From Eledone cirrhosa (lineage: Eukaryota): a stretch of DNA of 64,000 bases. The DNA is taken from positions 372,001 to 436,000 of the forward strand of contig CAXHJY010000973.1 of the NCBI GenBank assembly GCA_964016885.1. Direction: 5' to 3'. A program made the translations under genes and the position numbers. This document shows, piece after piece, positions 1-64,000 of this stretch. Position 1 is the stretch's first letter, and every line of letters starts with the position of its first letter. The notes beneath the pieces were generated by a model. The model searched no databases. It worked only from the letters and a program-made list of their open reading frames with translations, and had not been told where the DNA came from.

Positions 1-172
1 AGATTCGCCAACACTACACCTAATATTCCCCCTCCATACACATACACACATGTATATCATGACTCATACACTATTCACTTCCCTGACATTTGTATATTAT
101 TCTATGTACTATACATGCACCTTTGATGAGTTGTAGTGCACCTGAGCACTGTACACAATAATTTCATTATAT
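1..172 (+). mobile_element. CR1-clade LINE 3' end (last codons EIRQHYT*, 3' UTR, short ATT tail); continues upstream of the window
   Basis: Near-identical to 9822-9993, which follows the 61-bp array, and to ~18735-18895. Ends TACACAATAATTTCATTAT. Confidence 0.85.
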
Positions 173-186
173 ATACAAACATTTAC

Positions 187-298
187 CTTTTTTATTACCA
201 CGACTGAGAGTACCAAGGACTCTGTATGTCTCGGAGTGTATAGCGTCCACTCTACTGGCATAGATTCTGGCACTAGCATCCAGTGTTGTACCTGCTAC
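187..298 (-). CDS. NCAPH: Condensin complex subunit 2 (CAP-H kleisin), coding exon 4; the gene continues beyond the left edge
   Basis: Bounded by cattacAG and GTaaat; 112 nt. Translates VAGTTLDASARIYASRVDAIHSETYRVLGTLSRGNKK, matching the CAP-H motif [31 protein letters not shown]. Confidence 0.95.
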
Positions 299-689
299 CT
301 GTAATGATTCAAACATCACATTCTAATAGACATATATGTATTTACTCTTTTACCTGCTCCAGCCATCTGGCTGAGGCCATGCTGGGGCACTGCCCTTGTG
401 TAGAATTTAAACAAACAATCTAATAGAAATATCAGAGCCAAATCTCCCTCAAACATTAGACAATATAGTCCTAGATTCACTGCACATATAAAAAAGACAG
501 GATGGTCACAACTGGAATTCTTTTGACCCTACAAAGATGACTACACAATAACTCGACATGTTAAAAATAAAAGCTTTAGAAAAGAAAGACACACTGAATA
601 ATGTAGTCCAAGGTGAACTGTGCCTGAGGGAGAAAAAAACAAGATAGTCACGGCTGGATTGCCCGACCTTTTTCTATTCATCACACATA

Positions 690-825
690 AAACAGTATTC
701 ACCTCACACACACACACATATTCACCTCACACACACATATTCACCACACACACACACACACACACAAAACAGTATTCACCTCACACACACACACACAAAA
801 AACAGTATCCACCACACACACACAT
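690..825 (+). repeat. Compound (CA)n / TATTCACC(T/A)CACAC microsatellite in an NCAPH intron
   Basis: Visible CA runs with recurring AGTATTCACC spacers; explains the T/H-rich ORF 620-895. Confidence 0.85.
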
Positions 826-890
826 GCAGACTAACCAAGATGTTTTGCTGTCAAGAGCCCCTATTTGGTCCACACTATTTCCAATGACTC

Positions 891-1022
891 ATTAGGAGCC
901 ACTGAAATATAGAGGCTGACCAGCTTCCTCAAAAATACAAATAATGCGAGACTCACCTGAAAATTTCCCAGTTTCTTCCCTTAGAGTAAATCAGTGACAC
1001 AGTTGATGAGGTGAAGGGTAAA
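891..1022 (-). pseudogene. Degenerate tandem duplicate (~131 bp) of the 3' part of NCAPH coding exon 3 plus its donor and downstream intron
   Basis: Aligns to 1022-1153. Translates FTLHLINCVTDLL*GKKLGNFQ followed by GTGAGT. It has an in-frame TAA and lacks the original acceptor. Confidence 0.85.
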
Positions 1023-1087
1023 TTAGGGACCACTGAGATATAGAGACTAACCAGCTCCCTCACAAATAGAAAGAACAAGAGTCTTAC

Positions 1088-1174
1088 CTGAAAATCTCCC
1101 AGTTTCTTCCCTTTCAGCAAATCAGTCATACAGTCAATGAGATGAAGGGTAAAAGCATTCTTTGTGGTGATTTT
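1088..1174 (-). CDS. NCAPH: NCAPH coding exon 3
   Basis: Bounded by actttAG and GTaaga; 87 nt, phase 0/0. KITTKNAFTLHLIDCMTDLLKGKKLGDFQ matches CAP-H KITTKNAFGLHLIDFM...NF. Confidence 0.95.
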
Positions 1175-1567
1175 CTAAAGTCAGGAAATAAAACAATAGT
1201 TCTAACTCGTTTGGTACTCTATTTCTAATGAAATATATTGTCTATTTATAGCAATTAATTTAGGAAAACTTCAATTTAAAGAGATAACTAAATTTTATAT
1301 TAGTAAGCTGATATTTGAAACATTATTTAAACAAAAATTTCTAATATTAAAACCTTCCATCATAGTTTTATTTCAGTATAAACAATTTCACTGAAAGTGG
1401 GTTGTTTAGTGGTTAGAGAATTGGATTCACAGTTGCGAGTTTGACTTCAGGACCAAGCAACATCATCATTATCATCACTGAATTAGTGACATCATCATCA
1501 TGACATCCACTCTTCCATGCTGGCATGGGATCGTTTGAAACTGCTACTCATTTTCAAGTGAGTATAT

Positions 1568-1686
1568 TGGAGTAACATGAAATGAAGTGTTTTGCTCAAG
1601 AACACAACACCATGTCTAGGAATCAAACCCACAACATTATGATCATAAACCCAACACCCCTAACCGCTAGGCTACATGCCTTCACT
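1568..1686 (-). mobile_element. tRNA-derived SINE 5' part (octopus OR-like)
   Basis: Minus strand has A-box TAGCCTAGCGGTTAGG, B-box GGTTTGATTCC, then GTGTTCTTGAGCAAAACACTT central domain. Confidence 0.7.
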
Positions 1687-1784
1687 ATAAACAAATGCAA
1701 GTAAGAGCTGTGATAGCAATATAATGTAGAGGGTGGCTGGAAATAAACTCCCAATTGAAAATTACTTATAACTTTTGGCCTACT

Positions 1785-2140
1785 GTGACCACTTGGGACA
1801 TCAATAAGCTCAGATTCATGTAAGGTGGATCACCTCCGTGAGTGACTTGACGTCCAATTTCCAGGACATTGGCTGGGTTGTCAAGGTCCACATTAATGGC
1901 CAGCAACAAGCTCTGACTTAACACCATATGATATATTTCATGTTGGAGTGAAGGAAGAAGTTTATAGCTGACCAACATACCAGTTGAGTTACTGATGAGG
2001 TCAGTTGAAGATATAGCCAGACTATTACAAACAGTGGTAGACAACACTGGTACCTATGTAGATTTTTAACATTTTACTGTACTTCTATATCATACTGTAC
2101 AAAATAAAACATGTTTTATGAAAATTGACCAATAATTAAT
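1785..2140 (+). mobile_element. Decayed Tc1/mariner transposase relic (C-terminal catalytic region)
   Basis: Translation across stops and frameshifts gives FM*GGSP..RE*LDVQFPGHWLGCQGPH*WPATSSDLTPYD..VKEEVY. This resembles the FMQDGAPPH..FPGRWIG..WP.RSPDLTP.D motif. Confidence 0.75.
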
Positions 2141-2143
2141 GAA

Positions 2144-2388
2144 GTTCTTCTTCTCCCACATATTCCTGAAAGGGTCGTGGGGTCAGAGTCTTCACACACT
2201 CCTTCCAGCGGGTCCTGTCAGAAGCAACTGTTTCCAGCTAATCCGGCTGGATCCCCAAAATGAGACCAGACAAGCTCATGGATGTTATCTAACCATCTTA
2301 CTCGGCGTCTACCCCTGGGTCTCTTGCCTGTTGGTTTTGCCCATAAAATATGTCCATCGATTCTTTCCTGAGACATTCTAACCATATA
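2144..2388 (-). mobile_element. RTE-clade LINE 3' end (Rex3/Expander-like)
   Basis: MVRMSQERIDGHILWAKPTGKRPRGRRRVRWLDNIHELVWSH..ETVASDRTRWKECVKTLTPRP followed by a (GAA)n tail. Confidence 0.85.
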
Positions 2389-2446
2389 GTTATTAACAGT
2401 TTTAAATAGGGAGTTTCTTTCCAGCCAGTCTGTAGTTCATACTCAC

Positions 2447-2543
2447 ATTTTCAGCATTCATTTCCACACAGTTAGCGTAATGTTCGGTTAGCTGTGACGA
2501 ACTGAGGCCTTTTAACGGGTTGATGACACTGTCATTGCTGGTA
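2447..2543 (-). CDS. NCAPH: NCAPH coding exon 2
   Basis: Bounded by ttgacAG and GTgagt; 97 nt, phase 2/0. TSNDSVINPLKGLSSSQLTEHYANCVEMNAEN matches CAP-H QITEHYSTCIKLSTEN and joins both neighbouring exons in frame. Confidence 0.93.
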
Positions 2544-2613
2544 CTGTCAAACAATAGATATATTGATATAATTAGATAGATGGGTGAGGGTTGTAAGGGA
2601 ACAACAGATAGAT

Positions 2614-3432
2614 AGTTGGGGTGGTGTGTAGACTGTTGGGGTGGTGTGTAGACTGTTCGGGTGGTGTGTAGACTGTTGGGGAGGTGTGTAGACTGTTGGG
2701 GAGGTGTGTAGACTGTTGGGGTGGTGTGTAGACTGTTGGGGTGGTGTGTAGACTGTTGGGGTGGTGTGTAGACTGTTGGGGTGGTGTGTAGACTGTTGGG
2801 GTGGTGTGTAGACTGTTGGGGTGGTGTGTAGACTGTTGGGGTGGTGTGTAGACTGTTGGGGAGGTGTGTAGACTGTTGGGGAGGTGTGTAGACTGTTGGG
2901 GAGGTGTGTAGACTGTTGGGGTGGTGTGTAGACTGTTGGGGAGGTGTGTAGACTGTTCGGGTGGTGTGTAGACTGTTCGGGTGGTGTGTAGACTGTTGGG
3001 GTGGTGTGTAGACTGTTGGGGTGTTGTGTAGAGTGTTGGGGTGGTGTGTAGACTGTTGGGGTGGTGTGTAGACTGTTGGGGTGGTGTGTAGACTGTTGGG
3101 GAGGTGTGTAGACTGTTGGGGAGGTGTGTAGACTGTTGGGGAGGTGTGTAGACTGTTGGGGTGGTGTGTAGACTGTTGGGGTGGTGTGTAGACTGTTGGG
3201 GAGGTGTGTAGACTGTTGGGGAGGTGTGTAGACTGTTCGGGTGGTGTGTAGACTGTTGGGGTGGTGTGTAGACTGTTGGGGTGGTGTGTAGACTGTTGGG
3301 GTGGTGTGTAGACTGTTGGGGTGGTGTGTAGACTGTTGGGGTGGTGTGTAGACTGTTGGGTAGTGTGTAGACTGTTGGGGTAGTGTGTAGACTGTTGGGG
3401 TGGTGTGTAGACTGTTGGGGAGGTGTGTAGAC
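2614..3432 (+). repeat. 20-bp G-rich minisatellite G(T/A)GGTGTGTAGACTGTTGGG, ~41 copies, intronic
   Basis: Directly visible 20-bp period; source of the spurious 311-aa ORF 2572-3507. Confidence 0.97.
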
Positions 3433-3823
3433 AGGTGGACAGGATGACATGTAGATAGACATTGCTGTTACTTTTCTTGTCTGGCTGCTGTGCTGCCCAC
3501 TAACCATCTACAGCAGACATGTCAAACATACGACCCACATGTGGCCCTTTACAAGCACAGCCATGGCCCACACAAAAGATTTTACAGCATGAGTGCAATA
3601 TGAAATAAAAAATATTAGTTGTAATGTGTGGCCCTCAGACAACACGACACATGTGGCCCCCAGACAACACATGACACATGTGGCTGTCGGGGGAGCCTCA
3701 GTTTCACATGCCTCGTCTATAGGGTTGTACATCTTCTCAGCACCTATCAAAGCTGGGTTTGTTGTTTTTGTTATAAATTAAACTACAACAAAGTGAGAAA
3801 GAGAGATGTCTTCCATACTTTTA

Positions 3824-3988
3824 TCTCATCTCTCTCCACCCCTCTCCCCTCTCTCTCCACCCCTCTCATCTCCCTCTCCACCTCTCTCATCTCTCTCTCC
3901 ACCTCTCTCATCTCTCTCTCTCCACCCCTCTCATCTCTCTCTCCACCCCTCTCATCTCTCTCTCCACCCCACTCTCTCTCTCTCTCTG
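3824..3988 (+). repeat. CT-rich ~21-bp degenerate tandem repeat (CTCTCATCTCTCTCTCCACCC)
   Basis: Visible periodic pyrimidine tract. Confidence 0.85.
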
Positions 3989-4024
3989 GGGACAACATCA
4001 TAAAAAAACAAGAAAGAGTCATAC

Positions 4025-4212
4025 TTTGGACTGGCTGTACGGATTGATGACTGGTTGGTGAAGTGTCTATTCTGTATTTCCATCACCATTGATTTACGTC
4101 TCTCTCGCAGTTCTGCAGCATCATTCCTCTTAGTTGGTAAGGCAGGGGTACCAACACTGAGTCTTCTTGACCCAGGAGAACCCCTCACAGGAGTCACAAA
4201 TAACTCTCCCAT
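4025..4212 (-). CDS. NCAPH: NCAPH first coding exon (whole exon 4025-4226, including 14 nt of 5' UTR)
   Basis: Acceptor ttttttatAG at 4227-4228, in-frame TAA just upstream of ATG 4212, donor AA|GTatga (phase 2). MGELFVTPVRGSPGSRRLSVGTPALPTKRNDAAELRERRKSMVMEIQNRHF resembles CAP-H NDDEKERLQRRRSRVFDLQF. Confidence 0.9.
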
Positions 4213-4330
4213 CTTTTAAGTCAACACTATAAAAAATAGAAAGAAAATACAACGATAATAACACACCACGTTTGTATATTTATATATCTGTCTGTAACTC
4301 TTTTCAATTTACACATAATGTATTGCCTAC

Positions 4331-4489
4331 CTGTTATGTTGCTACATCGGCATCTGATTGTTGGGAGGGTCATGTCACATGACTCCCATGTGTGAGATAT
4401 GCTAATTAGGTCCTGTATTGGTACCCCACCTCCATGGAAAAAGATAAAGATGTCCCAAGATGGACTGGGGGCAGACAATCGACAGAAAC
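4331..4489 (-). other. NCAPH: Probable non-coding 5'-UTR exon of NCAPH (159 nt)
   Basis: Branch-like CTAAC plus ttttgttgacagatttcAG acceptor; donor CAG|GTAGGC. No protein homology supports it. Confidence 0.5.
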
Positions 4490-4520
4490 CTGAAATCTGT
4501 CAACAAAAGTTAGAACAATG

Positions 4521-5928
4521 TATTGTTAGATGGAACTGACCGTGGTCATTGGAACACTTTGGCTGCCTCATGTGTCTCAAGATGTAGGATATATTGTTAG
4601 ATGGAACTGACCGTGGTCATTGGAACACTTTGGCTGCCTCATGTGTCTCAAGATGTAGGATATATTGTTAGATGGAACTGACCGTGGTCATTGGAACACT
4701 TTGGCTGCCTCATGTGTCTCAAGATGTAGGATATATTGTTAGATGGAACTGACCGTGGTCATTGGAACACTTTGGCTGCCTCATGTGTCTCAAGATGTAG
4801 GATATATTGTTAGATGGAACTGACCGTGGTCATTGGAACACTTTGGCTGCCTCATGTGTCTCAAGATGTAGGATATATTGTTAGATGGAACTGACCGTGG
4901 TCATTGGAACACTTTGGCTGCCTCATGTGTCTCAAGATGTAGGATATATTGTTAGATGGAACTGACCGTGGTCATTGGAACACTTTGGCTGCCTCATGTG
5001 TCTCAAGATGTAGGATATATTGTTAGATGGAACTGACCGTGGTCATTGGAACACTTTGGCTGCCTCATGTGTCTCAAGATGTAGGATATATTCATAGATT
5101 GAACTGACCGTGGTCATTGGAACACTTTCGCTGCCTCATGTGTCTCAAGATGTAGGATATATTCATAGATTGAACTGACCGTGGTCATTGGAACACTTTC
5201 GCTGCCTCATGTGTCTCAAGATGTAGGATATATTGTTAGATGGAACTGACCGTGCTCATTAGAACACTTTGGCTGCCTCATGTGTCTCAAGATGTAGGAT
5301 ATATTGATAGATGGAACTGACCGTGCTCATTAGAACACTTTGGCTGCCTCATGTGTCTCAAGATGTAGGATATATTCATAGATGGAACTGACCGTGGTCA
5401 TTGGAACACTTTGGCTGCCTCATGTGTCTCAAGATGTAGGATATATTGTTAGATGGAACTGACCGTGGTCATTGGAACACTTTGGCTGCCTCATGTGTCT
5501 CAAGATGTAGGATATATTGTTAGATGGAACTGACCGTGGTCATTGGAACACTTTGGCTGCCTGTGTCTCAAGATGTAGGATATATCGTTAGATGGAACTG
5601 ACTGTGGTCATTGGAACACTTTAGCTGCCTCATGTGTCTCAAGATGTAGGATATATTGTTAGATGGAACTGACCGTGGTCATTGGAACACTTTGGCTGCC
5701 TCATGTGTCTCAAGATGTAGGATATATTGTTAGATGGAACTGACCGTGCTCATTGGAACACTTTGGCTGCCTCATGTGTCTCAAGATGTAGGATATATTC
5801 ATAGATGGAACTGACCGTGGTCATTGGAACACTTTGGCTGCCTCATGTGTCTCAAGATGTAGGATATATTGTTAGATGGAACTGACCGTGGTCATTGGAA
5901 CACTTTGGCTGCCTCATGTGTCTCAAGA
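4521..5928 (+). repeat. 71-bp tandem array (~20 copies) derived from an RTE-like LINE C-terminus
   Basis: Unit TATTGTTAGATGGAACTGACCGTGGTCATTGGAACACTTTGGCTGCCTCATGTGTCTCAAGATGTAGGATA. The last copy reads through to DGTDRGHWNTLAASCVSRHKSF* (stop 5941-5943), like RTE ends A.DR..W..L.AA.C..RH. Confidence 0.9.
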
Positions 5929-6200
5929 CACAAGAGCTTCTAAATCAAGGTAAGTCATGTTGGTACACTAAAAAGCCCACCTCCCAATCAGAAGGTCCTA
6001 AGTTCTAACCCTACATTTATCTCCCTATAAATAATTATTTCTCCAAAGTAACTCGCACGTTTTAATCCCGTATAAAGAAAGTTTATGTAATTATATCTCA
6101 GAAATATATTTTTTAAATATCATTTTCATTTTTAATCACTTCCATATGCCAGTAATCAACATAGACTATAAGGTTTCTCTTATGAAAATCATTAATTTAT

Positions 6201-6350
6201 CTTCTTCACCCACTTATTCCTGAGAGGGTTGTGGGGTCAGAGTCTTGAAACACTCCTTCCAGTGGGTCCTGTCAGACATTGCTGTCACCAGTTGATCAGG
6301 CTGGATCCCCAAGCAAGACCAGCCAACCTCATGGATGTTATCCAACCATC
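6201..6350 (-). mobile_element. Second copy of the RTE 3' end (same family as 2144-2388)
   Basis: Clear nucleotide similarity: TATTCCTGA.AGGGT.GTGGGGTCAGAGTCTT...CTCATGGATGTTATC.AACCATC. Confidence 0.85.
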
Positions 6351-6584
6351 AATTTATCAAAACACAAATTTCCAAGTTTGCGTGATTGTTCATATACCCA
6401 GTAATCCTGGTATATATGACATAATTGCTGGCCTTGTGCCTAAGAAACCATTATTGATGGTACTGGTCCACTAATCCTGGACTCCTAAAACTAACTATGT
6501 CCAATGCTATAGCTGTCATTATTGACAGCACTGGTCCACTAACCCTGGTATATATGGTATACCAATCCTGGACTCCTAAAACAA

Positions 6585-7047
6585 TTTACCGTAGGATATC
6601 CATTATGTCTGTTGTAGACAAGGTCTAATATAGGATCATACTGGACAGGCACCTTGACAATATCGCTGATGAAATCCTTCCTGAATCTCAGTGTGGCTTT
6701 AGAAATGTTAGGGAGACAACAGACATGATCTTTATGGTGAAACAGCTGCAGGAAAAATGTATTGAGCAGAGGCTGGACCTATATCAGATGTTTATTGATC
6801 TGACAAAGGCCTTTGATACAGTCAATAGAATTGCCCTGTGGAAGATTATGAAGAAACTTGGGACACAAATTTGTCTCTGAGTTGAGAGGTTTCAATGATG
6901 GAATGAAGGCAAGTGTTAATGTGGCTGGTAAGCTCTCTGATCCCATTGTGGTTCAAAATAGTGTTAAGCAAGAGGACATTCCAGCACCAACTCTGTTTGC
7001 GTTGTATTTTGCTATGGTTTTCTTGAAGCCTTTTGAAGGTTGCTCTG
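6585..7047 (+). mobile_element. RTE (BovB-like) LINE reverse transcriptase fragment, decayed
   Basis: YRRISIMSVVDKV*YRIILDR..ILPESQCGFR..TTDMIF.VKQLQEKCIEQ..FIDLTKAFDTVNR.ALWKIMKKLG..VKQEDIPAPTLF. Confidence 0.92.
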
Positions 7048-9814
7048 CACTGCATCTTTAAAACCTCCATGGAACAAACTACGTGCATCAGTTGTTAGCT
7101 GTCGAGACACTGCATCCTTTAAAACCTCCATGGAACAAACTACCTGCATCAGTTGTTAGCTGTCGAGACACTGCATCCTTTAAAACCTCCATGGAACAAA
7201 CTACCTGCATCAGTTGTTAGCTGTCGAGACACTGCATCCTTTAAAACCTCCATGGAACAAACTACCTGCATCAGTTGTTAGCTGTCGAGACACTGCATCC
7301 TTTAAAACCTCCATGGAACAAACTACCTGCATCAGTTGTTAGCTGTCGAGACACTGCATCTTTAAAACCTCCATGGAACAAACTACCTGCATCAGTTGTT
7401 AGCTGTCGAGACACTGCATCCTTTAAAACCTCCATGGAACAAACTACGTGCATCAGTTGTTAGCTGTCGAGACACTGCATCCTTTAAAACCTCCATGGAA
7501 CAAACTCCCTGCATCAGTTGTTAGTTGTCGAGACACTGCATCCTTTAAAACCTCCATGGAACAAACTACGTGCATCAGTTGTTAGCTGTCGAGACACTGC
7601 ATCCTTTAAAACCTCCATGGAACAAACTACCTGCATCAGTTGTTAGTTGTCCAGACACTGCATCCTTTAAAACCACCATGGAACAAACTACCTTCATCAG
7701 TTGTTAGTTGTCCAGAGACTGCATCCTTTAAAACCTCCATGGAACAAACTACCTGCATCAGTTGTTAGCTGTCGAGACACTGCATCTTTTAAAACCTCCA
7801 TGGAACAAACTACCTGCATCAGTTGTTAGCTGTCGAGACACTGCATCCTTTAAAACCTCTATGGAACAAACTACCTGCATCAGTTGTTAGCTGTCCAGAC
7901 ACTGCATCCTTTAAAACCTCCATGGAACACACTCCCTGCATCAGTTGTTAGCTGTCGAGACACTGCATCCTTTAAAACCTCTATGGAACAAACTACCTGC
8001 ATCAGTTGTTAGCTGTCGAGACACTGCATCCTTTAAAACCTCCATGGAACAAACTACGTGCATCAGTTGTTAGCTGTCGAGACACTGCATCTTTAAAACC
8101 TCCATGGAACAAACTACCTGCATCAGTTGTTAGCTGTCGAGACACTGCATCCTTTAAAACCTCCATGGAACAAACTACGTGCATCAGTTGTTAGCTGTCG
8201 AGACACTGCATCCTTTAAAACCTCCATGGAACAAACTCCCTGCATCAGTTGTTAGTTGTCGAGACACTGCATCCTTTAAAACCTCCATGGAACAAACTAC
8301 GTGCATCAGTTGTTAGCTGTCGAGACACTGCATCCTTTAAAACCTCCATGGAACAAACTACCTGCATCAGTTGTTAGTTGTCCAGACACTGCATCCTTTA
8401 AAACCACCATGGAACAAACTACCTTCATCAGTTGTTAGTTGTCCAGAGACTGCATCCTTTAAAACCTCCATGGAACAAACTACCTGCATCAGTTGTTAGC
8501 TGTCGAGACACTGCATCTTTTAAAACCTCCATGGAACAAACTACCTGCATCAGTTGTTAGCTGTCGAGACACTGCAACCTTTAAAACCTCTATGGAACAA
8601 ACTACCTGCATCAGTTGTTAGCTGTCCAGACACTGCATCCTTTAAAACCTCCATGGAACACACTCCCTGCATCAGTTGTTAGCTGTCGAGACACTGCATC
8701 CTTTAAAACCTCCATGGAACAAACTACCTGCATCAGTTGTTAGCTGTCGAGACACTGCATCCTTTAAAACCTCCATGGAACAAACTACCTGCATCAGTTG
8801 TTAGCTGTTGAGACACTGCATCCTTTAAAACCTCCATGGAACAAACTACGTGCATCAGTTGTTAGCTGTCGAGACACTGCATCTTTTAAAACCTCCATGG
8901 AACAAACTCCCTGCATCAGTTGTTAGCTGTCGAGACACTGCATCCTTTAAAACCTCCATGGAACAAACTACCTGCATCAGTTGTTAGCTGTCGAGACACT
9001 GCATACTTTAAAACCTCGATGGAACAAACTCCCTGCATCAGTTGTTAGCTGTCGAGACACTGCATCCTTTAAAATCTCCATGGAACAAACTCCCTGCATC
9101 AGTTGTTAGCTGTCGAGACACTGCATCCTTTAAAATCTCCATGGAACAAACTACCTTCATCAGTTGTTAGCTGTCGAGACACTGCATCCTTTAAAACCTC
9201 CATGGAACAAACTACCTGCATCAGTTGTTAGCTGTCGAGACACTGCATCCTTTAAAACCTCCATGGAACACACTCCCTGCATCAGTTGTTAGCTGTCGAG
9301 ACACTGCATCCTTTAAAACCTCCATGGAACAAACTACCTGCATCAGTTGTTAGCTGTCGAGACACTGCATCCTTTAAAACCTCCATGGAACAAACTACCT
9401 GCATCAGTTGTTAGCTGTCGAGACACTGCATCCTTTAAAACCTCCATGGAACACACTCCCTGCATCAGTTGTTAGCTGTCGAGACACTGCACCCTTTAAA
9501 ACCTCCATGGAACAAACTACCTGCATCAGTTGTTAGTTGTCGGGACACTGCATCCTTTAAAACCTCCATGGAACAAACTACTTGCATCAGTTGTTAGCTG
9601 TCCAGACACGGCATCCTTTAAAACCTCCATGGAACAAACCACCTGCAGCAGTTATTAGCTGTTGAGACACTGCATCCTTTAAAACCTCCATGGAACAAAC
9701 TACCAGCATCAGTTGTTAGCTGTCCAGACACTGCATCCTTTAAAACCTCCATGGAACAAACTACCTGCATCAGTTGTTAGCTGTCGAGACACTGCATCCT
9801 TTAAAACCTCCATG
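7048..9814 (+). repeat. 61-bp CR1-derived satellite, small array (~45 copies) within the probable NCAPH intron 1
   Basis: Monomer TGGAACAAACTACCTGCATCAGTTGTTAGCTGTCGAGACACTGCATCCTTTAAAACCTCCA. Contains an internal 12-mer duplication (variants recur 731 bp apart, e.g. 7271 vs 8002). Confidence 0.98.
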
Positions 9815-9993
9815 CTTCCTGAGATTTGCCAACACTGCACCTAATATTCCCCCTCCATACACACACATGTATATCATGACTCATACACTACTCACTTCCC
9901 TGACATTTGGATATTATTCTATGTACTATACATGCACCTTTAATGAGTTGTAGTGCACCTGAGCACTGTACACAATAATTTCATTATTATTAT
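9815..9993 (+). mobile_element. CR1 LINE 3' terminus contiguous with the array (..SMLPEICQHCT*, 3' UTR, (ATT)n tail)
   Basis: The last monomer continues CATGCTTCCTGAGATTTGCCAACACTGCACCTAA and ends TTTCATTATTATTAT. Confidence 0.9.
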
Positions 9994-10360
9994 AACTTCG
10001 TCACTTTCTGTACAGTAAGTCGTTAATTTTGGGTTTTCTTTTACAGTCGTTATATATACAGATCACATGTGTGTGTATATATATATAGACAGAGAGATTG
10101 ATAGATAGATGTGTGCAGATTGAACCCAAAATAATCAACCTTGACAATATTTTCGAGGTTTGACATTTTAGATAGAAACATAAGAGATGTTTCATATAAC
10201 AAATATATATTAAATAGAAATACAGTGACATATATAATTAATTATTTCTAGGGAATCTATAAATATTATACACAACAAATATATAGTAAGAGAAAATATA
10301 CGATGAAATAAGTGACACATAACGGAGTGTATACATACATATATATACATACATATACAT

Positions 10361-10635
10361 ATAATGGGAGAGGAGGGGATTTAATTAAAATACTTATAAT
10401 CTACACAAAATAACATTACAAATGCTTAAATAACATAAATTGCTCGCGATTCTTTCAGAAGGATATACAAATAATTGACACATAACAGAGTGTATACACT
10501 CTATTTAAGCATTTGTAATATTATTTTGTGTAGATTATAAGTATTTTAATTAAATCCCCTCCTCTCCCGTTATATATATATATATATATATAACGGGAGA
10601 GGAGGGGATTTAATTAAAATACTTATAATCTACAC
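10361..10635. repeat. Forward-reverse-forward triplication, including a perfect ~108-bp palindrome (10528-10635) centred on (TA)n
   Basis: GGGAGAGGAGGGGATTTAATTAAAATACTTATAATCTACAC occurs at ~10366 (+), ~10528-10568 (-) and ~10595 (+). Confidence 0.9.
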
Positions 10636-10813
10636 CATAGAAAATATATCGTTAAAATGTAAAATATATATCATTAAGAAAATTATGAGAAAACAAAGTA
10701 GTGAGGCACTAAACTATATTTATAGCTAGTCTAATAACTAAATAGTTTAATTATAATGAGAGATTTAATTTAATTAAAATATAAACTGGGTAAAATAATA
10801 AAAGTTTACTTAC

Positions 10814-10900
10814 GTTGTTTATAAATTATTTAGAAATATGTCAACAAAGTCGTGAGAAATAAACCATGAAAGTTTAAAACTTTGCGCCAGTTTATGAAGT
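10814..10900 (-). promoter_or_regulatory. NCAPH: Probable first exon / core promoter of NCAPH with an E2F/CDE-CHR-like element
   Basis: Consensus donor AAC|GTAAGTAA at 10813; locally CpG-rich non-repeat sequence; minus strand TGGCGCAAAGTTTTAAA at 10873-10889. The transcription start is not determined. Confidence 0.5.
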
Positions 10901-10985
10901 CTCGGTAGTTCTCGTCTTGCACGAGAACTGGACGAGATGTTGGTAATTGTTAATTTCGTTGACTGGGAGGTGCATTGATAGAGAG

Positions 10986-11155
10986 GGTGGCGGATTGGCA
11001 GTAATTGGTCGAGCGTCGGACACCATGCTTTGTGGCATAGAGTTACGTCACTTTAGGTTCTGAGTTCAAATCCCGCCGAGGTGAGCTTCGCCTGTCATCC
11101 TTCGGAGCCGATAAAATAAAGTACCAGTAATACACTAGGGTGAATTTCATCTACT
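10986..11155 (+). mobile_element. Octopus tRNA-derived SINE (OK/Meta-domain-like)
   Basis: GGTGGCGGATTGGCAG head, B-box GAGTTCAAATCCCGCC, then CC..TCATCCTT.GG..CGATAAAATAAAGTACCAG. Confidence 0.85.
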
Positions 11156-11257
11156 TTACGTAAATCAGAAACTATATTTATATACTATCACAGTTATATA
11201 AATAACATTATAAATTGCTGATAATTCTTTCAGAATGAAAATATAAACACATATAAT

Positions 11258-11447
11258 ATAATTATTTCTACTTTGGGCACAAGGCCAGCAATTAACCAGT
11301 ACATTACTGGTACTTTATTTTATCGACCCCGTAAGGATGAAAGGCAAAGTTAACCTCGGCGGGATTTGAACTCAGAATGGCAAGGGCCGTAACTCTATGC
11401 GTCAAAGCATGGCGTCCGACCCTCTACAGATACTGCCAATCCACCAA
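11258..11447 (-). mobile_element. Same SINE family, full length
   Basis: Reverse complement of the head, GAGTTCAAATCCCGCCGAGGTTAACTTTGCCTTTCATCC body and GGCCTTGTGCC..AGTAGAAA tail. Confidence 0.88.
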
Positions 11448-11491
11448 CTATTACTAGAAACCTCACAAATATAAACACATATAATACAATA

Positions 11492-11790
11492 CTACTTTCT
11501 CCAGCCGCAACCTGGTGCAGTCTGCGACTAACCCAGGTTCTGCTGCACGTCGGGGGGCTGAGGGGGCCAAACTCTTCAAATACCGGTCACTCTCTGACAT
11601 GTTTGCAGTTGTACCCTTGGCATTGGAGACTTCTGGTGTCCTAGACCCTAGGGCTACCTCCCTACTCACCACTATAGGTGCTGAGCTGGCCAGACGCAGG
11701 TGTAAGCCTCGCGAGCTGGAGTGGTTTTTCCAGCGCGTCTCCCTTGTTGTCCTCCGGGGGAACCCTCTTCTCCATTCTGTCCACCGCCGG
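11492..11790 (+). mobile_element. CRE-clade non-LTR retrotransposon C-terminal restriction-like endonuclease fragment (divergent family)
   Basis: TFSSRNLVQSATNPGSAA..AEGAKLFKYRSL..VPLALETSGVL..LLTTIG..PRELEWFFQRVSLVVLRGN matches the K..KY..P.A.ET.G..FQR.S....RGN signature. Confidence 0.85.
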
Positions 11791-11880
11791 GGGGGCTGTG
11801 GGGAGGCCACCAATAGGATTGACTCACTTGTCATGTTATCAGTCAGGTGTTCTAATGATTCTATATAAATGTATATGTTC

Positions 11881-11911
<31 letters not shown>

Positions 11912-11963
11912 AATTTTAGACCAGCATTAACGAAGCTTTAGTTCGCGGCCAAGCTAGCGAATG

Positions 11964-12000
<37 letters not shown>

Positions 12001-12049
12001 CGTATACATATATATAGAATTATTAGAACATATATATATATATATATAT

Positions 12050-12826
12050 ATATCATAAAATCACAAGATAAAATATATACCATTTCCTCTCCCAATTAGC
12101 ATAATTAACTATATAAAAAATCGAATAGACGAGGCTATAAGAATGAGGCTTCTATGAAGAAATCTCCGACAAATAATCGAAGCTAGCCCTTCGCGTCAGC
12201 CGCAACAGAATATTTATCGAATATTTCGACAGCGTAATCGCCCAGATACAGTCAACTAAACAGAATTAGGTGTAAAATAAACTAGGAGAAAATAGAATAC
12301 ATTTAAATACCTCTACCATGGTTTCATCCGTATTTTGAGTTTTCCAATAATTATGTAATAATTATATAAACTCGAGCACCGGATTCATCAGGAAGTTCGC
12401 TCTTATCTAGACACTAAATTTTCCAAAGTGATCGCACCAAGAATTCATTCAAAATGGCTAAAAATCGTGACGTAGTCGCGGTCAGGTTGGAAGGGGTGTG
12501 GTAGTTGCTTACGACTGGTGGCATTTTTGCTAGAAAGCACAGCACAATACAGCCAATTTTGTATCTCAACCTAATGGGAGATTATTACATATAAAAGTTT
12601 ACATATATATATATATATACATACATATACATATACGTGTTTTGCAACAGGTCACTTTGTGGTTCAATGATAAATTAATAAATTAAACAATCAGAGCTAT
12701 ATATCATAAAACATGTCTATAGAATCACAAGATAAAATATATACCATTTCCTCTCCCAATTAGCATAATTAACTATATAAAAAATCGAATAGACGAGGCA
12801 ATAAGAATGAGGCTTCTATGAAGAAA

Positions 12827-12830
<4 letters not shown>
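12050..12830 (-). mobile_element. Penelope-like/retrozyme-like unit with ~110-bp direct repeats, bounded by (TA)n
   Basis: 12058-12166 is repeated at 12723-12830; contains a hammerhead motif. Confidence 0.6.
12309..12396 (-). ncRNA. Minimal type I hammerhead ribozyme motif
   Basis: Minus strand: acttc-CUGAUGA-auccg..long AU-rich stem II..cggau-GAAA-ccaugg(palindrome)-UA-gaggu; canonical core with a GUA cleavage triplet. Confidence 0.8.
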
Positions 12831-12858
<28 letters not shown>

Positions 12859-13068
12859 TTCGTTTCTGAATTTGTTTAGCAAGATTCTTTATCTGAAAAC
12901 GTGTGTTGAAACCGATATTGTTATACTTTGGGAGGGTCATGTTGCCAATAAGAAACACACGCACCAGTTGCTTTCACTTCAATTTATTATAATAAATTTA
13001 TAAATTTAGGAATTAATAAATTTCCGGTTGGTTGGTTGGTTCCACAACCAGATGATTGTTTATATATT

Positions 13069-13111
13069 GTCAAAGTTCTTTCGTCGCACATTCTGTGACC
13101 TCTTCAGTGAC
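13069..13111 (-). ncRNA. Minimal hammerhead ribozyme motif (left arm)
   Basis: Mirror copy of 13708-13750. Confidence 0.6.
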
Positions 13112-13707
13112 TGGGGATTCTTTTCTTTGTTTTTGTGCCTCTCCTTTGTTCTGTCCTACGGCATCTTGTTTTTGTGTGTGTTGTGTGCTTAGTTTGCGCA
13201 TGTGTTACATCCGGGTGTCTGTGTGTGTTTATATTTGTTTATTTACATGTTACTGGTTGGTTGTTTGTTCTATGTGCGTGTGTGTTTTCATTTTGTCCTT
13301 AATTGTAAATTGTGATGTTGCTGTTCCATTCATGTTTTTTATTTAATTTGGGTTGGAGTTCATTTATGTTTATTGCCTCTGTGATTTGTCTAATTTGTCT
13401 AAAGACGCAATGTTTAGACAAATTACAGAGGCAATAAACATAAATGAACTCCAACCCAAATTAAATAGAAAACATGAATGGAACAGCAACATCACAATTT
13501 ACAATTAAGGACAAAATGAAAACACACACACACATAGAACAAACAACCAACCAGTAACATGTAAATAAACAAATAAATAAACAAATATAAACACACACAG
13601 ACACCCGGATGTAACACATGCGCAAACTAAGCACACAACACACACAAAAACAAGATGCCGTAGGACAGAACAAAGGAGAGACACAAAAACAAAGAAAAGA
13701 ATCCCCA

Positions 13708-13750
13708 GTCACTGAAGAGGTCACAGAATGTGCGACGAAAGAACTTTGAC
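13708..13750 (+). ncRNA. Minimal hammerhead ribozyme motif (right arm)
   Basis: guca-CUGAAGAG-guc-acagaaugugc-gac-GAAA-g-aa-c-UU-ugac. It has an extra core nucleotide and a tiny stem III, as in Penelope-type minimal hammerheads. Confidence 0.6.
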
Positions 13751-13989
13751 AATATATAAACAATCATCTGGTTGTGGAACCAACCAACCAACCGGAAATT
13801 TATAAATTCCTAAATTTATAAATTTATTATAATAAATTGAAGTGAAAGTAACTGGTGCGTGTGTTTCTTATTGGCAACATGACCCTCCCAAAGTATAACA
13901 ATATATATATATATATATGCCCCACCTCTATGTCACTGTCTGTTTAGAATAACAGGTACTACAAATAGATATGTTGTTACTCTATCTAT

Positions 13990-14385
13990 ATTGTTATACC
14001 AACACATATAATATAATGAACTATTGCTAGGAACCTCACAAATATAATACACCAAAACATATGACCAGAGCGAGAGAAAAACTAACGAAAGACCCATCAA
14101 TTCAGCAGCAAGTGTGACAATCACACATCACATTACAAAGGTTAACGGAATATTTTGAGGCAAGACAACACACTAATAGCATTACCACGGATGATGGTGA
14201 GGCTAAGGTGTTGAAACAACCCAGCACCCTCACGGGCATCACCTGATACCTCGATAAGACAGGGTGATAGCGTGGCTAAGTCATTGCAATAACCAAGCAC
14301 TCTCACCGGGAGCATCACCTTACACCTTAGTATTGCCGGGTGATAGCGATGCTAAGTCGCTGGAACAACCAAGCACCTTCACATG
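13990..14385 (-). mobile_element. CRE-clade LINE 3' end with three internal 73-76-bp tandem repeats and 3' UTR
   Basis: Repeats encode EGAWLFQ.LSLAIT; terminal RGNAISVLSC; same unit as 19150-19450. Confidence 0.75.
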
Positions 14386-14630
14386 CACACCCGGATAAGC
14401 AATAAATCTGAAACTCATTTGTGTTAGTATATATTGTTTCCATTTGAAGGCCGCTGAACATGCTAGAAATAGCAGCCAAATCATGCTCTATTACGAGTCC
14501 CGCAAACTACTTTCCTATGGTCCGCAGCAGAAACATGTTTGTTAAATTAAATTAAATTTTAAAAGGAAAATTTGTTCCCCTAAATTTTGTACACATTCAC
14601 ACATCCCCCTTACTATTACAAACATTATTT

Positions 14631-14765
14631 TACGGCCCTTGCCATTCTGAGTACAAATCCCGCCGAGGTTAACTTTGCCTTTCATCCTTACGGGGTCGAT
14701 AAAATAAAGTACCAGTAATACACTGGGTATTTGCTGGCCTTGTGCCAATAGTAGAAACAATTATT
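14631..14765 (+). mobile_element. 5'-truncated SINE (OK/Meta-like)
   Basis: Body and tail nearly identical to 11258-11447. Confidence 0.85.
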
Positions 14766-14811
14766 TTTAGTGACTAAATAGATAACAGCCTATCAGCTAT
14801 ATTGTAGATTA

Positions 14812-15392
14812 AGTAGAATAACTTAACAAATATGTTTTAAATATATACATAAATAACATTACAAATGCTTAGATAACATGTGGATAGACAGTATCGGTAG
14901 AGGGTTGGGCGCCATGCTTTGAAGCATAGAGTTACCTCCCTTTATGATCTGAGTTCAAATCCCGCTGAGGTTAACTTTGCCTTTCATCCTTACGGGGTCG
15001 ATAAAGTACCAGTAATGTACTGGGATAATTGCTGGCCTGGTGCCAAAAGTAGAAACAATTATAAATTGCTCGCGATTCTTTCAGAAGGATATATTCCTTT
15101 AATGTTACAATATTAAAGAAAATGTAAAGGAAGGGGTGAACACCAGAGCAAAAGACAGCAGCCATGAGTACTGGGCAACCTCTCTAATGATTTCTGAAGC
15201 AAACCAGCACACTCGCAGCGTTGCCTCGGGTGATGGCGAGGCTGATGCGCTGGAACAACCAACCGCCCTCGCGAGATTCGCCAGTTACCTCTATTAGGCG
15301 AGCTGCCAGTGAAGAGAGGAACCTCGCAGTCAGCGGCCCAACTTCCCCAAACGTCTCGAAAGCTACAGGCTGAAAAATTATAGATTAACATT
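14812..15392 (-). mobile_element. CRE-clade LINE 3' end (ORF stop at 15184) with AT-rich downstream region interrupted by a SINE
   Basis: FQPVAFETFGEVGPLTARFLSSLAARLIEVTGESREGGWLFQRISLAITRGNAASVLVCFRNH*, read in a different frame from the ORF-track call. Confidence 0.9.
14880..15062 (+). mobile_element. SINE (OK/Meta-like) inserted downstream of the CRE ORF end
   Basis: Full head, body and tail; the empty site is present in the paralogue at ~17450. Confidence 0.88.
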
Positions 15393-15639
15393 ATAATCTC
15401 ACTTTTGGTTTGCTGTGTTTCTCCCCTAGGATATAACGGTCCTTTTGAGTCCTTGAATTTGAGAGCCCTCTGTAAACTGTAGGCCCCATTTCAAACTGTT
15501 AATTACTTAACTTAGTAATCAGAGCTAAATACATATGATTTATTTATGGTTATATACATATAGATGTAGTGTACATGTATTTAAAGAATGGTATGATCCT
15601 GTAACTATGGTGGTGTCGTAGGGGTGCCGTATTACGGTG

Positions 15640-15860
15640 TTTCTAGGCTATTATCAAACCTAGTGGAGCCCGTCTCCTCTCCACGTCTCAATACAGCAGT
15701 TTTCTTCCAGAGAAGAAGAGAAAGAATGACCCTTGTGATGTGTGGCCGATTGTCACATTTGTCATCACCATCTTTTTTTCTTTCTCTCGCTCTGGTCATA
15801 TATTTTGTTATGTTATATATTTAAAGTTCCTAGCAATAATTGTATTTATTATATGTGTTC
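15640..15860 (+). mobile_element. Possible further CRE relic
   Basis: 15733-15860 is similar to the reverse complement of 14000-14130 (TTTCTCTCGCTCTGGTCATAT..GTTCCTAGCAATA); upstream ..AVFFQR. Confidence 0.45.
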
Positions 15861-15961
15861 ATATCATTTTATAAGAATTGTGAACTATTTGTAATGTTAT
15901 TCATACAACTCTGAATAAAAACATGACAGAGAAAGTGAGAAAGAAATACAGAGTAGGAATA

Positions 15962-16047
15962 GACCCAGTACTTGACTGGTTCTTTATTTTATCGACCTCT
16001 ATCTATGAAAGGCAAAGTTGACCTGGACGGGGTTTCAAGTTGGAGAG
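15962..16047 (-). mobile_element. Old SINE fragment
   Basis: TTTATTTTATCGACC..ATGAAAGGCAAAGTTGACCT motif. Confidence 0.7.
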
Positions 16048-16074
16048 CAGAGACTAACACCACAAAATATTAAT

Positions 16075-16172
16075 ACTAATGAAAATTATTGTGTAGTGCT
16101 TAGGTGCACTACAACTCATCAAAGGTGCATGTATAGTACATAGAATAAGGTACAAATGTCAGGAAAGTGAAC
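16075..16172 (-). mobile_element. CR1 3' UTR fragment
   Basis: Reverse complement of 75-170. Confidence 0.85.
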
Positions 16173-16447
16173 TGTTAATAGTAAAAAAATAGGTTATATA
16201 GAAGTATGTGTATGTATGTGTGTGTATTCTTTCTCCACCCAACTCTTTTTATCCCAATAACTTATTTTATTGCATCGCCCTAGCCTGAGGTATATGGTCT
16301 GTAATGTGAAGAAATACCTATGATGGCTAGTAGACCACTGATGACAGATAGTCCTGGCTTCCATTTCTAATTCTTCATTTTTATATATATCCTATTTGCA
16401 ACAACACAGCTCGCCATTTTTCATTTATATACATATATATATATATA

Positions 16448-16916
16448 AATATTAATTCAAAATATTAACAAAATAGATATTCTTGTGATCAAGTTTATTT
16501 CATTATACATATTTCAGAGGTACTGAGTTAACTTCAACAGTACGTCCTCAACTTCCTGTTGAAGTTAACTCAGTACCTCTGAAATATATATAATAAAATA
16601 TACTTGATCACAAGAATATCTATTTTGTTAATATTTTGAATTAATATTAATAACTCCGGAAAACCATACTATTGAGTGCTTCCAATCTATTGTAAAACTC
16701 ATTCTTTGATTTATTCATTGAACCTTGTTTAATCTTTAAATATATATATATACTGTATATATATGACTGAATCTTAACCATCTACTATGTCAGGCATCAT
16801 CTTATTTTATCTGATGAGGAAGTACTGTTGAAGTTAACTCAGTACCTCTGAAATATGTATAATAAAATATACTTGATCACAAGAATATCTATTTTGTTAA
16901 TATTTTGAATTAATAT
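16448..16916. mobile_element. Third Penelope-like unit: inverted pair (16448-16540 / 16557-16648) plus a tandem copy (~16803-16916), bounded by (TA)n
   Basis: Three copies of CTGTTGAAGTTAACTCAGTACCTCTGAAATAT..CTTGATCACAAGAATATCTATTTTGTTAATATTTTGAATTAATAT. Confidence 0.7.
16803..16869 (+). ncRNA. Minimal type I hammerhead ribozyme motif
   Basis: uauuuuau-CUGAUGA-ggaaguacug-loop-caguaccucu-GAAA-uaugua-UA-auaaaaua; 8-bp stem I and a near-palindromic stem III (tatata in the sister copy). Confidence 0.75.
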
Positions 16917-17384
16917 ATATGTGTGCGTGTGTGTGTTATACAAAATATACACAATAATTGAAAGTGTCTTTTAAAAACAGGATAAACTACATTGAAGGAA
17001 AAGTACTGTTGAAATATTTATTCAATGAATTTGATTCTTCCAGTAAGTTTTCTGTTTTATTCGAAAGAAAGGAGTCCATCATAAAATCAAACTAAGGAAA
17101 CAATGTTTCCATTGGTCTTCTTTTGCCAATACCAGCTGATAGTCAAACATCTGGTAGAAACATCACTTGCTGATGCTATTTCAACCCAGAATGCACAGAT
17201 TTGAAACAGATTCTGCAAAGTATCCCCTGACACTTTAACAATTCCATCAATTCACCCTAACCCTCGACTAATAACTTGATTTATTGATACCAGAAAAAAA
17301 CAAAATGAAAGGAAACATTGACCTTTTTCTAAAAAACAAAACAATACTGGGTTTTTATTATACAAAGTATATAAATAAATTTAC

Positions 17385-17828
17385 AGTAGAATAACATAAC
17401 AAATATGTTTTAAATATATACATAAATAACATTACACATGCTTAGATAACATTATAAATTGCCCGCGATTCTTTCAGAAAGATATATTCCTTTAATGCTG
17501 CAATATTAAAGAAAATGTAAAGGAAGGGGTGAACAACGGAGCCAACACCAGAGCAAAAGACAGCAACGAGGGATGTCGGGCAACCTCTCTAATGATTTCT
17601 GAGGCAAGCCAGCACCCTGGCAGTGTTACCTCGGGTGATATATAGCCGGGCAACTTCTCTAATGATTTCTGAGGCAAGCCAGCACACTGGAGCTGTTACC
17701 TCGGGTGATATATAGCCGGGCAACCTCTCTAATGATTTCTGAGGCAAGCCAGCACACTGGCAGTGTTACCTCGGGTGATGGCGAGGCTGAGGCGCTGGAA
17801 CAACCAAGTGCCCTCGCGAGATAACCAG
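17385..17828 (-). mobile_element. CRE-clade LINE 3' end, paralogue of 14812-15392, with a 70-bp terminal segment in three tandem copies
   Basis: GGGCAAC.TCTCTAATGATTTCTGAGGCAAGCCAGCAC starts at 17578, 17648 and 17718; encodes REGTWLFQRLSLAITRGNTASVLACLRNH*. Confidence 0.88.
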
Positions 17829-18359
17829 AACATATTATGAAGCATTTAATTCAATGCTCTAATAAAACAGTGGAGGTGCGTGGCCTAGTGTTAAGTGTAT
17901 TGCACCTCAGACATTCTAATTCTGACAATTCACCGCCAAGTTACAGAATCAAAGAACTGAAAGTTTGTTGAATATGACTCCCCGAGTACAGGGGAGGCAA
18001 CTCTGCAAACTTCGTTATTTTAATTATTTTGTTACAATAGCGAGTTATAAAATCTTTTCAAAAGACACTCTTCATTTAAAATTACCTTTATAATTGCTGA
18101 TGAGAATTAATAAAATATATAATTTATTCACGTTTATAATAACATATATAATGATACAATGCTTACAGGAAAGTCATAAAATCACTTATATCAACACAAG
18201 TGGATAAGTTCCTTCAGAATGAAAATATAAACAGAGCATATAAAATATATATATATTTCCCTACATAAATTACAACATAATTTAGACATTAGACATTTCT
18301 AGGTTTTAAAACAAGCAAATATGTCACTTAATTGAGCAGAGGTAATGAATTTATCAGTA

Positions 18360-18483
18360 GGCAGCGAATTGGCAACGTCGTATAGTATGCTTTGCCGTAT
18401 TTGTTCCAGCTCTCTGAGTTCAAATCCCACTGAGGTCGATAAAAAAAAACGAAGTACCAGTCTAGTACAGGGGTCGAGTCATC
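18360..18483 (+). mobile_element. Internally deleted SINE
   Basis: GGCAGCGAATTGGCA head, GAGTTCAAATCCCACTGAGGTCGATAAA..AAGTACCAG. Confidence 0.75.
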
Positions 18484-18683
18484 TTCTATATCTTTTTCTC
18501 GCATCCTTTCTATCTCTCTCCTTCTCTGGAAGAAATAAGACCTGAACAGATGGGTTTCACCAGGTTTTAAAATGTCCCTGAAACAGCGTGTCACTGTACT
18601 ACCCCTACGACAGTCGACTTGGAATAGTATAAGCAGTGTTATTCTCAGTAATATAATATTGCTAGTTTGATGAAACTTATACC

Positions 18684-18898
18684 TGTTGTTAGCTGTCAGG
18701 ACACGGCATCCTTCAAAACTTCTATGCTTCTCGAAATTTGCCAACACTACACGTGATATCCCCCCCATGCACGCATGTGTGTGTCTATCATGACTCATAC
18801 ACTGTTGACTTTCCTGACATTTGTACATTATTCTATGTACCATTCATGCGCCTTTGATGAGTTGTAGTGCACCTGAGCACTGTACACAATTCTTTTCA
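18684..18898 (+). mobile_element. 5'-truncated CR1 copy with a single, unamplified partial monomer
   Basis: TGTTGTTAGCTGTCAGGACACGGCATCCTTCAAAACTTCTATGCTTCTCGAAATTTGCCAACACTACAC followed by the 3' UTR. Confidence 0.88.
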
Positions 18899-19094
18899 TA
18901 CCAGTAACTTTTATTTCGTATTAGTTTGAAATTACAAACACAAATGCCATAGCTATCAAAATTCAACACATATATATATCTTTATTACTTAATTACATAA
19001 ATATTTCACAATAAAATATAGAATCAAAACGAAAGAAAATATTAAGCCAACACTTAGTAATGTGTGTCAATTTGTTGTACACTACAAGGAGTAC

Positions 19095-19835
19095 TGGAGA
19101 CTCCCTCTAATACTTGGAGGCAAGCCAACACACTAGTAGCATTACAGCGAGTGATGGCGAGACTAAGTCACTGGAACAACCAAGTACCCTCACCAAGGGG
19201 CACCACCTGACACCTCAGTAAGGCCGGATGATAGCGTGGCTAAATCACTGGAACAAGCAAGCACCCTCACCAGGAACATTACCTGACACTTCAGTAAGGC
19301 CGAGTGATAGCGTGGCTAAGTCACTGGAACAACCAAGTACCCTCACCAATAGCATTAGCTGACACTTCAGTAAGGCTGGGTGATAGCGAGGCTAAGTCAC
19401 TGGAACAACCAAGCGCCCTCACCAGGAGCATTACCTGATACCTTGGTAAGCTGCCATCGATGACAAGAACTCCATTGTCAGCAGCCCTGCTTCTCCAAAT
19501 GTCTTGGATGCCACAGACTGAAAAACAAAATAGTTTGTCAATAATTGCTGGTATTTTAGAATTTTATTCTGTCCAGCTACAGATACAGTGACCCTCACAT
19601 TTACTGCAGCATCCAGGATGTGGGAGGGAGTAAAGGAGTCACTGACTGTACTCTCCCAAATGAGACATCAACCTCTTACCCAGGGGTCAAAGAGTAAGAC
19701 CATCTGATCTCTTCCCATCAACCCTGGACAATCCAGCTGACCCCAGAATTTAGGGGATATTTACCTGAGCCAGGGCTTGCTTAATAATTAAGTTTAGCTA
19801 ATATGGCGAATGAAACGACCAGCAAGACCAACCAT
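19095..19835 (-). mobile_element. CRE-clade LINE remnant, restriction-like endonuclease domain, with four 76-77-bp tandem repeats at the C-terminus
   Basis: AGRFIRH..LNLIIKQALAQVNIP*IL..GLSRVDGKRSDGLTL..PWVRG*CLIWESTVSDSF..KYQQL..FQSVASKTFG; CTGGAACAA at 19171, 19248, 19324 and 19400. Confidence 0.9.
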
Positions 19836-19942
19836 GGAGACCTGTAGATAAACAAGTGAATATTGAACAAATGTTTGTTACTTACAGTCACTTCTTTTAT
19901 TGTTCTGTTTATTAATCGGTACTATTAGCATATATACACCTA

Positions 19943-20110
19943 GGATGGTGGATTGGCAGGATTGGTAGAGCGTTGGACAATATGCTTTGGCATAGAGTTA
20001 CAACCCTTTGCGTTCTGAGTTCAAATCCTGCAAAGGTTAACTTTGCCTTTCATCCTTACGGGATTGATAAAATAAAGTACCAGTAATGTACTGGAGTCAT
20101 ATATATCATT
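19943..20110 (+). mobile_element. SINE (OK/Meta-like)
   Basis: Head GGTGGATTGGCAG, B-box, and CTTTGCCTTTCATCC..GATAAAATAAAGTACCAG. Confidence 0.85.
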
Positions 20111-21003
20111 GTCATATATACACCAACCATATTGTTGGGGGACTGGCTCTTTGTCTGTGGCCTACCCAGTCTGGATGATTTCCACATCTCCATTGTGCTC
20201 AGGGTCGGAGCAGATGTTTGTGGAGGATCGAAATGTTGTTGTGGCAACCCCCATTCACAAATCTTCATGGATTGTCTGGCTGTCTGACTACTGGTCAATT
20301 CACTCACCATACTCAGCTGAACCTAATAATTATTTGAACCCTGGCCAGGGTCCTCATCTTAAATCTGGAGCTAACAGAATTGGGTAAAAGGTAAATGTCT
20401 CATTTGGGACGCCACAGTAATTCTTTTACTCCTTTCAACATCATCGATGCTGCGATGATGGTGAAGGTCCCTGCATCCATAGCCAAATGGAATAAATCTT
20501 AACCCTTTAGCATTCAAACCGGCCGTAACCGGCCAGAATTTTCTCACCTCTTTCTGTTCAAACCAACCCTAACTAGCCACTCATACTGATGTTAAAGTAT
20601 TGTTCTGAAAATAAATAATATCAAAATTCCATTCGATATTGTGTGAGATAATTATATAAGATAAAGCCTTTACTACAAAAATACAATAGTTTATTTAGAG
20701 TAATGTAAATGCTAAAGAGTTAAAATACCAACAATTATCAACTGTTTCTTTTTTTTCTTTTTCAGCTTGTGGCATTGAAGAAGTTTAAGAAAGCTGGGCC
20801 ACTGATAGCAGGGCGCTGGTCATTGATGGTGGCTGGACTTACCTACATGTGATGCTCATGAGGGTACTTGGTTATTCCAGTGTTTTAGTCTCACTATCAC
20901 CCAGCCTTACCAACATGTGATGATTCTCATGAGGGTACTTGGATGTTCCATTGTCTTAGTCTAGCTATCACTTGGCTTTACCTACATACCATGTGATGCT
21001 CTC
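20111..21003 (+). mobile_element. CRE-clade LINE remnant (zinc knuckle + endonuclease), interrupted by a MITE, with ~71-bp terminal tandem repeats
   Basis: GDWL..DFHISIVLRVGADVCGGSKCCCG..GQFTHHTQLNLII..WVKGKCLIWDATV..FQLVALKKF..EGTWLFQ. Confidence 0.85.
20503..20719. mobile_element. piggyBac-type MITE
   Basis: TTAA|CCCTTTAGCATT...AATGCTAAAGAG|TTAA terminal inverted repeats with a TTAA target duplication; removing it restores CRE continuity. Confidence 0.85.
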
Positions 21004-21020
21004 ATTATCTGTATACATCA

Positions 21021-21206
21021 CGGGTGGTGGATTGGCAGTATCGGTAGAGGGTTGGACGCCATGCTTTCCAGCATAGTTACATCCCTTTACAGTCTAAGTT
21101 CAAATCCCGCCGAGGTTAACTTTGCCTTTCATCCTTTCGGGGTTGATAAAATAAAGTACCCGTAATGTACTGGGTAATTGCTGGCCTTGTGCCTAAAGTA
21201 AAAACA
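21021..21206 (+). mobile_element. Full-length SINE with a 17-bp target-site duplication
   Basis: ATTATCTGTATACATCA at 21004-21020 and 21207-21223. Confidence 0.92.
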
Positions 21207-21988
21207 ATTATCTGTATACATCATATGTCGATACCATTGCAGTCTCCTCTCCTGTACATTTGACACCTCTTATACACAGCTTTTCTCTCTTTTATCCATA
21301 CTTTGTTCTTCTGACACATAAACATTGCACATCCTTTTAAGCATGCTTACTTCATTTCTCTCCAGCCTTCGCATGTCCTCTACATTCACTACACACGTCT
21401 CACTACCATGTAGCAACCTCTACATTCACTGCCCTTGCCTCACTAACATGTAGCATCACACATCCTCTACCATGTAAATTCACATATCCTCTACATTCAC
21501 TACCTATGTCTCACTACCATGTAGCAACCTCTACATTCACCACCCATGTCTCACTAATCATGTAGCATCACAACCTCTACATTCACTGCCCATGTAGCAT
21601 CACATATCCTCTCCATTCACTATTTGTCTTACTGCCATGTAGCATCACACAGGTGCCATTTCATTTGTAGAAATCCTTTTATTTTAACACAGGTAGTAGC
21701 TCCCTAAACCTGTTCCCACCTGTTCTTATTTTAGCTACTAAGTGTCTAGACCAACCACCTCCACTGCTAATTAGGCCACCTTGGTAACAGAAGCTATCAA
21801 CTATTTCTATCGTGCCTTCCTAGGATTGGAAGTTTTATTTCATTGATGCTTTTACTACCAACTATCCTTGAATCTTCTGCAAAATATAATATCTGTCTTT
21901 GGTTAGTCTGCCTTCTATCTCACTACACCTCTTGTGTATCTAAGATTTACATTGTGAACATTGTAGAGAGTTTCAGCCTACTCCTTTT
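21207..21988 (-). mobile_element. RTE-clade LINE fragment (PHD-like Cys cluster, RT end) with an internal ~40-bp tandem repeat at 21378-21650
   Basis: KGVG*NSLQCSQCKS*IHKRCS..IEIVDSFCYQGGLISSGGG..AKIRTG..FRELLP..(MLHGSETWAVNVE)n..DMRRLERNEVSMLKRMC..ERRLQWYRHM. Confidence 0.88.
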
Positions 21989-22061
21989 AATAATAATGAA
22001 AATTATTGTGTACAATGCTCAGGTGCACTACAACTCATCAATGGTGCATGTATAGTACATA
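21989..22061 (-). mobile_element. CR1 3' tail fragment, inverted relative to the adjacent CR1 body
   Basis: TAATAATAATGAAAATTATTGTGTACA..GCTCAGGTGCACTACAACTCATC is the reverse complement of 9920-9993. Confidence 0.88.
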
Positions 22062-22070
22062 CATTGAAGC

Positions 22071-22248
22071 CCTGGCAACTGACTTGGTAAACACCCACAA
22101 AATTATTAACCATCTAGACAACAACAACCCTGAGTACCTTTTTAATTTCCATGTGTCTAACACACGTGGGCATGCCTACAAAGTCAGAAAACAGCACAGC
22201 TCACATGACTTTCGGAAACATTTTTTCACGCTCAAAGTTGCTAAAGTA
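22071..22248 (+). mobile_element. CR1 LINE ORF2 C-terminal segment leading directly into the satellite
   Basis: LATDLVNTHKIINHL..LFNFHVSNTRGHAYKVRKQHSSHDFRKHFFTLKVAKV(W>*)NKLPASVV matches the CR1 signature TRGH..K......R..FF..RV...WN.LP..VV. Confidence 0.92.
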
Positions 22249-25200
22249 TGAAACAAACTACCTGCATCAGTTGTTAGCTGTCGAGACACTGCATCCTTTA
22301 AAACATCCATCGAACAAACGCCCTGCATCAGTTGCTAGCAGTCGAGACACTGCATCTTTTAATACCTCCATGGAACAAACTACCTACATCAGTTGTTAGC
22401 TGTCGAGACACTGCATCCTTTAAAACCTCCATCGAACAAACGCCCTGCATCAGTTGCTAGCAGTCGAGACACTGCATCTTTTAAAACCTCCATGGAACAA
22501 ACTACCTGCATCAGTTGATAGCTGTCGAGACACTGCATCCTTTAAAACCTCCATGGAACAAACTACCTTCATCAGTTGTTAGCTGTCGAGACACTGCATC
22601 CTTTAAAACCTCCATGGAACAAATTACCTGCATCAGTTGTTAGCTGTCGAGACACTGCATCCTTTAAAACCTCCATGGAACAAACTACCAGCATCAGTTG
22701 TTAGCTGTCCAGACACTGCATCCTTTAAAACCTCCATGCAACAAACTACCTTCATCAGTTGTTAGCTGTCCAGAAACTGCATCCTTTAAAACCTCCATGG
22801 AACAAACTACCTGCATCAGTTGTAAGCTGTCGAGACACTGCCATCCTTTAAAACCTCCATGGACCAAACTACCTGCATCAGTTGTTAGCTGTTGAGACAC
22901 TGCATCCTTTAAACCCTCCATGGAACAAACTACCTGCATCAGTTGTTAGCTGTCGAGAGACTGCATCCTTTAAAACCTCCATGGAACAAACTACCTTCAT
23001 CAGTTGTTAGCTGTCAAGACACTGCATCCTTTAAAACCTCCATGGAAGAAACTACCTGCATCAGTTGTTAGCTGTCAAGACACTGCATCCATTAAAACAT
23101 TCATGGAACAAACTACCTTCATCAGTTGTTAGCTGTCGAGACACTGCATCCTTTAAAACCTCCATGGAACAACTTACCTGCATCAGTTGTTAGCTGTCGA
23201 GACACTGCATCCTTTAAAACCTCCATGGAACAAACTACCAGCATCAGTTGTTAGCTGTCCAGACACTGCATCCTTTAAAACCTCCATGCAACAAACTACC
23301 TTCATCAGTTGTTAGCTGTCCAGAGACTGCATCCTTTAAAACCTCCATGGAACAAACTACCTGCATCAGTTGTAAGCTGTCGAGACACTGCATCCTTTAA
23401 AACCTCCATGGGACAAATTACCTGCATCAGTTGTTAGCTGTCGAGACACTGCATCCTTTAAAACCTCCATGGAACAAACTACCTGCATCAGTTGTTAGCT
23501 GTTGAGACATTGCATCCTTTAAAACCTCTATGGAACAAACTACCTCCATCAGTTGTTAGCTGTTGAGATACTGCATCCTTTAAAAGCTCCATGGAAAAAA
23601 CTCCCTGCATCAGTTGCTAGCAGTTGAGACACTGCATCTTTTAAAACCTCTATGGAACAAACTACCTCCATCAGTTGTTAGCTGTTGAGACACTGCATCC
23701 TTTAAAACCTCCATGGAACAAACTACCTGCATCAGTTGTTAGCTGTAGAGACACTGCATCCTTTAAAACCGCCATGGAACAAACTATCTGCATCAGTTGT
23801 TAGCTGCTGAGACACTGCATCCTTTAAAACCTCCATGGAACAAACTACCTTCATCAGTTGTTAGCTGTAGAGACACTGCATCCTTTAAAACCGCCATGGA
23901 ACAGACTACCTACATCAGTTGTTAGCTGTTGAGACATTGCATCCATTAAAACCTCTATGGAACAAACTACCTGCATCAGTTGTTAGCTGTCGAGACACTG
24001 CATCCTTTAAAACCTCCATGGAACAAACTACCTGCATATGTTGTTAGCTGTTGAGACATTGCATCCTTTAAAAGCTCTATGGAACAAACTACCTCCATCA
24101 GTTGTTAGCTGTTGAGACACTGCATCCTTTGAAACCTCCATGGAACAAACAACCTGCATAAGTTGTTAGCTGTCGAGACACTGCATCCTTTAAAACCTCC
24201 ATGGAACAAACGACCTGCATCAGTTGTTAGCTGTCGAGACACTGCATCCTTTAAAACCTCCATGGAACAAATTACCTGCATCAGTTGTTAGCTGTTGAGA
24301 CACTGCATCCTTTAAAACCTCCATGGAACAAACAACCTGCATAAGTTGTTAGCTGTCGAGACACTGCCTTCCTTTAAAACCTCCATGGAACAAACTACCT
24401 GCATCAGTTGTTAGCTGTAGAGACACTGCATCCTTTAAAACCTCCATGGAACAAACTACCTGCATCAGTTGTTAGCTGTCGAGAGACTGCATCCTTTAAA
24501 ACCTCCATGGAACAAACTACCTGCATCAGTTGTTAGCTGTCGAGAGACTGCATCCTTTAAAACCTCCATGGAACAAACTACCTGCATCAGTTGTTAGCTG
24601 TCTAGACACTGCATCCTTTAAAACCTCCATGGAACAAACTACCTTCATCAGTTGTTAGCTCTCGAGACACTGCATCCTTTAAAACCTCCGTGGAAAAAAC
24701 TCCCTGCATCAGTTGCTAGCAGTTGAGACACTGCATCTTTTAAAACCTCTATGGAACAAACTACCTCCATCAGTTGTTAGCTGTTGAGACACTGCATCCT
24801 TTAAAACCTCCATGGAACAAACTACCTGCATCAGTTGTTACCTGTCGATACACGGCATCCTTTAAAACCTCCATGGAACAAACTACCTGCATCAGTTGTT
24901 AGCTGTTGAGACATTGCATCCTTTAAAACCTCCATGGAACAAACTACCTTCATCTGTTGTTAGCTGTCGAGACACTGCATCCTTTAAAACCTCCATGGAA
25001 CAAACTACCTTCATCAGTTGTTAGCTGTCCAGACACTGCATCCTTTAAAACCTCCATGCAACAAACTACCTGCATCAGTTGTTAGCTGTCCAGAAACTGC
25101 ATCCTTTAAAACCTCCATGGAACAAACTACCTGCATCAGTTGTAAGCTGTCGAGACACTGCCATCCTTTAAAACCTCCATGGACCAAACTACCTGCATCA

Positions 25201-28200
25201 GTTGTTAGCTGTTGAGACACTGCATCCTTTAAACCCTCCATGGAACAAACTACCTGCATCAGTTGTTAGCTGTCGAGAGACTGCATCCTTTAAAACCTCC
25301 ATGGAACAAACTACCTTCATCAGTTGTTAGCTGTCAAGACATTGCATCCTTTAAAACCTCCATCGAAGAAACTACCTGCATCAGTTGTTAGCTGTCAAGA
25401 GACTGCATCCTTTAAAACATTCATGGAACAAACTACCTTCATCAGTTGTTAGCTGTCGAGACACTGCATCCTTTAAAACCTCCATGCAACAAACTACCTT
25501 CATCAGTTGTTAGCTGTCCAGAGACTGCATCCTTTAAAACCTCCATGGAACAAACTACCTGCATCAGTTGTAAGCTGTCGAGACACTGCATCCTTTAAAA
25601 CGTCCATGGGGCAAATTACCTGCATCAGTTGTTAGCTGTTGAGACACTGCATCCTTTAAAACCTCCATGGAACAAACTACCTGCATCAGTTGTTAGCTGT
25701 TGAGACAATGCATCCTTTAAAACCTCTATGGAACAAACTACCTCCATCAGTTGTTAGCTGTTGAGATACTGCATCCTTTAAAAGCTCCGTGGAAAAAACT
25801 CCCTGCATCAGTTGCTAGCAGTTGAGACACTGCATCTTTTAAAACCTCTATGGAACAAACTACCTCCATCAGTTGTTAGCTGTTGAGACACTGCATCCTT
25901 TAAAACCTCCATGGAACAAACTACCTGCATCAGTTGTTACCTGTTGAGACACTGCATCCTGTAAAACCTCCATGGAACAAACTACCTGCATCAGTTGTTA
26001 GCTGTTGAGACATTGCATCCTTTAAAACATCTATGGAACAAACTACCTCCATCAGTTGTTAGCTGTTGAGACACTGCATCCTTTAAAACCTCCATGGAAC
26101 AAACTACCTGCATCAGTTGTTAGCTGTCCAGACACTGCATCCTTTAAAACCTCCATGGAACAAACTATCTGCATCAGTTGTTAGCTGCTGAGACACTGCA
26201 TCCTTTAAAACCTCCATGGAACAAACTACCTTCATCAGTTGTTAGCTGTAGAGACACTGCATCCTTTAAAACCGCCATGGAACAGACTACCTACATCAGT
26301 TGTTAGCTGTTGAGGCATTGCATCCTTAAAACCTCTATGGAACAAACTACCTCCATCAGTTGTTAGCCGTTGAGACACTGCATCCTTTAAAACCTCCATG
26401 GAACAAACTACCTGCATCAGTTGTTAGCTGTCGAGACACTGCATCCTTTAAAACCTCCATGGAACAAACTACCTGCATCTGTTGTTAGCTGTTGAGACAT
26501 TGCATCCTTTAAAAGCTCTATGGAACAAACTACCTCCATCAGTTGTTAGCTGTTGAGACACTGCATCCTTTGAAACCTCCATGGAACAAACAACCTGCAT
26601 AAGTTGTTAGCTGTCGAGACACTGCATCCTTTAAAACCTCCATGGAACAAACGACCTGCATCAGTTGTTAGCTGTCGAGACACTGCATCCTTTAAAACCT
26701 CCATGGAACAAATTACCTGCATCAGTTATTAGCTGTCGAGACACTGCATCCTTTAAAACCTCCATGGAACAAACTACCAGCATCAGTTGTTAGCTGTCCA
26801 GACACTGCACCCTTTAAAACCTCCATGCAACAAACTACCTTCATCAGTTGTTAGCTGTCCAGAGACTGCATCCTTTAAAACCTCCATGGAACGAACTACC
26901 AGCATCAGTTGTAAGCTGTCGAGACACTGCATCCTTTAAAACCTCCATGGAACAAATTACCTGCATCAGTTGTTAGCTGTCGAGACACTGCCTTCCTTTA
27001 AAACCTCCATGGAACAAACTACCTGCATCAGTTGTTAGCTGTAGAGACACTGCATCCTTTAAAACCTCCATGGAACAAACTACCTGCATCAGTTGTTAGC
27101 TGTCGAGAGACTGCATCCTTTAAAACCTCCATGGAACAAACTACCTGCATCAGTTGTTAGCTGTCTAGACACTGCATCCTTTAAAACCTCCATGGAACAA
27201 ACTACCTGCATCAGTTGTTAGCTGTCAAGACACTGCAGCCTTTAAAACCTCCATGGAACAAACTACCTTCATCAGTTGTTAGCTGTCGAGACACTGCATC
27301 CTTTAAAACCTCCGTGGAAAAAACTCCCTGCATCAGTTGCTAGCAGTTGAGACACTGAATCTTTTAAAAGCTCTATGGAACAAACTACCTCCATCAGTTG
27401 TTAGCTGTTGAGACACTGCATCCTTTAAAACCTCCATGGAACAAACTACCTGCATCAGTTGTTACCTGTCGATACACGGCATCCTTTAAAACCTCCATGG
27501 AACAAACTACCTGCATCAGTTGTTAGCTGTTGAGACATTGCATCCTTTAAAACCTCCATGGAACAAACTACCTTCATCTGTTGTTAGCTGTCGAGACACT
27601 GCATCCTTTAAAACCTCCATGGAACAAACTACCAGCATCAGTTGTTAGCTGTCCAGACACTGCATCCTTTAAAACCTCCATGCAACAAACTACCTTCATC
27701 AGTTGTTAGCTGTCCAGAAACTGCATCCTTTAAAACCTCCATGGAACAAAGTACCTGCATCAGTTGTAAGCTGTCGAGACACTGCCATCCTTTAAAACCT
27801 CCATGGACCAAACTACCTGCATCAGTTGTTAGCTGTTGAGACACTGCATCCTTTAAACCCTCCATGGAACAAACTACCTGCATCAGTTGTTAGCTGTCGA
27901 GAGACTGCATCCTTTAAACCTCCATAGAACAAACTACCTTCATCAGTTGTTAGCTGTCAAGACACTGCATCCTTTAAAACCTCCATCGAAGAAACTACCT
28001 GCATCAGTTGTTAGCTGTCAAGACACTGCATTCTTTAAAACATTCATGGAACAAACTACCTTCATCAGTTGTTAGCTGTCGAGACACTGCATCCTTTAAA
28101 ACCTCCATGGAACAAACTACCAGCATCAGTTGTTAGCTGTCCAGACACTGCATCCTTTAAAACCTCCATGCAACAAACTACCTTCATCAGTTGTTAGCTG

Positions 28201-31200
28201 TCCAGAGACTGCATCCTTTAAAACCTCCATGGAACAAACTACCTGCATCAGTTGTAAGCTGTCGAGACACTGCATCCTTTAAAACGTCCATGGGACAAAT
28301 TACCTGTATCAGTTGTTAGCTGTTGAGACACTGCATCCTTTAAAACCTCCATGGAACAAACTACCTGCATCAGTTGTTAGCTGTTGAGACATTGCATCCT
28401 TTAAAACCTCTATGGAACAAACTACCTCCATCAGTTGTTAGCTGTTGAGATACTGCATCCTTTAAAAGCTCCGTGGAAAAAACTCCCTGCATCAGTTGCT
28501 AGCAGTTGAGACACTGCATCTTTTAAAACCTCTATGGAACAAACTACCTCCATCAGTTGTTAGCTGTCGAGACACTGCATCCTTTAAAACCTCCATGGAA
28601 CAAACTACCTGCATCTGTTGTTAGCTGTTGAGACATTGCATCCTTTAAAAGCTCTATGGAACAAACTACCTCCATCAGTTGTTAGCTGTTGAGACACTGC
28701 ATCCTTTGAAACCTCCATGGAACAAACAACCTGCATAAGTTGTTAGCTGTCGAGACACTGCATCCTTTAAAACCTCCATGGAACAAACGACCTGCATCAG
28801 TTGTTAGCTGTCGAGACACTGCATCCTTTAAAACCTCCATGGAACAAATTACCTGCATCAGTTATTAGCTGTCGAGACACTGCATCCTTTAAAACCTCCA
28901 TGGAACAAACTACCAGCATCAGTTGATAGCTGTCCAGACACTGCACCCTTTAAAACCTCCATGCAACAAACTACCTTCATCAGTTGTTAGCTGTCCAGAG
29001 ACTGCATCCTTTAAAACCTCCATGGAACAAACGACCTGCATCAGTTGTTAGCTGTCGAGACACTGCATCCTTTAAAACCTCCATGGAACAAACTACCAGC
29101 ATCAGTTGTAAGCTGTTGAGACACTGCATCCTTTAAAACCTCCATGGAACAAATTACCTGCATCAGTTGTTAGCTGTCGAGACACTGCCTTCCTTTAAAA
29201 CCTCCATGGAACAAACTACCTGCATCAGTTGTTAGCTGTAGAGACACTGCATCCTTTAAAACCTCCATGGAACAAACTACCTGCATCAGTTGTTAGCTGT
29301 CGAGAGACTGCATCCTTTAAAACCTCCATGGAACAAACTACCTGCATCAGTTGTTAGCTGTCTAGACACTGCATCCTTTAAAACCTCCATGGAACAAACT
29401 ACCTTCATCAGTTGTTAGCTGTAGAGACACTGCATCCTTTAAAACCTCCATGGAACAAACTACCTTCATCAGTTGTTAGCTGTCAAGACACTGCATCCTT
29501 TAAAACCTCCATCGAAGAAACTACCTGCATCAGTTGTTAGCTGTCAAGACACTGCATCCTTTAAAACATTCATGGAACAAACTACCTTCATCAGTTGTTA
29601 GCTGTCGAGACACTGCATCCTTTAAAACCTCCATGCAACAAACTACCTTCATCAGTTGTTAGCTGTCCAGAGACTGCATCCTTTAAAACCTCCATGGAAC
29701 AAACTACCTGCATCAGTTGTAAGCTGTCGAGACATTGCATCCTTTAAAACCTCTATGGAACAAACTACCTCCATCAGTTGTTAGCTGTTGAGATACTGCA
29801 TCCTTTAAAAGCTCCGTGGAAAAAACTACCTGCATCAGTTGCTAGCAGTTGAGACACTGCATCTTTTAAAACCTCTATGGAACAAACTACCTCCATCAGT
29901 TGTTAGCTGTTGAGACACTGCATCCTTTAAAACCTCCATGGAACAAACTACCTGCATCAGTTGTTACCTGTTGAGACACTGCATCCTTTAAAACCTCCGT
30001 GGAAAAAACTCCCTGCATCAGTTGCTAGCAGTTGAGACACTGCATCTTTTAAGACCTCTATGGAACAAACTACCTCCATCAGTTGTTAGCTGTTGAGACA
30101 CTGCATCCTTTAAAACCTCCATGGAACAAACTACCTGCATCAGTTGTTACCTGTTGAGACACTGCATCCTTTAAAACCTCCATGGAACAAACTATCTGCA
30201 TCAGTTGTTAGCTGCTGAGACACTGCATCCTTTAAAACCTCCACGGAACAAACTACCTTCATCAGTTGTTACCTGTCGATACACTGCATCCTTTAAAACC
30301 TCCATGGAACAAACTACCTGCATCAGTTGTTAGCTGTTGAGACATTGCATCCTTTGAAACCTCTATGGAACAAACTACCTGCATCAGTTGTTAGCTGTTG
30401 AGACATTGCATCCTTTAAAACCTCTATGGAACAAACTACCTCCATCAGTTGTTAGCTGTTGAGACACTGCATCCTTTAAAACCTCCATGGAACAAACTAT
30501 CTGCATCAGTTGTTAGCTGTCAAGACACCGCATCCTTTAAAACCTCCATGGAACAAACTAACTGCATCAGTTGTTAGCTGCTGAGACACTGCATCCTTTA
30601 AAACCTCCATGGAACAAACTACCTGCATCATATGTTAGCTGTCGAGACACTGCATCCTTTAAAACCTCCGTGGAAAAAACTCCCTGCATCAGTTGCTAGC
30701 AGTTGAGACACTGCATCTTTTAAAACCTCTATGGAACAAACTACCTCCATCAGTTGTTAGCTGTTGAGACACTGCATCCTTTAAAACCTCCATGGAACAA
30801 ACTACCTGCATCAGTTGTTACCTGTTGAGACACTGCATCCTTTAAAACCTCCACGGAACAAACTATCTGCATCAGTTGTTAGCTGCTGAGACACTGCATC
30901 CTTTAAAACCTCCATGGAACAAACTATCTTCATCAGTTGTTACCTGTCGATACACTGCATCCTTTAAAACCTCCATAGAACAAACTACCTGCATCAGTTG
31001 TTAGCTGTTGAGACATTGCATCCTTTAAAACCTCTATGGAACAAACTACCTCCATCAGTTGTTAGCTGTTGAGACACTGCATCCTTTAAAACCTCCATGG
31101 AACAAACTATCTGCATCAGTTGTTAGCTGTAGAGACACTGCATCCTTTAAAACCGCCATGGAACAAACTATCTGCATCAGTTGTTAGCTGTCGAGACACT

Positions 31201-34200
31201 GCATCCTTTAAAACCTCCATGGAACAAACTACCTTCATCAGTTGTTAGCTGTAGAGACACTGCATCCTTTAAAACCGCCATGGAACAGACTACCTACATC
31301 AGTTGTTAGCTGTTGAGACATTGCATCCATTAAAACCTCTATGGAACAAACTACCTCCATCAGTTGTTAGCCGTTGAGACACTGCATCCTTTAAAACCTC
31401 CATGGAACAAACTACCTGCATCTGTTGTTAGCTGTTGAGACATTGCATCCTTTAAAACCTCTATGGAACAAACTACCTCCATCAGTTGTTAGCTGTTGAG
31501 ACACTGCATCCTTTAAAAGCTCCGTGGATAAAACTCCCTGCATCAGTTGCTAGCAGTTGAGACACTGCATCTTTTAAAACCTCCATGGAACAAACTACCT
31601 GCATCAGTTGTTAGCTGTTGAGACGTTGCATCCTTTAAAACCTCTATGGAACAAACTACCTCATATCAGTTGTTAGCTGTTGAGACACTGCATCCTTTGA
31701 AACCTCCATGGAACAAACAACCTGCATAAGTTGTTAGCTGTCGAGACACTGCATCCTTTAAAACCTCCATGGAACAAACTACCTGCATCAGTTGTTAGCT
31801 GTCGAGACACTGCATCCTTTAAAACCTCCATGGAACAAATTACCTGCATCAGTTGTTAGCTGTCGAGACACTGCATCCTTTAAAACCTCCATGGAACAAA
31901 CTACCAGCATCAGTTGTTAGCTGTCCAGACACTGCACCCTTTAAAACCTCCATGCAACAAACTACCTTCATCAGTTGTTAGCTGTCCAGAGACTGCATCC
32001 TTTAAAACCTCCATGGAACAAACTACCAGCATCAGTTGTAAGCTGTCGAGACACTGCATCCTTTAAAACCTCCATGGAACAAATTACCTGCATCAGTTGT
32101 TAGCTGTCGAGACACTGCCTTCCTTTAAAACCTCCATGGAACAAACTACCTGCATCAGTTGTTAGCTGTAGAGACACTGCATCCTTTAAAACCTCCATGG
32201 AACAAACTACCTGCATCATTTGTTAGCTGTCGAGAGACTGCATCCTTTAAAACCTCCATGGAACAAACTACCTGCATCAGTTGTTAGCTGTCAAGACACT
32301 GCAGCCTTTAAAACCTCCATGGAACAAACTACCTTCATCAGTTGTTAGCTGTCGAGACACTGCATCCTTTAAAACCTCCGTGGAAAAAACTCCCTGCATC
32401 AGTTGCTAGCAGTTGAGACACTGCATCTTTTAAAACCTCTATGGAACAAACTACCTCCATCAGTTGTTAGCTGTTGAGACACTGCATCCTTTAAAACCTC
32501 CATGGAACAAACTACCTGCATCAGTTGTTAGCTGTCCAGACACTGCATCCTTTAAAACCTCCATGGAACAAACTACCTGCATCAGCTGTTAGCTGTCTAG
32601 ACACTGCATCCTTTAAAACCTCCATGGAACAAACTACCTGCATCAGTTGTTACCTGTCGATACACGGCATCATTTAAAACCTCCATGGAACAAACTACCT
32701 GCATCAGTTGTTAGCTGTCCAGACACTGCATCCTTTAAAACCTCCATGGAATAAACTATCTGCATCAGTTGTTAGCTGTCAAGACACCGCATCCTTTAAA
32801 ACCTCCATGGAACAAACTACCTGCATCAGTTGTTAGCTGTCGAGATACTTTAACCTTTAAAACCTCCATGGAACAAACTACCTGCATTAGTAGTTAGCTG
32901 TCAAGACACTGCATCCTTTAAAACCTCCATGGTACAAACTACCTGCATCAGTTGTTAGCTGTCAAGACACTGCAGCCTTTAAAATCTCCATGGAACAAAC
33001 TACCTTCATCAGTTGTTAGCTGTCGAGACACTCCATCCTTTGAAACCTCCATGGAACAAACTACCAGCATCAGTTGTTAGCTGTCCAGACACTGCATCCT
33101 TTAAAACCTCCATGCAGCAAACTACCTTCATCAGTTGTTAGTTGTCCAGAGACTGCATCCTTTAAAACCTCCATGGAACAAACTACCTGCATCAGTTGTA
33201 AGTTGTCGAGACACTGCATCCTTTAAAACCTCCATGGAACAAATTACCTGCATCAGTTGTTAGCTGTCGAGACACTGCATCCTTTAAAACCTCCATGGAA
33301 CAAACTACCAGAATCAGTTGTTAGCTGTCCAGACACTGCATCCTTTAAAACCTCCATGCAGCAAACTACCTTCATCAGTTGTTAGTTGTCCAGAGACTGC
33401 ATCCTTTAAAACCTCCATGGAACAAACTACCTGCATCAGTTGTAAGTTGTCGAGACACTGCATCCTTTAAAACCTCCATGGAACAAATTACCTGCATCAG
33501 TTGTTAGCTGTCGAGACACTGCATCCTTTAAAACCTTCATGGAACAAACTACCTCCATCAGTTCTTAGCTGTTGACACGTTGCATCCTTTAAAACCACTA
33601 TGGAACAAACTACCTGCATCAGTTGTTACCTGTTGGGGACACTGCATCCTTTAAAACCTCTATGGAACAAACTACCTCCATCAGTTGTTAGCTGTTGAGA
33701 CACTGCATCCTTTAAAACCTCTATGGAACAAACTACCTCCATCAGTTGTTAGCTGTTGAGACACTGCATCGTTTAAAACCTCCATGGAACAAACTATCTG
33801 CATCAGTTGTTAGCTGTAGAGACACTGCATCCTTTAAAACCGCCATGGAACAAACTATCTGCATCAGTTGTTAGCTGTCGAGACACTGCATCCTTTAAAA
33901 CCTCCATGGAACAAACTACCTTCATCAGTTGTTAGCTGTAGAGACACTGCATCCTTTAAAACCGCCATGGAACAGACTACCTACATCAGTTGTTAGCTGT
34001 TGAGACATTGCATCCATTAAAACCTCTATGGAACAAACTACCTCCATCAGTTGTTAGCCGTTGAGACACTGCATCCTTTAAAACCTCCATGGAACAAACT
34101 ACCTGCATCTGTTGTTAGCTGTTGAGACATTGCATCCTTTAAAACCTCTATGGAACAAACTACCTCCATCAGTTGTTAGCTGTTGAGACACTGCATCCTT

Positions 34201-37200
34201 TAAAAGCTCCGTGGAAAAAACTCCCTGCATCAGTTGCTAGCAGTTGAGACACTGCATCTTTTAAAACCTCCATGGAACAAACTACCTGCATCAGTTGTTA
34301 GCTGTTGAGACGTTGCATCCTTTAAAACCTCTATGGAACAAACTACCTCATATCAGTTGTTAGCTGTTGAGACACTGCATCCTTTGAAACCTCCATGGAA
34401 CAAACAACCTGCATAAGTTGTTAGCTGTCGAGACACTGCATCCTTTAAAACCTCCATGGAACAAACTACCTGCATCAGTTGTTAGCTGTCGAGACACTGC
34501 ATCCTTTAAAACCTCCATGGAACAAATTACCTGCATCAGTTGTTAGCTGTCGAGACACTGCATCCTTTAAAACCTCCATGGAACAAACTACCAGCATCAG
34601 TTGTTAGCTGTCCAGACACTGCACCCTTTAAAACCTCCATGCAACAAACTACCTTCATCAGTTGTTAGCTGTCCAGAGACTGCATCCTTTAAAACCTCCA
34701 TGGAACAAACTACCAGCATCAGTTGTAAGCTGTCGAGACACTGCATCCTTTAAAACCTCCATGGAACAAATTACCTGCATCAGTTGTTAGCTGTCGAGAC
34801 ACTGCCTTCCTTTAAAACCTCCATGGAACAAACTACCTGCATCAGTTGTTAGCTGTCTAGACACTGCATCCTTTAAAACCTCCATGGAACAAACTACCTG
34901 CATCAGTTGTTAGCTGTCAAGACACTGCAGCCTTTAAAACCTCCATGGAACAAACTACCTTCATCAGTTGTTAGCTGTCGAGACACTGCATCCTTTAAAA
35001 CCTCCGTGGAAAAAACTCCCTGCATCAGTTGCTAGCAGTTGAGACACTGCATCTTTTAAAACCTCTATGGAACAAACTACCTCCATCAGTTGTTAGCTGT
35101 TGAGACACTGCATCCTTTAAAATCTCCATGGAACAAACTACCTGCATCAGTTGTTAGCTGTCCAGACACTGCATCCTTTAAAACCTCCATGGAACAAACT
35201 ACCTGCATCAGCTGTTAGCTGTCTAGACACTGCATCCTTTAAAACCTCCATGGAACAAACTACCTGCCTCAGTTGTTACCTGTCGATACACGGCATCATT
35301 TAAAACCTCCATGGAACAAACTACCTGCATCAGTTGTTAGCTGTCCAGACACTGCATCCTTTAAAACCTCCATGGAATAAACTATCTGCATCAGTTGTTA
35401 GCTGTCGATACACGGCATCATTTAAAACCTCCATGGAACAAACTACCTGCATCAGTTGTTAGCTGTCCAGACACTGCATCCTTTAAAACCTCCATGGAAC
35501 AAACTACCTGCATTAGTAGTTAGCTGTCAAGACACTGCATCCTTTAAAACCTCCATGGTACAAACTACCTGCATCAGTTGTTAGCTGTCAAGACACTGCA
35601 GCCTTTAAAATCTCCATGGAACAAACTACCTTCATCAGTTGTTAGCTGTCGAGACACTCCATCCTTTAAAACCTCCATGGAACAAACTACCAGCATCAGT
35701 TGTTAGCTGTCCAGACACTGCATCCTTTAAAACCTCCATGCAGCAAACTACCTTCATCAGTTGTTAGTTGTCCAGAGACTGCATCCTTTAAAACCTCCAT
35801 GGAACAAACTACCTGCATCAGTTGTAAGTTGTCGAGACACTGCATCCTTTAAAACCTCCATGGAACAAATTACCTGCATCAGTTGTTAGCTGTCGAGACA
35901 CTGCATCCTTTAAAACCTCCATGGAACAAACTACCAGAATCAGTTGTTAGCTGTCCAGACACTGCATCCTTTAAAACCTCCATGCAGCAAACTACCTTCA
36001 TCAGTTGTTAGTTGTCCAGAGACTGCATCCTTTAAAACCTCCATGGAACAAACTACCTGCATCAGTTGTAAGTTGTCGAGACACTGCATCCTTTAAAACC
36101 TCCATGGAACAAATTACCTGCATCAGTTGTTAGCTGTCGAGACACTGCATCCTTTAAAACCTTCATGGAACAAACTACCTCCATCAGTTCTTAGCTGTTG
36201 ACACGTTGCATCCTTTAAAACCACTATGGAACAAACTACCTGCATCAGTTGTTACCTGTTGGGGACACTGCATCCTTTAAAACCTCTATGGAACAAACTA
36301 CCTCCATCAGTTGTTAGCTGTTGAGACACTGCATCCTTTAAAACCTCCGTGGAAAAAACTCCCTGCATCAGTTGCTAGCAGTTGAGACACTGAATATTTT
36401 AAAACCTCCATGGAACAAACTACCTGCATCAGTTCTTAGCTGTTGACACGTTGCATCCTTTAAAACCTCTATGGAACAAACTACCTCCATCAGTTGTTAG
36501 CTGTTGAGACACTGCATCCTTTAAAACCTCCATGGAACAAACTACCTTCATCAGTTGTTACCTGTCGATACACGGCATCCTTTAAAACCTCCATGGAACA
36601 AACTACCTGCATCAGTTGTTAGCTGTTGAGACATTGCATCCTTTAAAACCTCTATGGAACAAACTACCTCCATCAGTTGTTAGCTGCTGAGACACTGCAT
36701 CCTTTAAAACCTCCATGGAACAAACTACCTTCATCAGTTGTTACCTGTCGATACACGGCATCCTTTAAAACCTCCATGGAACAAACTACCTGCATCAGTT
36801 GTTAGCTGTTGAGACATTGCATCCTTTAAAACGTCTATGGAACAAACTACCTCCATCAGTTGTTAGCTGTTGAGACATTGCATCCTTTAAAACCTCTATG
36901 GAACAAACTACCTCCATCAGTTGTTAGCTGTTGAGACACTGCATCCTTTAAAACCTCCATGGAACAAACTACCTGCATCAGTTGTTAGCTGTCCAGGCAC
37001 TGCATCCTTTAAAACCTCCATGGAACAAACTATCTGCATCAGTTGTTAGCTGTCAAGACACCGCATCCTTTAAAACCTCCATGGAACAAACTACCTGCAT
37101 CAGTTGTTAGCTGTCGAGATACTTCATCCTTTAAAACCTCCATGGAACAAACTACCTTCATTAGTAATTAGCTGTCAAGACACTGCATCCTTTAAAACCT

Positions 37201-40200
37201 CCATGGAACAAACTACCTGCATCAGTTGTTAGCTGTCAAGACACTGCAGCCTTTAAAATCTCCATGGAACAAACTACCTTCATCAGTTGTTAGCTGTTGA
37301 GACACTGCATCCTTTAAAACCTCCATGGAACAAACTACCAGCATCAGTTGTTAGCTGTCCAGACACTGTATCCTTTAAAACCTCCATGCAACAAACTACC
37401 TTCATCAGTTGTTAGTTGTCCAGAGACTGCATCCTTTAAAACGTCCATGGAACAAACTACCTGCATCAGTTGTAAGTTGTCGAGACACTGCATCCTTTAA
37501 AACCTCCATGGAACAAATTACCTGCATCAGTTGTTAGCTGTCGAGACACTGCATCCTTTAAAACCTCCCTGGAACAAACTACCTGCATCAGCTGTTAGCT
37601 GTCTAGACACTGCATCCTTTAAAACCTCCATGGAACAAACTATCTGCATCAGTTGTTAGCTGTCAAGACACCGCATCCTTTAAAACCTCCATGGAACAAA
37701 CTACCTGCATCAGTTGTTAGCTGTCGAGATACTTCATCCTTTAAAACCTCCATGGAACAAACTACCTTCATTAGTAATTAGCTGTCAAGACACTGCATCC
37801 TTTAAAACCTCCATGGAACAAACTACCTGCATCAGTTGTTAGCTGTCAAGACACTGCAGCCTTTAAAATCTCCATGGAACAAACTACCTTCATCAGTTGT
37901 TAGCTGTTGAGACACTGCATCCTTTAAAACCTCCATGGAACAAACTACCAGCATCAGTTGTTAGCTGTCCAGACACTGCATCCTTTAAAACCTCCATGGA
38001 ACAAACTACCTGCATCAGTTGTAAGTTGTCGAGACACTGCATCCTTTAAAACCTCCATGGAACAAATTACCTGCATCAGTTGTTAGCTGTCGAGACACTG
38101 CATCCTTTAAAACCTTCATGGAACAAACTACCTCCATCAGTTCTTAGCTGTTGACACGTTGCATCCTTTAAAACCACTATGGAACAAACTACCTGCATCA
38201 GTTGTTACCTGTTGGGGACACTGCATCCTTTAAAACCTCTATGGAACAAACTACCTCCATCAGTTGTTAGCTGTTGAGACACTGCATCCTTTAAAACCTC
38301 CGTGGAAAAAACTCCCTGCATCAGTTGCTAGCAGTTGAGACACTGAATATTTTAAAACCTCCATGGAACAAACTACCTGCATCAGTTCTTAGCTGTTGAC
38401 ACGTTGCATCCTTTAAAACCTCTATGGAACAAACTACCTCCATCAGTTGTTAGCTGTTGAGACACTGCATCCTTTAAAACCTCCATGGAACAAACTACCT
38501 TCATCAGTTGTTACCTGTCGATACACGGCATCCTTTAAAACCTCCATGGAACAAACTACCTGCATCAGTTGTTAGCTGTTGAGACATTGCATCCTTTAAA
38601 ACCTCTATGGAACAAACTACCTCCATCAGTTGTTAGCTGCTGAGACACTGCATCCTTTAAAACCTCCATGGAACAAACTACCTTCATCAGTTGTTACCTG
38701 TCGATACACGGCATCCTTTAAAACCTCCATGGAACAAACTACCTGCATCAGTTGTTAGCTGTTGAGACATTGCATCCTTTAAAACGTCTATGGAACAAAC
38801 TACCTCCATCAGTTGTTAGCTGTCAAGACACTGCATCCTTTAAAACCTCCATGGAACAAACTACCTGCATCAGTTGTTAGCTGTCAAGACACTGCAGCCT
38901 TTAAAATCTCCATGGAACAAACTACCTTCATCAGTTGTTAGCTGTTGAGACACTGCATCCTTTAAAACCTCCATGGAACAAACTACCAGCATCAGTTGTT
39001 AGCTGTCCAGACACTGTATCCTTTAAAACCTCCATGCAACAAACTACCTTCATCAGTTGTTAGTTGTCCAGAGACTGCATCCTTTAAAACGTCCATGGAA
39101 CAAACTACCTGCATCAGTTGTAAGTTGTCGAGACACTGCATCCTTTAAAACCTCCATGGAACAAATTACCTGCATCAGTTGTTAGCTGTCGAGACACTGC
39201 ATCCTTTAAAACCTCCCTGGAACAAACTACCTGCATCAGCTGTTAGCTGTCTAGACACTGCATCCTTTAAAACCTCCATGGAACAAACTATCTGCATCAG
39301 TTGTTAGCTGTCAAGACACCGCATCCTTTAAAACCTCCATGGAACAAACTACCTGCATCAGTTGTTAGCTGTCGAGATACTTCATCCTTTAAAACCTCCA
39401 TGGAACAAACTACCTTCATTAGTAATTAGCTGTCAAGACACTGCATCCTTTAAAACCTCCATGGAACAAACTACCTGCATCAGTTGTTAGCTGTCAAGAC
39501 ACTGCAGCCTTTAAAATCTCCATGGAACAAACTACCTTCATCAGTTGTTAGCTGTTGAGACACTGCATCCTTTAAAACCTCCATGGAACAAACTACCAGC
39601 ATCAGTTGTTAGCTGTCCAGACACTGCATCCTTTAAAACCTCCATGGAACAAACTACCTGCATCAGTTGTAAGTTGTCGAGACACTGCATCCTTTAAAAC
39701 CTCCATGGAACAAATTACCTGCATCAGTTGTTAGCTGTCGAGACACTGCATCCTTTAAAACCTTCATGGAACAAACTACCTCCATCAGTTCTTAGCTGTT
39801 GACACGTTGCATCCTTTAAAACCACTATGGAACAAACTACCTGCATCAGTTGTTACCTGTTGGGGACACTGCATCCTTTAAAACCTCTATGGAACAAACT
39901 ACCTCCATCAGTTGTTAGCTGTTGAGACACTGCATCCTTTAAAACCTCCGTGGAAAAAACTCCCTGCATCAGTTGCTAGCAGTTGAGACACTGAATATTT
40001 TAAAACCTCCATGGAACAAACTACCTGCATCAGTTCTTAGCTGTTGACACGTTGCATCCTTTAAAACCTCTATGGAACAAACTACCTCCATCAGTTGTTA
40101 GCTGTTGAGACACTGCATCCTTTAAAACCTCCATGGAACAAACTACCTTCATCAGTTGTTACCTGTCGATACACGGCATCCTTTAAAACCTCCATGGAAC

Positions 40201-43200
40201 AAACTACCTGCATCAGTTGTTAGCTGTTGAGACATTGCATCCTTTAAAACCTCTATGGAACAAACTACCTCCATCAGTTGTTAGCTGCTGAGACACTGCA
40301 TCCTTTAAAACCTCCATGGAACAAACTACCTTCATCAGTTGTTACCTGTCGATACACGGCATCCTTTAAAACCTCCATGGAACAAACTACCTGCATCAGT
40401 TGTTAGCTGTTGAGACATTGCATCCTTTAAAACGTCTATGGAACAAACTACCTCCATCAGTTGTTAGCTGTTGAGACATTGCATCCTTTAAAACCTCTAT
40501 GGAACAAACTACCTCCATCAGTTGTTAGCTGTTGAGACACTGCATCCTTTAAAACCTCCATGGAACAAACTACCTGCATCAGTTGTTAGCTGTCCAGGCA
40601 CTGCATCCTTTAAAACCTCCATGGAACAAACTATCTGCATCAGTTGTTAGCTGTCAAGACACCGCATCCTTTAAAACCTCCATGGAACAAACTACCTGCA
40701 TCAGTTGTTAGCTGTCGAGATACTTCATCCTTTAAAACCTCCATGGAACAAACTACCTTCATTAGTAATTAGCTGTCAAGACACTGCATCCTTTAAAACC
40801 TCCATGGAACAAACTACCTGCATCAGTTGTTAGCTGTCAAGACACTGCAGCCTTTAAAATCTCCATGGAACAAACTACCTTCATCAGTTGTTAGCTGTTG
40901 AGACACTGCATCCTTTAAAACCTCCATGGAACAAACTACCAGCATCAGTTGTTAGCTGTCCAGACACTGCATCCTTTAAAACCTCCATGCAACAAACTAC
41001 CTTCATCAGTTGTTAGTTGTCCAGAGACTGCATCCTTTAAAACGTCCATGGAACAAACTACCTGCATCAGTTGTAAGTTGTCGAGACACTGCATCCTTTA
41101 AAACCTCCATGGAACAAATTACCTGCATCAGTTGTTAGCTGTCGAGACACTGCATCCTTTAAAACCTCCCTGGAACAAACTACCTGCATCAGCTGTTAGC
41201 TGTCTAGACACTGCATCCTTTAAAACCTCCATGGAACAAACTATCTGCATCAGTTGTTAGCTGTCAAGACACCGCATCCTTTAAAACCTCCATGGAACAA
41301 ACTACCTGCATCAGTTGTTAGCTGTCGAGATACTTCATCCTTTAAAACCTCCATGGAACAAACTACCTTCATTAGTAATTAGCTGTCAAGACACTGCATC
41401 CTTTAAAACCTCCATGGAACAAACTACCTGCATCAGTTGTTAGCTGTCAAGACACTGCAGCCTTTAAAATCTCCATGGAACAAACTACCTTCATCAGTTG
41501 TTAGCTGTTGAGACACTGCATCCTTTAAAACCTCCATGGAACAAACTACCAGCATCAGTTGTTAGCTGTCCAGACACTGCATCCTTTAAAACCTCCATGC
41601 AACAAACTACCTTCATCAGTTGTTAGTTGTCCAGAGACTGCATCCTTTAAAACGTCCATGGAACAAACTACCTGCATCAGTTGTAAGTTGTCGAGACACT
41701 GCATCCTTTAAAACCTCCATGGAACAAATTACCTGCATCAGTTGTTAGCTGTCGAGACACTGCATCCTTTAAAACCTCCCTGGAACAAACTACCTGCATC
41801 AGCTGTTAGCTGTCTAGACACTGCATCCTTTAAAACCTCCATGGAACAAACTATCTGCATCAGTTGTTAGCTTCTGAGACACTGCATCCTTTAAAACCTC
41901 CATGGAACAAACTACCTGCATCAGTTGTTACCTGTCGATACACTGCATCCTTTAAAACCTCCATGGAACAAACTACCTGCATCAGTTATTAGCTGTTGAG
42001 ACATTGCATCCTTTAAAACCTCAATGGAACAAATTACCTCCATCAGTTGTTAGCTGTTGAGACACTGCATCCTTTAAAACCTCCATGGAACAAACTACCT
42101 GCATCAGTTGTTAGCTGTCCAGACACTGCATCCTTTAAAACCTCCATGGAACAAACTACCTGCATCAGCTGTTAGCTGTCTAGACACTGCATCCTTTAAA
42201 ACCTCCATGGAACAAACTACCTTCATCAGTTGTTAGCTGCTGAGACACTGCATCCTTTAAAACCGCCATGGAACAAACTACCTTCATCAGTTGTTAGCTG
42301 TTGAGACATAGCATCCATTAAAACCTCTCTGGAACAAACTACCTCCATCAGTTGTTAGCTGTTGAGACACTGCATCCTTTAAAACATCCATGGAACAAAC
42401 TACCTTCATCAGTTGTTAGCTGTCGAGACACTGCATCCTTTAAAACCTCCATGGAACAAACTACCTTCATCAGTTGTTAGCTGTTGAGACATTGCATCCT
42501 TTAAAACCTCTATGGAACAAACTACCTCCATCAGTTGTTAGCTGTTGAGACACTGCATCCTTTAAAACCTCCGTGGAAAAAACTCCCTGCATCAGTTGCT
42601 AGTAGTTGAGACACTGAATCTTTTAAAACCTCCATGGAACAAACTACCTGCATCAGTTGTTAGCTGCTGAGACACTGCATCCTTTAAAACCTCCATGGAA
42701 CAAACTACCTGCATCAGTTGTTAGCTGTTGAGACATTGCATCCTTTAAAACCTCTATGGAACAAACTACCTCCATCTTTTATTAGCTGTTGAGACACTGC
42801 ATCCTTTAAAACCTCCATGGAACAAACTACCTGCATCAGTTGTTAGCTGTTGAGACACTGCATCCTTTAAAACCTCCATGGAACAAACTACCTTCATCAG
42901 TTGTTAGCTGTTGAGACATTGCATCCTTTAAAACCTCTATGGAACAAACTACCTCCATCAGTTGTTAGCTGTTGAGACACTGCATCCTTTAAAACCTCCG
43001 TGGAAAAAACTCCCTGCATCAGTTGGTAGTAGTTGAGACACTGATTCTTTTAAAACCTCCATGGAACAAACTACCTGCATTAGTTCTTAGCTGTTGACAC
43101 GTTGCATCCTTTAAAACCTCTATGGAACAAACTACCTCCATCAGTTGTTAGCTGTTGAGACACTGCATCCTTTAAAACCTCCATGGAACAAACTACCTGC

Positions 43201-46200
43201 ATCAGTTGTTACCTGTTGAGACACTGCATCCTTTAAAACCTCCATGGAACAAACTATCTGCATCAGTTGTTAGCTGCTGAGACACTGCATGCTTTAAAAC
43301 CTCCATGGAACAAACTACCTGCATCAGTTGTTAGCTGTTGAGACATTGAATCCTTTAAAACCTCTATGGAACAAACTACCTCCATCGGTTGTTAGCTGTT
43401 GAGAAACTGCATCCTTTAAAACCCCCATGGAACAAACTACCTGCATCAGTTGTTAGCTGCTGAGACACTGCATCCTTTAAAACCTCCATGGAAAAAACTA
43501 CCTTCATCAGTTGTTAGCTGTCTAGAAACTGCATCCTTTAAAACCTCCATGGAACAAACTACCTTCATCAGTTGTTAGCTGTCGAGACAATGCATCCTTT
43601 AAAACCTCCATGGAACAAACTACCTGCATCAGTTGTTAGCTTTTGAGACATTGCATCCTTTAAAACCTCTATGGAACAAACTACCTCCATCAGTTGTTAG
43701 CTGTTGAGACACTGCCTCCTTTAAAACCTCCGTGGAAAAAACTCCCTGCATCAGTTGCTAGCAGTTGAGACACTGCATCTTTTAAAACCTCTATGGAACA
43801 AACTACCTCCATCAGTTGTTAGCTGTTGAGACACTGCATCCTTTAAAACCTCCATGGAACAAACTACCTGCATCAGTTGTTACCTGTTGAGACACTGCAT
43901 CCTTTAAAACCTCCATGGAACAAACTATCTGCATCAGTTGTTAGCTGCTGAGACACTGCATCCTTTAAAACCTCCATGGAACAAACTACCTTCATCAGTT
44001 GTTACCTCCGACACACTGCATCCTTTAAAACCTCCATGGAACAAACTACCTGCATCAGTTGTTAGCTGCTGAGACACTGCATCCTTTAAAACCTCCATGG
44101 AACAAACTACCTTCATCAGTTGTTACCAGCGACACACTGCATCCTTTAAAACCTCCATGGAAAAAACTACCTTCATCAGTTGTTAGCTGTCCAGAAACTG
44201 CATCTTTTAAAACCTCCATGGAACAAACTACCTTCATCAGTTGTTAGCTGTCGAGACACTGCATCCTTTAAAACCTCCATGGAACAAACTACCTGCATCA
44301 GTTGTTAGCTTTTGAGACATTGCATCCTTTAAAACCTCTATGGAACAAACTACCTCCATCAGTTGTTAGCTGTTGAGACACTGACTCTTTAAAACCTCCG
44401 TGGAAAAAACTCCCTGCATCAGTTGCTAGCAGTTGAGACACTGCATCTTTTAAAACCTCTATGGAACAAACTACCTCCATCAGTTGTTAGCTGTTGAGAC
44501 ACTGCATCCTTTAAAACCTCCATGGAACAAACTACCTGCATCAGTTGTTACCTGTTGAGACACTGCATCCTTTAAAACCTCCATGGAACAAACTATCTGC
44601 ATCAGTTGTTAGCTGCTGAGACACTGCATCCTTTAAAACCTCCATGGAACAAACTACCTTCATCAGTTGTTACCTGCGACACACTGCATCCTTTAAAACC
44701 TCCATGGAACAAACTACCTGCATCAGTTGTTAGCTGTTGAGACATTGCATCCTTTAAAACCTCTATGGAACAAACTACCTCCATCAGTTGTTAGCTGTTG
44801 AGACACTGCATCCTTTAAAACCTCCATGGAACAAACTACCTGCATCAGTTGTTAGCTGTCAAGACACTGCAGCCTTTAAAATCTCCATGGAACAAACTAC
44901 CTTCATCAGTTGTTAGCTGTTGAGACACTGCATCCTTTAAAACCTCCATGGAACAAACTACCAGCATCAGTTGTTAGCTGTCCAGACACTGCATCCTTTA
45001 AAACCTCCATGCAACAAACTACCTTCATCAGTTGTTAGTTGTCCAGAGACTGCATCCTTTAAAACGTCCATGGAACAAACTACCTGCATCAGTTGTAAGT
45101 TGTCGAGACACTGCATCCTTTAAAACCTCCATGGAACAAATTACCTGCATCAGTTGTTAGCTGTCGAGACACTGCATCCTTTAAAACCTCCATGGAACAA
45201 ACTATCTGCATCAGCTGTTAGCTGTCTAGACACTGCATCCTTTAAAACCTCCATGGAACAAACTATCTGCATCAGTTGTTAGCTTCTGAGACACTGCATC
45301 CTTTAAAACCTCCATGGAACAAACTACCTGCATCAGTTGTTACCTGTCGATACACTGCATCCTTTAAAACCTCCATGGAACAAACTACCTGCATCAGTTA
45401 TTAGATGTTGAGACATTGCATCCTTTAAAACCTCAATGGAACAAATTACCTCCATCAGTTGTTAGCTGTTGAGACACTGCATCCTTTAAAACCTCCATGG
45501 AACAAACTACCTGCATCAGTTGTTAGCTGTCCAGACACTGCATCCTTTAAAACCTCCATGGAACAAACTACCTGCATCAGCTGTTAGCTGTCTAGACACT
45601 GCATCCTTTAAAACCTCCATGGAACAAACTACCTTCATCAGTTGTTAGCTGCTGAGACACTGCATCCTTTAAAACCGCCATGGAACAAACTACCTTCATC
45701 AGTTGTTAGCTGTTGAGACATGGCATCCATTAAAACCTCTCTGGAACAAACTACCTCCATCAGTTGTTAGCTGTTGAGACACTGCATCCTTTAAAACATC
45801 CATGGAACAAACTACCTTCATCAGTTGTTAGCTGTCGAGACACTGCATCCTTTAAAACCTCCATGGAACAAACTACCTTCATCAGTTGTTAGCTGTTGAG
45901 ACATTGCATCCTTTAAAACCTCTATGGAACAAACTACCTCCATCAGTTGTTAGCTGTTGAGACACTGCATCCTTTAAAACCTCCGTGGAAAAAACTCCCT
46001 GCATCAGTTGCTAGTAGTTGAGACACTGAATCTTTTAAAACCTCCATGGAACAAACTACCTGCATCAGTTGTTAGCTGCTGAGACACTGCATCCTTTAAA
46101 ACCTCCATGGAACAAACTACCTGCATCAGTTGTTAGCTGTTGAGACATTGCATCCTTTAAAACCTCTATGGAACAAACTACCTCCATCTTTTATTAGCTG

Positions 46201-49200
46201 TTGAGACACTGCATCCTTTAAAACCTCCATGGAACAAACTACCTGCATCAGTTGTTAGCTGTTGAGACACTGCATCCTTTAAAACCTCCATGGAACAAAC
46301 TACCTTCATCAGTTGTTAGCTGTTGAGACATTGCATCCTTTAAAACCTCTATGGAACAAACTACCTCCATCAGTTGTTAGCTGTTGAGACACTGCATCCT
46401 TTAAAACCTCCGTGGAAAAAACTCCCTGCATCAGTTGGTAGTAGTTGAGACACTGATTCTTTTAAAACCTCCATGGAACAAACTACCTGCATTAGTTCTT
46501 AGCTGTTGACACGTTGCATCCTTTAAAACCTCTATGGAACAAACTACCTGCATCAGTTGTTACCTGTTGAGACACTGCATCCTTTAAAACCTCCATGGAA
46601 CAAACTATCTGCATCAGTTGTTAGCTGCTGAGACACTGCATCCTTTAAAACCTCCCTGGAACAAACTACCTGCATCAGTTGTTAGCTGTTGAGACATTGC
46701 ATCCTTTAAAACCTCTATGGAACAAACTACCTCCATCGGTTGTTAGCTGTTGAGAAACTGCATCCTTTAAAACCCCCATGGAACAAACTACCTGCATCAG
46801 TTGTTAGCTGCTGAGACACTGCATCCTTTAAAACCTCCATGGAAAAAACTACCTTCATCAGTTGTTAGCTGTCCAGAAACTGCATCCTTTAAAACCTCCA
46901 TGGAACAAACTACCTTCATCAGTTGTTAGCTGTCGAGACAATGCATCCTTTAAAACCTCCATGGAACAAACTACCTGCATCAGTTGTTAGCTTTTGAGAC
47001 ATTGCATCCTTTAAAACCTCTATGGAACAAACTACCTCCATCAGTTGTTAGCTGTTGAGACACTGCCTCCTTTAAAACCTCCGTGGAAAAAACTCCCTGC
47101 ATCAGTTGCTAGCAGTTGAGACACTGCATCTTTTAAAACCTCTATGGAACAAACTACCTCCATCAGTTGTTAGCTGTTGAGACACTGCATCCTTTAAAAC
47201 CTCCATGGAACAAACTACCTGCATCAGTTGTTACCTGTTGAGACACTGCATCCTTTAAAACCTCCATGGAACAAACTATCTGCATCAGTTGTTAGCTGCT
47301 GAGACACTGCATCCTTTAAAACCTCCATGGAACAAACTACCTTCATCAGTTGTTACCTCCGACACACTGCATCCTTTAAAACCTCCATGGAACAAACTAC
47401 CTGCATCAGTTGTTAGCTGCTGAGACACTGCATCCTTTAAAACCTCCATGGAACAAACTACCTTCATCAGTTGTTACCTCCGACACACTGCATCCTTTAA
47501 AACCTCCATGGAACAAACTACCTTCATCAGTTGTTAGCTGTCGAGACACTGCATCCTTTAAAACCTCCATGGAACAAACTACCTGCATCAGTTGTTAGCT
47601 TTTGAGACATTGCATCCTTTAAAACCTCTATGGAACAAACTACCTCCATCAGTTGTTAGCTGTTGAGACACTGCATCCTTTAAAACCTCCATGGAACAAA
47701 CTACCTGCATCAGTTGTTACCTGTTGAGACACTGCATCCTTTAGAACCTCCATGGAACAAACTATCTGCATCAGTTGTTAGCTGCTGAGACACTGCATCC
47801 TTTAAAACCTCCATGGAACAAACTACCTTCATCAGTTGTTACCTGCGACACACTGCATCCTTTAAAACCTCCATGGAACAAACTACCTGCATCAGTTGTT
47901 AGCTGTTGAGACATTGCATCCTTTAAAACCTCTATGGAACAAACTACCTCCATCAGTTGTTAGCTGTTGAGACACTGCATCCTTTAAAACCTCCATGGAA
48001 CAAACTACCTGCATCAGTTGTTACCTGTTGAGACACTGCATCCTTTAAAACCTCCATGGAACAAACTCCCTGCATCAGTTGTTAGCTGTCGAGACACTGC
48101 ATCCTTTAAAACCTCCATGGAACAAACTACCTGCATCAGTTGTTAGCTGTCCAGACACTGCATCCTTTAAAACCTCGATGGAACAAACTACCTTCATCAG
48201 TTGTTAGCTGCTGAGACACTGCATCCTTTAAAACCTCCATGGAACAAACTACCTTCATCAGTTGTTAGCTGTAGAGACACTGCATCCTTTAAAACCTCCA
48301 TGGAACAAACTACCTTCATCAGTTGTTAGCTGCTGACACACTGCATCCTTTAAAACCGCCATGGAACAAACTACCTACATCAGTTGTTAGCTGTTGAGAC
48401 ATGGCATCCATTAAAACCTCTCTGGAACAAACTACCTCCATCAGTTGTTAGCTGTTGAGACACTGCATCCTTTAAAACCTCCCTGGAACAAACTACCTTC
48501 ATCAGTTGTTAGCTGTCGAGACACTGCATCCTTTAAAACCTCCATGGAACAAACTAACTGCATCAGTTGTTAGCTGTTGAGACATTGCATCCTTTAAAAC
48601 CTCTATGGAACAAACTACCTCCATCAGTTGTTAGCTGTTGAGACACTGCATCCTTTAAAACCTCCGTGGAAAAAACTCCCTGCATCAGTTGCTAGTAGTT
48701 GAGACACTGAATCTTTTAAAACCTCCATGGAACAAACTACCTGCATCAGTTCTTAGCTGTTGACACGTTGCATCCTTTAAAACTTCTATGGAACAAACTA
48801 CCTCCATCAGTTGTTAGCTGTTGAGACACTGCATCCTTTAAAACCTCCATGGAACAAACTACCTGCATCAGTTGTTAGCTGTTGAGACATTGCATCCTTT
48901 AAAACCTCTATGGAACAAACTACCTCCATCAGTTGTTAGCTGTTGAGACACTGCATCCTTTAAAACCTCCATGGAACAAACTACCTGCATCAGTTGTTAG
49001 CTGCTGAGACACTGCATCCTTTAAAACCTCCATGGAAAAAACTACCTTCATCAGTTGTTAGCTGTCCAGAGACTGCATCCTTTAAAACCTCCATGGAACA
49101 AACTACCTACATCAGTTGTTAGCTGTCGAGACACTGCATCCTTTAAAACCTCCATGGAACAAACTACCTGCATCAGTTGTTAGCTGTTGAGACATTGCAT

Positions 49201-52200
49201 CCTTTAAAACCTCTATGGAACAAACTACCTCCATCAGTTGTTAGCTGTTGAGACACTGCATCCTTTAAAACCTCCATGGAACAAACTACCTGCATCAGTT
49301 GTTACCTGTTGAGACACTGCATCCTTTAAAACCTCCATGGAACAAACTACCTTCATCAGTTGTTACCTGTCGATACACTGCATCCTTTAAAACCTCCATG
49401 GAACAAACTACCTGCATCAGTTTTTAGCTGTTGAGACATTGCATCCTTTAAAACCTCTATGGAACAAACTACCTCCATCAGTTGTTAGCTGTTGAGACAC
49501 TGAATCTTTTAAAACCTCCATGGAACAAACTACCTGCATCAGTTGTTAGCTGACGAGACACTGTATCCTTTAAAACCTCCATGGAACAAACTACCTGCAT
49601 CAGTTGTTACCTGTTGAGACACTGCATCCTTTAAAACCACTATGGAACAAACTACCTCCATCAGTTGTTAGCTGTTGAGAAACTGCATCCTTTAAAACCT
49701 CCGTGGAAAAAACTCCCTGCATCGGTTGCTAGCAGTTGAGACACTGAATCTTTTAAAACCTCCATGGAACAAACTACCTGCATCAGTTGTTAGCTGTTGA
49801 GACACTGCATCCTTTAAAACCTCCGTGGAAAAAAATCCCTGCATCAGTTGCTAGTAGTTGAGACACTGAATATTTTAAAACCTCCATGGAACAAACTACC
49901 TGCATCAGTTCTTAGCTGTTGACACGTTGCATCCTTTAAAACCTCTATGGAACAAACTACCTCCATCAGTTGTTAGCTGTTGAGACACTGCATCCTTTAA
50001 AACCTCCATGGAACAAACTACCTTCATCAGTTGTTACCTGTCGATACACGGCATCCTTTAAAACCTCCATGGAACAAACTACCTGCATCAGTTGTTAGCT
50101 GTTGAGACATTGCATCCTTTAAAACCTCTATGGAACAAACTACCACCATCAGTTGTTAGCTGTTGAGACACTGCATCCTTTAAAACCTCCATGGAACAAA
50201 CTACCTGCATCAGTTGTTAGCTGTCCAGACACTGCATCCTTTAAAACCTCCATGGAACAAACTATCTGCATCAGTTGTTAGCTGTCAAGACACCGCATCC
50301 TTTAAAACCTCCATGGAACAAACTACCTGCATCAGTTGTTAGCTGTCAAGATACTTCATCCTTTAAAACCTCCATGGAACAAACTACCTTCATTAGTAAT
50401 TAGCTGTCAAGACACTGCATCCTTTAAAACCTCCATGGAACAAACTACCTGCATCAGTTGTTAGCTGTCAAGACACTGCAGCCTTTAAAATCTCCATGGA
50501 ACAAACTACCTTCATCAGTTGTTAGCTGTTGAGACACTGCATCCTTTAAAACCTCCATGGAACAAACTACCAGCATCAGTTGTTAGCTGTCCAGACACTG
50601 CATCCTTTAAAACCTCCATGCAACAAACTACCTTCATCAGTTGTTAGTTGTCCAGAGACTGCATCCTTTAAAACCTCCATGGAACAAAATACCTGCATCA
50701 GTTGTAAGTTGTCGAGACACTGCATCCTTTAAAACCTCCATGGAACAAATTACCTGCATCAGTTGTTAGCTGTCGAGACACTGCATCCTTTAAAACCTCC
50801 ATGGAACAAACTACCTGCATCAGCTGTTAGCTGTCTAGACACTGCATCCTTTAAAACCTCCATGGAACAAACTATCTGCATCAGTTGTTAGCTTCTGAGA
50901 CACTGCATCCTTTAAAACCTCCATGGAACAAACTACCTTCATCAGTTGTTAGCTGTAGAGACACTGCATCCTTTAAAGCCTCCATGGAACAAACTACCTG
51001 CATCAGTTGTTACCTGTCGATACACTGCATCCTTTAAAACCTCCATGGAACAAACTACCTGCATCAGTTATTAGCTGTTGAGACATTGCATCCTTTAAAA
51101 CCTCAATGGAACAAATTACCTCCATCAGTTGTTAGCTGTTGAGACACTGCATCCTTTAAAACCTCCATGGAACAAACTACCTGCATCAGTTGTTAGCTGT
51201 CCAGACACTGCATCCTTTAAAACCTCCATGGAACAAACTACCTGCATCAGCTGTTAGCTGTCTAGACACTGCATCCTTTAAAACCTCCATGGAACAAACT
51301 ACCTTCATCAGTTGTTAGCTGCTGAGACACTGCATCCTTTAAAACCGCCATGGAACAAACTACCTACATCAGTTGTTAGCTGTTGAGACATGGCATCCAT
51401 TAAAACCTCTCTGGAACAAACTACCTCCATCAGTTGTTAGCTGTTGAGACACTGCATCCTTTAAAACCTCCATGGAACAAACTACCTTCATCAGTTGTTA
51501 GCTGTCGAGACACTGCATCCTTTAAAACCTCCATGGAACAAACTACCTTCATCAGTTGTTAGCTGTTGAGACATTGCATCCTTTAAAACCTCTATGGAAC
51601 AAACTACCTCCATCAGTTGTTAGCTGTTGAGACACTGCATCCTTTAAAACCTCCATGGAACAAACTACCTGCATCAGTTGTTACCTGTTGAGACACTGCA
51701 TCCTTTAAAACCTCCATGGAACAAACTATCTGCATCAGTTGTTAGCTGCTGAGACACTGCATCCTTTAAAACCTCCATGGAACAAACTACCTTCATCAGT
51801 TGTTACCTGCAACACACTGCATCCTTTAAAACCTCCATGGAACAAACTACCTGCATCAGTTGTTAGCTGCTGAGACACTGCATCCTTTAAAACCTCCATG
51901 GAACAAACTACCTTCATCAGTTGTTACCTGCGACACACTGCATCCTTTAAAACCTCCATGGAAAAAACTACCTTCATCAGTTGTTAGCTGTCCAGAAACT
52001 GCATCTTTTAAAACCTCCATGGAACAAACTACCTTCATCAGTTGTTAGCTGTCGAGACACTGCATCCTTTAAAACCTCCATGGAACAAACTACCTGCATC
52101 AGTTGTTAGCTTTTGAGACATTGCATCCTTTAAAACCTCTATGGAACAAACTACCTCCATCAGTTGTTAGCTGTTGAGACACTGCCTCCTTTAAAACCTC

Positions 52201-55200
52201 CGTGGAAAAAACTCCCTGCATCAGTTGCTAGCAGTTGAGACACTGCATCTTTTAAAATCTCTATGGAACAAACTACCTCCATCAGTTGTTAGCTGTTGAG
52301 ACACTGCATCCTTTAAAACCTCCATGGAACAAACTACCTGCATCAGTTGTTACCTGTTGAGACACTGCATCCTTTAAAACCTCCATGGAACAAACTATCT
52401 GCATCAGTTGTTAGCTGCTGAGACACTGCATCCTTTAAAACCTCCATGGAACAAACTACCTTCATCAGTTGTTACCTGCGACACACTGCATCCTTTAAAA
52501 CCTCCATGGAACAAACTACCTGCATCAGTTGTTAGCTGTTGAGACATTGCATCCTTTAAAACCTCTATGGAACAAACTACCTCCATCAGTTGTTAGCTGT
52601 TGAGACACTGCATCCTTTAAAACCTCCATGGAACAAACTACCTGCATCAGTTGTTACCTGTTGAGACACTGCATCCTTTAAAACCTCCATGGAACAAACT
52701 CCCTGCATCAGTTGTTAGCTGTCGAGACACTGCATCCTTTAAAACCTCCATGGAACAAACTACCTTCATCAGTTGTTAGCTGTAGAGACACTGCATCCTT
52801 TAAAACCTCCATGGAACAAACTACCTTCATCAGTTGTTAGCTGCTGAGACACTGCATCCTTTAAAACCGCCATGGAACAAACTACCTACATCAGTTGTTA
52901 GCTGTTGAGACATGGCATCCATTAAAACCTCTCTGGAACAAACTACCTCCATCAGTTGTTAGCTGTTGAGACACTGCATCCTTTAAAACCTCCCTGGAAC
53001 AAACTACCTTCATCAGTTGTTAGCTGTCGAGACACTGCATCCTTTAAAACCTCCATGGAACAAACTACCTGCATCTGTTGTTAGCTGTTGAGACATTGCA
53101 TCCTTTAAAACCTCTATGGAACAAACTACCTCCATCAGTTGTTAGCTGTTGAGACACTGCATCCTTTAAAACCTCCGTGGAAAAAACTCCCTGCATCAGT
53201 TTCTAGTAGTTGAGACACTGAATCTTTTAAAACCTCCATGGAACAAACTACCTGCATCAGTTCTTAGCTGTTGACACGTTGCATCCTTTAAAACTTCTAT
53301 GGAACAAACTACCTCCATCAGTTGTTAGCTGTTGAGACACTGCATCCTTTAAAACCTCCATGGAACAAACTACCTGCATCAGTTGTTAGCTGTTGAGACA
53401 TTGCATCCTTTAAAACCTCTATGGAACAAACTACCTCCATCAGTTGTTAGCTGTTGAGACACTGCATCCTTTAAAACCTCCATGGAACAAACTACCTGCA
53501 TCAGTTGTTAGCTGCTGAGACACTGCATCCTTTAAAACCTCCATGGAAAAAACTACCTTCATCAGTTGTTAGCTGTCCAGAGACTGCATCCTTTAAAACC
53601 TCCATGGAACAAACTACCTACATCAGTTGTTAGCTGTCGAGACACTGCATCCTTTAAAACCTCCATGGAACAAACTACCTGCATCAGTTGTTAGCTGTTG
53701 AGACATTGCATCCTTTAAAACCTCTATGGAACAAACTACCTCCATCAGTTGTTAGCTGTTGAGACACTGCATCCTTTAAAACCTCCATGGAACAAACTAC
53801 CTGCATCAGTTGTTACCTGTTGAGACACTGCATCCTTTAAAACCTCCATGGAACAAACTACCTTCATCAGTTGTTACCTGTCGATACACTGCATCCTTTA
53901 AAACCTCCATGGAACAAACTACCTGCATCAGTTTTTAGCTGTTGAGACATTGCATCCTTTAAAACCTCTATGGAACAAACTACCTCCATCAGTTGTTAGC
54001 TGTTGAGACACTGAATCTTTTAAAACCTCCATGGAACAAACTACCTGCATCATTTGTTAGCTGACGAGACACTGTATCCTTTAAAACCTCCATGGAACAA
54101 ACTACCTGCATCAGTTGTTACCTGTTGAGACATTGCATCCTTTAAAACCACTATGGAACAAACTACCTCCATCAGTTGTTAGCTGTTGAGACACTGCATC
54201 CTTTAAAACCTCCGTGGAAAAAACTCCCTGCATCAGTTGTAAGCAGTTGAGACACTGAATCTTTTAAAACCTCCATGGAACAAACTACCTGCATCAGTTG
54301 TTAGCTGTTGAGACACTGCATCCTTTAAAACCTCCGTGGAAAAAAATCCCTGCATCAGTTGCTAGTAGTTGAGACACTGAATATTTTAAAACCTCCATGG
54401 AACAAACTACCTGCATCAGTTCTTAGCTGTTGACACGTTGCATCCTTTAAAACCTCTATGGAACAAACTACCTCCATCAGTTGTTAGCTGTTGAGACACT
54501 GCATCCTTTAAAACCTCCATGGAACAAACTACCTTCATCAGTTGTTACCTGTCGATACACGGCATCCTTTAAAACCTCCATGGAACAAACTACCTGCATC
54601 AGTTGTTAGCTGTTGAGACATTGCATCCTTTAAAACCTCTATGGAACAAACTACCTCCATCAGTTGTTAGCTGTTGAGACACTGCATCCTTTAAAACCTC
54701 CATGGAACAAACTACCTGCATCAGTTGTTACCTGTTGAGACACTGCATCCTTTAAAACCTCCATGGAACAAACTATCTGCATCAGTTGTTAGCTGCTGAG
54801 ACACTGCATCCTTTAAAACCTCCATGGAACAAACTACCTTCATCAGTTGTTACCTGCAACACACTGCATCCTTTAAAACCTCCATGGAACAAACTACCTG
54901 CATCAGTTGTTAGCTGCTGAGACACTGCATCCTTTAAAACCTCCATGGAACAAACTACCTTCATCAGTTGTTACCTGCGACACACTGCATCCTTTAAAAC
55001 CTCCATGGAAAAAACTACCTTCATCAGTTGTTAGCTGTCCAGAAACTGCATCTTTTAAAACCTCCATGGAACAAACTACCTTCATCAGTTGTTAGCTGTC
55101 GAGACACTGCATCCTTTAAAACCTCCATGGAACAAACTACCTGCATCAGTTGTTAGCTTTTGAGACATTGCATCCTTTAAAACCTCTATGGAACAAACTA

Positions 55201-58200
55201 CCTCCATCAGTTGTTAGCTGTTGAGACACTGAATCTTTTAAAACCTCCATGGAACAAACTACCTGCATCATTTGTTAGCTGACGAGACACTGTATCCTTT
55301 AAAACCTCCATGGAACAAACTACCTGCATCAGTTGTTACCTGTTGAGACATTGCATCCTTTAAAACCACTATGGAACAAACTACCTCCATCAGTTGTTAG
55401 CTGTTGAGACACTGCATCCTTTAAAACCTCCGTGGAAAAAACTCCCTGCATCAGTTGTAAGCAGTTGAGACACTGAATCTTTTAAAACCTCCATGGAACA
55501 AACTACCTGCATCAGTTGTTAGCTGTTGAGACACTGCATCCTTTAAAACCTCCGTGGAAAAAAATCCCTGCATCAGTTGCTAGTAGTTGAGACACTGAAT
55601 ATTTTAAAACCTCCATGGAACAAACTACCTGCATCAGTTCTTAGCTGTTGACACGTTGCATCCTTTAAAACCTCTATGGAACAAACTACCTCCATCAGTT
55701 GTTAGCTGTTGAGACTCTGCATCCTTTAAAACCTCCATGGAACAAACTACCTTCATCAGTTGTTACCTGTCGATACACGGCATCCTTTAAAACCTCCATG
55801 GAACAAACTACCTGCATCAGTTGTTAGCTGTTGAGACATTGCATCCTTTAAAACCTCTATGGAACAAACTACCTCCATCAGTTGTTAGCTGTTGAGACAC
55901 TGCATCCTTTAAAACCTCCATGGAACAAACTACCTGCATCAGTTGTTACCTGTTGAGACACTGCATCCTTTAAAACCTCCATGGAACAAACTATCTGCAT
56001 CAGTTGTTAGCTGCTGAGACACTGCATCCTTTAAAACCTCCATGGAACAAACTACCTTCATCAGTTGTTACCTGCGACACACTGCATCCTTTAAAACCTC
56101 CATGGAAAAAACTACCTTCATCAGTTGTTAGCTGTCCAGAAACTGCATCTTTTAAAACCTCCATGGAACAAACTACCTTCATCAGTTGTTAGCTGTCGAG
56201 ACACTGCATCCTTTAAAACCTCCATGGAACAAACTACCTGCATCAGTTGTTAGCTTTTGAGACATTGCATCCTTTAAAACCTCTATGGAACAAACTACCT
56301 CCATCAGTTGTTAGCTGTTGAGACACTGCCTCCTTTAAAACCTCCGTGGAAAAAACTCCCTGCATCAGTTGCTAGCAGTTGAGACACTGCATCTTTTAAA
56401 ATCTCTATGGAACAAACTACCTCCATCAGTTGTTAGCTGTTGAGACACTGCATCCTTTAAAACCTCCATGGAACAAACTACCTGCATCAGTTGTTACCTG
56501 TTGAGACACTGCATCCTTTAAAACCTCCATGGAACAAACTATCTGCATCAGTTGTTAGCTGCTGAGACACTGCATCCTTTAAAACCTCCATGGAACAAAC
56601 TACCTTCATCAGTTGTTACCTGCGACACACTGCATCCTTTAAAACCTCCATGGAACAAACTACCTGCATCAGTTGTTAGCTGTTGAGACATTGCATCCTT
56701 TAAAACCTCTATGGAACAAACTACCTCCATCAGTTGTTAGCTGTTGAGACACTGCATCCTTTAAAACCTCCATGGAACAAACTACCTGCATCAGTTGTTA
56801 CCTGTTGAGACACTGCATCCTTTAGAACCTCCATGGAACAAACTCCCTGCATCAGTTGTTAGCTGTCGAGACACTGCATCCTTTAAAACCTCCATGGAAC
56901 AAACTACCTTCATCAGTTGTTATCTGTAGAGACACTGCATCCTTTAAAACCTCCATGGAACAAACTACCTTCATCAGTTGTTAGCTGCTGAGACACTGCA
57001 TCCTTTAAAACCGCCATGGAACAAACTACCTACATCAGTTGTTAGCTGTTGAGACATGGCATCCATTAAAACCTCTCTGGAACAAACTACCTCCATCAGT
57101 TGTTAGCTGTTGAGACACTGCATCCTTTAAAACCTCCCTGGAACAAACTACCTTCATCAGTTGTTAGCTGTTGAGACATTGCATCCTTTAAAACCTCTAT
57201 GGAACAAACTACCTCCATCAGTTGTTAGCTGTTGAGACACTGCATCCTTTAAAACCTCCGTGGAAAAAACTCCCTGCATCAGTTGCTAGTAGTTGAGACA
57301 CTGAATCTTTTAAAACCTCCATGGAACAAACTACCTGCATCAGTTCTTAGCTGTTGACACGTTGCATCCTTTAAAACTTCTATGGAACAAACTACCTCCA
57401 TCAGTTGTTAGCTGTTGAGACACTGCATCCTTTAAAACCTCCATGGAACAAACTACCTGCATCAGTTGTTAGCTGTTGAGACATTGCATCCTTTAAAACC
57501 TCTATGGAACAAACTACCTCCATCAGTTGTTAGCTGTTGAGACACTGCATCCTTTAAAACCTCCATGGAACAAACTACCTGCATCAGTTGTTAGCTGCTG
57601 AGACACTGCATCCTTTAAAACCTCCATGGAAAAAACTACCTTCATCAGTTGTTAGCTGTCCAGAGACTGCATCCTTTAAAACCTCCATGGAACAAACTAC
57701 CTGCATCAGTTGTTACCTGTTGAGACACTGCATCCTTTAAAACCTCCATGGAACAAACTACCTTCATCAGTTGTTACCTGTCGATACACTGCATCCTTTA
57801 AAACCTCCATGGAACAAACTACCTGCATCAGTTTTTAGCTGTTGAGACATTGCATCCTTTAAAACCTCTATGGAACAAACTACCTCCATCAGTTGTTAGC
57901 TGTTGAGACACTGAATCTTTTAAAACCTCCATGGAACAAACTACCTGCATCATTTGTTAGCTGACGAGACACTGTATCCTTTAAAACCTCCATGGAACAA
58001 ACTAGCTGCATCAGTTGTTACCTGTTGAGACATTGCATCCTTTAAAACCACTATGGAACAAACTACCTCCATCAGTTGTTAGCTGTTGATACACTGCATC
58101 CTTTAAAACCTCCGTGGAAAAAACTCCCTGCATCAGTTGTAAGCAGTTGAGACACTGAATCTTTTAAAACCTCCATGGAACAAACTACCTGCATCAGTTG

Positions 58201-61200
58201 TTAGCTGTTGAGACACTGCATCCTTTAAAACCTCCGTGGAAAAAAATCCCTGCATCAGTTGCTAGTAGTTGAGACACTGAATATTTTAAAACCTCCATGG
58301 AACAAACTACCTGCATCAGTTCTTAGCTGTTGACACGTTGCATCCTTTAAAACCTCTATGGAACAAACTACCTCCATCAGTTGTTAGCTGTTGAGACACT
58401 GCATCCTTTAAAACCTCCATGGAACAAACTACCTTCATCAGTTGTTACTTGTCGATACACGGCATCCTTTAAAACCTCCATGGAACAAACTACCTGCATC
58501 AGTTGTTAGCTGTTGAGACATTGCATCCTTTAAAACCTCTATGGAACAAACTACCTCCATCAGTTGTTAGCTGTTGAGACACTGCATCCTTTAAAACCTC
58601 CATGGAACAAACTACCTGCATCAGTTGTTAGCTGTCCAGACACTGCATCCTTTAAAACCTCCATGGAACAAACTACCTGCATCAGCTGTTAGCTGTCTAG
58701 ACACTGCATCCTTTAAAACCTCCATGGAACAAACTACCTTCATCAGTTGTTAGCTGCTGAGACACTGCATCCTTTAAAACCGCCATGGAACAAACTCCCT
58801 ACATCAGTTGTTAGCTGTTGAGACATGGCATCCATTAAAACCTCTATGGAACAAACTACCTCCATCAGTTGTTAGCTGTTGAGACACTGCATCCTTTAAA
58901 ACCTCCGTGGAAAAAACTCCCTGCATCAGTTGCTAGTAGTTGAGACACTGAATCTTTTAAAACCTCCATGGAACAAACTACCTGCATCAGTTGTTAGCTG
59001 CTGAGACACTGCATCCTTTAAAACCTCCATGGAACAAACTACCTGCATCAGTTGTTAGCTGTTGAGACATTGCATCCTTTAAAACCTCTATGGAACAAAC
59101 TACCTCCATCTTTTGTTAGCTGTTGAGACACTGCATCCTTTAAAACCTCCATGGAGAAACTACCTGCATCAGTTGTTAGCTGCTGAGACACTGCATCCTT
59201 TAAAACCTCCATGGAGAAAACTACCTTCATCAGTTGTTAGCTGTCCAGAGACTGCATCCTTTAAAACCTCCATGGAACAAACCACCTTCATCAGTTGTTA
59301 GCTGTCGAGACACTGCATCCTTTAAAACCTCCATGGAACAAACTACCTGCATCAGTTTTTAGCTGTTGAGACATTGCATCCTTTAAAACCTCTATGGAAC
59401 AAACTACCTCCATCAGTTGTTAGCTGTTGAGACACTGCATCCTTTAAAACCTCCGTGGAAAAAACTCCCTGCATCAGTTGCTAGCAGTTGAGACACTGCA
59501 TCTTTTAAAACCTCTATGGAACAAACTACCTCCATCAGTTGTTAGATGTTGAGACACTGCATCCTTTAAAACCTCCATGGAACAAACTACCTGCATCAGT
59601 TGTTACCTGTTGAGACACTGCATCCTTTAAAACCTCCATGGAACAAACTATCTGCATCAGTTGTTAGCTGCTGAGACACTGCATCCTTTAAAACCTCCAT
59701 GGAACAAACTACCTTCATCAGTTGTTACCTGTCGATACACTGCATCCTTTAAAACCTCGATGGAACAAACTACCTTCATCAGTTGTTAGCTGACGAGACA
59801 CTGCATCCTTTAAAACCTCCATGGAACAAACTACCCGCATCAGTTGTTAGCTGTCGAGACACTGCATCCTTTAAAACCTCCATGGAACAAACTACCTGCA
59901 TCAGTTGTTAGCTGTCCAGACACTGCATCCGTTAAAACCTCGATGGAACAAACTACCTTCATCAGTTGTTAGCTGCTGAGACACTGCATCCTTTAAAACC
60001 TCCATGGAACAAACTACCTTCATCAGTTGTTAGCTGCTGAGACACTGCATCCTTTAAAACCGCCATGGAACAAACTACCTACATCAGTTGTTAGCTGTTG
60101 AGACATGGCATCCATTAAAACCTCTCTGGAACAAACTACCTCCATCAGTTGTTAGCTGTTGAGACACTGCATCCTTTAAAACCTCCATGGAACAAACTAC
60201 CTTCATCAGTTGTTAGCTGTCGAGACATTGCATTCTTTAAAACCTCCATGGAACAAACTACCTCCATCAGTTGTTAGCTGTTGAGACATTGCATCCTTTA
60301 AAACCTCTATGGAACAAACTACCTCCATCAGTTGTTAGCTGTTGAGACACTGCATCCTTTAAAACCTCCGTGGAAAAAACTCCCTGCATCAGTTGCTAGT
60401 AGTTGAGACACTGAATCTTTTAAAACCTCCATGGAACAAACTACCTGCATCAGTTCTTAGCTGTTGACACGTTGCATCCTTTAAAACTTCTATGGAACAA
60501 ACTACCTCCATCAGTTGTTAGCTATTGAGACACTGCATCCTTTAAAACCTCCATGGAACAAACTACCTGCATCAGTTGTTACCTGTTGAGACACTGCATC
60601 CTTTAAAACCTCTATGGAACAAACTATCTGCATCAGTTGTTAGCTGCTGAGACACTGCATCCTTTAAAACCTCCATGGAACAAACTACCTGCATCAGTTG
60701 TTAGCTGTTGAGACATTGCATCCTTTAAAACCTCTATGGAACAAACTACCTCCATCAGTTGTTAGCTGTTCAGACACTGCATCCTTTAAAACCTCCATGG
60801 AACAAACTACCTGCATCAGTTGTTAGCTGCTGAGACACTGCATCCTTTAAAACCTCCATGGAAAAAACTACCTTCATCAGTTGTTAGCTGTCCAGAGACT
60901 GCATCCTTTAAAACCTCCATGGAACAAACTACCTTCATCAGTTGTTACCTGTCGATACACTGCATCCTTTAAAACCTCCATGGAACAAACTACCTGCATC
61001 AGTTGTTAGCTGTTGAGACATTGCATCCTTTAAAACCTCTATGGAACAAACTACCTCCATCAGTTGTTAGCTGTTGAGACACTGCATCCTTTAAAACCTC
61101 CATGGAACAATCTACCTGCATCAGTGGTTACCTGTTGAGACACTGCATCCTTTAAAACCTCTATGGAACAAACTACCTCCATCAGTTGTTAGCTGTTGAG

Positions 61201-64000
61201 ACACTGCATCCTTTAAAACCTCCGTGGAAAAAACTCCCTGCATCAGTTGTTAGTTGTCCAGAGACTGCATCCTTTAAAACCTCCATGTAACAAACTACCT
61301 GCATCAGTTGTAAGTTGTCGAGACACTGCATCCTTTAAAACCTCCATGGAACAAATTACCTGCATCAGTTGTTAGCTGTCGAGACACTGCATCCTTTAAA
61401 ACCTCCATGGAACAAACTACCTGCATCAGCTGTTAGCTGTCTAGACACTGCATCCTTTAAAACCTCCATGGAACAAACTATCTGCATCAGTTGTTAGCTT
61501 CTGAGACACTGCATCCTTTAAAACCTCAATGGAACAAATTACCGCCATCAGTTGTTAGCTGTTGAGACACTGCATCCTTTAAAACCTCCATGGAACAAAC
61601 TACCTGCATCAGTTGTTAGCTGTCCAGACACTGCATCCTTTAAAACCTCCATGGAACAAACTACCTGCATCAGCTGTTAGCTGTTGAGACACTGCATCCT
61701 TTAAAACCGCCATGGAACAAACTACCTACATCAGTTGTTAGCTGTTGAGACATGGCATCCATTAAAACCTCTCTGGAACAAACTACCTCCATCAGTTGTT
61801 AGCTGTTGAGACACTGCATCCTTTAAAACCTCCATGGAACAAACTACCTTCATCAGTTGTTAGCTGTCGAGACACTGCATCCTTTAAAACCTCCATGGAA
61901 CAAACTACCTTCATCAGTTGTTAGCTGTTGAGACATTGCATCCTTTAAAACCTCTAGGGAACAAACTACCTCCATCAGTTGTTAGCTGTTGAGACACTGC
62001 ATCCTTTAAAACCTCCGTGGAAAAAACTCCCTGCATCAGTTGCTAGTAGTTGAGACACTGAATCTTTTAAAACCTCCATGGAACAAACTACCTGCATCAG
62101 TTGTTAGCTGCTGAGACACTGCATCCTTTAAAACCTCCATGGAACAAACTACCTGCATCAGTTGTTAGCTGTTGAGACATTGCATCCTTTAAAACCTCTA
62201 TGGAACAAACTACCTCCATCTTTTGTTAGCTGTTGAGACACTGCATCCTTTAAAACCTCCATGGAACAAACTACCTGCATCAGTTGTTAGCTGTCCAGAG
62301 ACTGCATCCTTTAAAACCTCCATGGAACAAACCACCTTCATCAGTTGTTAGCTGTCGAGACACTGCATCCTTTAAAACCTCCATGGAACAAACTACCTGC
62401 ATCAGTTCTTAGCTGTTGAGACATTGCATCCTTTAAAACCTCTATGGAACAAACTACCTCCATCAGTTGTTAGCTGTTGAGACACTGCATCCTTTAAAAC
62501 CTCCATGGAACAAACTACCTGCATCAGTTGTTAGCTGTCCAGACACTGCATCCTTTAAAACCTCCATGCAACAAACTACCTTCATCAGTTGTTAGTTGTC
62601 CAGAGACTGCATCCTTTAAAACCTCCATGGAACAAACTACCTGCATCAGTTGTAAGTTGTCGAGACACTGCATCCTTTAAAACCTCCATGGAACAAATTA
62701 CCTGCATCAGTTGTTAGCTGTCGAGACACTGCATCCTTTAAAACCTCCATGGAACAAACTACCTGCATCAGCTGTTAGCTGTCTAGACACTGCATCCTTT
62801 AAAACCTCCATGGAACAAACTATCTGCATCAGTTGTTAGCTTCTGAGACACTGCATCCTTTAAAACCTCCATGGAACAAACTACCTTCATCAGTTGTTAG
62901 CTGTAGAGACACTGCATCCTTTAAAGCCTCCATGGAATAAACTACCTGCATCAGTTGTTACCTGTCGATACACTGCATCCTTTAAAACCTCCATGGAACA
63001 AACTACCTGCATCAGTTATTAGCTGTTGAGACATTGCATCCTTTAAAACCTCAATGGAACAAATTACCTCCATCAGTTGTTAGCTGTTGAGACACTGCAT
63101 CCTTTAAAACCTCCATGGAACAAACTACCTGCATCAGTTGTTAGCTGTCCAGACACTGCATCCTTTAAAACCTCCATGGAACAAACTACCTGCATCAGCT
63201 GTTAGCTGTCTAGACACTGCATCCTTTAAAACCTCCATGGAACAAACTACCTTCATCAGTTGTTAGCTGCTGAGACACTGCATCCTTTAAAACCGCCATG
63301 GAACAAACTACCTACATCAGTTGTTAGCTGTTGAGACATGGCATCCATTAAAACCTCTCTGGAACAAACTACCTCCATCAGTTGTTAGCTGTTGAGACAC
63401 TGCATCCTTTAAAACCTCCATGGAACAAACTACCTTCATCAGTTGTTAGCTGTCGAGACACTGCATCCTTTAAAACCTCCATGGAACAAACTACCTTCAA
63501 CAGTTGTTAGCTGTTGAGACATTGCATCCTTTAAAACCTCTATGGAACAAACTACCTCCATCAGTTGTTAGCTGTTGAGACACTGCATCCTTTAAAACCT
63601 CCATGGAACAAACTACCTGCATCAGTTGTTACCTGTTGAGACACTGCATCCTTTAAAACCTCCATGGAACAAACTACCTTCATCAGTTGTTACCTGTCGA
63701 TACACTGCATCCTTTAAAACCTCCATGGAACAAACTACCTGCATCAGTTTTTAGCTGTTGAGACATTGCATCCTTTAAAACCTCTATGGAACAAACTACC
63801 TCCATCAGTTGTTAGCTGTTGAGACACTGAATCTTTTAAAACCTCCATGGAACAAACTACCTGCATCATTTGTTAGCTGACGAGACACTGTATCCTTTAA
63901 AACCTCCATGGAACAAACTACCTGCATCAGTTGTTACCTGTTGAGACATTGCATCCTTTAAAACCACTATGGAACAAACTACCTCCATCAGTTGTTAGCT
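22249..64000 (+). repeat. Large 61-bp CR1-derived satellite array (~680 monomers, head-to-tail, runs off the window) with nested higher-order duplications
   Basis: Continuous 61-bp period with the same monomer as 7048-9814; diagnostic variants recur at multi-kb spacings. Confidence 0.99.

What the first reader, a model, noticed from the sequence alone, without database searches (positions are those of the whole stretch)
4521..22310. Repeated tandem amplification of 40-77-bp slices of LINE coding ends across three LINE clades
Seen: at least five different units, each cut from LINE ORF sequence near the C-terminus. They are CR1 61 bp (two arrays), RTE-like 71 bp x~20 (4521-5928), RTE ~40 bp HGSETW unit (21378-21650), CRE 71-77 bp (14160-14385, 19150-19450, 20840-21000) and CRE 70 bp x3 (17578-17780). 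The best-resolved units (61, 70, 71, 76 bp) are not multiples of three, so coding selection is unlikely. Inference: there may be a general route from LINE ends to minisatellites or satellites in this genome, such as reverse-transcriptase slippage or template re-use during TPRT, or a locally slippage-prone region.
Basis: partly seen in the sequence, partly recalled or inferred. Interest (0 to 1): 0.72.

Follow-up and report, generated by a model that had tools for sequence, protein, structure and literature searches.

The report
Octopus satellite DNA from LINE fragments
Next to a large satellite array in an octopus-like genome, short internal pieces of dead LINE retrotransposons have been tandemly duplicated five separate times and then amplified by ordinary DNA copying, one of them into the satellite itself; this is a clear new example of a known route to satellite DNA, not a new mechanism.

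Summary
The arrays are real and LINE-derived, but eight arrays reduce to five origins: CR1-like 61 bp, RTE 71 bp, RTE 40/46 bp, CRE 73-77 bp and CRE 70 bp. The three CRE 71-77 arrays share one junction, and the two 61-bp arrays share junction and variant pool. The 61-bp unit continues as a pure satellite of at least 41.7 kb (22248 to the window end), which is the main object. Best named protein hits are Octopus vulgaris. Each unit is an internal slice duplicated in place, with one fixed junction (microhomology or 7-9 nt filler). Variants are copied in blocks of up to 32 monomers, and the 71-bp array sits in a decayed RTE copy yet its first and last cores are identical. This points to DNA-level duplication and recombinational expansion, not reverse-transcriptase slippage. 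Within the window there is no 3'-end enrichment once coverage is corrected (P about 0.55); LINE enrichment depends on the census (P 0.009 to 0.13); lengths not divisible by three are chance (P 0.13 to 0.20). LINE-derived satellites are known. Open: whether the 2.8-kb array ending in an intact CR1 tail was retrotransposed. No genome-wide test was possible.

The parts
1..170 (+). CR1-like 3' end (last 6 codons, 3' UTR, tail); its 5' part lies before the window
   Evidence: 97% (164 of 169) to 9822-9990
4345..4520 (+). Decayed RTE C-terminal coding flank leading into the 71-bp array
   Evidence: RTE-tail HMM chained score 15.1, 0 of 1000 shuffles; 4 stops and a frameshift in 4362-4582
4521..5928 (+). 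RTE-derived array, 71 bp x20 (62-nt template core + 9-nt filler), followed by the last 4 codons and stop of the element
   Evidence: first and last core differ at 0 of 62 sites
6587..7047 (+). RT-domain fragment (RTE-type), cut off at its 3' side by the 61-bp array
   Evidence: Pfam RVT_1 E 9.9e-8
7048..9814 (+). CR1-derived array 1, 61 bp x45, starting in mid-unit; contains a 12-monomer block duplication (7312-8042 / 8043-8773)
   Evidence: block copies differ at 3 of 731 sites
9815..9990 (+). CR1 last codons, stop, 3' UTR with stem-loop and ATT-repeat tail; no target-site duplication found
11485..11800 (+). CRE-like C-terminal fragment of a more distant family, no array
   Evidence: tblastn E 2e-9 to P0008
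14189..14398 (-). CRE-76 array copy A (one partial unit, 76 bp, 73 bp), then CRE coding end
15050..15385 (-). Single-copy CRE coding end and 3' UTR: unamplified template for the 70- and 76-bp units
   Evidence: 80% aa to O. vulgaris P0007
17577..17779 (-). CRE-70 array x3 (63-nt core spanning the stop + 7-nt filler), both flanks colinear with the single copy
18672..18899 (+). Older 5'-truncated CR1 3' end without tandem units
   Evidence: 86% to 9773-9984
19149..19457 (-). CRE-76 array copy B (4 units) inside a CRE fragment spanning about 19060-19850
20838..20990 (+). CRE-76 array copy C (71-bp decayed units) in an inverted CRE fragment spanning about 20138-21000
21377..21650 (-). Irregular RTE array of 40 and 46-47 bp units around the GSETW motif, within an RTE fragment spanning about 21213-21830
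22063..22247 (+). CR1-like ORF2 C-terminal coding flank running in frame into the first satellite monomer
   Evidence: 73-76% aa to O. vulgaris P0001/P0006
22248..64000 (+). CR1-derived 61-bp satellite, at least 41.7 kb, uninterrupted, open at the window end
   Evidence: 683 monomers, 214 distinct, 84% with an identical twin, 34 block matches of 8-32 monomers; no uncovered stretch of 10 nt or more

Best explanation
This is the edge of a satellite block in an octopod genome, filled with truncated LINE 3' ends. Step 1 (inferred): on five separate occasions a 40-76 nt internal slice of a LINE copy was duplicated in place, most likely by end-joining or replication repair of genomic DNA, leaving a junction with a few bases of microhomology or a short filler. 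Step 2 (shown by variant patterns): the dimer grew by DNA-level copying of one to dozens of units at a time (unequal exchange, gene conversion, slippage), which reproduces the one original junction. Step 3 (shown for shared origin, inferred for route): array-bearing pieces were copied to nearby sites (CRE-76 three times, CR1-61 at least twice). One seed, CR1-61, reached satellite size. LINE coding ends supply the seeds mainly because they are the commonest complex, GC-richer sequence at this locus. No function of the arrays is implied.
For: Units are colinear with both flanks of their element for RTE-71, CRE-70 and CRE-76 copy B, and none includes the element tail. One constant junction per unit: ATG/CATG overlap for CR1-61, 9-nt filler for RTE-71, 7-nt filler for CRE-70, about 1 nt for CRE-76. 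Block copying: 731-nt block with 3 differences against a mean of about 2.7 per 61 nt between monomers; 34 runs of 8-32 near-identical monomers at lags of 10-318; adjacent identical 4-site variants in the 71-mer array. RTE-71 flank has 4 stops and a frameshift while first and last cores are identical, so the array is much younger than the insertion. All three CRE-70 units share five differences from the single-copy paralogue. No 3' enrichment after coverage correction, and LINE GC 44% against 34% elsewhere. Non-LINE tandem units and fold-back repeats share the region. Units show no unusual folding (RNA z -1.7 to +1.6).
Against: 5 of 6 origins with period 40 bp or more are LINE-derived against 29% local LINE coverage (P 0.009), and four units lie within about 120 nt of a stop codon (P 0.09-0.10). 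Template cores of 61, 62 and 63 nt in three clades cluster more than expected under wide priors (P 0.012-0.092). For CR1-61 the array divergence (2.4% from consensus) is similar to that of the 3' tails (3% pairwise), so the first duplication cannot be dated after insertion. Full homogenisation could in principle erase the age of the RTE-71 edges. The nature of step 1 is not directly observed.
Confidence: 0.7

Rival explanations
1. Reverse transcriptase jumps back 60-76 nt during target-primed reverse transcription and copies a slice twice; this seeds the dimer at insertion, and DNA-level processes expand it later.
For: Microhomology and non-templated filler are also typical of LINE 5' junctions (recalled knowledge). 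Cores of 61-63 nt recur. Four of five units are near the stop codon. CR1-61 array age matches tail age.
Against: RTE-71 edges are identical inside a heavily decayed copy. Positional enrichment is not significant. The 4 of 6 CR1 relatives that read through to the C-terminus hold the slice once. Repeated RT jumps would give varied junctions; all are constant.
Confidence: 0.13
2. Array-bearing LINE ends remain mobile: array 1 is a 5'-truncated retrocopy of a transcript running through the satellite into the CR1 3' end, and the CRE-76 copies spread the same way.
For: Array 1 starts in mid-unit and ends at the natural CR1 tail with the 3' stem-loop intact (DNA fold z -2.1). It shares 10 of its 23 variant alleles with the 26 common alleles of array 2 (P 2e-4, uncorrected for mutation bias) and some linked pairs, so it was drawn from an already varied array. 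CRE-76 copies share junction and inner-unit variants but have different flanks.
Against: No target-site duplication, and the interrupted RT fragment does not resume after the tail. All copies lie within about 15 kb, which fits local DNA rearrangement better than random retrotransposition. No run of 2 or more identical monomers links array 1 to the visible part of array 2.
Confidence: 0.2
3. Small circles of LINE DNA or RNA were amplified by rolling-circle copying and reinserted as concatemers.
For: Constant junction with filler; 10 of 20 RTE-71 units are identical to the consensus.
Against: Arrays sit at the natural position of the slice with colinear flanks; variants are nested in blocks rather than scattered.
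Confidence: 0.05
4. The arrays are assembly or sequencing artefacts.
For: Fold-back repeats nearby can arise as library chimeras (recalled knowledge); raw reads were not available.
Against: 214 distinct monomers with hierarchical blocks; decayed CRE units only 64-87% alike.
Confidence: 0.02

Closest known systems
LINE-derived satellites: cetacean common satellite (L1 3' part), chicken HinfI/SCR1 (CR1 partial ORF2 + 3' UTR), Phodopus PROsat and seal Pvc20 (L1 ORF2), as listed in PMC9659126 (passages, sections 2.2 and 4 read)
   Same: Satellite monomer taken from the 3' part or ORF2 of a LINE.
   Different: Here the whole monomer is a 61-bp coding slice, the parental 5' flank is still attached in frame, and four other LINE seeds of smaller size lie within 18 kb. 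The review finds no conclusive preference for any part of a TE.
SINE-derived satellites of squamates (PMC10702118; parts 1, 3 and 4 of 5 read)
   Same: Internal slice of a retroposon (about 70-290 nt) tandemly repeated from a few to about 1000 copies, with terminal units running on into the parent element; independent origins from several families; many short variable loci and few long ones.
   Different: Source is SINE, not LINE coding sequence; host is reptile; those arrays are subtelomeric, while the position of this window is unknown.
LTR-retrotransposon-derived satellites of Lathyrus sativus (PMC7004042; abstract only)
   Same: Short arrays carried inside dispersed retroelements, occasionally expanding to satellite length in favourable regions.
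   Different: LTR elements; there carriage by the element is established, here it is only a rival reading.
TE tandem dimers by double insertion in Drosophila (PMC5932611; abstract and one results section read)
   Same: TE dimers as substrate for later expansion.
   Different: Non-LTR dimers there are mostly tail-to-internal; the five units here are internal-to-internal and contain no tail.

Membership tests
TE-derived satellite DNA | Long uninterrupted head-to-tail array of one monomer | tested here: met
   At least 41.7 kb, 683 monomers, one strand, no gap of 10 nt or more
TE-derived satellite DNA | Monomer homologous to part of a TE that exists unamplified | tested here: met
   20 of 21 aa to single-copy slice in P0001; single copy at 18672-18899
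TE-derived satellite DNA | Turnover by block duplication or homogenisation | tested here: met
TE-derived satellite DNA | Heterochromatic (pericentromeric or subtelomeric) location and high genomic abundance | not testable with these tools
   No eukaryotic genome collection; no telomeric repeat run in the window
CR1-group LINE (source of 61-bp unit) | ORF2 C-terminal motif and short 3' UTR with stem-loop and simple-repeat tail | tested here: met
   Matches O. vulgaris proteins at E 6e-22; tail and hairpin; the clade label for the motif is recalled
CR1-group LINE (source of 61-bp unit) | APE endonuclease and RT that group with CR1 in a tree | not testable with these tools
   Domains absent from the fragment; no Pfam LINE family on P0001
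CRE-clade LINE (source of 70- and 76-bp units) | RT followed by C-terminal zinc knuckle and restriction-like endonuclease | tested here: met
   Window pieces map to residues 775-960 of P0008, which has RVT_1 at 323-519; endonuclease motifs read by eye, label recalled
CRE-clade LINE (source of 70- and 76-bp units) | RT phylogeny within CRE | not tested
   No CRE RT sequence found in the window; no tree built
RTE-clade LINE (source of 71- and 40-bp units) | Post-RT GSETW motif and RTE-type C-terminal motifs | tested here: met
   E 1.4e-6; 0 of 1000 shuffles; HMMs built from unnamed relatives of the window's RT fragment, label recalled
Retrotransposed (TPRT) copy, for array 1 | Ends at the element's natural 3' tail, 5' truncated | tested here: met
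Retrotransposed (TPRT) copy, for array 1 | Target-site duplication or resumed target | tested here: not met
   Best match 5 nt and not at the junctions; RT fragment does not resume. CR1 copies often lack clear TSDs (recalled)
Double-insertion TE tandem | Unit contains the element tail | tested here: not met
   0 of 5 units contain a tail

The most novel reading that the evidence does not exclude
In this octopod, LINE machinery itself makes and spreads satellite seeds: slices of about 62 nt just upstream of the stop codon are re-copied in three unrelated LINE clades, and arrays that keep the element's 3' recognition end are retrotransposed, so that a satellite travels as cargo of its parent LINE (array 1 = 45 monomers plus intact CR1 tail).
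Probability: 0.13. Interest if true: 0.68.

Novelty: new member of a known kind. Interest (0 to 1): 0.3.

Why it matters
If the best reading holds, this is a tidy natural series of satellite birth (2, 3, 4, 20, 45 and more than 680 units) with parental sequence still attached, in a group whose satellites I found no description of in ten literature searches. It gives a candidate chromosomal marker and a locus for measuring how seeds arise and which expand. If the novel reading holds, it would give an RNA-level route for making and dispersing satellites, which would bear on the open question of how new satellites colonise chromosomes.

Tried and rejected
Rfam at gathering threshold on 1-23000: 0 matches; E-value mode on 9900-19100 gave 18 sub-threshold microRNA-hairpin matches, all on fold-back or TA-rich DNA, rejected as structural noise. 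A 60-aa peptide spanning 61-bp junctions found no candidate among proteins of 33-105 aa; weak evidence, since such arrays rarely yield predicted proteins. A 28-nt junction pattern had 0 matches in bacterial and archaeal genomes. Pfam on 13 window fragments named only the RT piece. The ESM Atlas gave no informative family for the HGSETW piece (nearest named cluster DUF6451 at 0.82, a lead only); the 71-bp flank was not searched there. A full-length RTE HMM missed the 71-bp flank and phmmer of the flank against 150 held RT proteins was not significant (best E 0.22); only the tail HMM with chaining supported it. Hairpin-driven unit choice: no unit folds unusually. Templated origin of fillers: 8 of 9 nt of the 71-bp filler occur at 6591, nothing of 7 nt for the 70-bp filler; too weak to use. 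A single regular higher-order repeat in the large array: rejected, no lag exceeds 7% identical pairs overall. Coding selection from unit lengths: uninformative. Double insertion: rejected, no tails in units. The 131-, 25- and 20-bp units had no hit to the 159 held proteins and are counted as non-LINE or unassigned; they could come from TEs I could not recognise. Viral and metagenome contig collections stayed unchecked.
Full report
Observation. Tandem Repeats Finder recovers seven of the eight arrays at the stated places. The eighth, at 14.19-14.40 kb, appears in self-BLAST and in an autocorrelation scan. The largest object is mostly outside the finding's coordinates: the 61-bp unit fills 22248-64000 without a gap of 10 nt or more, on one strand, and runs off the window. 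The host is an octopod by inference: the named hits of both successful protein searches are Octopus vulgaris (3 of 9 hits named), at 68-80% identity, so the species is not fixed.

Sources of the units. The 61-bp unit encodes 21 residues, 20 identical to residues 92-112 of a 121-aa O. vulgaris protein in which the slice occurs once. The coding flank at 22063-22247 runs in frame into the first monomer, and array 1 runs out into the last codons, 3' UTR and tail. The 70- and 76-bp units map to the end of a 961-aa protein with an RT domain and a C-terminal nuclease-like region, and an unamplified copy lies at 15050-15385. The 40-bp region matches an HMM of 16 RT relatives at E 1.4e-6. The 71-bp flank was weaker: two colinear hits on an HMM of 5 RTE tails, E 0.14 and 0.93 alone, chained score 15.1 against a maximum of 6.3 in 1000 shuffles. 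The labels CR1, CRE and RTE come from motifs I recall; no tool named the clade and no tree was built.

Eight arrays, five origins. The CRE arrays at 14.2, 19.15 and 20.84 kb break at the same point, and inner units at 14.2 and 19.15 kb share a derived base that last units lack. They descend from one duplication and are old (units 61-87% alike). The two 61-bp arrays share the junction; array 1 carries 10 of its 23 variant alleles among the 26 common alleles of array 2 (P 2e-4, not corrected for mutation bias), but no run of two identical monomers. The 40-bp array is irregular and lies far from the coding end (motif 179-194 aa before the C-terminus in 5 of 16 relatives; I also used 140 aa, a recalled value for shorter RTE tails).

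Enrichment, tested inside the window only. On a hand-made map, LINE pieces cover 29% of the collapsed 16.5 kb, and 71-72% of those bases are in the last 300 nt of the ORF or the 3' UTR. Four of five units there is expected (P 0.55-0.58); a rank test on distance to the stop gives P 0.09-0.10. The scan found 13 tandem regions with period 18 or more: 8 LINE-derived (5 origins) and 5 others (131, 20, 25, 21 and a weak 68 bp). LINE share is 5 of 10 (P 0.13), 5 of 8 after dropping the CT-rich 21-mer and the weak 68-mer (P 0.049), or 5 of 6 when only longer units are kept (P 0.009). The window was chosen for this pattern and LINE DNA is GC-richer (44% against 34%), so this is suggestive at most. Unit lengths not divisible by three are chance (P 0.13-0.20).

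Mechanism. Shown: each unit has one junction repeated in all copies (ATG/CATG overlap; 62-nt core plus 9-nt filler; 63 plus 7; about 1 nt). RTE-71, CRE-70 and CRE-76 copy B are colinear with both parental flanks, and no unit holds a tail. Growth went by blocks after mutations had arisen: a 12-monomer block with 3 differences in 731 nt, adjacent twin variants in the 71-mer array, and in the large array 214 distinct monomers of 683, 84% with an identical twin and 34 block matches of 8-32 monomers. The RTE copy under the 71-bp array has four stops and a frameshift in about 220 nt, while its first and last cores are identical. Inferred: the first duplication was a DNA repair or replication event, and expansion was recombinational. 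Against this stand the three cores of 61, 62 and 63 nt (P 0.012-0.092 by prior, post hoc), the mild clustering near stops, and CR1-61, whose array is about as old as its tails.

How array 1 got there is open. It starts in mid-unit, fused to a truncated RT fragment, and ends at the natural CR1 tail with a predicted stem-loop. That is the shape of a 5'-truncated retrocopy, but there is no target-site duplication, the target does not resume, and it lies 12 kb from the main array. I give retrotransposition about 0.2.

Setting. CRE-like DNA is 12.5% of 1-22308 against 1.95 Mb of 2.8 Gb (0.07%) in O. vulgaris (PMC13282606 supplement); species and annotation depth may differ. Long fold-back repeats and non-LINE minisatellites share the region. 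This fits a rearrangement-prone satellite border. Telomere-associated relatives of CRE in fungi appeared in a search listing only; no telomeric run is in the window.

Known work. LINE-derived satellites are reviewed in PMC9659126 (passages and sections 2.2 and 4 read), which finds no conclusive preference for any TE part. PMC10702118 (3 of 5 parts read) describes the same anatomy for SINEs in reptiles. PMC7004042 (abstract) and PMC5932611 (abstract, one section) give LTR-borne arrays and double-insertion dimers. PMC13282606 (parts 1-2 of 3 and the whole supplement) lists 80 satellite families in O. vulgaris without sequences, so the 61-bp monomer may already be in that library. Ten searches (listings only unless named above) showed no description of an octopus LINE-derived satellite. 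Subscription journals, Repbase, Dfam and bioRxiv supplements were not visible to me.

Verdict. Real, LINE-derived, five origins, one grown into a satellite; a new member of a known kind. The proposed 3'-end or RT-slippage route is not supported by what this window can test, and is not excluded for two of the five seeds. Interest 0.3.

Noticed in passing
window 22248-64000: The 61-bp satellite drifts along its length: position 36 is mostly C near the CR1 flank and T distally, and divergence from the array-1 consensus rises from 4.1% to 5.8%.
   Followed up: partly
window 1-170: Another CR1 3' end, 97% identical to the tail of array 1 but with a different downstream flank; it may close a third array upstream of the window.
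   Followed up: partly
window 12915-13904, 10342-10645, 16444-16920, 11848-12030: Long fold-back inverted repeats (arms up to 337 nt at 99%), two of them three-armed, mostly beside TA runs. They may be foldback or Penelope-like elements or template-switch products; Rfam gave only hairpin noise.
   Followed up: partly
window 21985-22061 (-) with 22063 (+); 19060-19850 (-) with 20138-21000 (+): Same-family LINE pieces in diverging inverted pairs: a 77-nt CR1 tail directly abuts the CR1 coding piece that leads into the satellite, and two CRE-76-bearing fragments face away from each other.
   Followed up: no
window 1-22308: CRE-like fragments make up 12.5% of this stretch against 0.07% genome-wide in O. 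vulgaris.
   Followed up: partly
window 10992-11139, 11258-11444, 14646-14764, 14880-15062, 15964-16038, 18413-18436, 19948-20094, 21027-21211: Eight matches to one SINE-like family, 75-96% identical; none is tandemly amplified.
   Followed up: no
window 2615-3432 and 891-1153: A G-rich 20-bp minisatellite (41 copies, 96%) and a 131-bp dimer (82%) with no recognised source.
   Followed up: partly
window 4521, 7048/22248, 17577: Template-derived cores of 62, 61 and 63 nt in three LINE clades; unexplained, post hoc P 0.012-0.092.
   Followed up: partly
window 15228-15234 (-) and homologous sites: The 76-bp unit ends where the 70-bp unit begins, within about 7 nt of the CRE template: a possible breakpoint hotspot.
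   Followed up: no
window 2131-2400 (-) and 6187-6350 (-): Two copies (83% alike) of a further RTE-type 3' end without any tandem unit.
   Followed up: partly

Follow-up and report, generated by a model that had tools for sequence, protein, structure and literature searches.

In a 64,000-nucleotide stretch of octopod DNA (hereafter the window), a tandem array of a 61-bp unit runs into the 3′ end of a LINE (positions 7048–9993), and the unit itself is coding sequence of that LINE. An earlier note on this DNA had described this array-plus-LINE-tail structure and proposed it as a retro-mobilised satellite; the structure is confirmed. As to its origin, we favor, at about an even chance, an explanation in which an existing satellite recombined into a resident CR1 copy, expanded in place and had its 5′ side cut by a deletion. 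The alternatives that the earlier note had weighed do not include such a docking, in which the 61 bp common to satellite and LINE would join incoming satellite DNA to a CR1 copy already in place. The likelihoods given here to all readings are judgements and not computed values.

Tandem Repeats Finder (TRF) assigns the small array (7048–9814) a period of 61 bp, 45.4 copies and 95% matches. We cut this array and a larger array of the same unit into monomers, using the last monomer of the small array as the reference. The small array consists of a 21-bp partial unit (7048–7068, + strand) followed by 45 full 61-bp monomers (7069–9811, + strand), in the same register as the 685 units of the large array, so the monomer boundaries of the two arrays are the same, as originally claimed. 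The partial unit, which spans unit positions 40–61 with one C missing, is the 5′ breakpoint, and its 1-bp deletion is also present in monomers 5 and 17. Eleven of the 45 monomers are identical in sequence to the last one. In addition, the array contains a recent in-place duplication of a 12-monomer block (7313–8774, + strand), the two copies of which (7313–8043 and 8044–8774) have only 3 differences in 731 bp, indicating that part of the length of the small array was gained locally and recently.

At its 3′ side, the last monomer is contiguous with the native ORF2 end (MLPEICQHCT plus stop, ten codons; 9812–9844, + strand), the LINE 3′ UTR (9845–9982, + strand, from folding and tail comparison), and an (ATT)n tail (CATTATTATTAT, 3.7 units; 9983–9993, + strand) that ends at 9993. 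A small hairpin at about 9952–9967, just before the tail, appears in both the MFE and the centroid folds, while folding of the unit and the UTR gave z-scores without significance (whole region, −0.31 and −0.71). The 3′ end matches four other LINE tails in the window at 83–95%. The earlier characterization of this 3′ end as intact and complete holds in structure, the hairpin and tail being kept, but the end carries five substitutions (9827, 9837, 9891, 9910 and 9942) relative to the majority letters of public run X1, the contigs of organism A, and shows a 4-bp gap when aligned with another copy at 1–170.

The parentage of the unit can be read from the large array. A 186-bp stretch (22062–22247, + strand) leads natively into the first monomer of that array and translates, in frame with it, as the C-terminus of a LINE ORF2. 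The peptide of this head plus the unit has five homologs (P0001–P0005) among 17 candidates, at 69–75% amino-acid identity, the only named one being from Octopus sinensis, and all five extend beyond the unit into an ORF end resembling 9812–9844. As judged by translation, the monomer is the last ~20 codons of the ORF2 of a CR1-type LINE (WNKLPASVVSCRDTASFKTS), with ATG at both ends. We take the parent to be probably a CR1 element because its C-terminal motifs look CR1-type; the RT domain of the parent lies outside the window, and the homologs carry no clade names. The label also draws on O. vulgaris, in which CR1 counts among the active LINE families (PMC13282606, Table 1). A stem-loop lies in the short 3′ UTR of the parent, which is followed by a simple-repeat tail; five such tails occur in the window, and the element is dispersed: 142 X1 contigs depart at 9993 into varied sequence.

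The unit, ORF end and UTR are contiguous also in an older, unexpanded copy of this LINE end with one partial unit (18685–18890, + strand), and native ORF2 sequence upstream of 9751 is present in 77 X1 contigs and in 16,418 reads of X9, a RAD run from a second individual of organism A. Since ordinary copies carry unit, ORF end, UTR and tail in direct succession, a LINE tail at the end of the array is by itself no sign of mobility; any internal expansion of the unit yields an array that ends in the LINE tail, and every model predicts a tail at this place. The earlier picture of an array capped by a LINE 3′ end thus changes, since the monomer reads as the LINE coding sequence directly before the UTR and there is no separate element. 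At the protein level, the peptide of junction, unit and ORF end had no candidate in the 90% protein set, and none of its five matches among the 50% representatives has the junction plus the ORF end, three being ordinary LINE ends and two being translations of unrelated tandem repeats. Pattern scans for the junction in metagenome, GTDB and viral contigs gave 0 matches, which carries no weight, as octopod DNA is not to be expected in these collections.

The large array (22248–64000, + strand) comprises at least 685 monomers of the same 61-bp unit and runs off the window (TRF: period 61, 684.5 copies). Of its units, 653 of 685 have a length of 61, and the monomers average 3.3 differences each from the native unit. 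It lies 12.3 kb from the small array, in like orientation, and its ORF2 head is fused head-to-head with an inverted 74-bp LINE tail (21988–22061, − strand). Each array has an extended terminal unit, namely the 3′ LINE end on the small array and the 186 bp of 5′ ORF2 on the large array. A further LINE tail (1–170, + strand), whose preceding part is outside the window, matches the tail of the small array at 94.7%. The window also holds several long inverted repeats, with long palindromes near the small array, and other dispersed repeats in the window likewise form local tandem copies.

In public sequencing data, the tandem junction is highly abundant in organisms A and B and was not seen in organism D. 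Eleven runs were listed for 6000–10300, and four of them, X1, X9, X4 (organism B) and X7 (organism D), were aligned on 9720–10320 at 88% likeness. The best runs are three contig sets from one sample of organism A, which hold 0.50–0.67 of the words of 6000–10300 and may be the source of the window. With the tandem junction required, summed depth at 9747 is 1.4 million in X1 and 2.4 million in X4; read naively, this would be on the order of 100,000 junctions in organism A, summed depth not being a copy number. Furthermore, 27 X1 contigs run on into the next monomer, 827 X9 reads go back 61, and the junction appears as a loose end in 37 contigs of organism B. In organism D, depth at 9747 is 0 for the tandem junction, with the native unit covered. 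Among the eight X1 contigs listed, from tables with 1029 loose ends and 37,889 pieces, one of 125 nt (9727–9851, 15 differences, depth 9) is a candidate second locus with junction, monomer and ORF end; its 24 letters left of the junction fall below the 31-letter bridging rule. Coverage in X4, X7 and X9 stops short of the 3′ flank, and neither an empty site nor an orthologous locus was seen. We rejected X9 for counting, because its reads begin in clusters at a small number of positions, which we take for restriction sites, and because it leaves the flank uncovered; we also rejected the monomer-to-UTR depth ratio as a measure of array size, because it drops similarly in organism D, which lacks the junction.

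The two arrays have both the junction and sequence variants in common. The ends of the unit carry the ATG microhomology and a 5-bp inverted repeat (fold z-score +0.91, no folding support). Head, unit and tail together make up 429 nt, in which 574 microhomology pairs of at least 3 nt could define units of 40–150 bp, and it is therefore unlikely that the same junction arose twice by chance. Twelve substitutions recur in the small array, each being present two or more times, and eight of them belong to the 18 most frequent ones of the large array (each in at least 35 of 685 monomers, out of 183 possible substitutions; hypergeometric P = 6.6 × 10−7), and for transversions alone the share is 4 of 7 recurrent in the small array, against 8 of 122 common in the large array (P = 2.6 × 10−4); both P-values assume independent variants and ignore mutation bias. 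Specifically, G17T, G36C and C40G occur together in 2 of 45 small-array and 24 of 685 large-array monomers, and T16A and G36C occur together in 1 of 45 and 20 of 685, respectively; in the large array, monomers of these two types are usually adjacent in a recurring block.

The shared junction and the shared variants make an independent origin of the small array unlikely, weakening the alternative of an independent in situ expansion that had been raised for it. We regard it as highly improbable, more so than any other reading considered here, that the same 61 bp expanded on its own inside a lone CR1 copy. Such an expansion would find a possible hot spot in the microhomology and inverted repeat at the unit ends, and it would suit the native-like base haplotype of the small array and the local tandem copies of other window repeats. 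Against it stand the many other microhomology pairs available in the 429 nt, the transversion haplotypes shared between the arrays, and the abundance of the same junction in two organisms.

Variant counts and local matching led us to reject the possibility that the small array was copied from the visible large array. C35T is present in 363 of 685 large-array monomers versus 2 of 45 small-array monomers, while C15G (7 of 45), A9C (4 of 45) and the 1-bp deletion (2 of 45) of the small array are each absent from all 685 monomers of the large array, and of 40 six-monomer windows of the small array compared with the large array, none gave a good match. Monomer pairs diverge by 4.3% within the small array, 8.9% within the large array, and 7.4% between them, and the native-like last monomer, matched exactly by 11 of 45 small-array monomers, is matched by 4 of 685 in the large array. 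The small array looks like a mixture of native-type units with a few satellite-type units. Its private variants amount to 0.95% of monomer positions, as compared with five substitutions in the 175-bp tail. Unit position 34 is T in the arrays of organism A and in 75% of X9 forward reads, and C in 90% of X4 depth and 98% of X7 depth. It could have pointed to two origins or to ongoing exchange but was left unused, because the native state of organism B is inseparable and T34C is also present in 55 of 685 large-array monomers.

On its 5′ side, the small array abuts an old, broken RT fragment of another LINE (6554–7047, + strand; Pfam RVT_1, E = 1e-7, one of four peptides scanned being significant), which is presumably RTE-like by its motifs and ends mid-domain at the array edge. 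In a tblastn search of 1–22400 with the best 120 of 1593 RT homologs, all 232 plus-strand matches fall within 6485–7049, three weak minus-strand matches lie upstream, and no match continues the fragment behind the tail, a search that a very decayed remainder could escape. Of the six homologs listed, two are short fragments and four extend 357–430 amino acids past the break. Target-primed reverse transcription begins at the 3′ end of an element; a LINE copy without its 3′ part indicates a deletion, the breakpoint of which coincides with the 5′ edge of the array. The array was said to start mid-monomer, without a CR1 5′ flank and fused to an RT fragment, and the 21-bp partial unit indeed abuts the RVT_1 piece directly.

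No target-site duplication (TSD) of at least 4 bp is flush with both array edges, in agreement with the earlier note, and the sole match, CACT, lies 8 bp beyond the tail. By eye, a 3-bp ACT match at the edges is possible, at chance level. For CR1/L2-clade inserts, the accessible part of one study reports TSD lengths peaking at 3–5 bp and long target truncations in 2 of 30 ZfL2-1 inserts in HeLa and rarely in DT40 (PMC4245944). The 3′ flank (9994–10320, unstranded) is not RT-like, and its X1 depth is ~13 at 10014–10055 and 10119–10320, much as for other single contigs (9–19 in seven of the eight listed), with one X1 contig having 0 other letters over 10116–10320. This depth is that of a single locus, and no second copy of the 3′ flank is seen in X1; the suggested alternative of DNA-level duplication accordingly loses ground in its flank-sharing form.

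The junction at 7047/7048 and the link across the array are known from the assembly alone, which leaves a very small chance that a repeat-mediated mis-join brought the RTE side and the tail side together from different loci. The incomplete word content of the best runs and the palindromes nearby would fit a mis-join. The array itself speaks against one, with its fine, regular variant structure and an edge unit that shares a variant with inner units, and the tail and flank are both covered in X1.

Possible, yet less likely than docking, is seeding through RNA, in which a LINE enzyme would have primed on the tail of an array-bearing RNA, the cDNA would have ended within the array, and a target-site deletion and expansion would have followed; alternatively, reverse transcription may have begun on a young CR1 RNA and jumped, at the 61 nt common to both, to a satellite RNA as template. 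The intact tail and UTR hairpin suit such an event, and stringent 3′-end recognition is described for such LINEs in the accessible text of one report (PMC3747384). So do the single-locus depth of the 3′ flank, with no duplicated flank, and the mid-monomer 5′ edge. The 125-nt X1 contig resembles a second locus running from the junction to the ORF end, but it could be the end of the large array itself. The source does not have to be the neighbouring array, of which the small array is no copy. In contrast, a clean 5′-truncated insertion would show the RT fragment resuming behind the tail, and neither such resumption nor a TSD is seen; long target truncations, as far as the accessible data on L2/CR1-type inserts go, are uncommon (PMC4245944). 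A chance landing 12 kb from an array of the same family would be unlikely unless copies exist in the thousands, and DNA-level exchange fits that proximity better.

The proposal of a retro-mobilised satellite therefore keeps part of its case, since two of its alternatives are weakened and the tail and hairpin are intact; it gains nothing from the tail, which is expected anyway, and lacks a TSD and RT resumption. As in a LINE-mobilised element, the 3′ end of the partner is intact, though native to the unit and hence not diagnostic, while neither a TSD nor uninterrupted host sequence on both sides was found. That the satellite, having kept the 3′ recognition end of its parent LINE, is re-seeded genome-wide by the reverse transcriptase of that LINE, from RNA of array plus tail or by template switching, each 5′-truncated copy founding a new array, we hold to be doubtful, slightly more so than RNA seeding at this locus.

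A local rearrangement without any docking would make the small array the severed 3′ end of an older unit of ORF2 head, array and tail, perhaps the founder of the large array itself; we think both the general form and this specific form improbable. The two arrays carry complementary pieces in like orientation, the head on the large array and the tail on the small, an inverted tail is fused to the head in a region with several long inverted repeats, and the 5′ edge is a deletion breakpoint, all of which a severed end would explain. However, the order is reversed, the tail piece lying upstream of the head piece, divergence in the small array is about half that in the large one, and the intervening flank is not seen duplicated in X1.

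Docking onto a resident CR1 end, the explanation we prefer, would have proceeded in several steps. A single slippage or unequal exchange at ATG would have founded the satellite now abundant in organisms A and B. At this locus, the CR1 3′ end would have been set by ordinary target-primed reverse transcription, given that the flank behind the tail is that of a single locus. Using the 61 bp in common, gene conversion or ectopic exchange may then have imported the tandem junction together with a few satellite-type monomers, after which local unequal exchange, which is seen for one block, would have lengthened the array, mostly with native-like units. Finally, a single deletion would have taken the 3′ part of the RTE element and the CR1 head of the array; one later event of this kind would account for the loss of the RTE end and the CR1 head, for the start within a monomer and for the absence of a TSD.

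This sequence of events, to which we give even chances, agrees with the mixture of monomers, the deletion at the 5′ edge, the 3′ flank at single-locus depth and the large array nearby, and homology-seeded spread of satellites is reported for Rsp-like clusters in the accessible part of a published study (PMC7403614). Several points weigh against docking. No donor satellite is seen, divergence is far higher in the visible large array, so that its 12-kb proximity may explain less than it seems, and the homology is limited to 61 bp. Docking also needs two events, docking and deletion, where retro-insertion with target deletion needs one, and the contrast in age between monomers and tail comes down to five changes and is equally expected if an aged source tail was copied. 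We propose no function for the small array, which is likely a product of neutral repeat turnover.

Satellites derived from transposable elements are already known as a kind, and the unit here is retroposon-internal, forms long, uniform head-to-tail arrays, and has an extended terminal unit. In the SINE-derived satellites sSat1–3 of scaled reptiles, as described in the accessible text (PMC10702118), the unit comes from the interior of a retroposon and has uniform boundaries from locus to locus, arrays have from a few to about 1000 units and are common to related species, and most have one extended terminal unit reaching the 5′ or 3′ end of the SINE. In that same text, the authors invoke unequal recombination and amplification, and no retro-mobilisation of arrays is shown. 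The LINE-tail anatomy described here parallels these satellites in its internal retroposon unit, uniform register and extended terminal unit, found on both arrays; in contrast to sSat1–3 as so described, the parent is a LINE, the unit is ORF2 coding sequence, and the host is an octopod.

Chicken has CR1-related satellites, the HinfI repeat and the CR1-C centromeric repeats, and the accessible parts of two reviews (PMC9659126, PMC6947457) also discuss dispersal of satellite monomers by LINE transduction as a possibility. According to these, the chicken satellites likewise contain the region of the CR1 ORF2 end and 3′ UTR, but there the CR1 piece is embedded in, or makes, a longer unit, whereas here the 61-bp ORF2 piece repeats alone and the UTR occurs once, at the end. 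For euchromatic Rsp-like and 1.688 clusters of Drosophila simulans and D. mauritiana, seeding at homologous repeats by interlocus conversion or circular DNA is described in the accessible text (PMC7403614). These clusters, with one constant and one variable junction, provide a model for docking; in Drosophila, where synteny demonstrated the events, the docking site is another satellite, and here it would be a dispersed LINE copy. The RNA-based model of the earlier note finds its likeness in SVA. SVA and other VNTR-bearing non-autonomous retroelements are tandem repeats carried by LINE machinery, and SVA possesses a 5′ part of its own and is dispersed in many copies with TSDs, two features not seen here.

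In the open-access literature, outside which most subscription papers lie, we found no description of this octopod satellite and none of a satellite mobilised by a LINE tail. Apparently, therefore, an abundant LINE-derived satellite of two related organisms is undescribed. The locus bears on the still open question of how satellites come to occupy new sites. Its unit has a precisely known ancestor, copies of the parent LINE are numerous and dispersed, and docking at the DNA level and seeding through RNA differ in their predictions for tail phylogeny, TSDs and distance to large arrays, so that one long-read assembly would test both. If RNA seeding is true, the small array would plainly exemplify the spread of a satellite by retrotransposition; if docking is true, every dispersed copy of the LINE would be a possible landing site for its own satellite.

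The native 61-bp unit, read at 9751–9814, carries the arms of a 5-bp inverted repeat at its two ends, which makes the tandem junction an 8-bp palindrome, TCCATGGA. Folding gave no significant signal. At unit position 34 (9784), T is present in the arrays of organism A and in most forward reads of its second individual (run X9), and C accounts for 90% of the depth in organism B (run X4) and 98% in organism D (run X7, which lacks the tandem junction). The satellite of organism B, in addition, carries T at 9810 in 88% of the depth. This distribution of variants at 9784 and 9810 may reflect species-specific homogenisation or exchange between the satellite and a resident LINE subfamily.

Monomer comparison across the large array (22248–64000) reveals irregular higher-order blocks. 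The best lags, 43–44, 27 and 56, differ from one part of the array to another, and one recurring block reads T16A,G36C / G4C,G17T,G36C,C40G / T28A / C11T. The variant C35T climbs along the array: it is carried by 14 of the 50 monomers in the head block and by 35–38 of 50 in most blocks past 43,600. At the head itself, an inverted 74-bp LINE tail is joined head-to-head, with no spacer, to the 5′-truncated ORF2 that leads into the array (21988–22247); insertion from two ends might have produced this fusion, or it may be the scar of a rearrangement. A further LINE tail, near-majority in sequence, occupies 1–170; it begins at the first base of the window, a few bases past the expected monomer end, and any array ahead of it would lie outside the window.

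A Haliotis rufescens 'zonadhesin-like' protein (P0126, XP_048249821.1) with a period of 61 aa shares 16 of 61 residues with the monomer translated through three frames, a level reached by 6 of 5000 shuffles. The entry may stem from misprediction of a 61-bp tandem repeat; as it is the top match drawn from 1.8 billion proteins, the likeness may be due to chance.

Four long inverted repeats, at 10528–10635 (108 bp, 100%), 10988–11446 (460 bp, 74%), 12915–13904 (1 kb, 95%) and 16444–16652 (209 bp, 92%), may be genuine fold-back elements or artefacts of the assembly. A dispersed repeat of ~190 bp, a putative octopod SINE-like family, has copies at 11256–11446, 14630–14767, 14880–15063, 19933–20094 and 21012–21211 that are 81–93% alike.

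Other tandem arrays in the window have units of 131 bp (×2, 891–1153), 20 bp (×41, 2615–3432), 71 bp (×19.9, 4521–5928, and ×2.2, 20838–20987), 70 bp (×2.9, 17577–17779) and 76 bp (×3.8, 19148–19438). Because the window also contains dispersed copies of the 70- and 76-bp units, internal tandem expansion of dispersed repeats seems to be common in the Eledone cirrhosa genome.

What the first reader, a model, noticed from the sequence alone, without database searches (positions are those of the whole stretch)
22071..64000. A >41-kb satellite growing out of the coding end of a CR1 LINE, with both parental junctions visible in one window
Seen: the 61-bp monomer encodes WNKLPASVVSCRDTASFKTSM. The large array is preceded in register by upstream CR1 ORF2 sequence (22071-22248). 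The small array is followed in register by the downstream CR1 sequence, stop codon, 3' UTR and (ATT)n tail (9815-9993). An unamplified copy lies at 18684. Known: TRGH..FF..RV..WN.LP..VV is the CR1-clade ORF2 C-terminus, and TE-derived satellites exist. Inference: the precursor, a ~45-copy stage and a ~680+-copy stage of one satellite all lie within ~22 kb. I do not recognise this satellite as described, but cannot exclude it.
Basis: partly seen in the sequence, partly recalled or inferred. Interest (0 to 1): 0.85.

Follow-up and report, generated by a model that had tools for sequence, protein, structure and literature searches.

The report
Jumping gene repeatedly spawns same satellite
A 61-letter piece from the protein-coding end of a jumping gene is tandemly multiplied at many hundreds of its separate copies in this animal genome, reaching 151,000 letters here, likely because a small hairpin fixes the ends of the piece and DNA repair likely copies the repeat from one copy to another, which makes it a replicated record of how satellite DNA is born.

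Summary
The arrays and both CR1 junctions are real; the three-stage story is not. The large array is 150.9 kb (2,474 units). The 18684 copy is an older truncated copy holding about 39 of the 61 bases. The 45-unit array is a sister piece of the large one. The larger finding is genome-wide: exact patterns find 2,775 single-unit CR1 copies and 806 that start an array with the same junction. The unit's ends are two CATG motifs paired with each other in a 10-bp stem. Arrays occur in old and young subfamilies (32% versus 7.5% of copies), concentrate on small chromosomes and chromosome ends, mostly keep both parental junctions and carry locus-specific variants, so they grew after insertion. Two-unit copies with a foreign first unit between native flanks (10 versus 1) indicate exchange between loci. 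Closest known: squamate SINE-derived satellites. New here: LINE coding origin, stem-fixed ends, exchange polarity. The scan noted other LINE-derived satellites on other DNA of this genome; a look-up by this sequence found nothing. New variant of a known kind; interest 0.55.

The parts
22248..64000 (+). Large array of the 61-bp unit, 684 units in the window; continues to G000:C1000:545190 (150,943 bp, 2,474 units) and ends mid-unit against a 30-bp satellite
22059..22247 (+). 5'-truncated CR1 ORF2 sequence in register with the first unit; the 5' arm of the stem (22243-22252) has three changes in this copy
21985..22070 (-). Inverted CR1 3' UTR end with tail, head to head with the upstream flank
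7048..9811 (+). Small array, 45 whole units plus a partial first unit (starts at about unit position 40); shares variant pairs with the large array
9809..9818 (+). 3' arm of the 10-bp stem (TCCATGCTTC) holding the right-hand CATG breakpoint
9812..9993 (+). Last ten ORF2 codons, stop, 3' UTR and (ATT)n tail of the CR1; shares two private variants with the 24-unit array just upstream of the window
18685..18890 (+). Older 5'-truncated CR1 copy with unit positions 23-61 only, 84% identical; not the precursor
6599..7047 (+). Broken reverse-transcriptase fragment of another LINE (RTE-like by recalled motif) directly upstream of the small array; no continuation seen behind the tail
   Evidence: (RVT_1, E 1.6e-6, below the curated cut-off)
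1..175 (+). CR1 3' UTR and tail; with unit positions 37-61 before the window it stands head to head with a 24-unit minus-strand array (C1000:370310-371990)
16071..16175 (-). Short CR1 3' UTR fragment

Best explanation
A 61-bp segment at the end of CR1 ORF2, bounded by two CATG motifs that are predicted to pair in a 10-bp stem, is tandemly amplified with the same ends at hundreds of dispersed CR1 copies, likely by DNA-level slippage and repair after insertion, with the junction likely also copied between loci. Steps: (1) shown: the unit is single in most copies and its ends lie at the paired CATG motifs; (2) inferred: when the strand is single-stranded the stem brings the two CATG motifs together and a polymerase slips 61 bases back, which makes the first duplicate and a new 8-bp palindrome (TCCATGGA) at each junction; (3) shown as a pattern, inferred as a process: single copies also gain a junction from existing arrays by ectopic templated repair, leaving a foreign first unit between native flanks; (4) shown: arrays then grow in place, keeping both parental junctions and spreading locus-specific variants; (5) shown as a distribution, inferred as a cause: this happens mostly on small chromosomes and near chromosome ends, where recombination is presumed high; (6) shown: one copy in a satellite-dense unplaced contig reached 151 kb and lost its 3' end, and pieces of its lineage with the 3' end lie 12 and 24 kb upstream. 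No function is proposed.
For: Same junction genome-wide: 20,930 exact internal junction 24-mers, 0 in the reversed control; single 1,450 and 1,325, first-of-array 698 and 108 in the AA and GG subfamilies. Stem in the centroid structure as RNA and DNA; it is the longest stem among 54 self-paired repeats out of 514 direct repeats of 4 or more bases in a 1,170-bp old-type copy. No other tandem duplication in 69,099 bp of upstream CR1 flank (one hit, an AT-rich 14-mer). Recurrent origin: multi-unit copies need 24 label changes on a flank tree of 77 copies, shuffled mean 24.8, and occur with their own unit type in the youngest subfamily. Growth after insertion: 32% of AA against 7.5% of GG copies are multi-unit (p 2e-76); 7 of 7 long arrays (27-64 units) picked by their 3' end keep the 5' junction although singles truncate once per 778 bp; 28 of 30 GG-last arrays likewise; locus-specific variants. 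Position: none of 22 AA arrays on C1 lies between 32.5 and 397 Mb of 443 Mb, while 81 of the first 100 singles lie at 33-184 Mb; 10 of 108 GG-first arrays lie on C1-C4, 54% of the genome. Exchange between loci: foreign first unit in 10 doubles, foreign last unit in 1 (p 0.012; 8 against 1 if two with weak flank information are dropped), close to the 11:1 expected from a 61-base import at a random position; last-unit to first-unit counts are 154:108 for GG and 468:698 for AA (odds ratio 2.1, p 5e-8); units of doubles share few rare variants (18 shared, 138 private in 61; 7 and 60 in 40 more).
Against: The stem is not unusually stable (z 0.18 as RNA, -0.96 to 0.43 as DNA), two other perfect 10-bp inverted repeats occur in 1,715 bp of a young copy, and one of them also holds a self-paired 4-mer 60 bases apart with no array seen there. 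The stem was noticed after the fact and not tested. The flank tree is poorly resolved (starred branches force only 2 changes; one row, L236, was mislabelled multi). Doubles have shorter upstream flanks than singles (median 160 of 99 against 380 of 89, p 0.0025), an insertion-time trait, though the singles come mostly from large chromosomes. Few shared variants also fit duplication at insertion. Conversion of an already duplicated copy would give the same polarity in doubles. On C4 arrays cluster internally (47-81 and 236-248 Mb). No recombination map was available. Across species the test is inconclusive: two organisms with the junction and two without differ, but organism B and organisms C and D (without) each carry one stem-weakening change.
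Confidence: 0.55

Rival explanations
1. The first duplication is made during reverse transcription: the enzyme reaches the 5' arm of the stem and jumps back, or to a second RNA, at CATG; only later growth is DNA-level.
For: Units of doubles are nearly as diverged as unrelated singles (0.051 against 0.064) and share few rare variants; doubles and long arrays have shorter upstream flanks; the stem forms in RNA; a few doubles lie in chromosome interiors.
Against: Even doubles avoid the large chromosomes (29 of 97 on C1-C4, p 2e-6) and the young subfamily has far fewer; foreign first units sit between two native flanks, which needs two switches (L110, L402); several arrays share private variants across units (L198, L205, L373, L094).
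Confidence: 0.2
2. The junction arose once or a few times by chance and spread only by gene conversion between dispersed copies and arrays; the stem plays no part.
For: Foreign first units and the genome-wide polarity; the stem is of ordinary stability; similar spread is proposed for Drosophila Rsp-like (PMC7403614, passages).
Against: 21 doubles in GG-flank copies have two GG units against 8 with an AA first unit, although AA arrays are far commoner donors; the ends coincide with the longest self-paired repeat of the old-type element. Preference for near-identical donors could still explain the first point.
Confidence: 0.17
3. An array-bearing CR1 source element (ORF2 altered only in its last ten residues) retrotransposes the array to new loci.
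For: A double reads through to ...SMEQTTCISC* instead of ...SMLPEIRQHYS*. The 45-unit and 24-unit arrays near the large one start mid-unit, share a penultimate unit and two private 3' UTR variants (0 of 140 other copies), and leave shared sequence exactly at the tail.
Against: Long arrays keep their 5' junction; variant profiles are locus-specific; multi-unit copies are scattered on the flank tree; the only close sister of the small array is its neighbour. It may explain the local copies only.
Confidence: 0.08

Closest known systems
SINE-derived satellites of squamates, above all snake sSat3 (Vassetzky, Kosushkin, Ryskov 2023, PMC10702118; parts 1-4 of 5 of the text read, supplements not seen)
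   Same: One internal segment (67 nt there, 61 here) of a retroposon is amplified at up to thousands of loci, from a few to about 1,000 units, with terminal units running on into the parent element, locus-specific variants and a subtelomeric bias.
   Different: Parent is an autonomous LINE and the unit is coding; both parental ends are usually kept (a minor class in sSat); one array reaches 2,474 units; the parts read propose unequal recombination and name no stem-fixed ends, no subfamily age series and no polarity of exchange.
Human TE-derived minisatellites, including Alu minisatellites flanked by short direct repeats (Ahmed and Liang 2012, PMC3389668, passages; Jurka and Gentles 2006 and Haber and Louis only as cited there)
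   Same: Tandem repeats start in TE copies and grow locally with age; short direct repeats at the ends are one proposed start.
   Different: The direct repeat here is 4 bp, below the 5-10 bp of that model, and palindromic within a stem; one site duplicates in up to a third of copies, whereas that study saw weak or no hotspots in Alu and explained 6% of cases.
Chicken HinfI repeat with an embedded CR1 piece; cetacean and rodent L1-derived satellites (as tabulated in Zattera and Bruschi 2022, PMC9659126, passages)
   Same: Satellite monomers hold LINE 3' or ORF2 sequence, for HinfI from CR1.
   Different: Those monomers embed or resemble LINE sequence; here the monomer is wholly a 61-bp coding segment still attached in register to hundreds of parent copies.
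Spread of Rsp-like into 1.688 clusters in Drosophila simulans and D. mauritiana (Sproul et al. 2020, PMC7403614, passages)
   Same: Satellite gain at new loci by microhomology and interlocus conversion or circle reintegration, guided by an abundant dispersed repeat.
   Different: There two unrelated satellites are joined; here the guide is the parent LINE and the recipient already holds one unit.

Membership tests
CR1-clade LINE (parent) | ORF2 with reverse transcriptase, related to endonuclease-RT proteins | tested here: met
   Open frame of 531 aa in L237 ending in the unit-encoded motif; RVT_1 E 5.8e-38; relatives carry RT plus endonuclease domains.
CR1-clade LINE (parent) | C-terminal region related to vertebrate CR1 | tested here: met
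   Ranks 2-4 of 106 hits are bird gene models (E 2e-58 to 7e-53); that bird LINEs are mostly CR1 is recalled; no hit is named CR1.
CR1-clade LINE (parent) | Placement in an RT tree with named CR1, L2 and Jockey references | not tested
   No named references were fetched.
CR1-clade LINE (parent) | Short 3' UTR ending in a simple-repeat tail, copies 5'-truncated | tested here: met
   (ATT)n tails and variable 5' ends.
Retroposon-derived dispersed satellite (sSat type) | Unit is an internal part of the element and terminal units run on into the parent | tested here: met
Retroposon-derived dispersed satellite (sSat type) | Many loci with a few to hundreds of units | tested here: met
   806 exact first-unit matches; 2 to 2,474 units
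Retroposon-derived dispersed satellite (sSat type) | Subtelomeric bias, parent element evenly spread | tested here: met
   C1-C3 ends and small chromosomes enriched; C4 has internal clusters.
Retroposon-derived dispersed satellite (sSat type) | Parent is a SINE | tested here: not met
   Parent is a coding LINE: it works like sSat but is not one.
Direct-repeat-flanked TE minisatellite (Haber-Louis model) | Flanking direct repeats of 5-10 bp | tested here: not met
   The shared repeat is 4 bp, CATG.
Centromeric or major heterochromatic satellite | High abundance, centromeric position, CENP-A binding | not testable with these tools
   About 35,000 junctions, about 0.07% of the genome (rough estimate); the large array lies on an unplaced contig; no ChIP or FISH.
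Catalogued repeat (Dfam, Repbase) | Monomer present as a named entry | not testable with these tools
   These libraries are not held.

The most novel reading that the evidence does not exclude
This LINE carries a structure-encoded satellite seed in its own coding sequence: a stem that pairs two palindromic CATG motifs makes the same 61-bp duplication again and again, each new junction is itself a palindrome, and the junction then spreads from arrays into single-unit copies by templated repair, so the whole dispersed LINE family acts as thousands of landing sites for its own satellite, while array-bearing copies keep a nearly whole ORF2 and can still be copied.
Probability: 0.3. Interest if true: 0.75.

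Novelty: new variant of a known kind. Interest (0 to 1): 0.55.

Why it matters
How the first duplicate of a minisatellite or satellite arises is largely open: a human survey explained 6% of TE-derived tandem repeats by known starts (PMC3389668, passages). Here the same first step is repeated hundreds of times from a known ancestral sequence, in subfamilies of different age with a two-base marker inside the unit. This lets start rate, donor, growth and chromosomal context be measured separately, and gives a sharp prediction (break the stem, lose the duplication). The junction creates an NcoI site absent from the parent, a simple assay. No organismal function is indicated.

Tried and rejected
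Assembly artefact: rejected; 203 distinct units among the 653 full-length ones in the window, local higher-order periods, and the junction in contigs of two organisms' runs; the exact length of 151 kb rests on one assembly. Reverse-transcription origin of long arrays: rejected. A cluster of 5' ends 131-154 bases upstream in doubles (14 of 59 against 0 of 66 singles, permutation p 0.0025) did not replicate (5 of 40 against 3 of 23) and is dropped. A shared double-bearing source for L160 and L184: rejected, they share host flank. A DNA search with three units returned nothing because the words are too common; patterns were used instead. A global higher-order repeat in the large array: none, only local periods. 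Continuation of the other LINE behind the small array: not seen. Cross-species test of the stem: inconclusive; tables were cut and cover over the unit was low in two runs, and further organisms were not examined. The protein atlas gave unnamed clusters only. Literature searches showed no paper on this repeat; passages of the Octopus vulgaris repeat annotation (PMC13282606) and of PMC8967140 list CR1 but have no word starting with 'satellite'; their supplements and repeat libraries were not seen and could hold the monomer.
Full report
Setting. The window is G000:C1000:372001-436000 in a 3.0-Gb assembly of 1,796 contigs; C1000 is a 671,913-bp contig rich in unrelated satellites. That the animal is an octopus is taken from earlier notes of the scan and was not tested.

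Observation. Tandem Repeats Finder gives 61-bp arrays at 7048-9814 and 22248-64000. The unit reads WNKLPASVVSCRDTASFKTSM in one frame; the large array follows ORF2 sequence in register and the small one is followed by the last codons, stop, 3' UTR and tail. The large array continues to C1000:545190: 150,943 bp, 2,474 units, ending mid-unit against a 30-bp satellite with no CR1 3' end. The copy at 18685 starts at unit position 23 and is 84% identical, so it is an older truncated insertion and not the precursor.

Parent. A young copy (L237) has 531 open codons ending in the unit-encoded motif and matches RVT_1. Its C-terminal 202 residues find 106 longer proteins, mostly endonuclease-RT proteins, with bird gene models at ranks 2-4; that bird LINEs are mostly CR1 is recalled, and no tree with named references was made.

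Genome-wide pattern. Of 29 copies fetched by the upstream flank alone, 23 hold one unit and 6 hold 2 to at least 25 units with the same junction. Two subfamilies differ at unit positions 55-56 and at linked flank sites. Exact patterns count 1,450 single and 698 first-of-array copies for the older AA type, and 1,325 and 108 for the younger GG type: 32% against 7.5%. There are 20,930 exact internal junctions; scaling by exact-match rates gives roughly 35,000 units at about 2,000 loci (rough: 11 of 30 arrays picked by their 3' end matched the first-unit pattern).

Ends of the unit. In the parent the unit runs from one CATG to the next, and the two lie in the arms GAAGCATGGA and TCCATGCTTC, paired with each other in the centroid structure as RNA and as DNA. 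It is the longest such stem among 514 short direct repeats in an old-type copy and one of two equal ones in a young copy. The fold is not stronger than shuffles. Each junction makes an 8-bp palindrome with an NcoI site (1,534 in the large array). No other duplication was seen in 69,099 bp of upstream flank. The role of the stem is inferred.

Recurrent origin. On a tree of flanks only (77 copies with at least 300 bp upstream; 45 single, 32 multi, one mislabelled) the label needs 24 changes, as shuffles do, but starred branches force only 2. Doubles and arrays of up to 11 units with GG units occur in the youngest subfamily, in both of its 3' UTR variants.

Growth after insertion. Singles truncate once per 778 bp, yet 7 of 7 arrays of 27-64 units picked by their 3' end keep the 5' junction, as do 28 of 30 GG-last arrays (one runs off the locus, one is truncated). 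Each long array has its own variants. On C1, 22 of 22 AA arrays lie within 33 Mb of one end or 46 Mb of the other, whereas 81 of the first 100 singles lie at 33-184 Mb. Ten of 108 GG-first arrays and 29 of 97 doubles lie on C1-C4, 54% of the genome; GG singles are only mildly rarer on C1 (100 in 291 Mb). C4 has internal clusters. The link to recombination is inference.

Exchange between loci. Units of doubles share few rare variants: 18 shared and 138 private in 61 doubles, 7 and 60 in a second set of 40, about 20% shared where steady local duplication predicts about half. Ten doubles have a first unit of the other subfamily and one has a foreign last unit (8 and 1 with two informative flanks); L402 has all 20 upstream sites and the 3' UTR of the youngest type around an AA first unit. 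A 61-base import starting at a random position predicts about 11:1. I then predicted more GG last units than first units and found 154 against 108, the reverse of AA (468 against 698). Conversion after self-duplication gives the same polarity in doubles, and 21 GG-GG doubles against 8 AA-GG suggest that self-templating or near-identical donors dominate.

The window. The 45-unit array shares 6 of 8 recurrent variant pairs with units 300-400 of the large array; 34 of 35 other arrays share none with that segment and one shares 4 of 103. Its closest relative in the genome is the inverted 24-unit array 10 kb upstream (97%), with the same penultimate unit and two private 3' UTR variants (0 of 140 other copies), but different host sequence behind the tail. 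Both start mid-unit. They are copies of one lineage's 3' end, made by templated repair or by retrotransposition of an array-bearing RNA; a duplication changes only the last ten residues of ORF2.

Other organisms. In assembled contigs of public runs the 61-base back-joint is strong in organisms A and B and absent in C and D, which hold the same LINE (4 of 24 listed runs laid; A may be the source sample). B, C and D each carry one stem-weakening change and cover over the unit is low in C and D, so this does not test the stem.

Against my reading. Doubles have shorter upstream flanks than singles (median 160 against 380), and arrays of ten or more units shorter still (median 92), which fits an insertion-time start or a bias of small chromosomes. 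A sharper cluster of 5' ends failed to replicate.

Comparison. Snake sSat3 is the closest case: a 67-nt SINE segment amplified at thousands of subtelomeric loci up to about 950 units (PMC10702118, parts 1-4 of 5 read). Human TE-derived minisatellites (PMC3389668, passages), the chicken HinfI repeat (PMC9659126, passages) and Rsp-like spread (PMC7403614, passages) cover other parts; a 2025 review was seen as passages (PMC12628747). Nine searches showed no description of this repeat; Dfam, Repbase and supplements were not seen. Earlier notes of the scan describe other LINE-derived satellites in this genome (unchecked) and none by this sequence or place.

Verdict. Real and larger than reported; a new variant of a known kind. 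The value lies in hundreds of dated replicates of one satellite birth with an internal marker. Interest 0.55.

Noticed in passing
window 21985-22070 (-) with 22059 (+); G000:C1000:370310-372175; L005: Head-to-head pairs of CR1 3' ends with both tails pointing outward; three places among all fetched loci, two within 25 kb here. Could be fold-back template switches or priming at both ends of one break.
   Followed up: partly
G000:C1000:545195 to at least 636000 (L139-L148): An unrelated 30-bp satellite of at least 90 kb abuts the end of the large array; the same contig holds 53-, 40-, 39-, 35- and 72-bp arrays.
   Followed up: no
window 2615-3432, 4521-5928, 17577-17779, 19148-19438: Further arrays with 20-, 71-, 70- and 76-bp units; sequence like the last two also occurs at about 14180-14380 and 15170-15270 (read by eye).
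   Followed up: no
L233-L252 and others: The youngest GG subfamily has a shortened 3' UTR that creates a second perfect 10-bp inverted repeat overlapping the unit, which could compete with the CATG stem.
   Followed up: partly
L274 (G000:C1:18226396): A 63-unit array of almost invariant units with GG units at its 5' end and old-type flanks: a recent expansion or replacement.
   Followed up: partly
L281 (G000:C2:3967069-3977068): Another long array of at least 139 units that runs off the fetched stretch.
   Followed up: no
G000:C1:143321264-143771172: Nine similar GG single copies, eight on one strand, at 50-60 kb spacing, suggesting a tandem segmental duplication.
   Followed up: no
window about 10370-10620, 13290-13510, 16480-16650: Short inverted (fold-back) duplications of dispersed repeats, read by eye.
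   Followed up: no
L417, L423, L429, L431, L319, L331: In mixed arrays the foreign letter pair is confined to the first unit in 6 cases and reaches internal units in about 4, which hints that growth keeps to the CATG register or uses same-type donors.
   Followed up: partly
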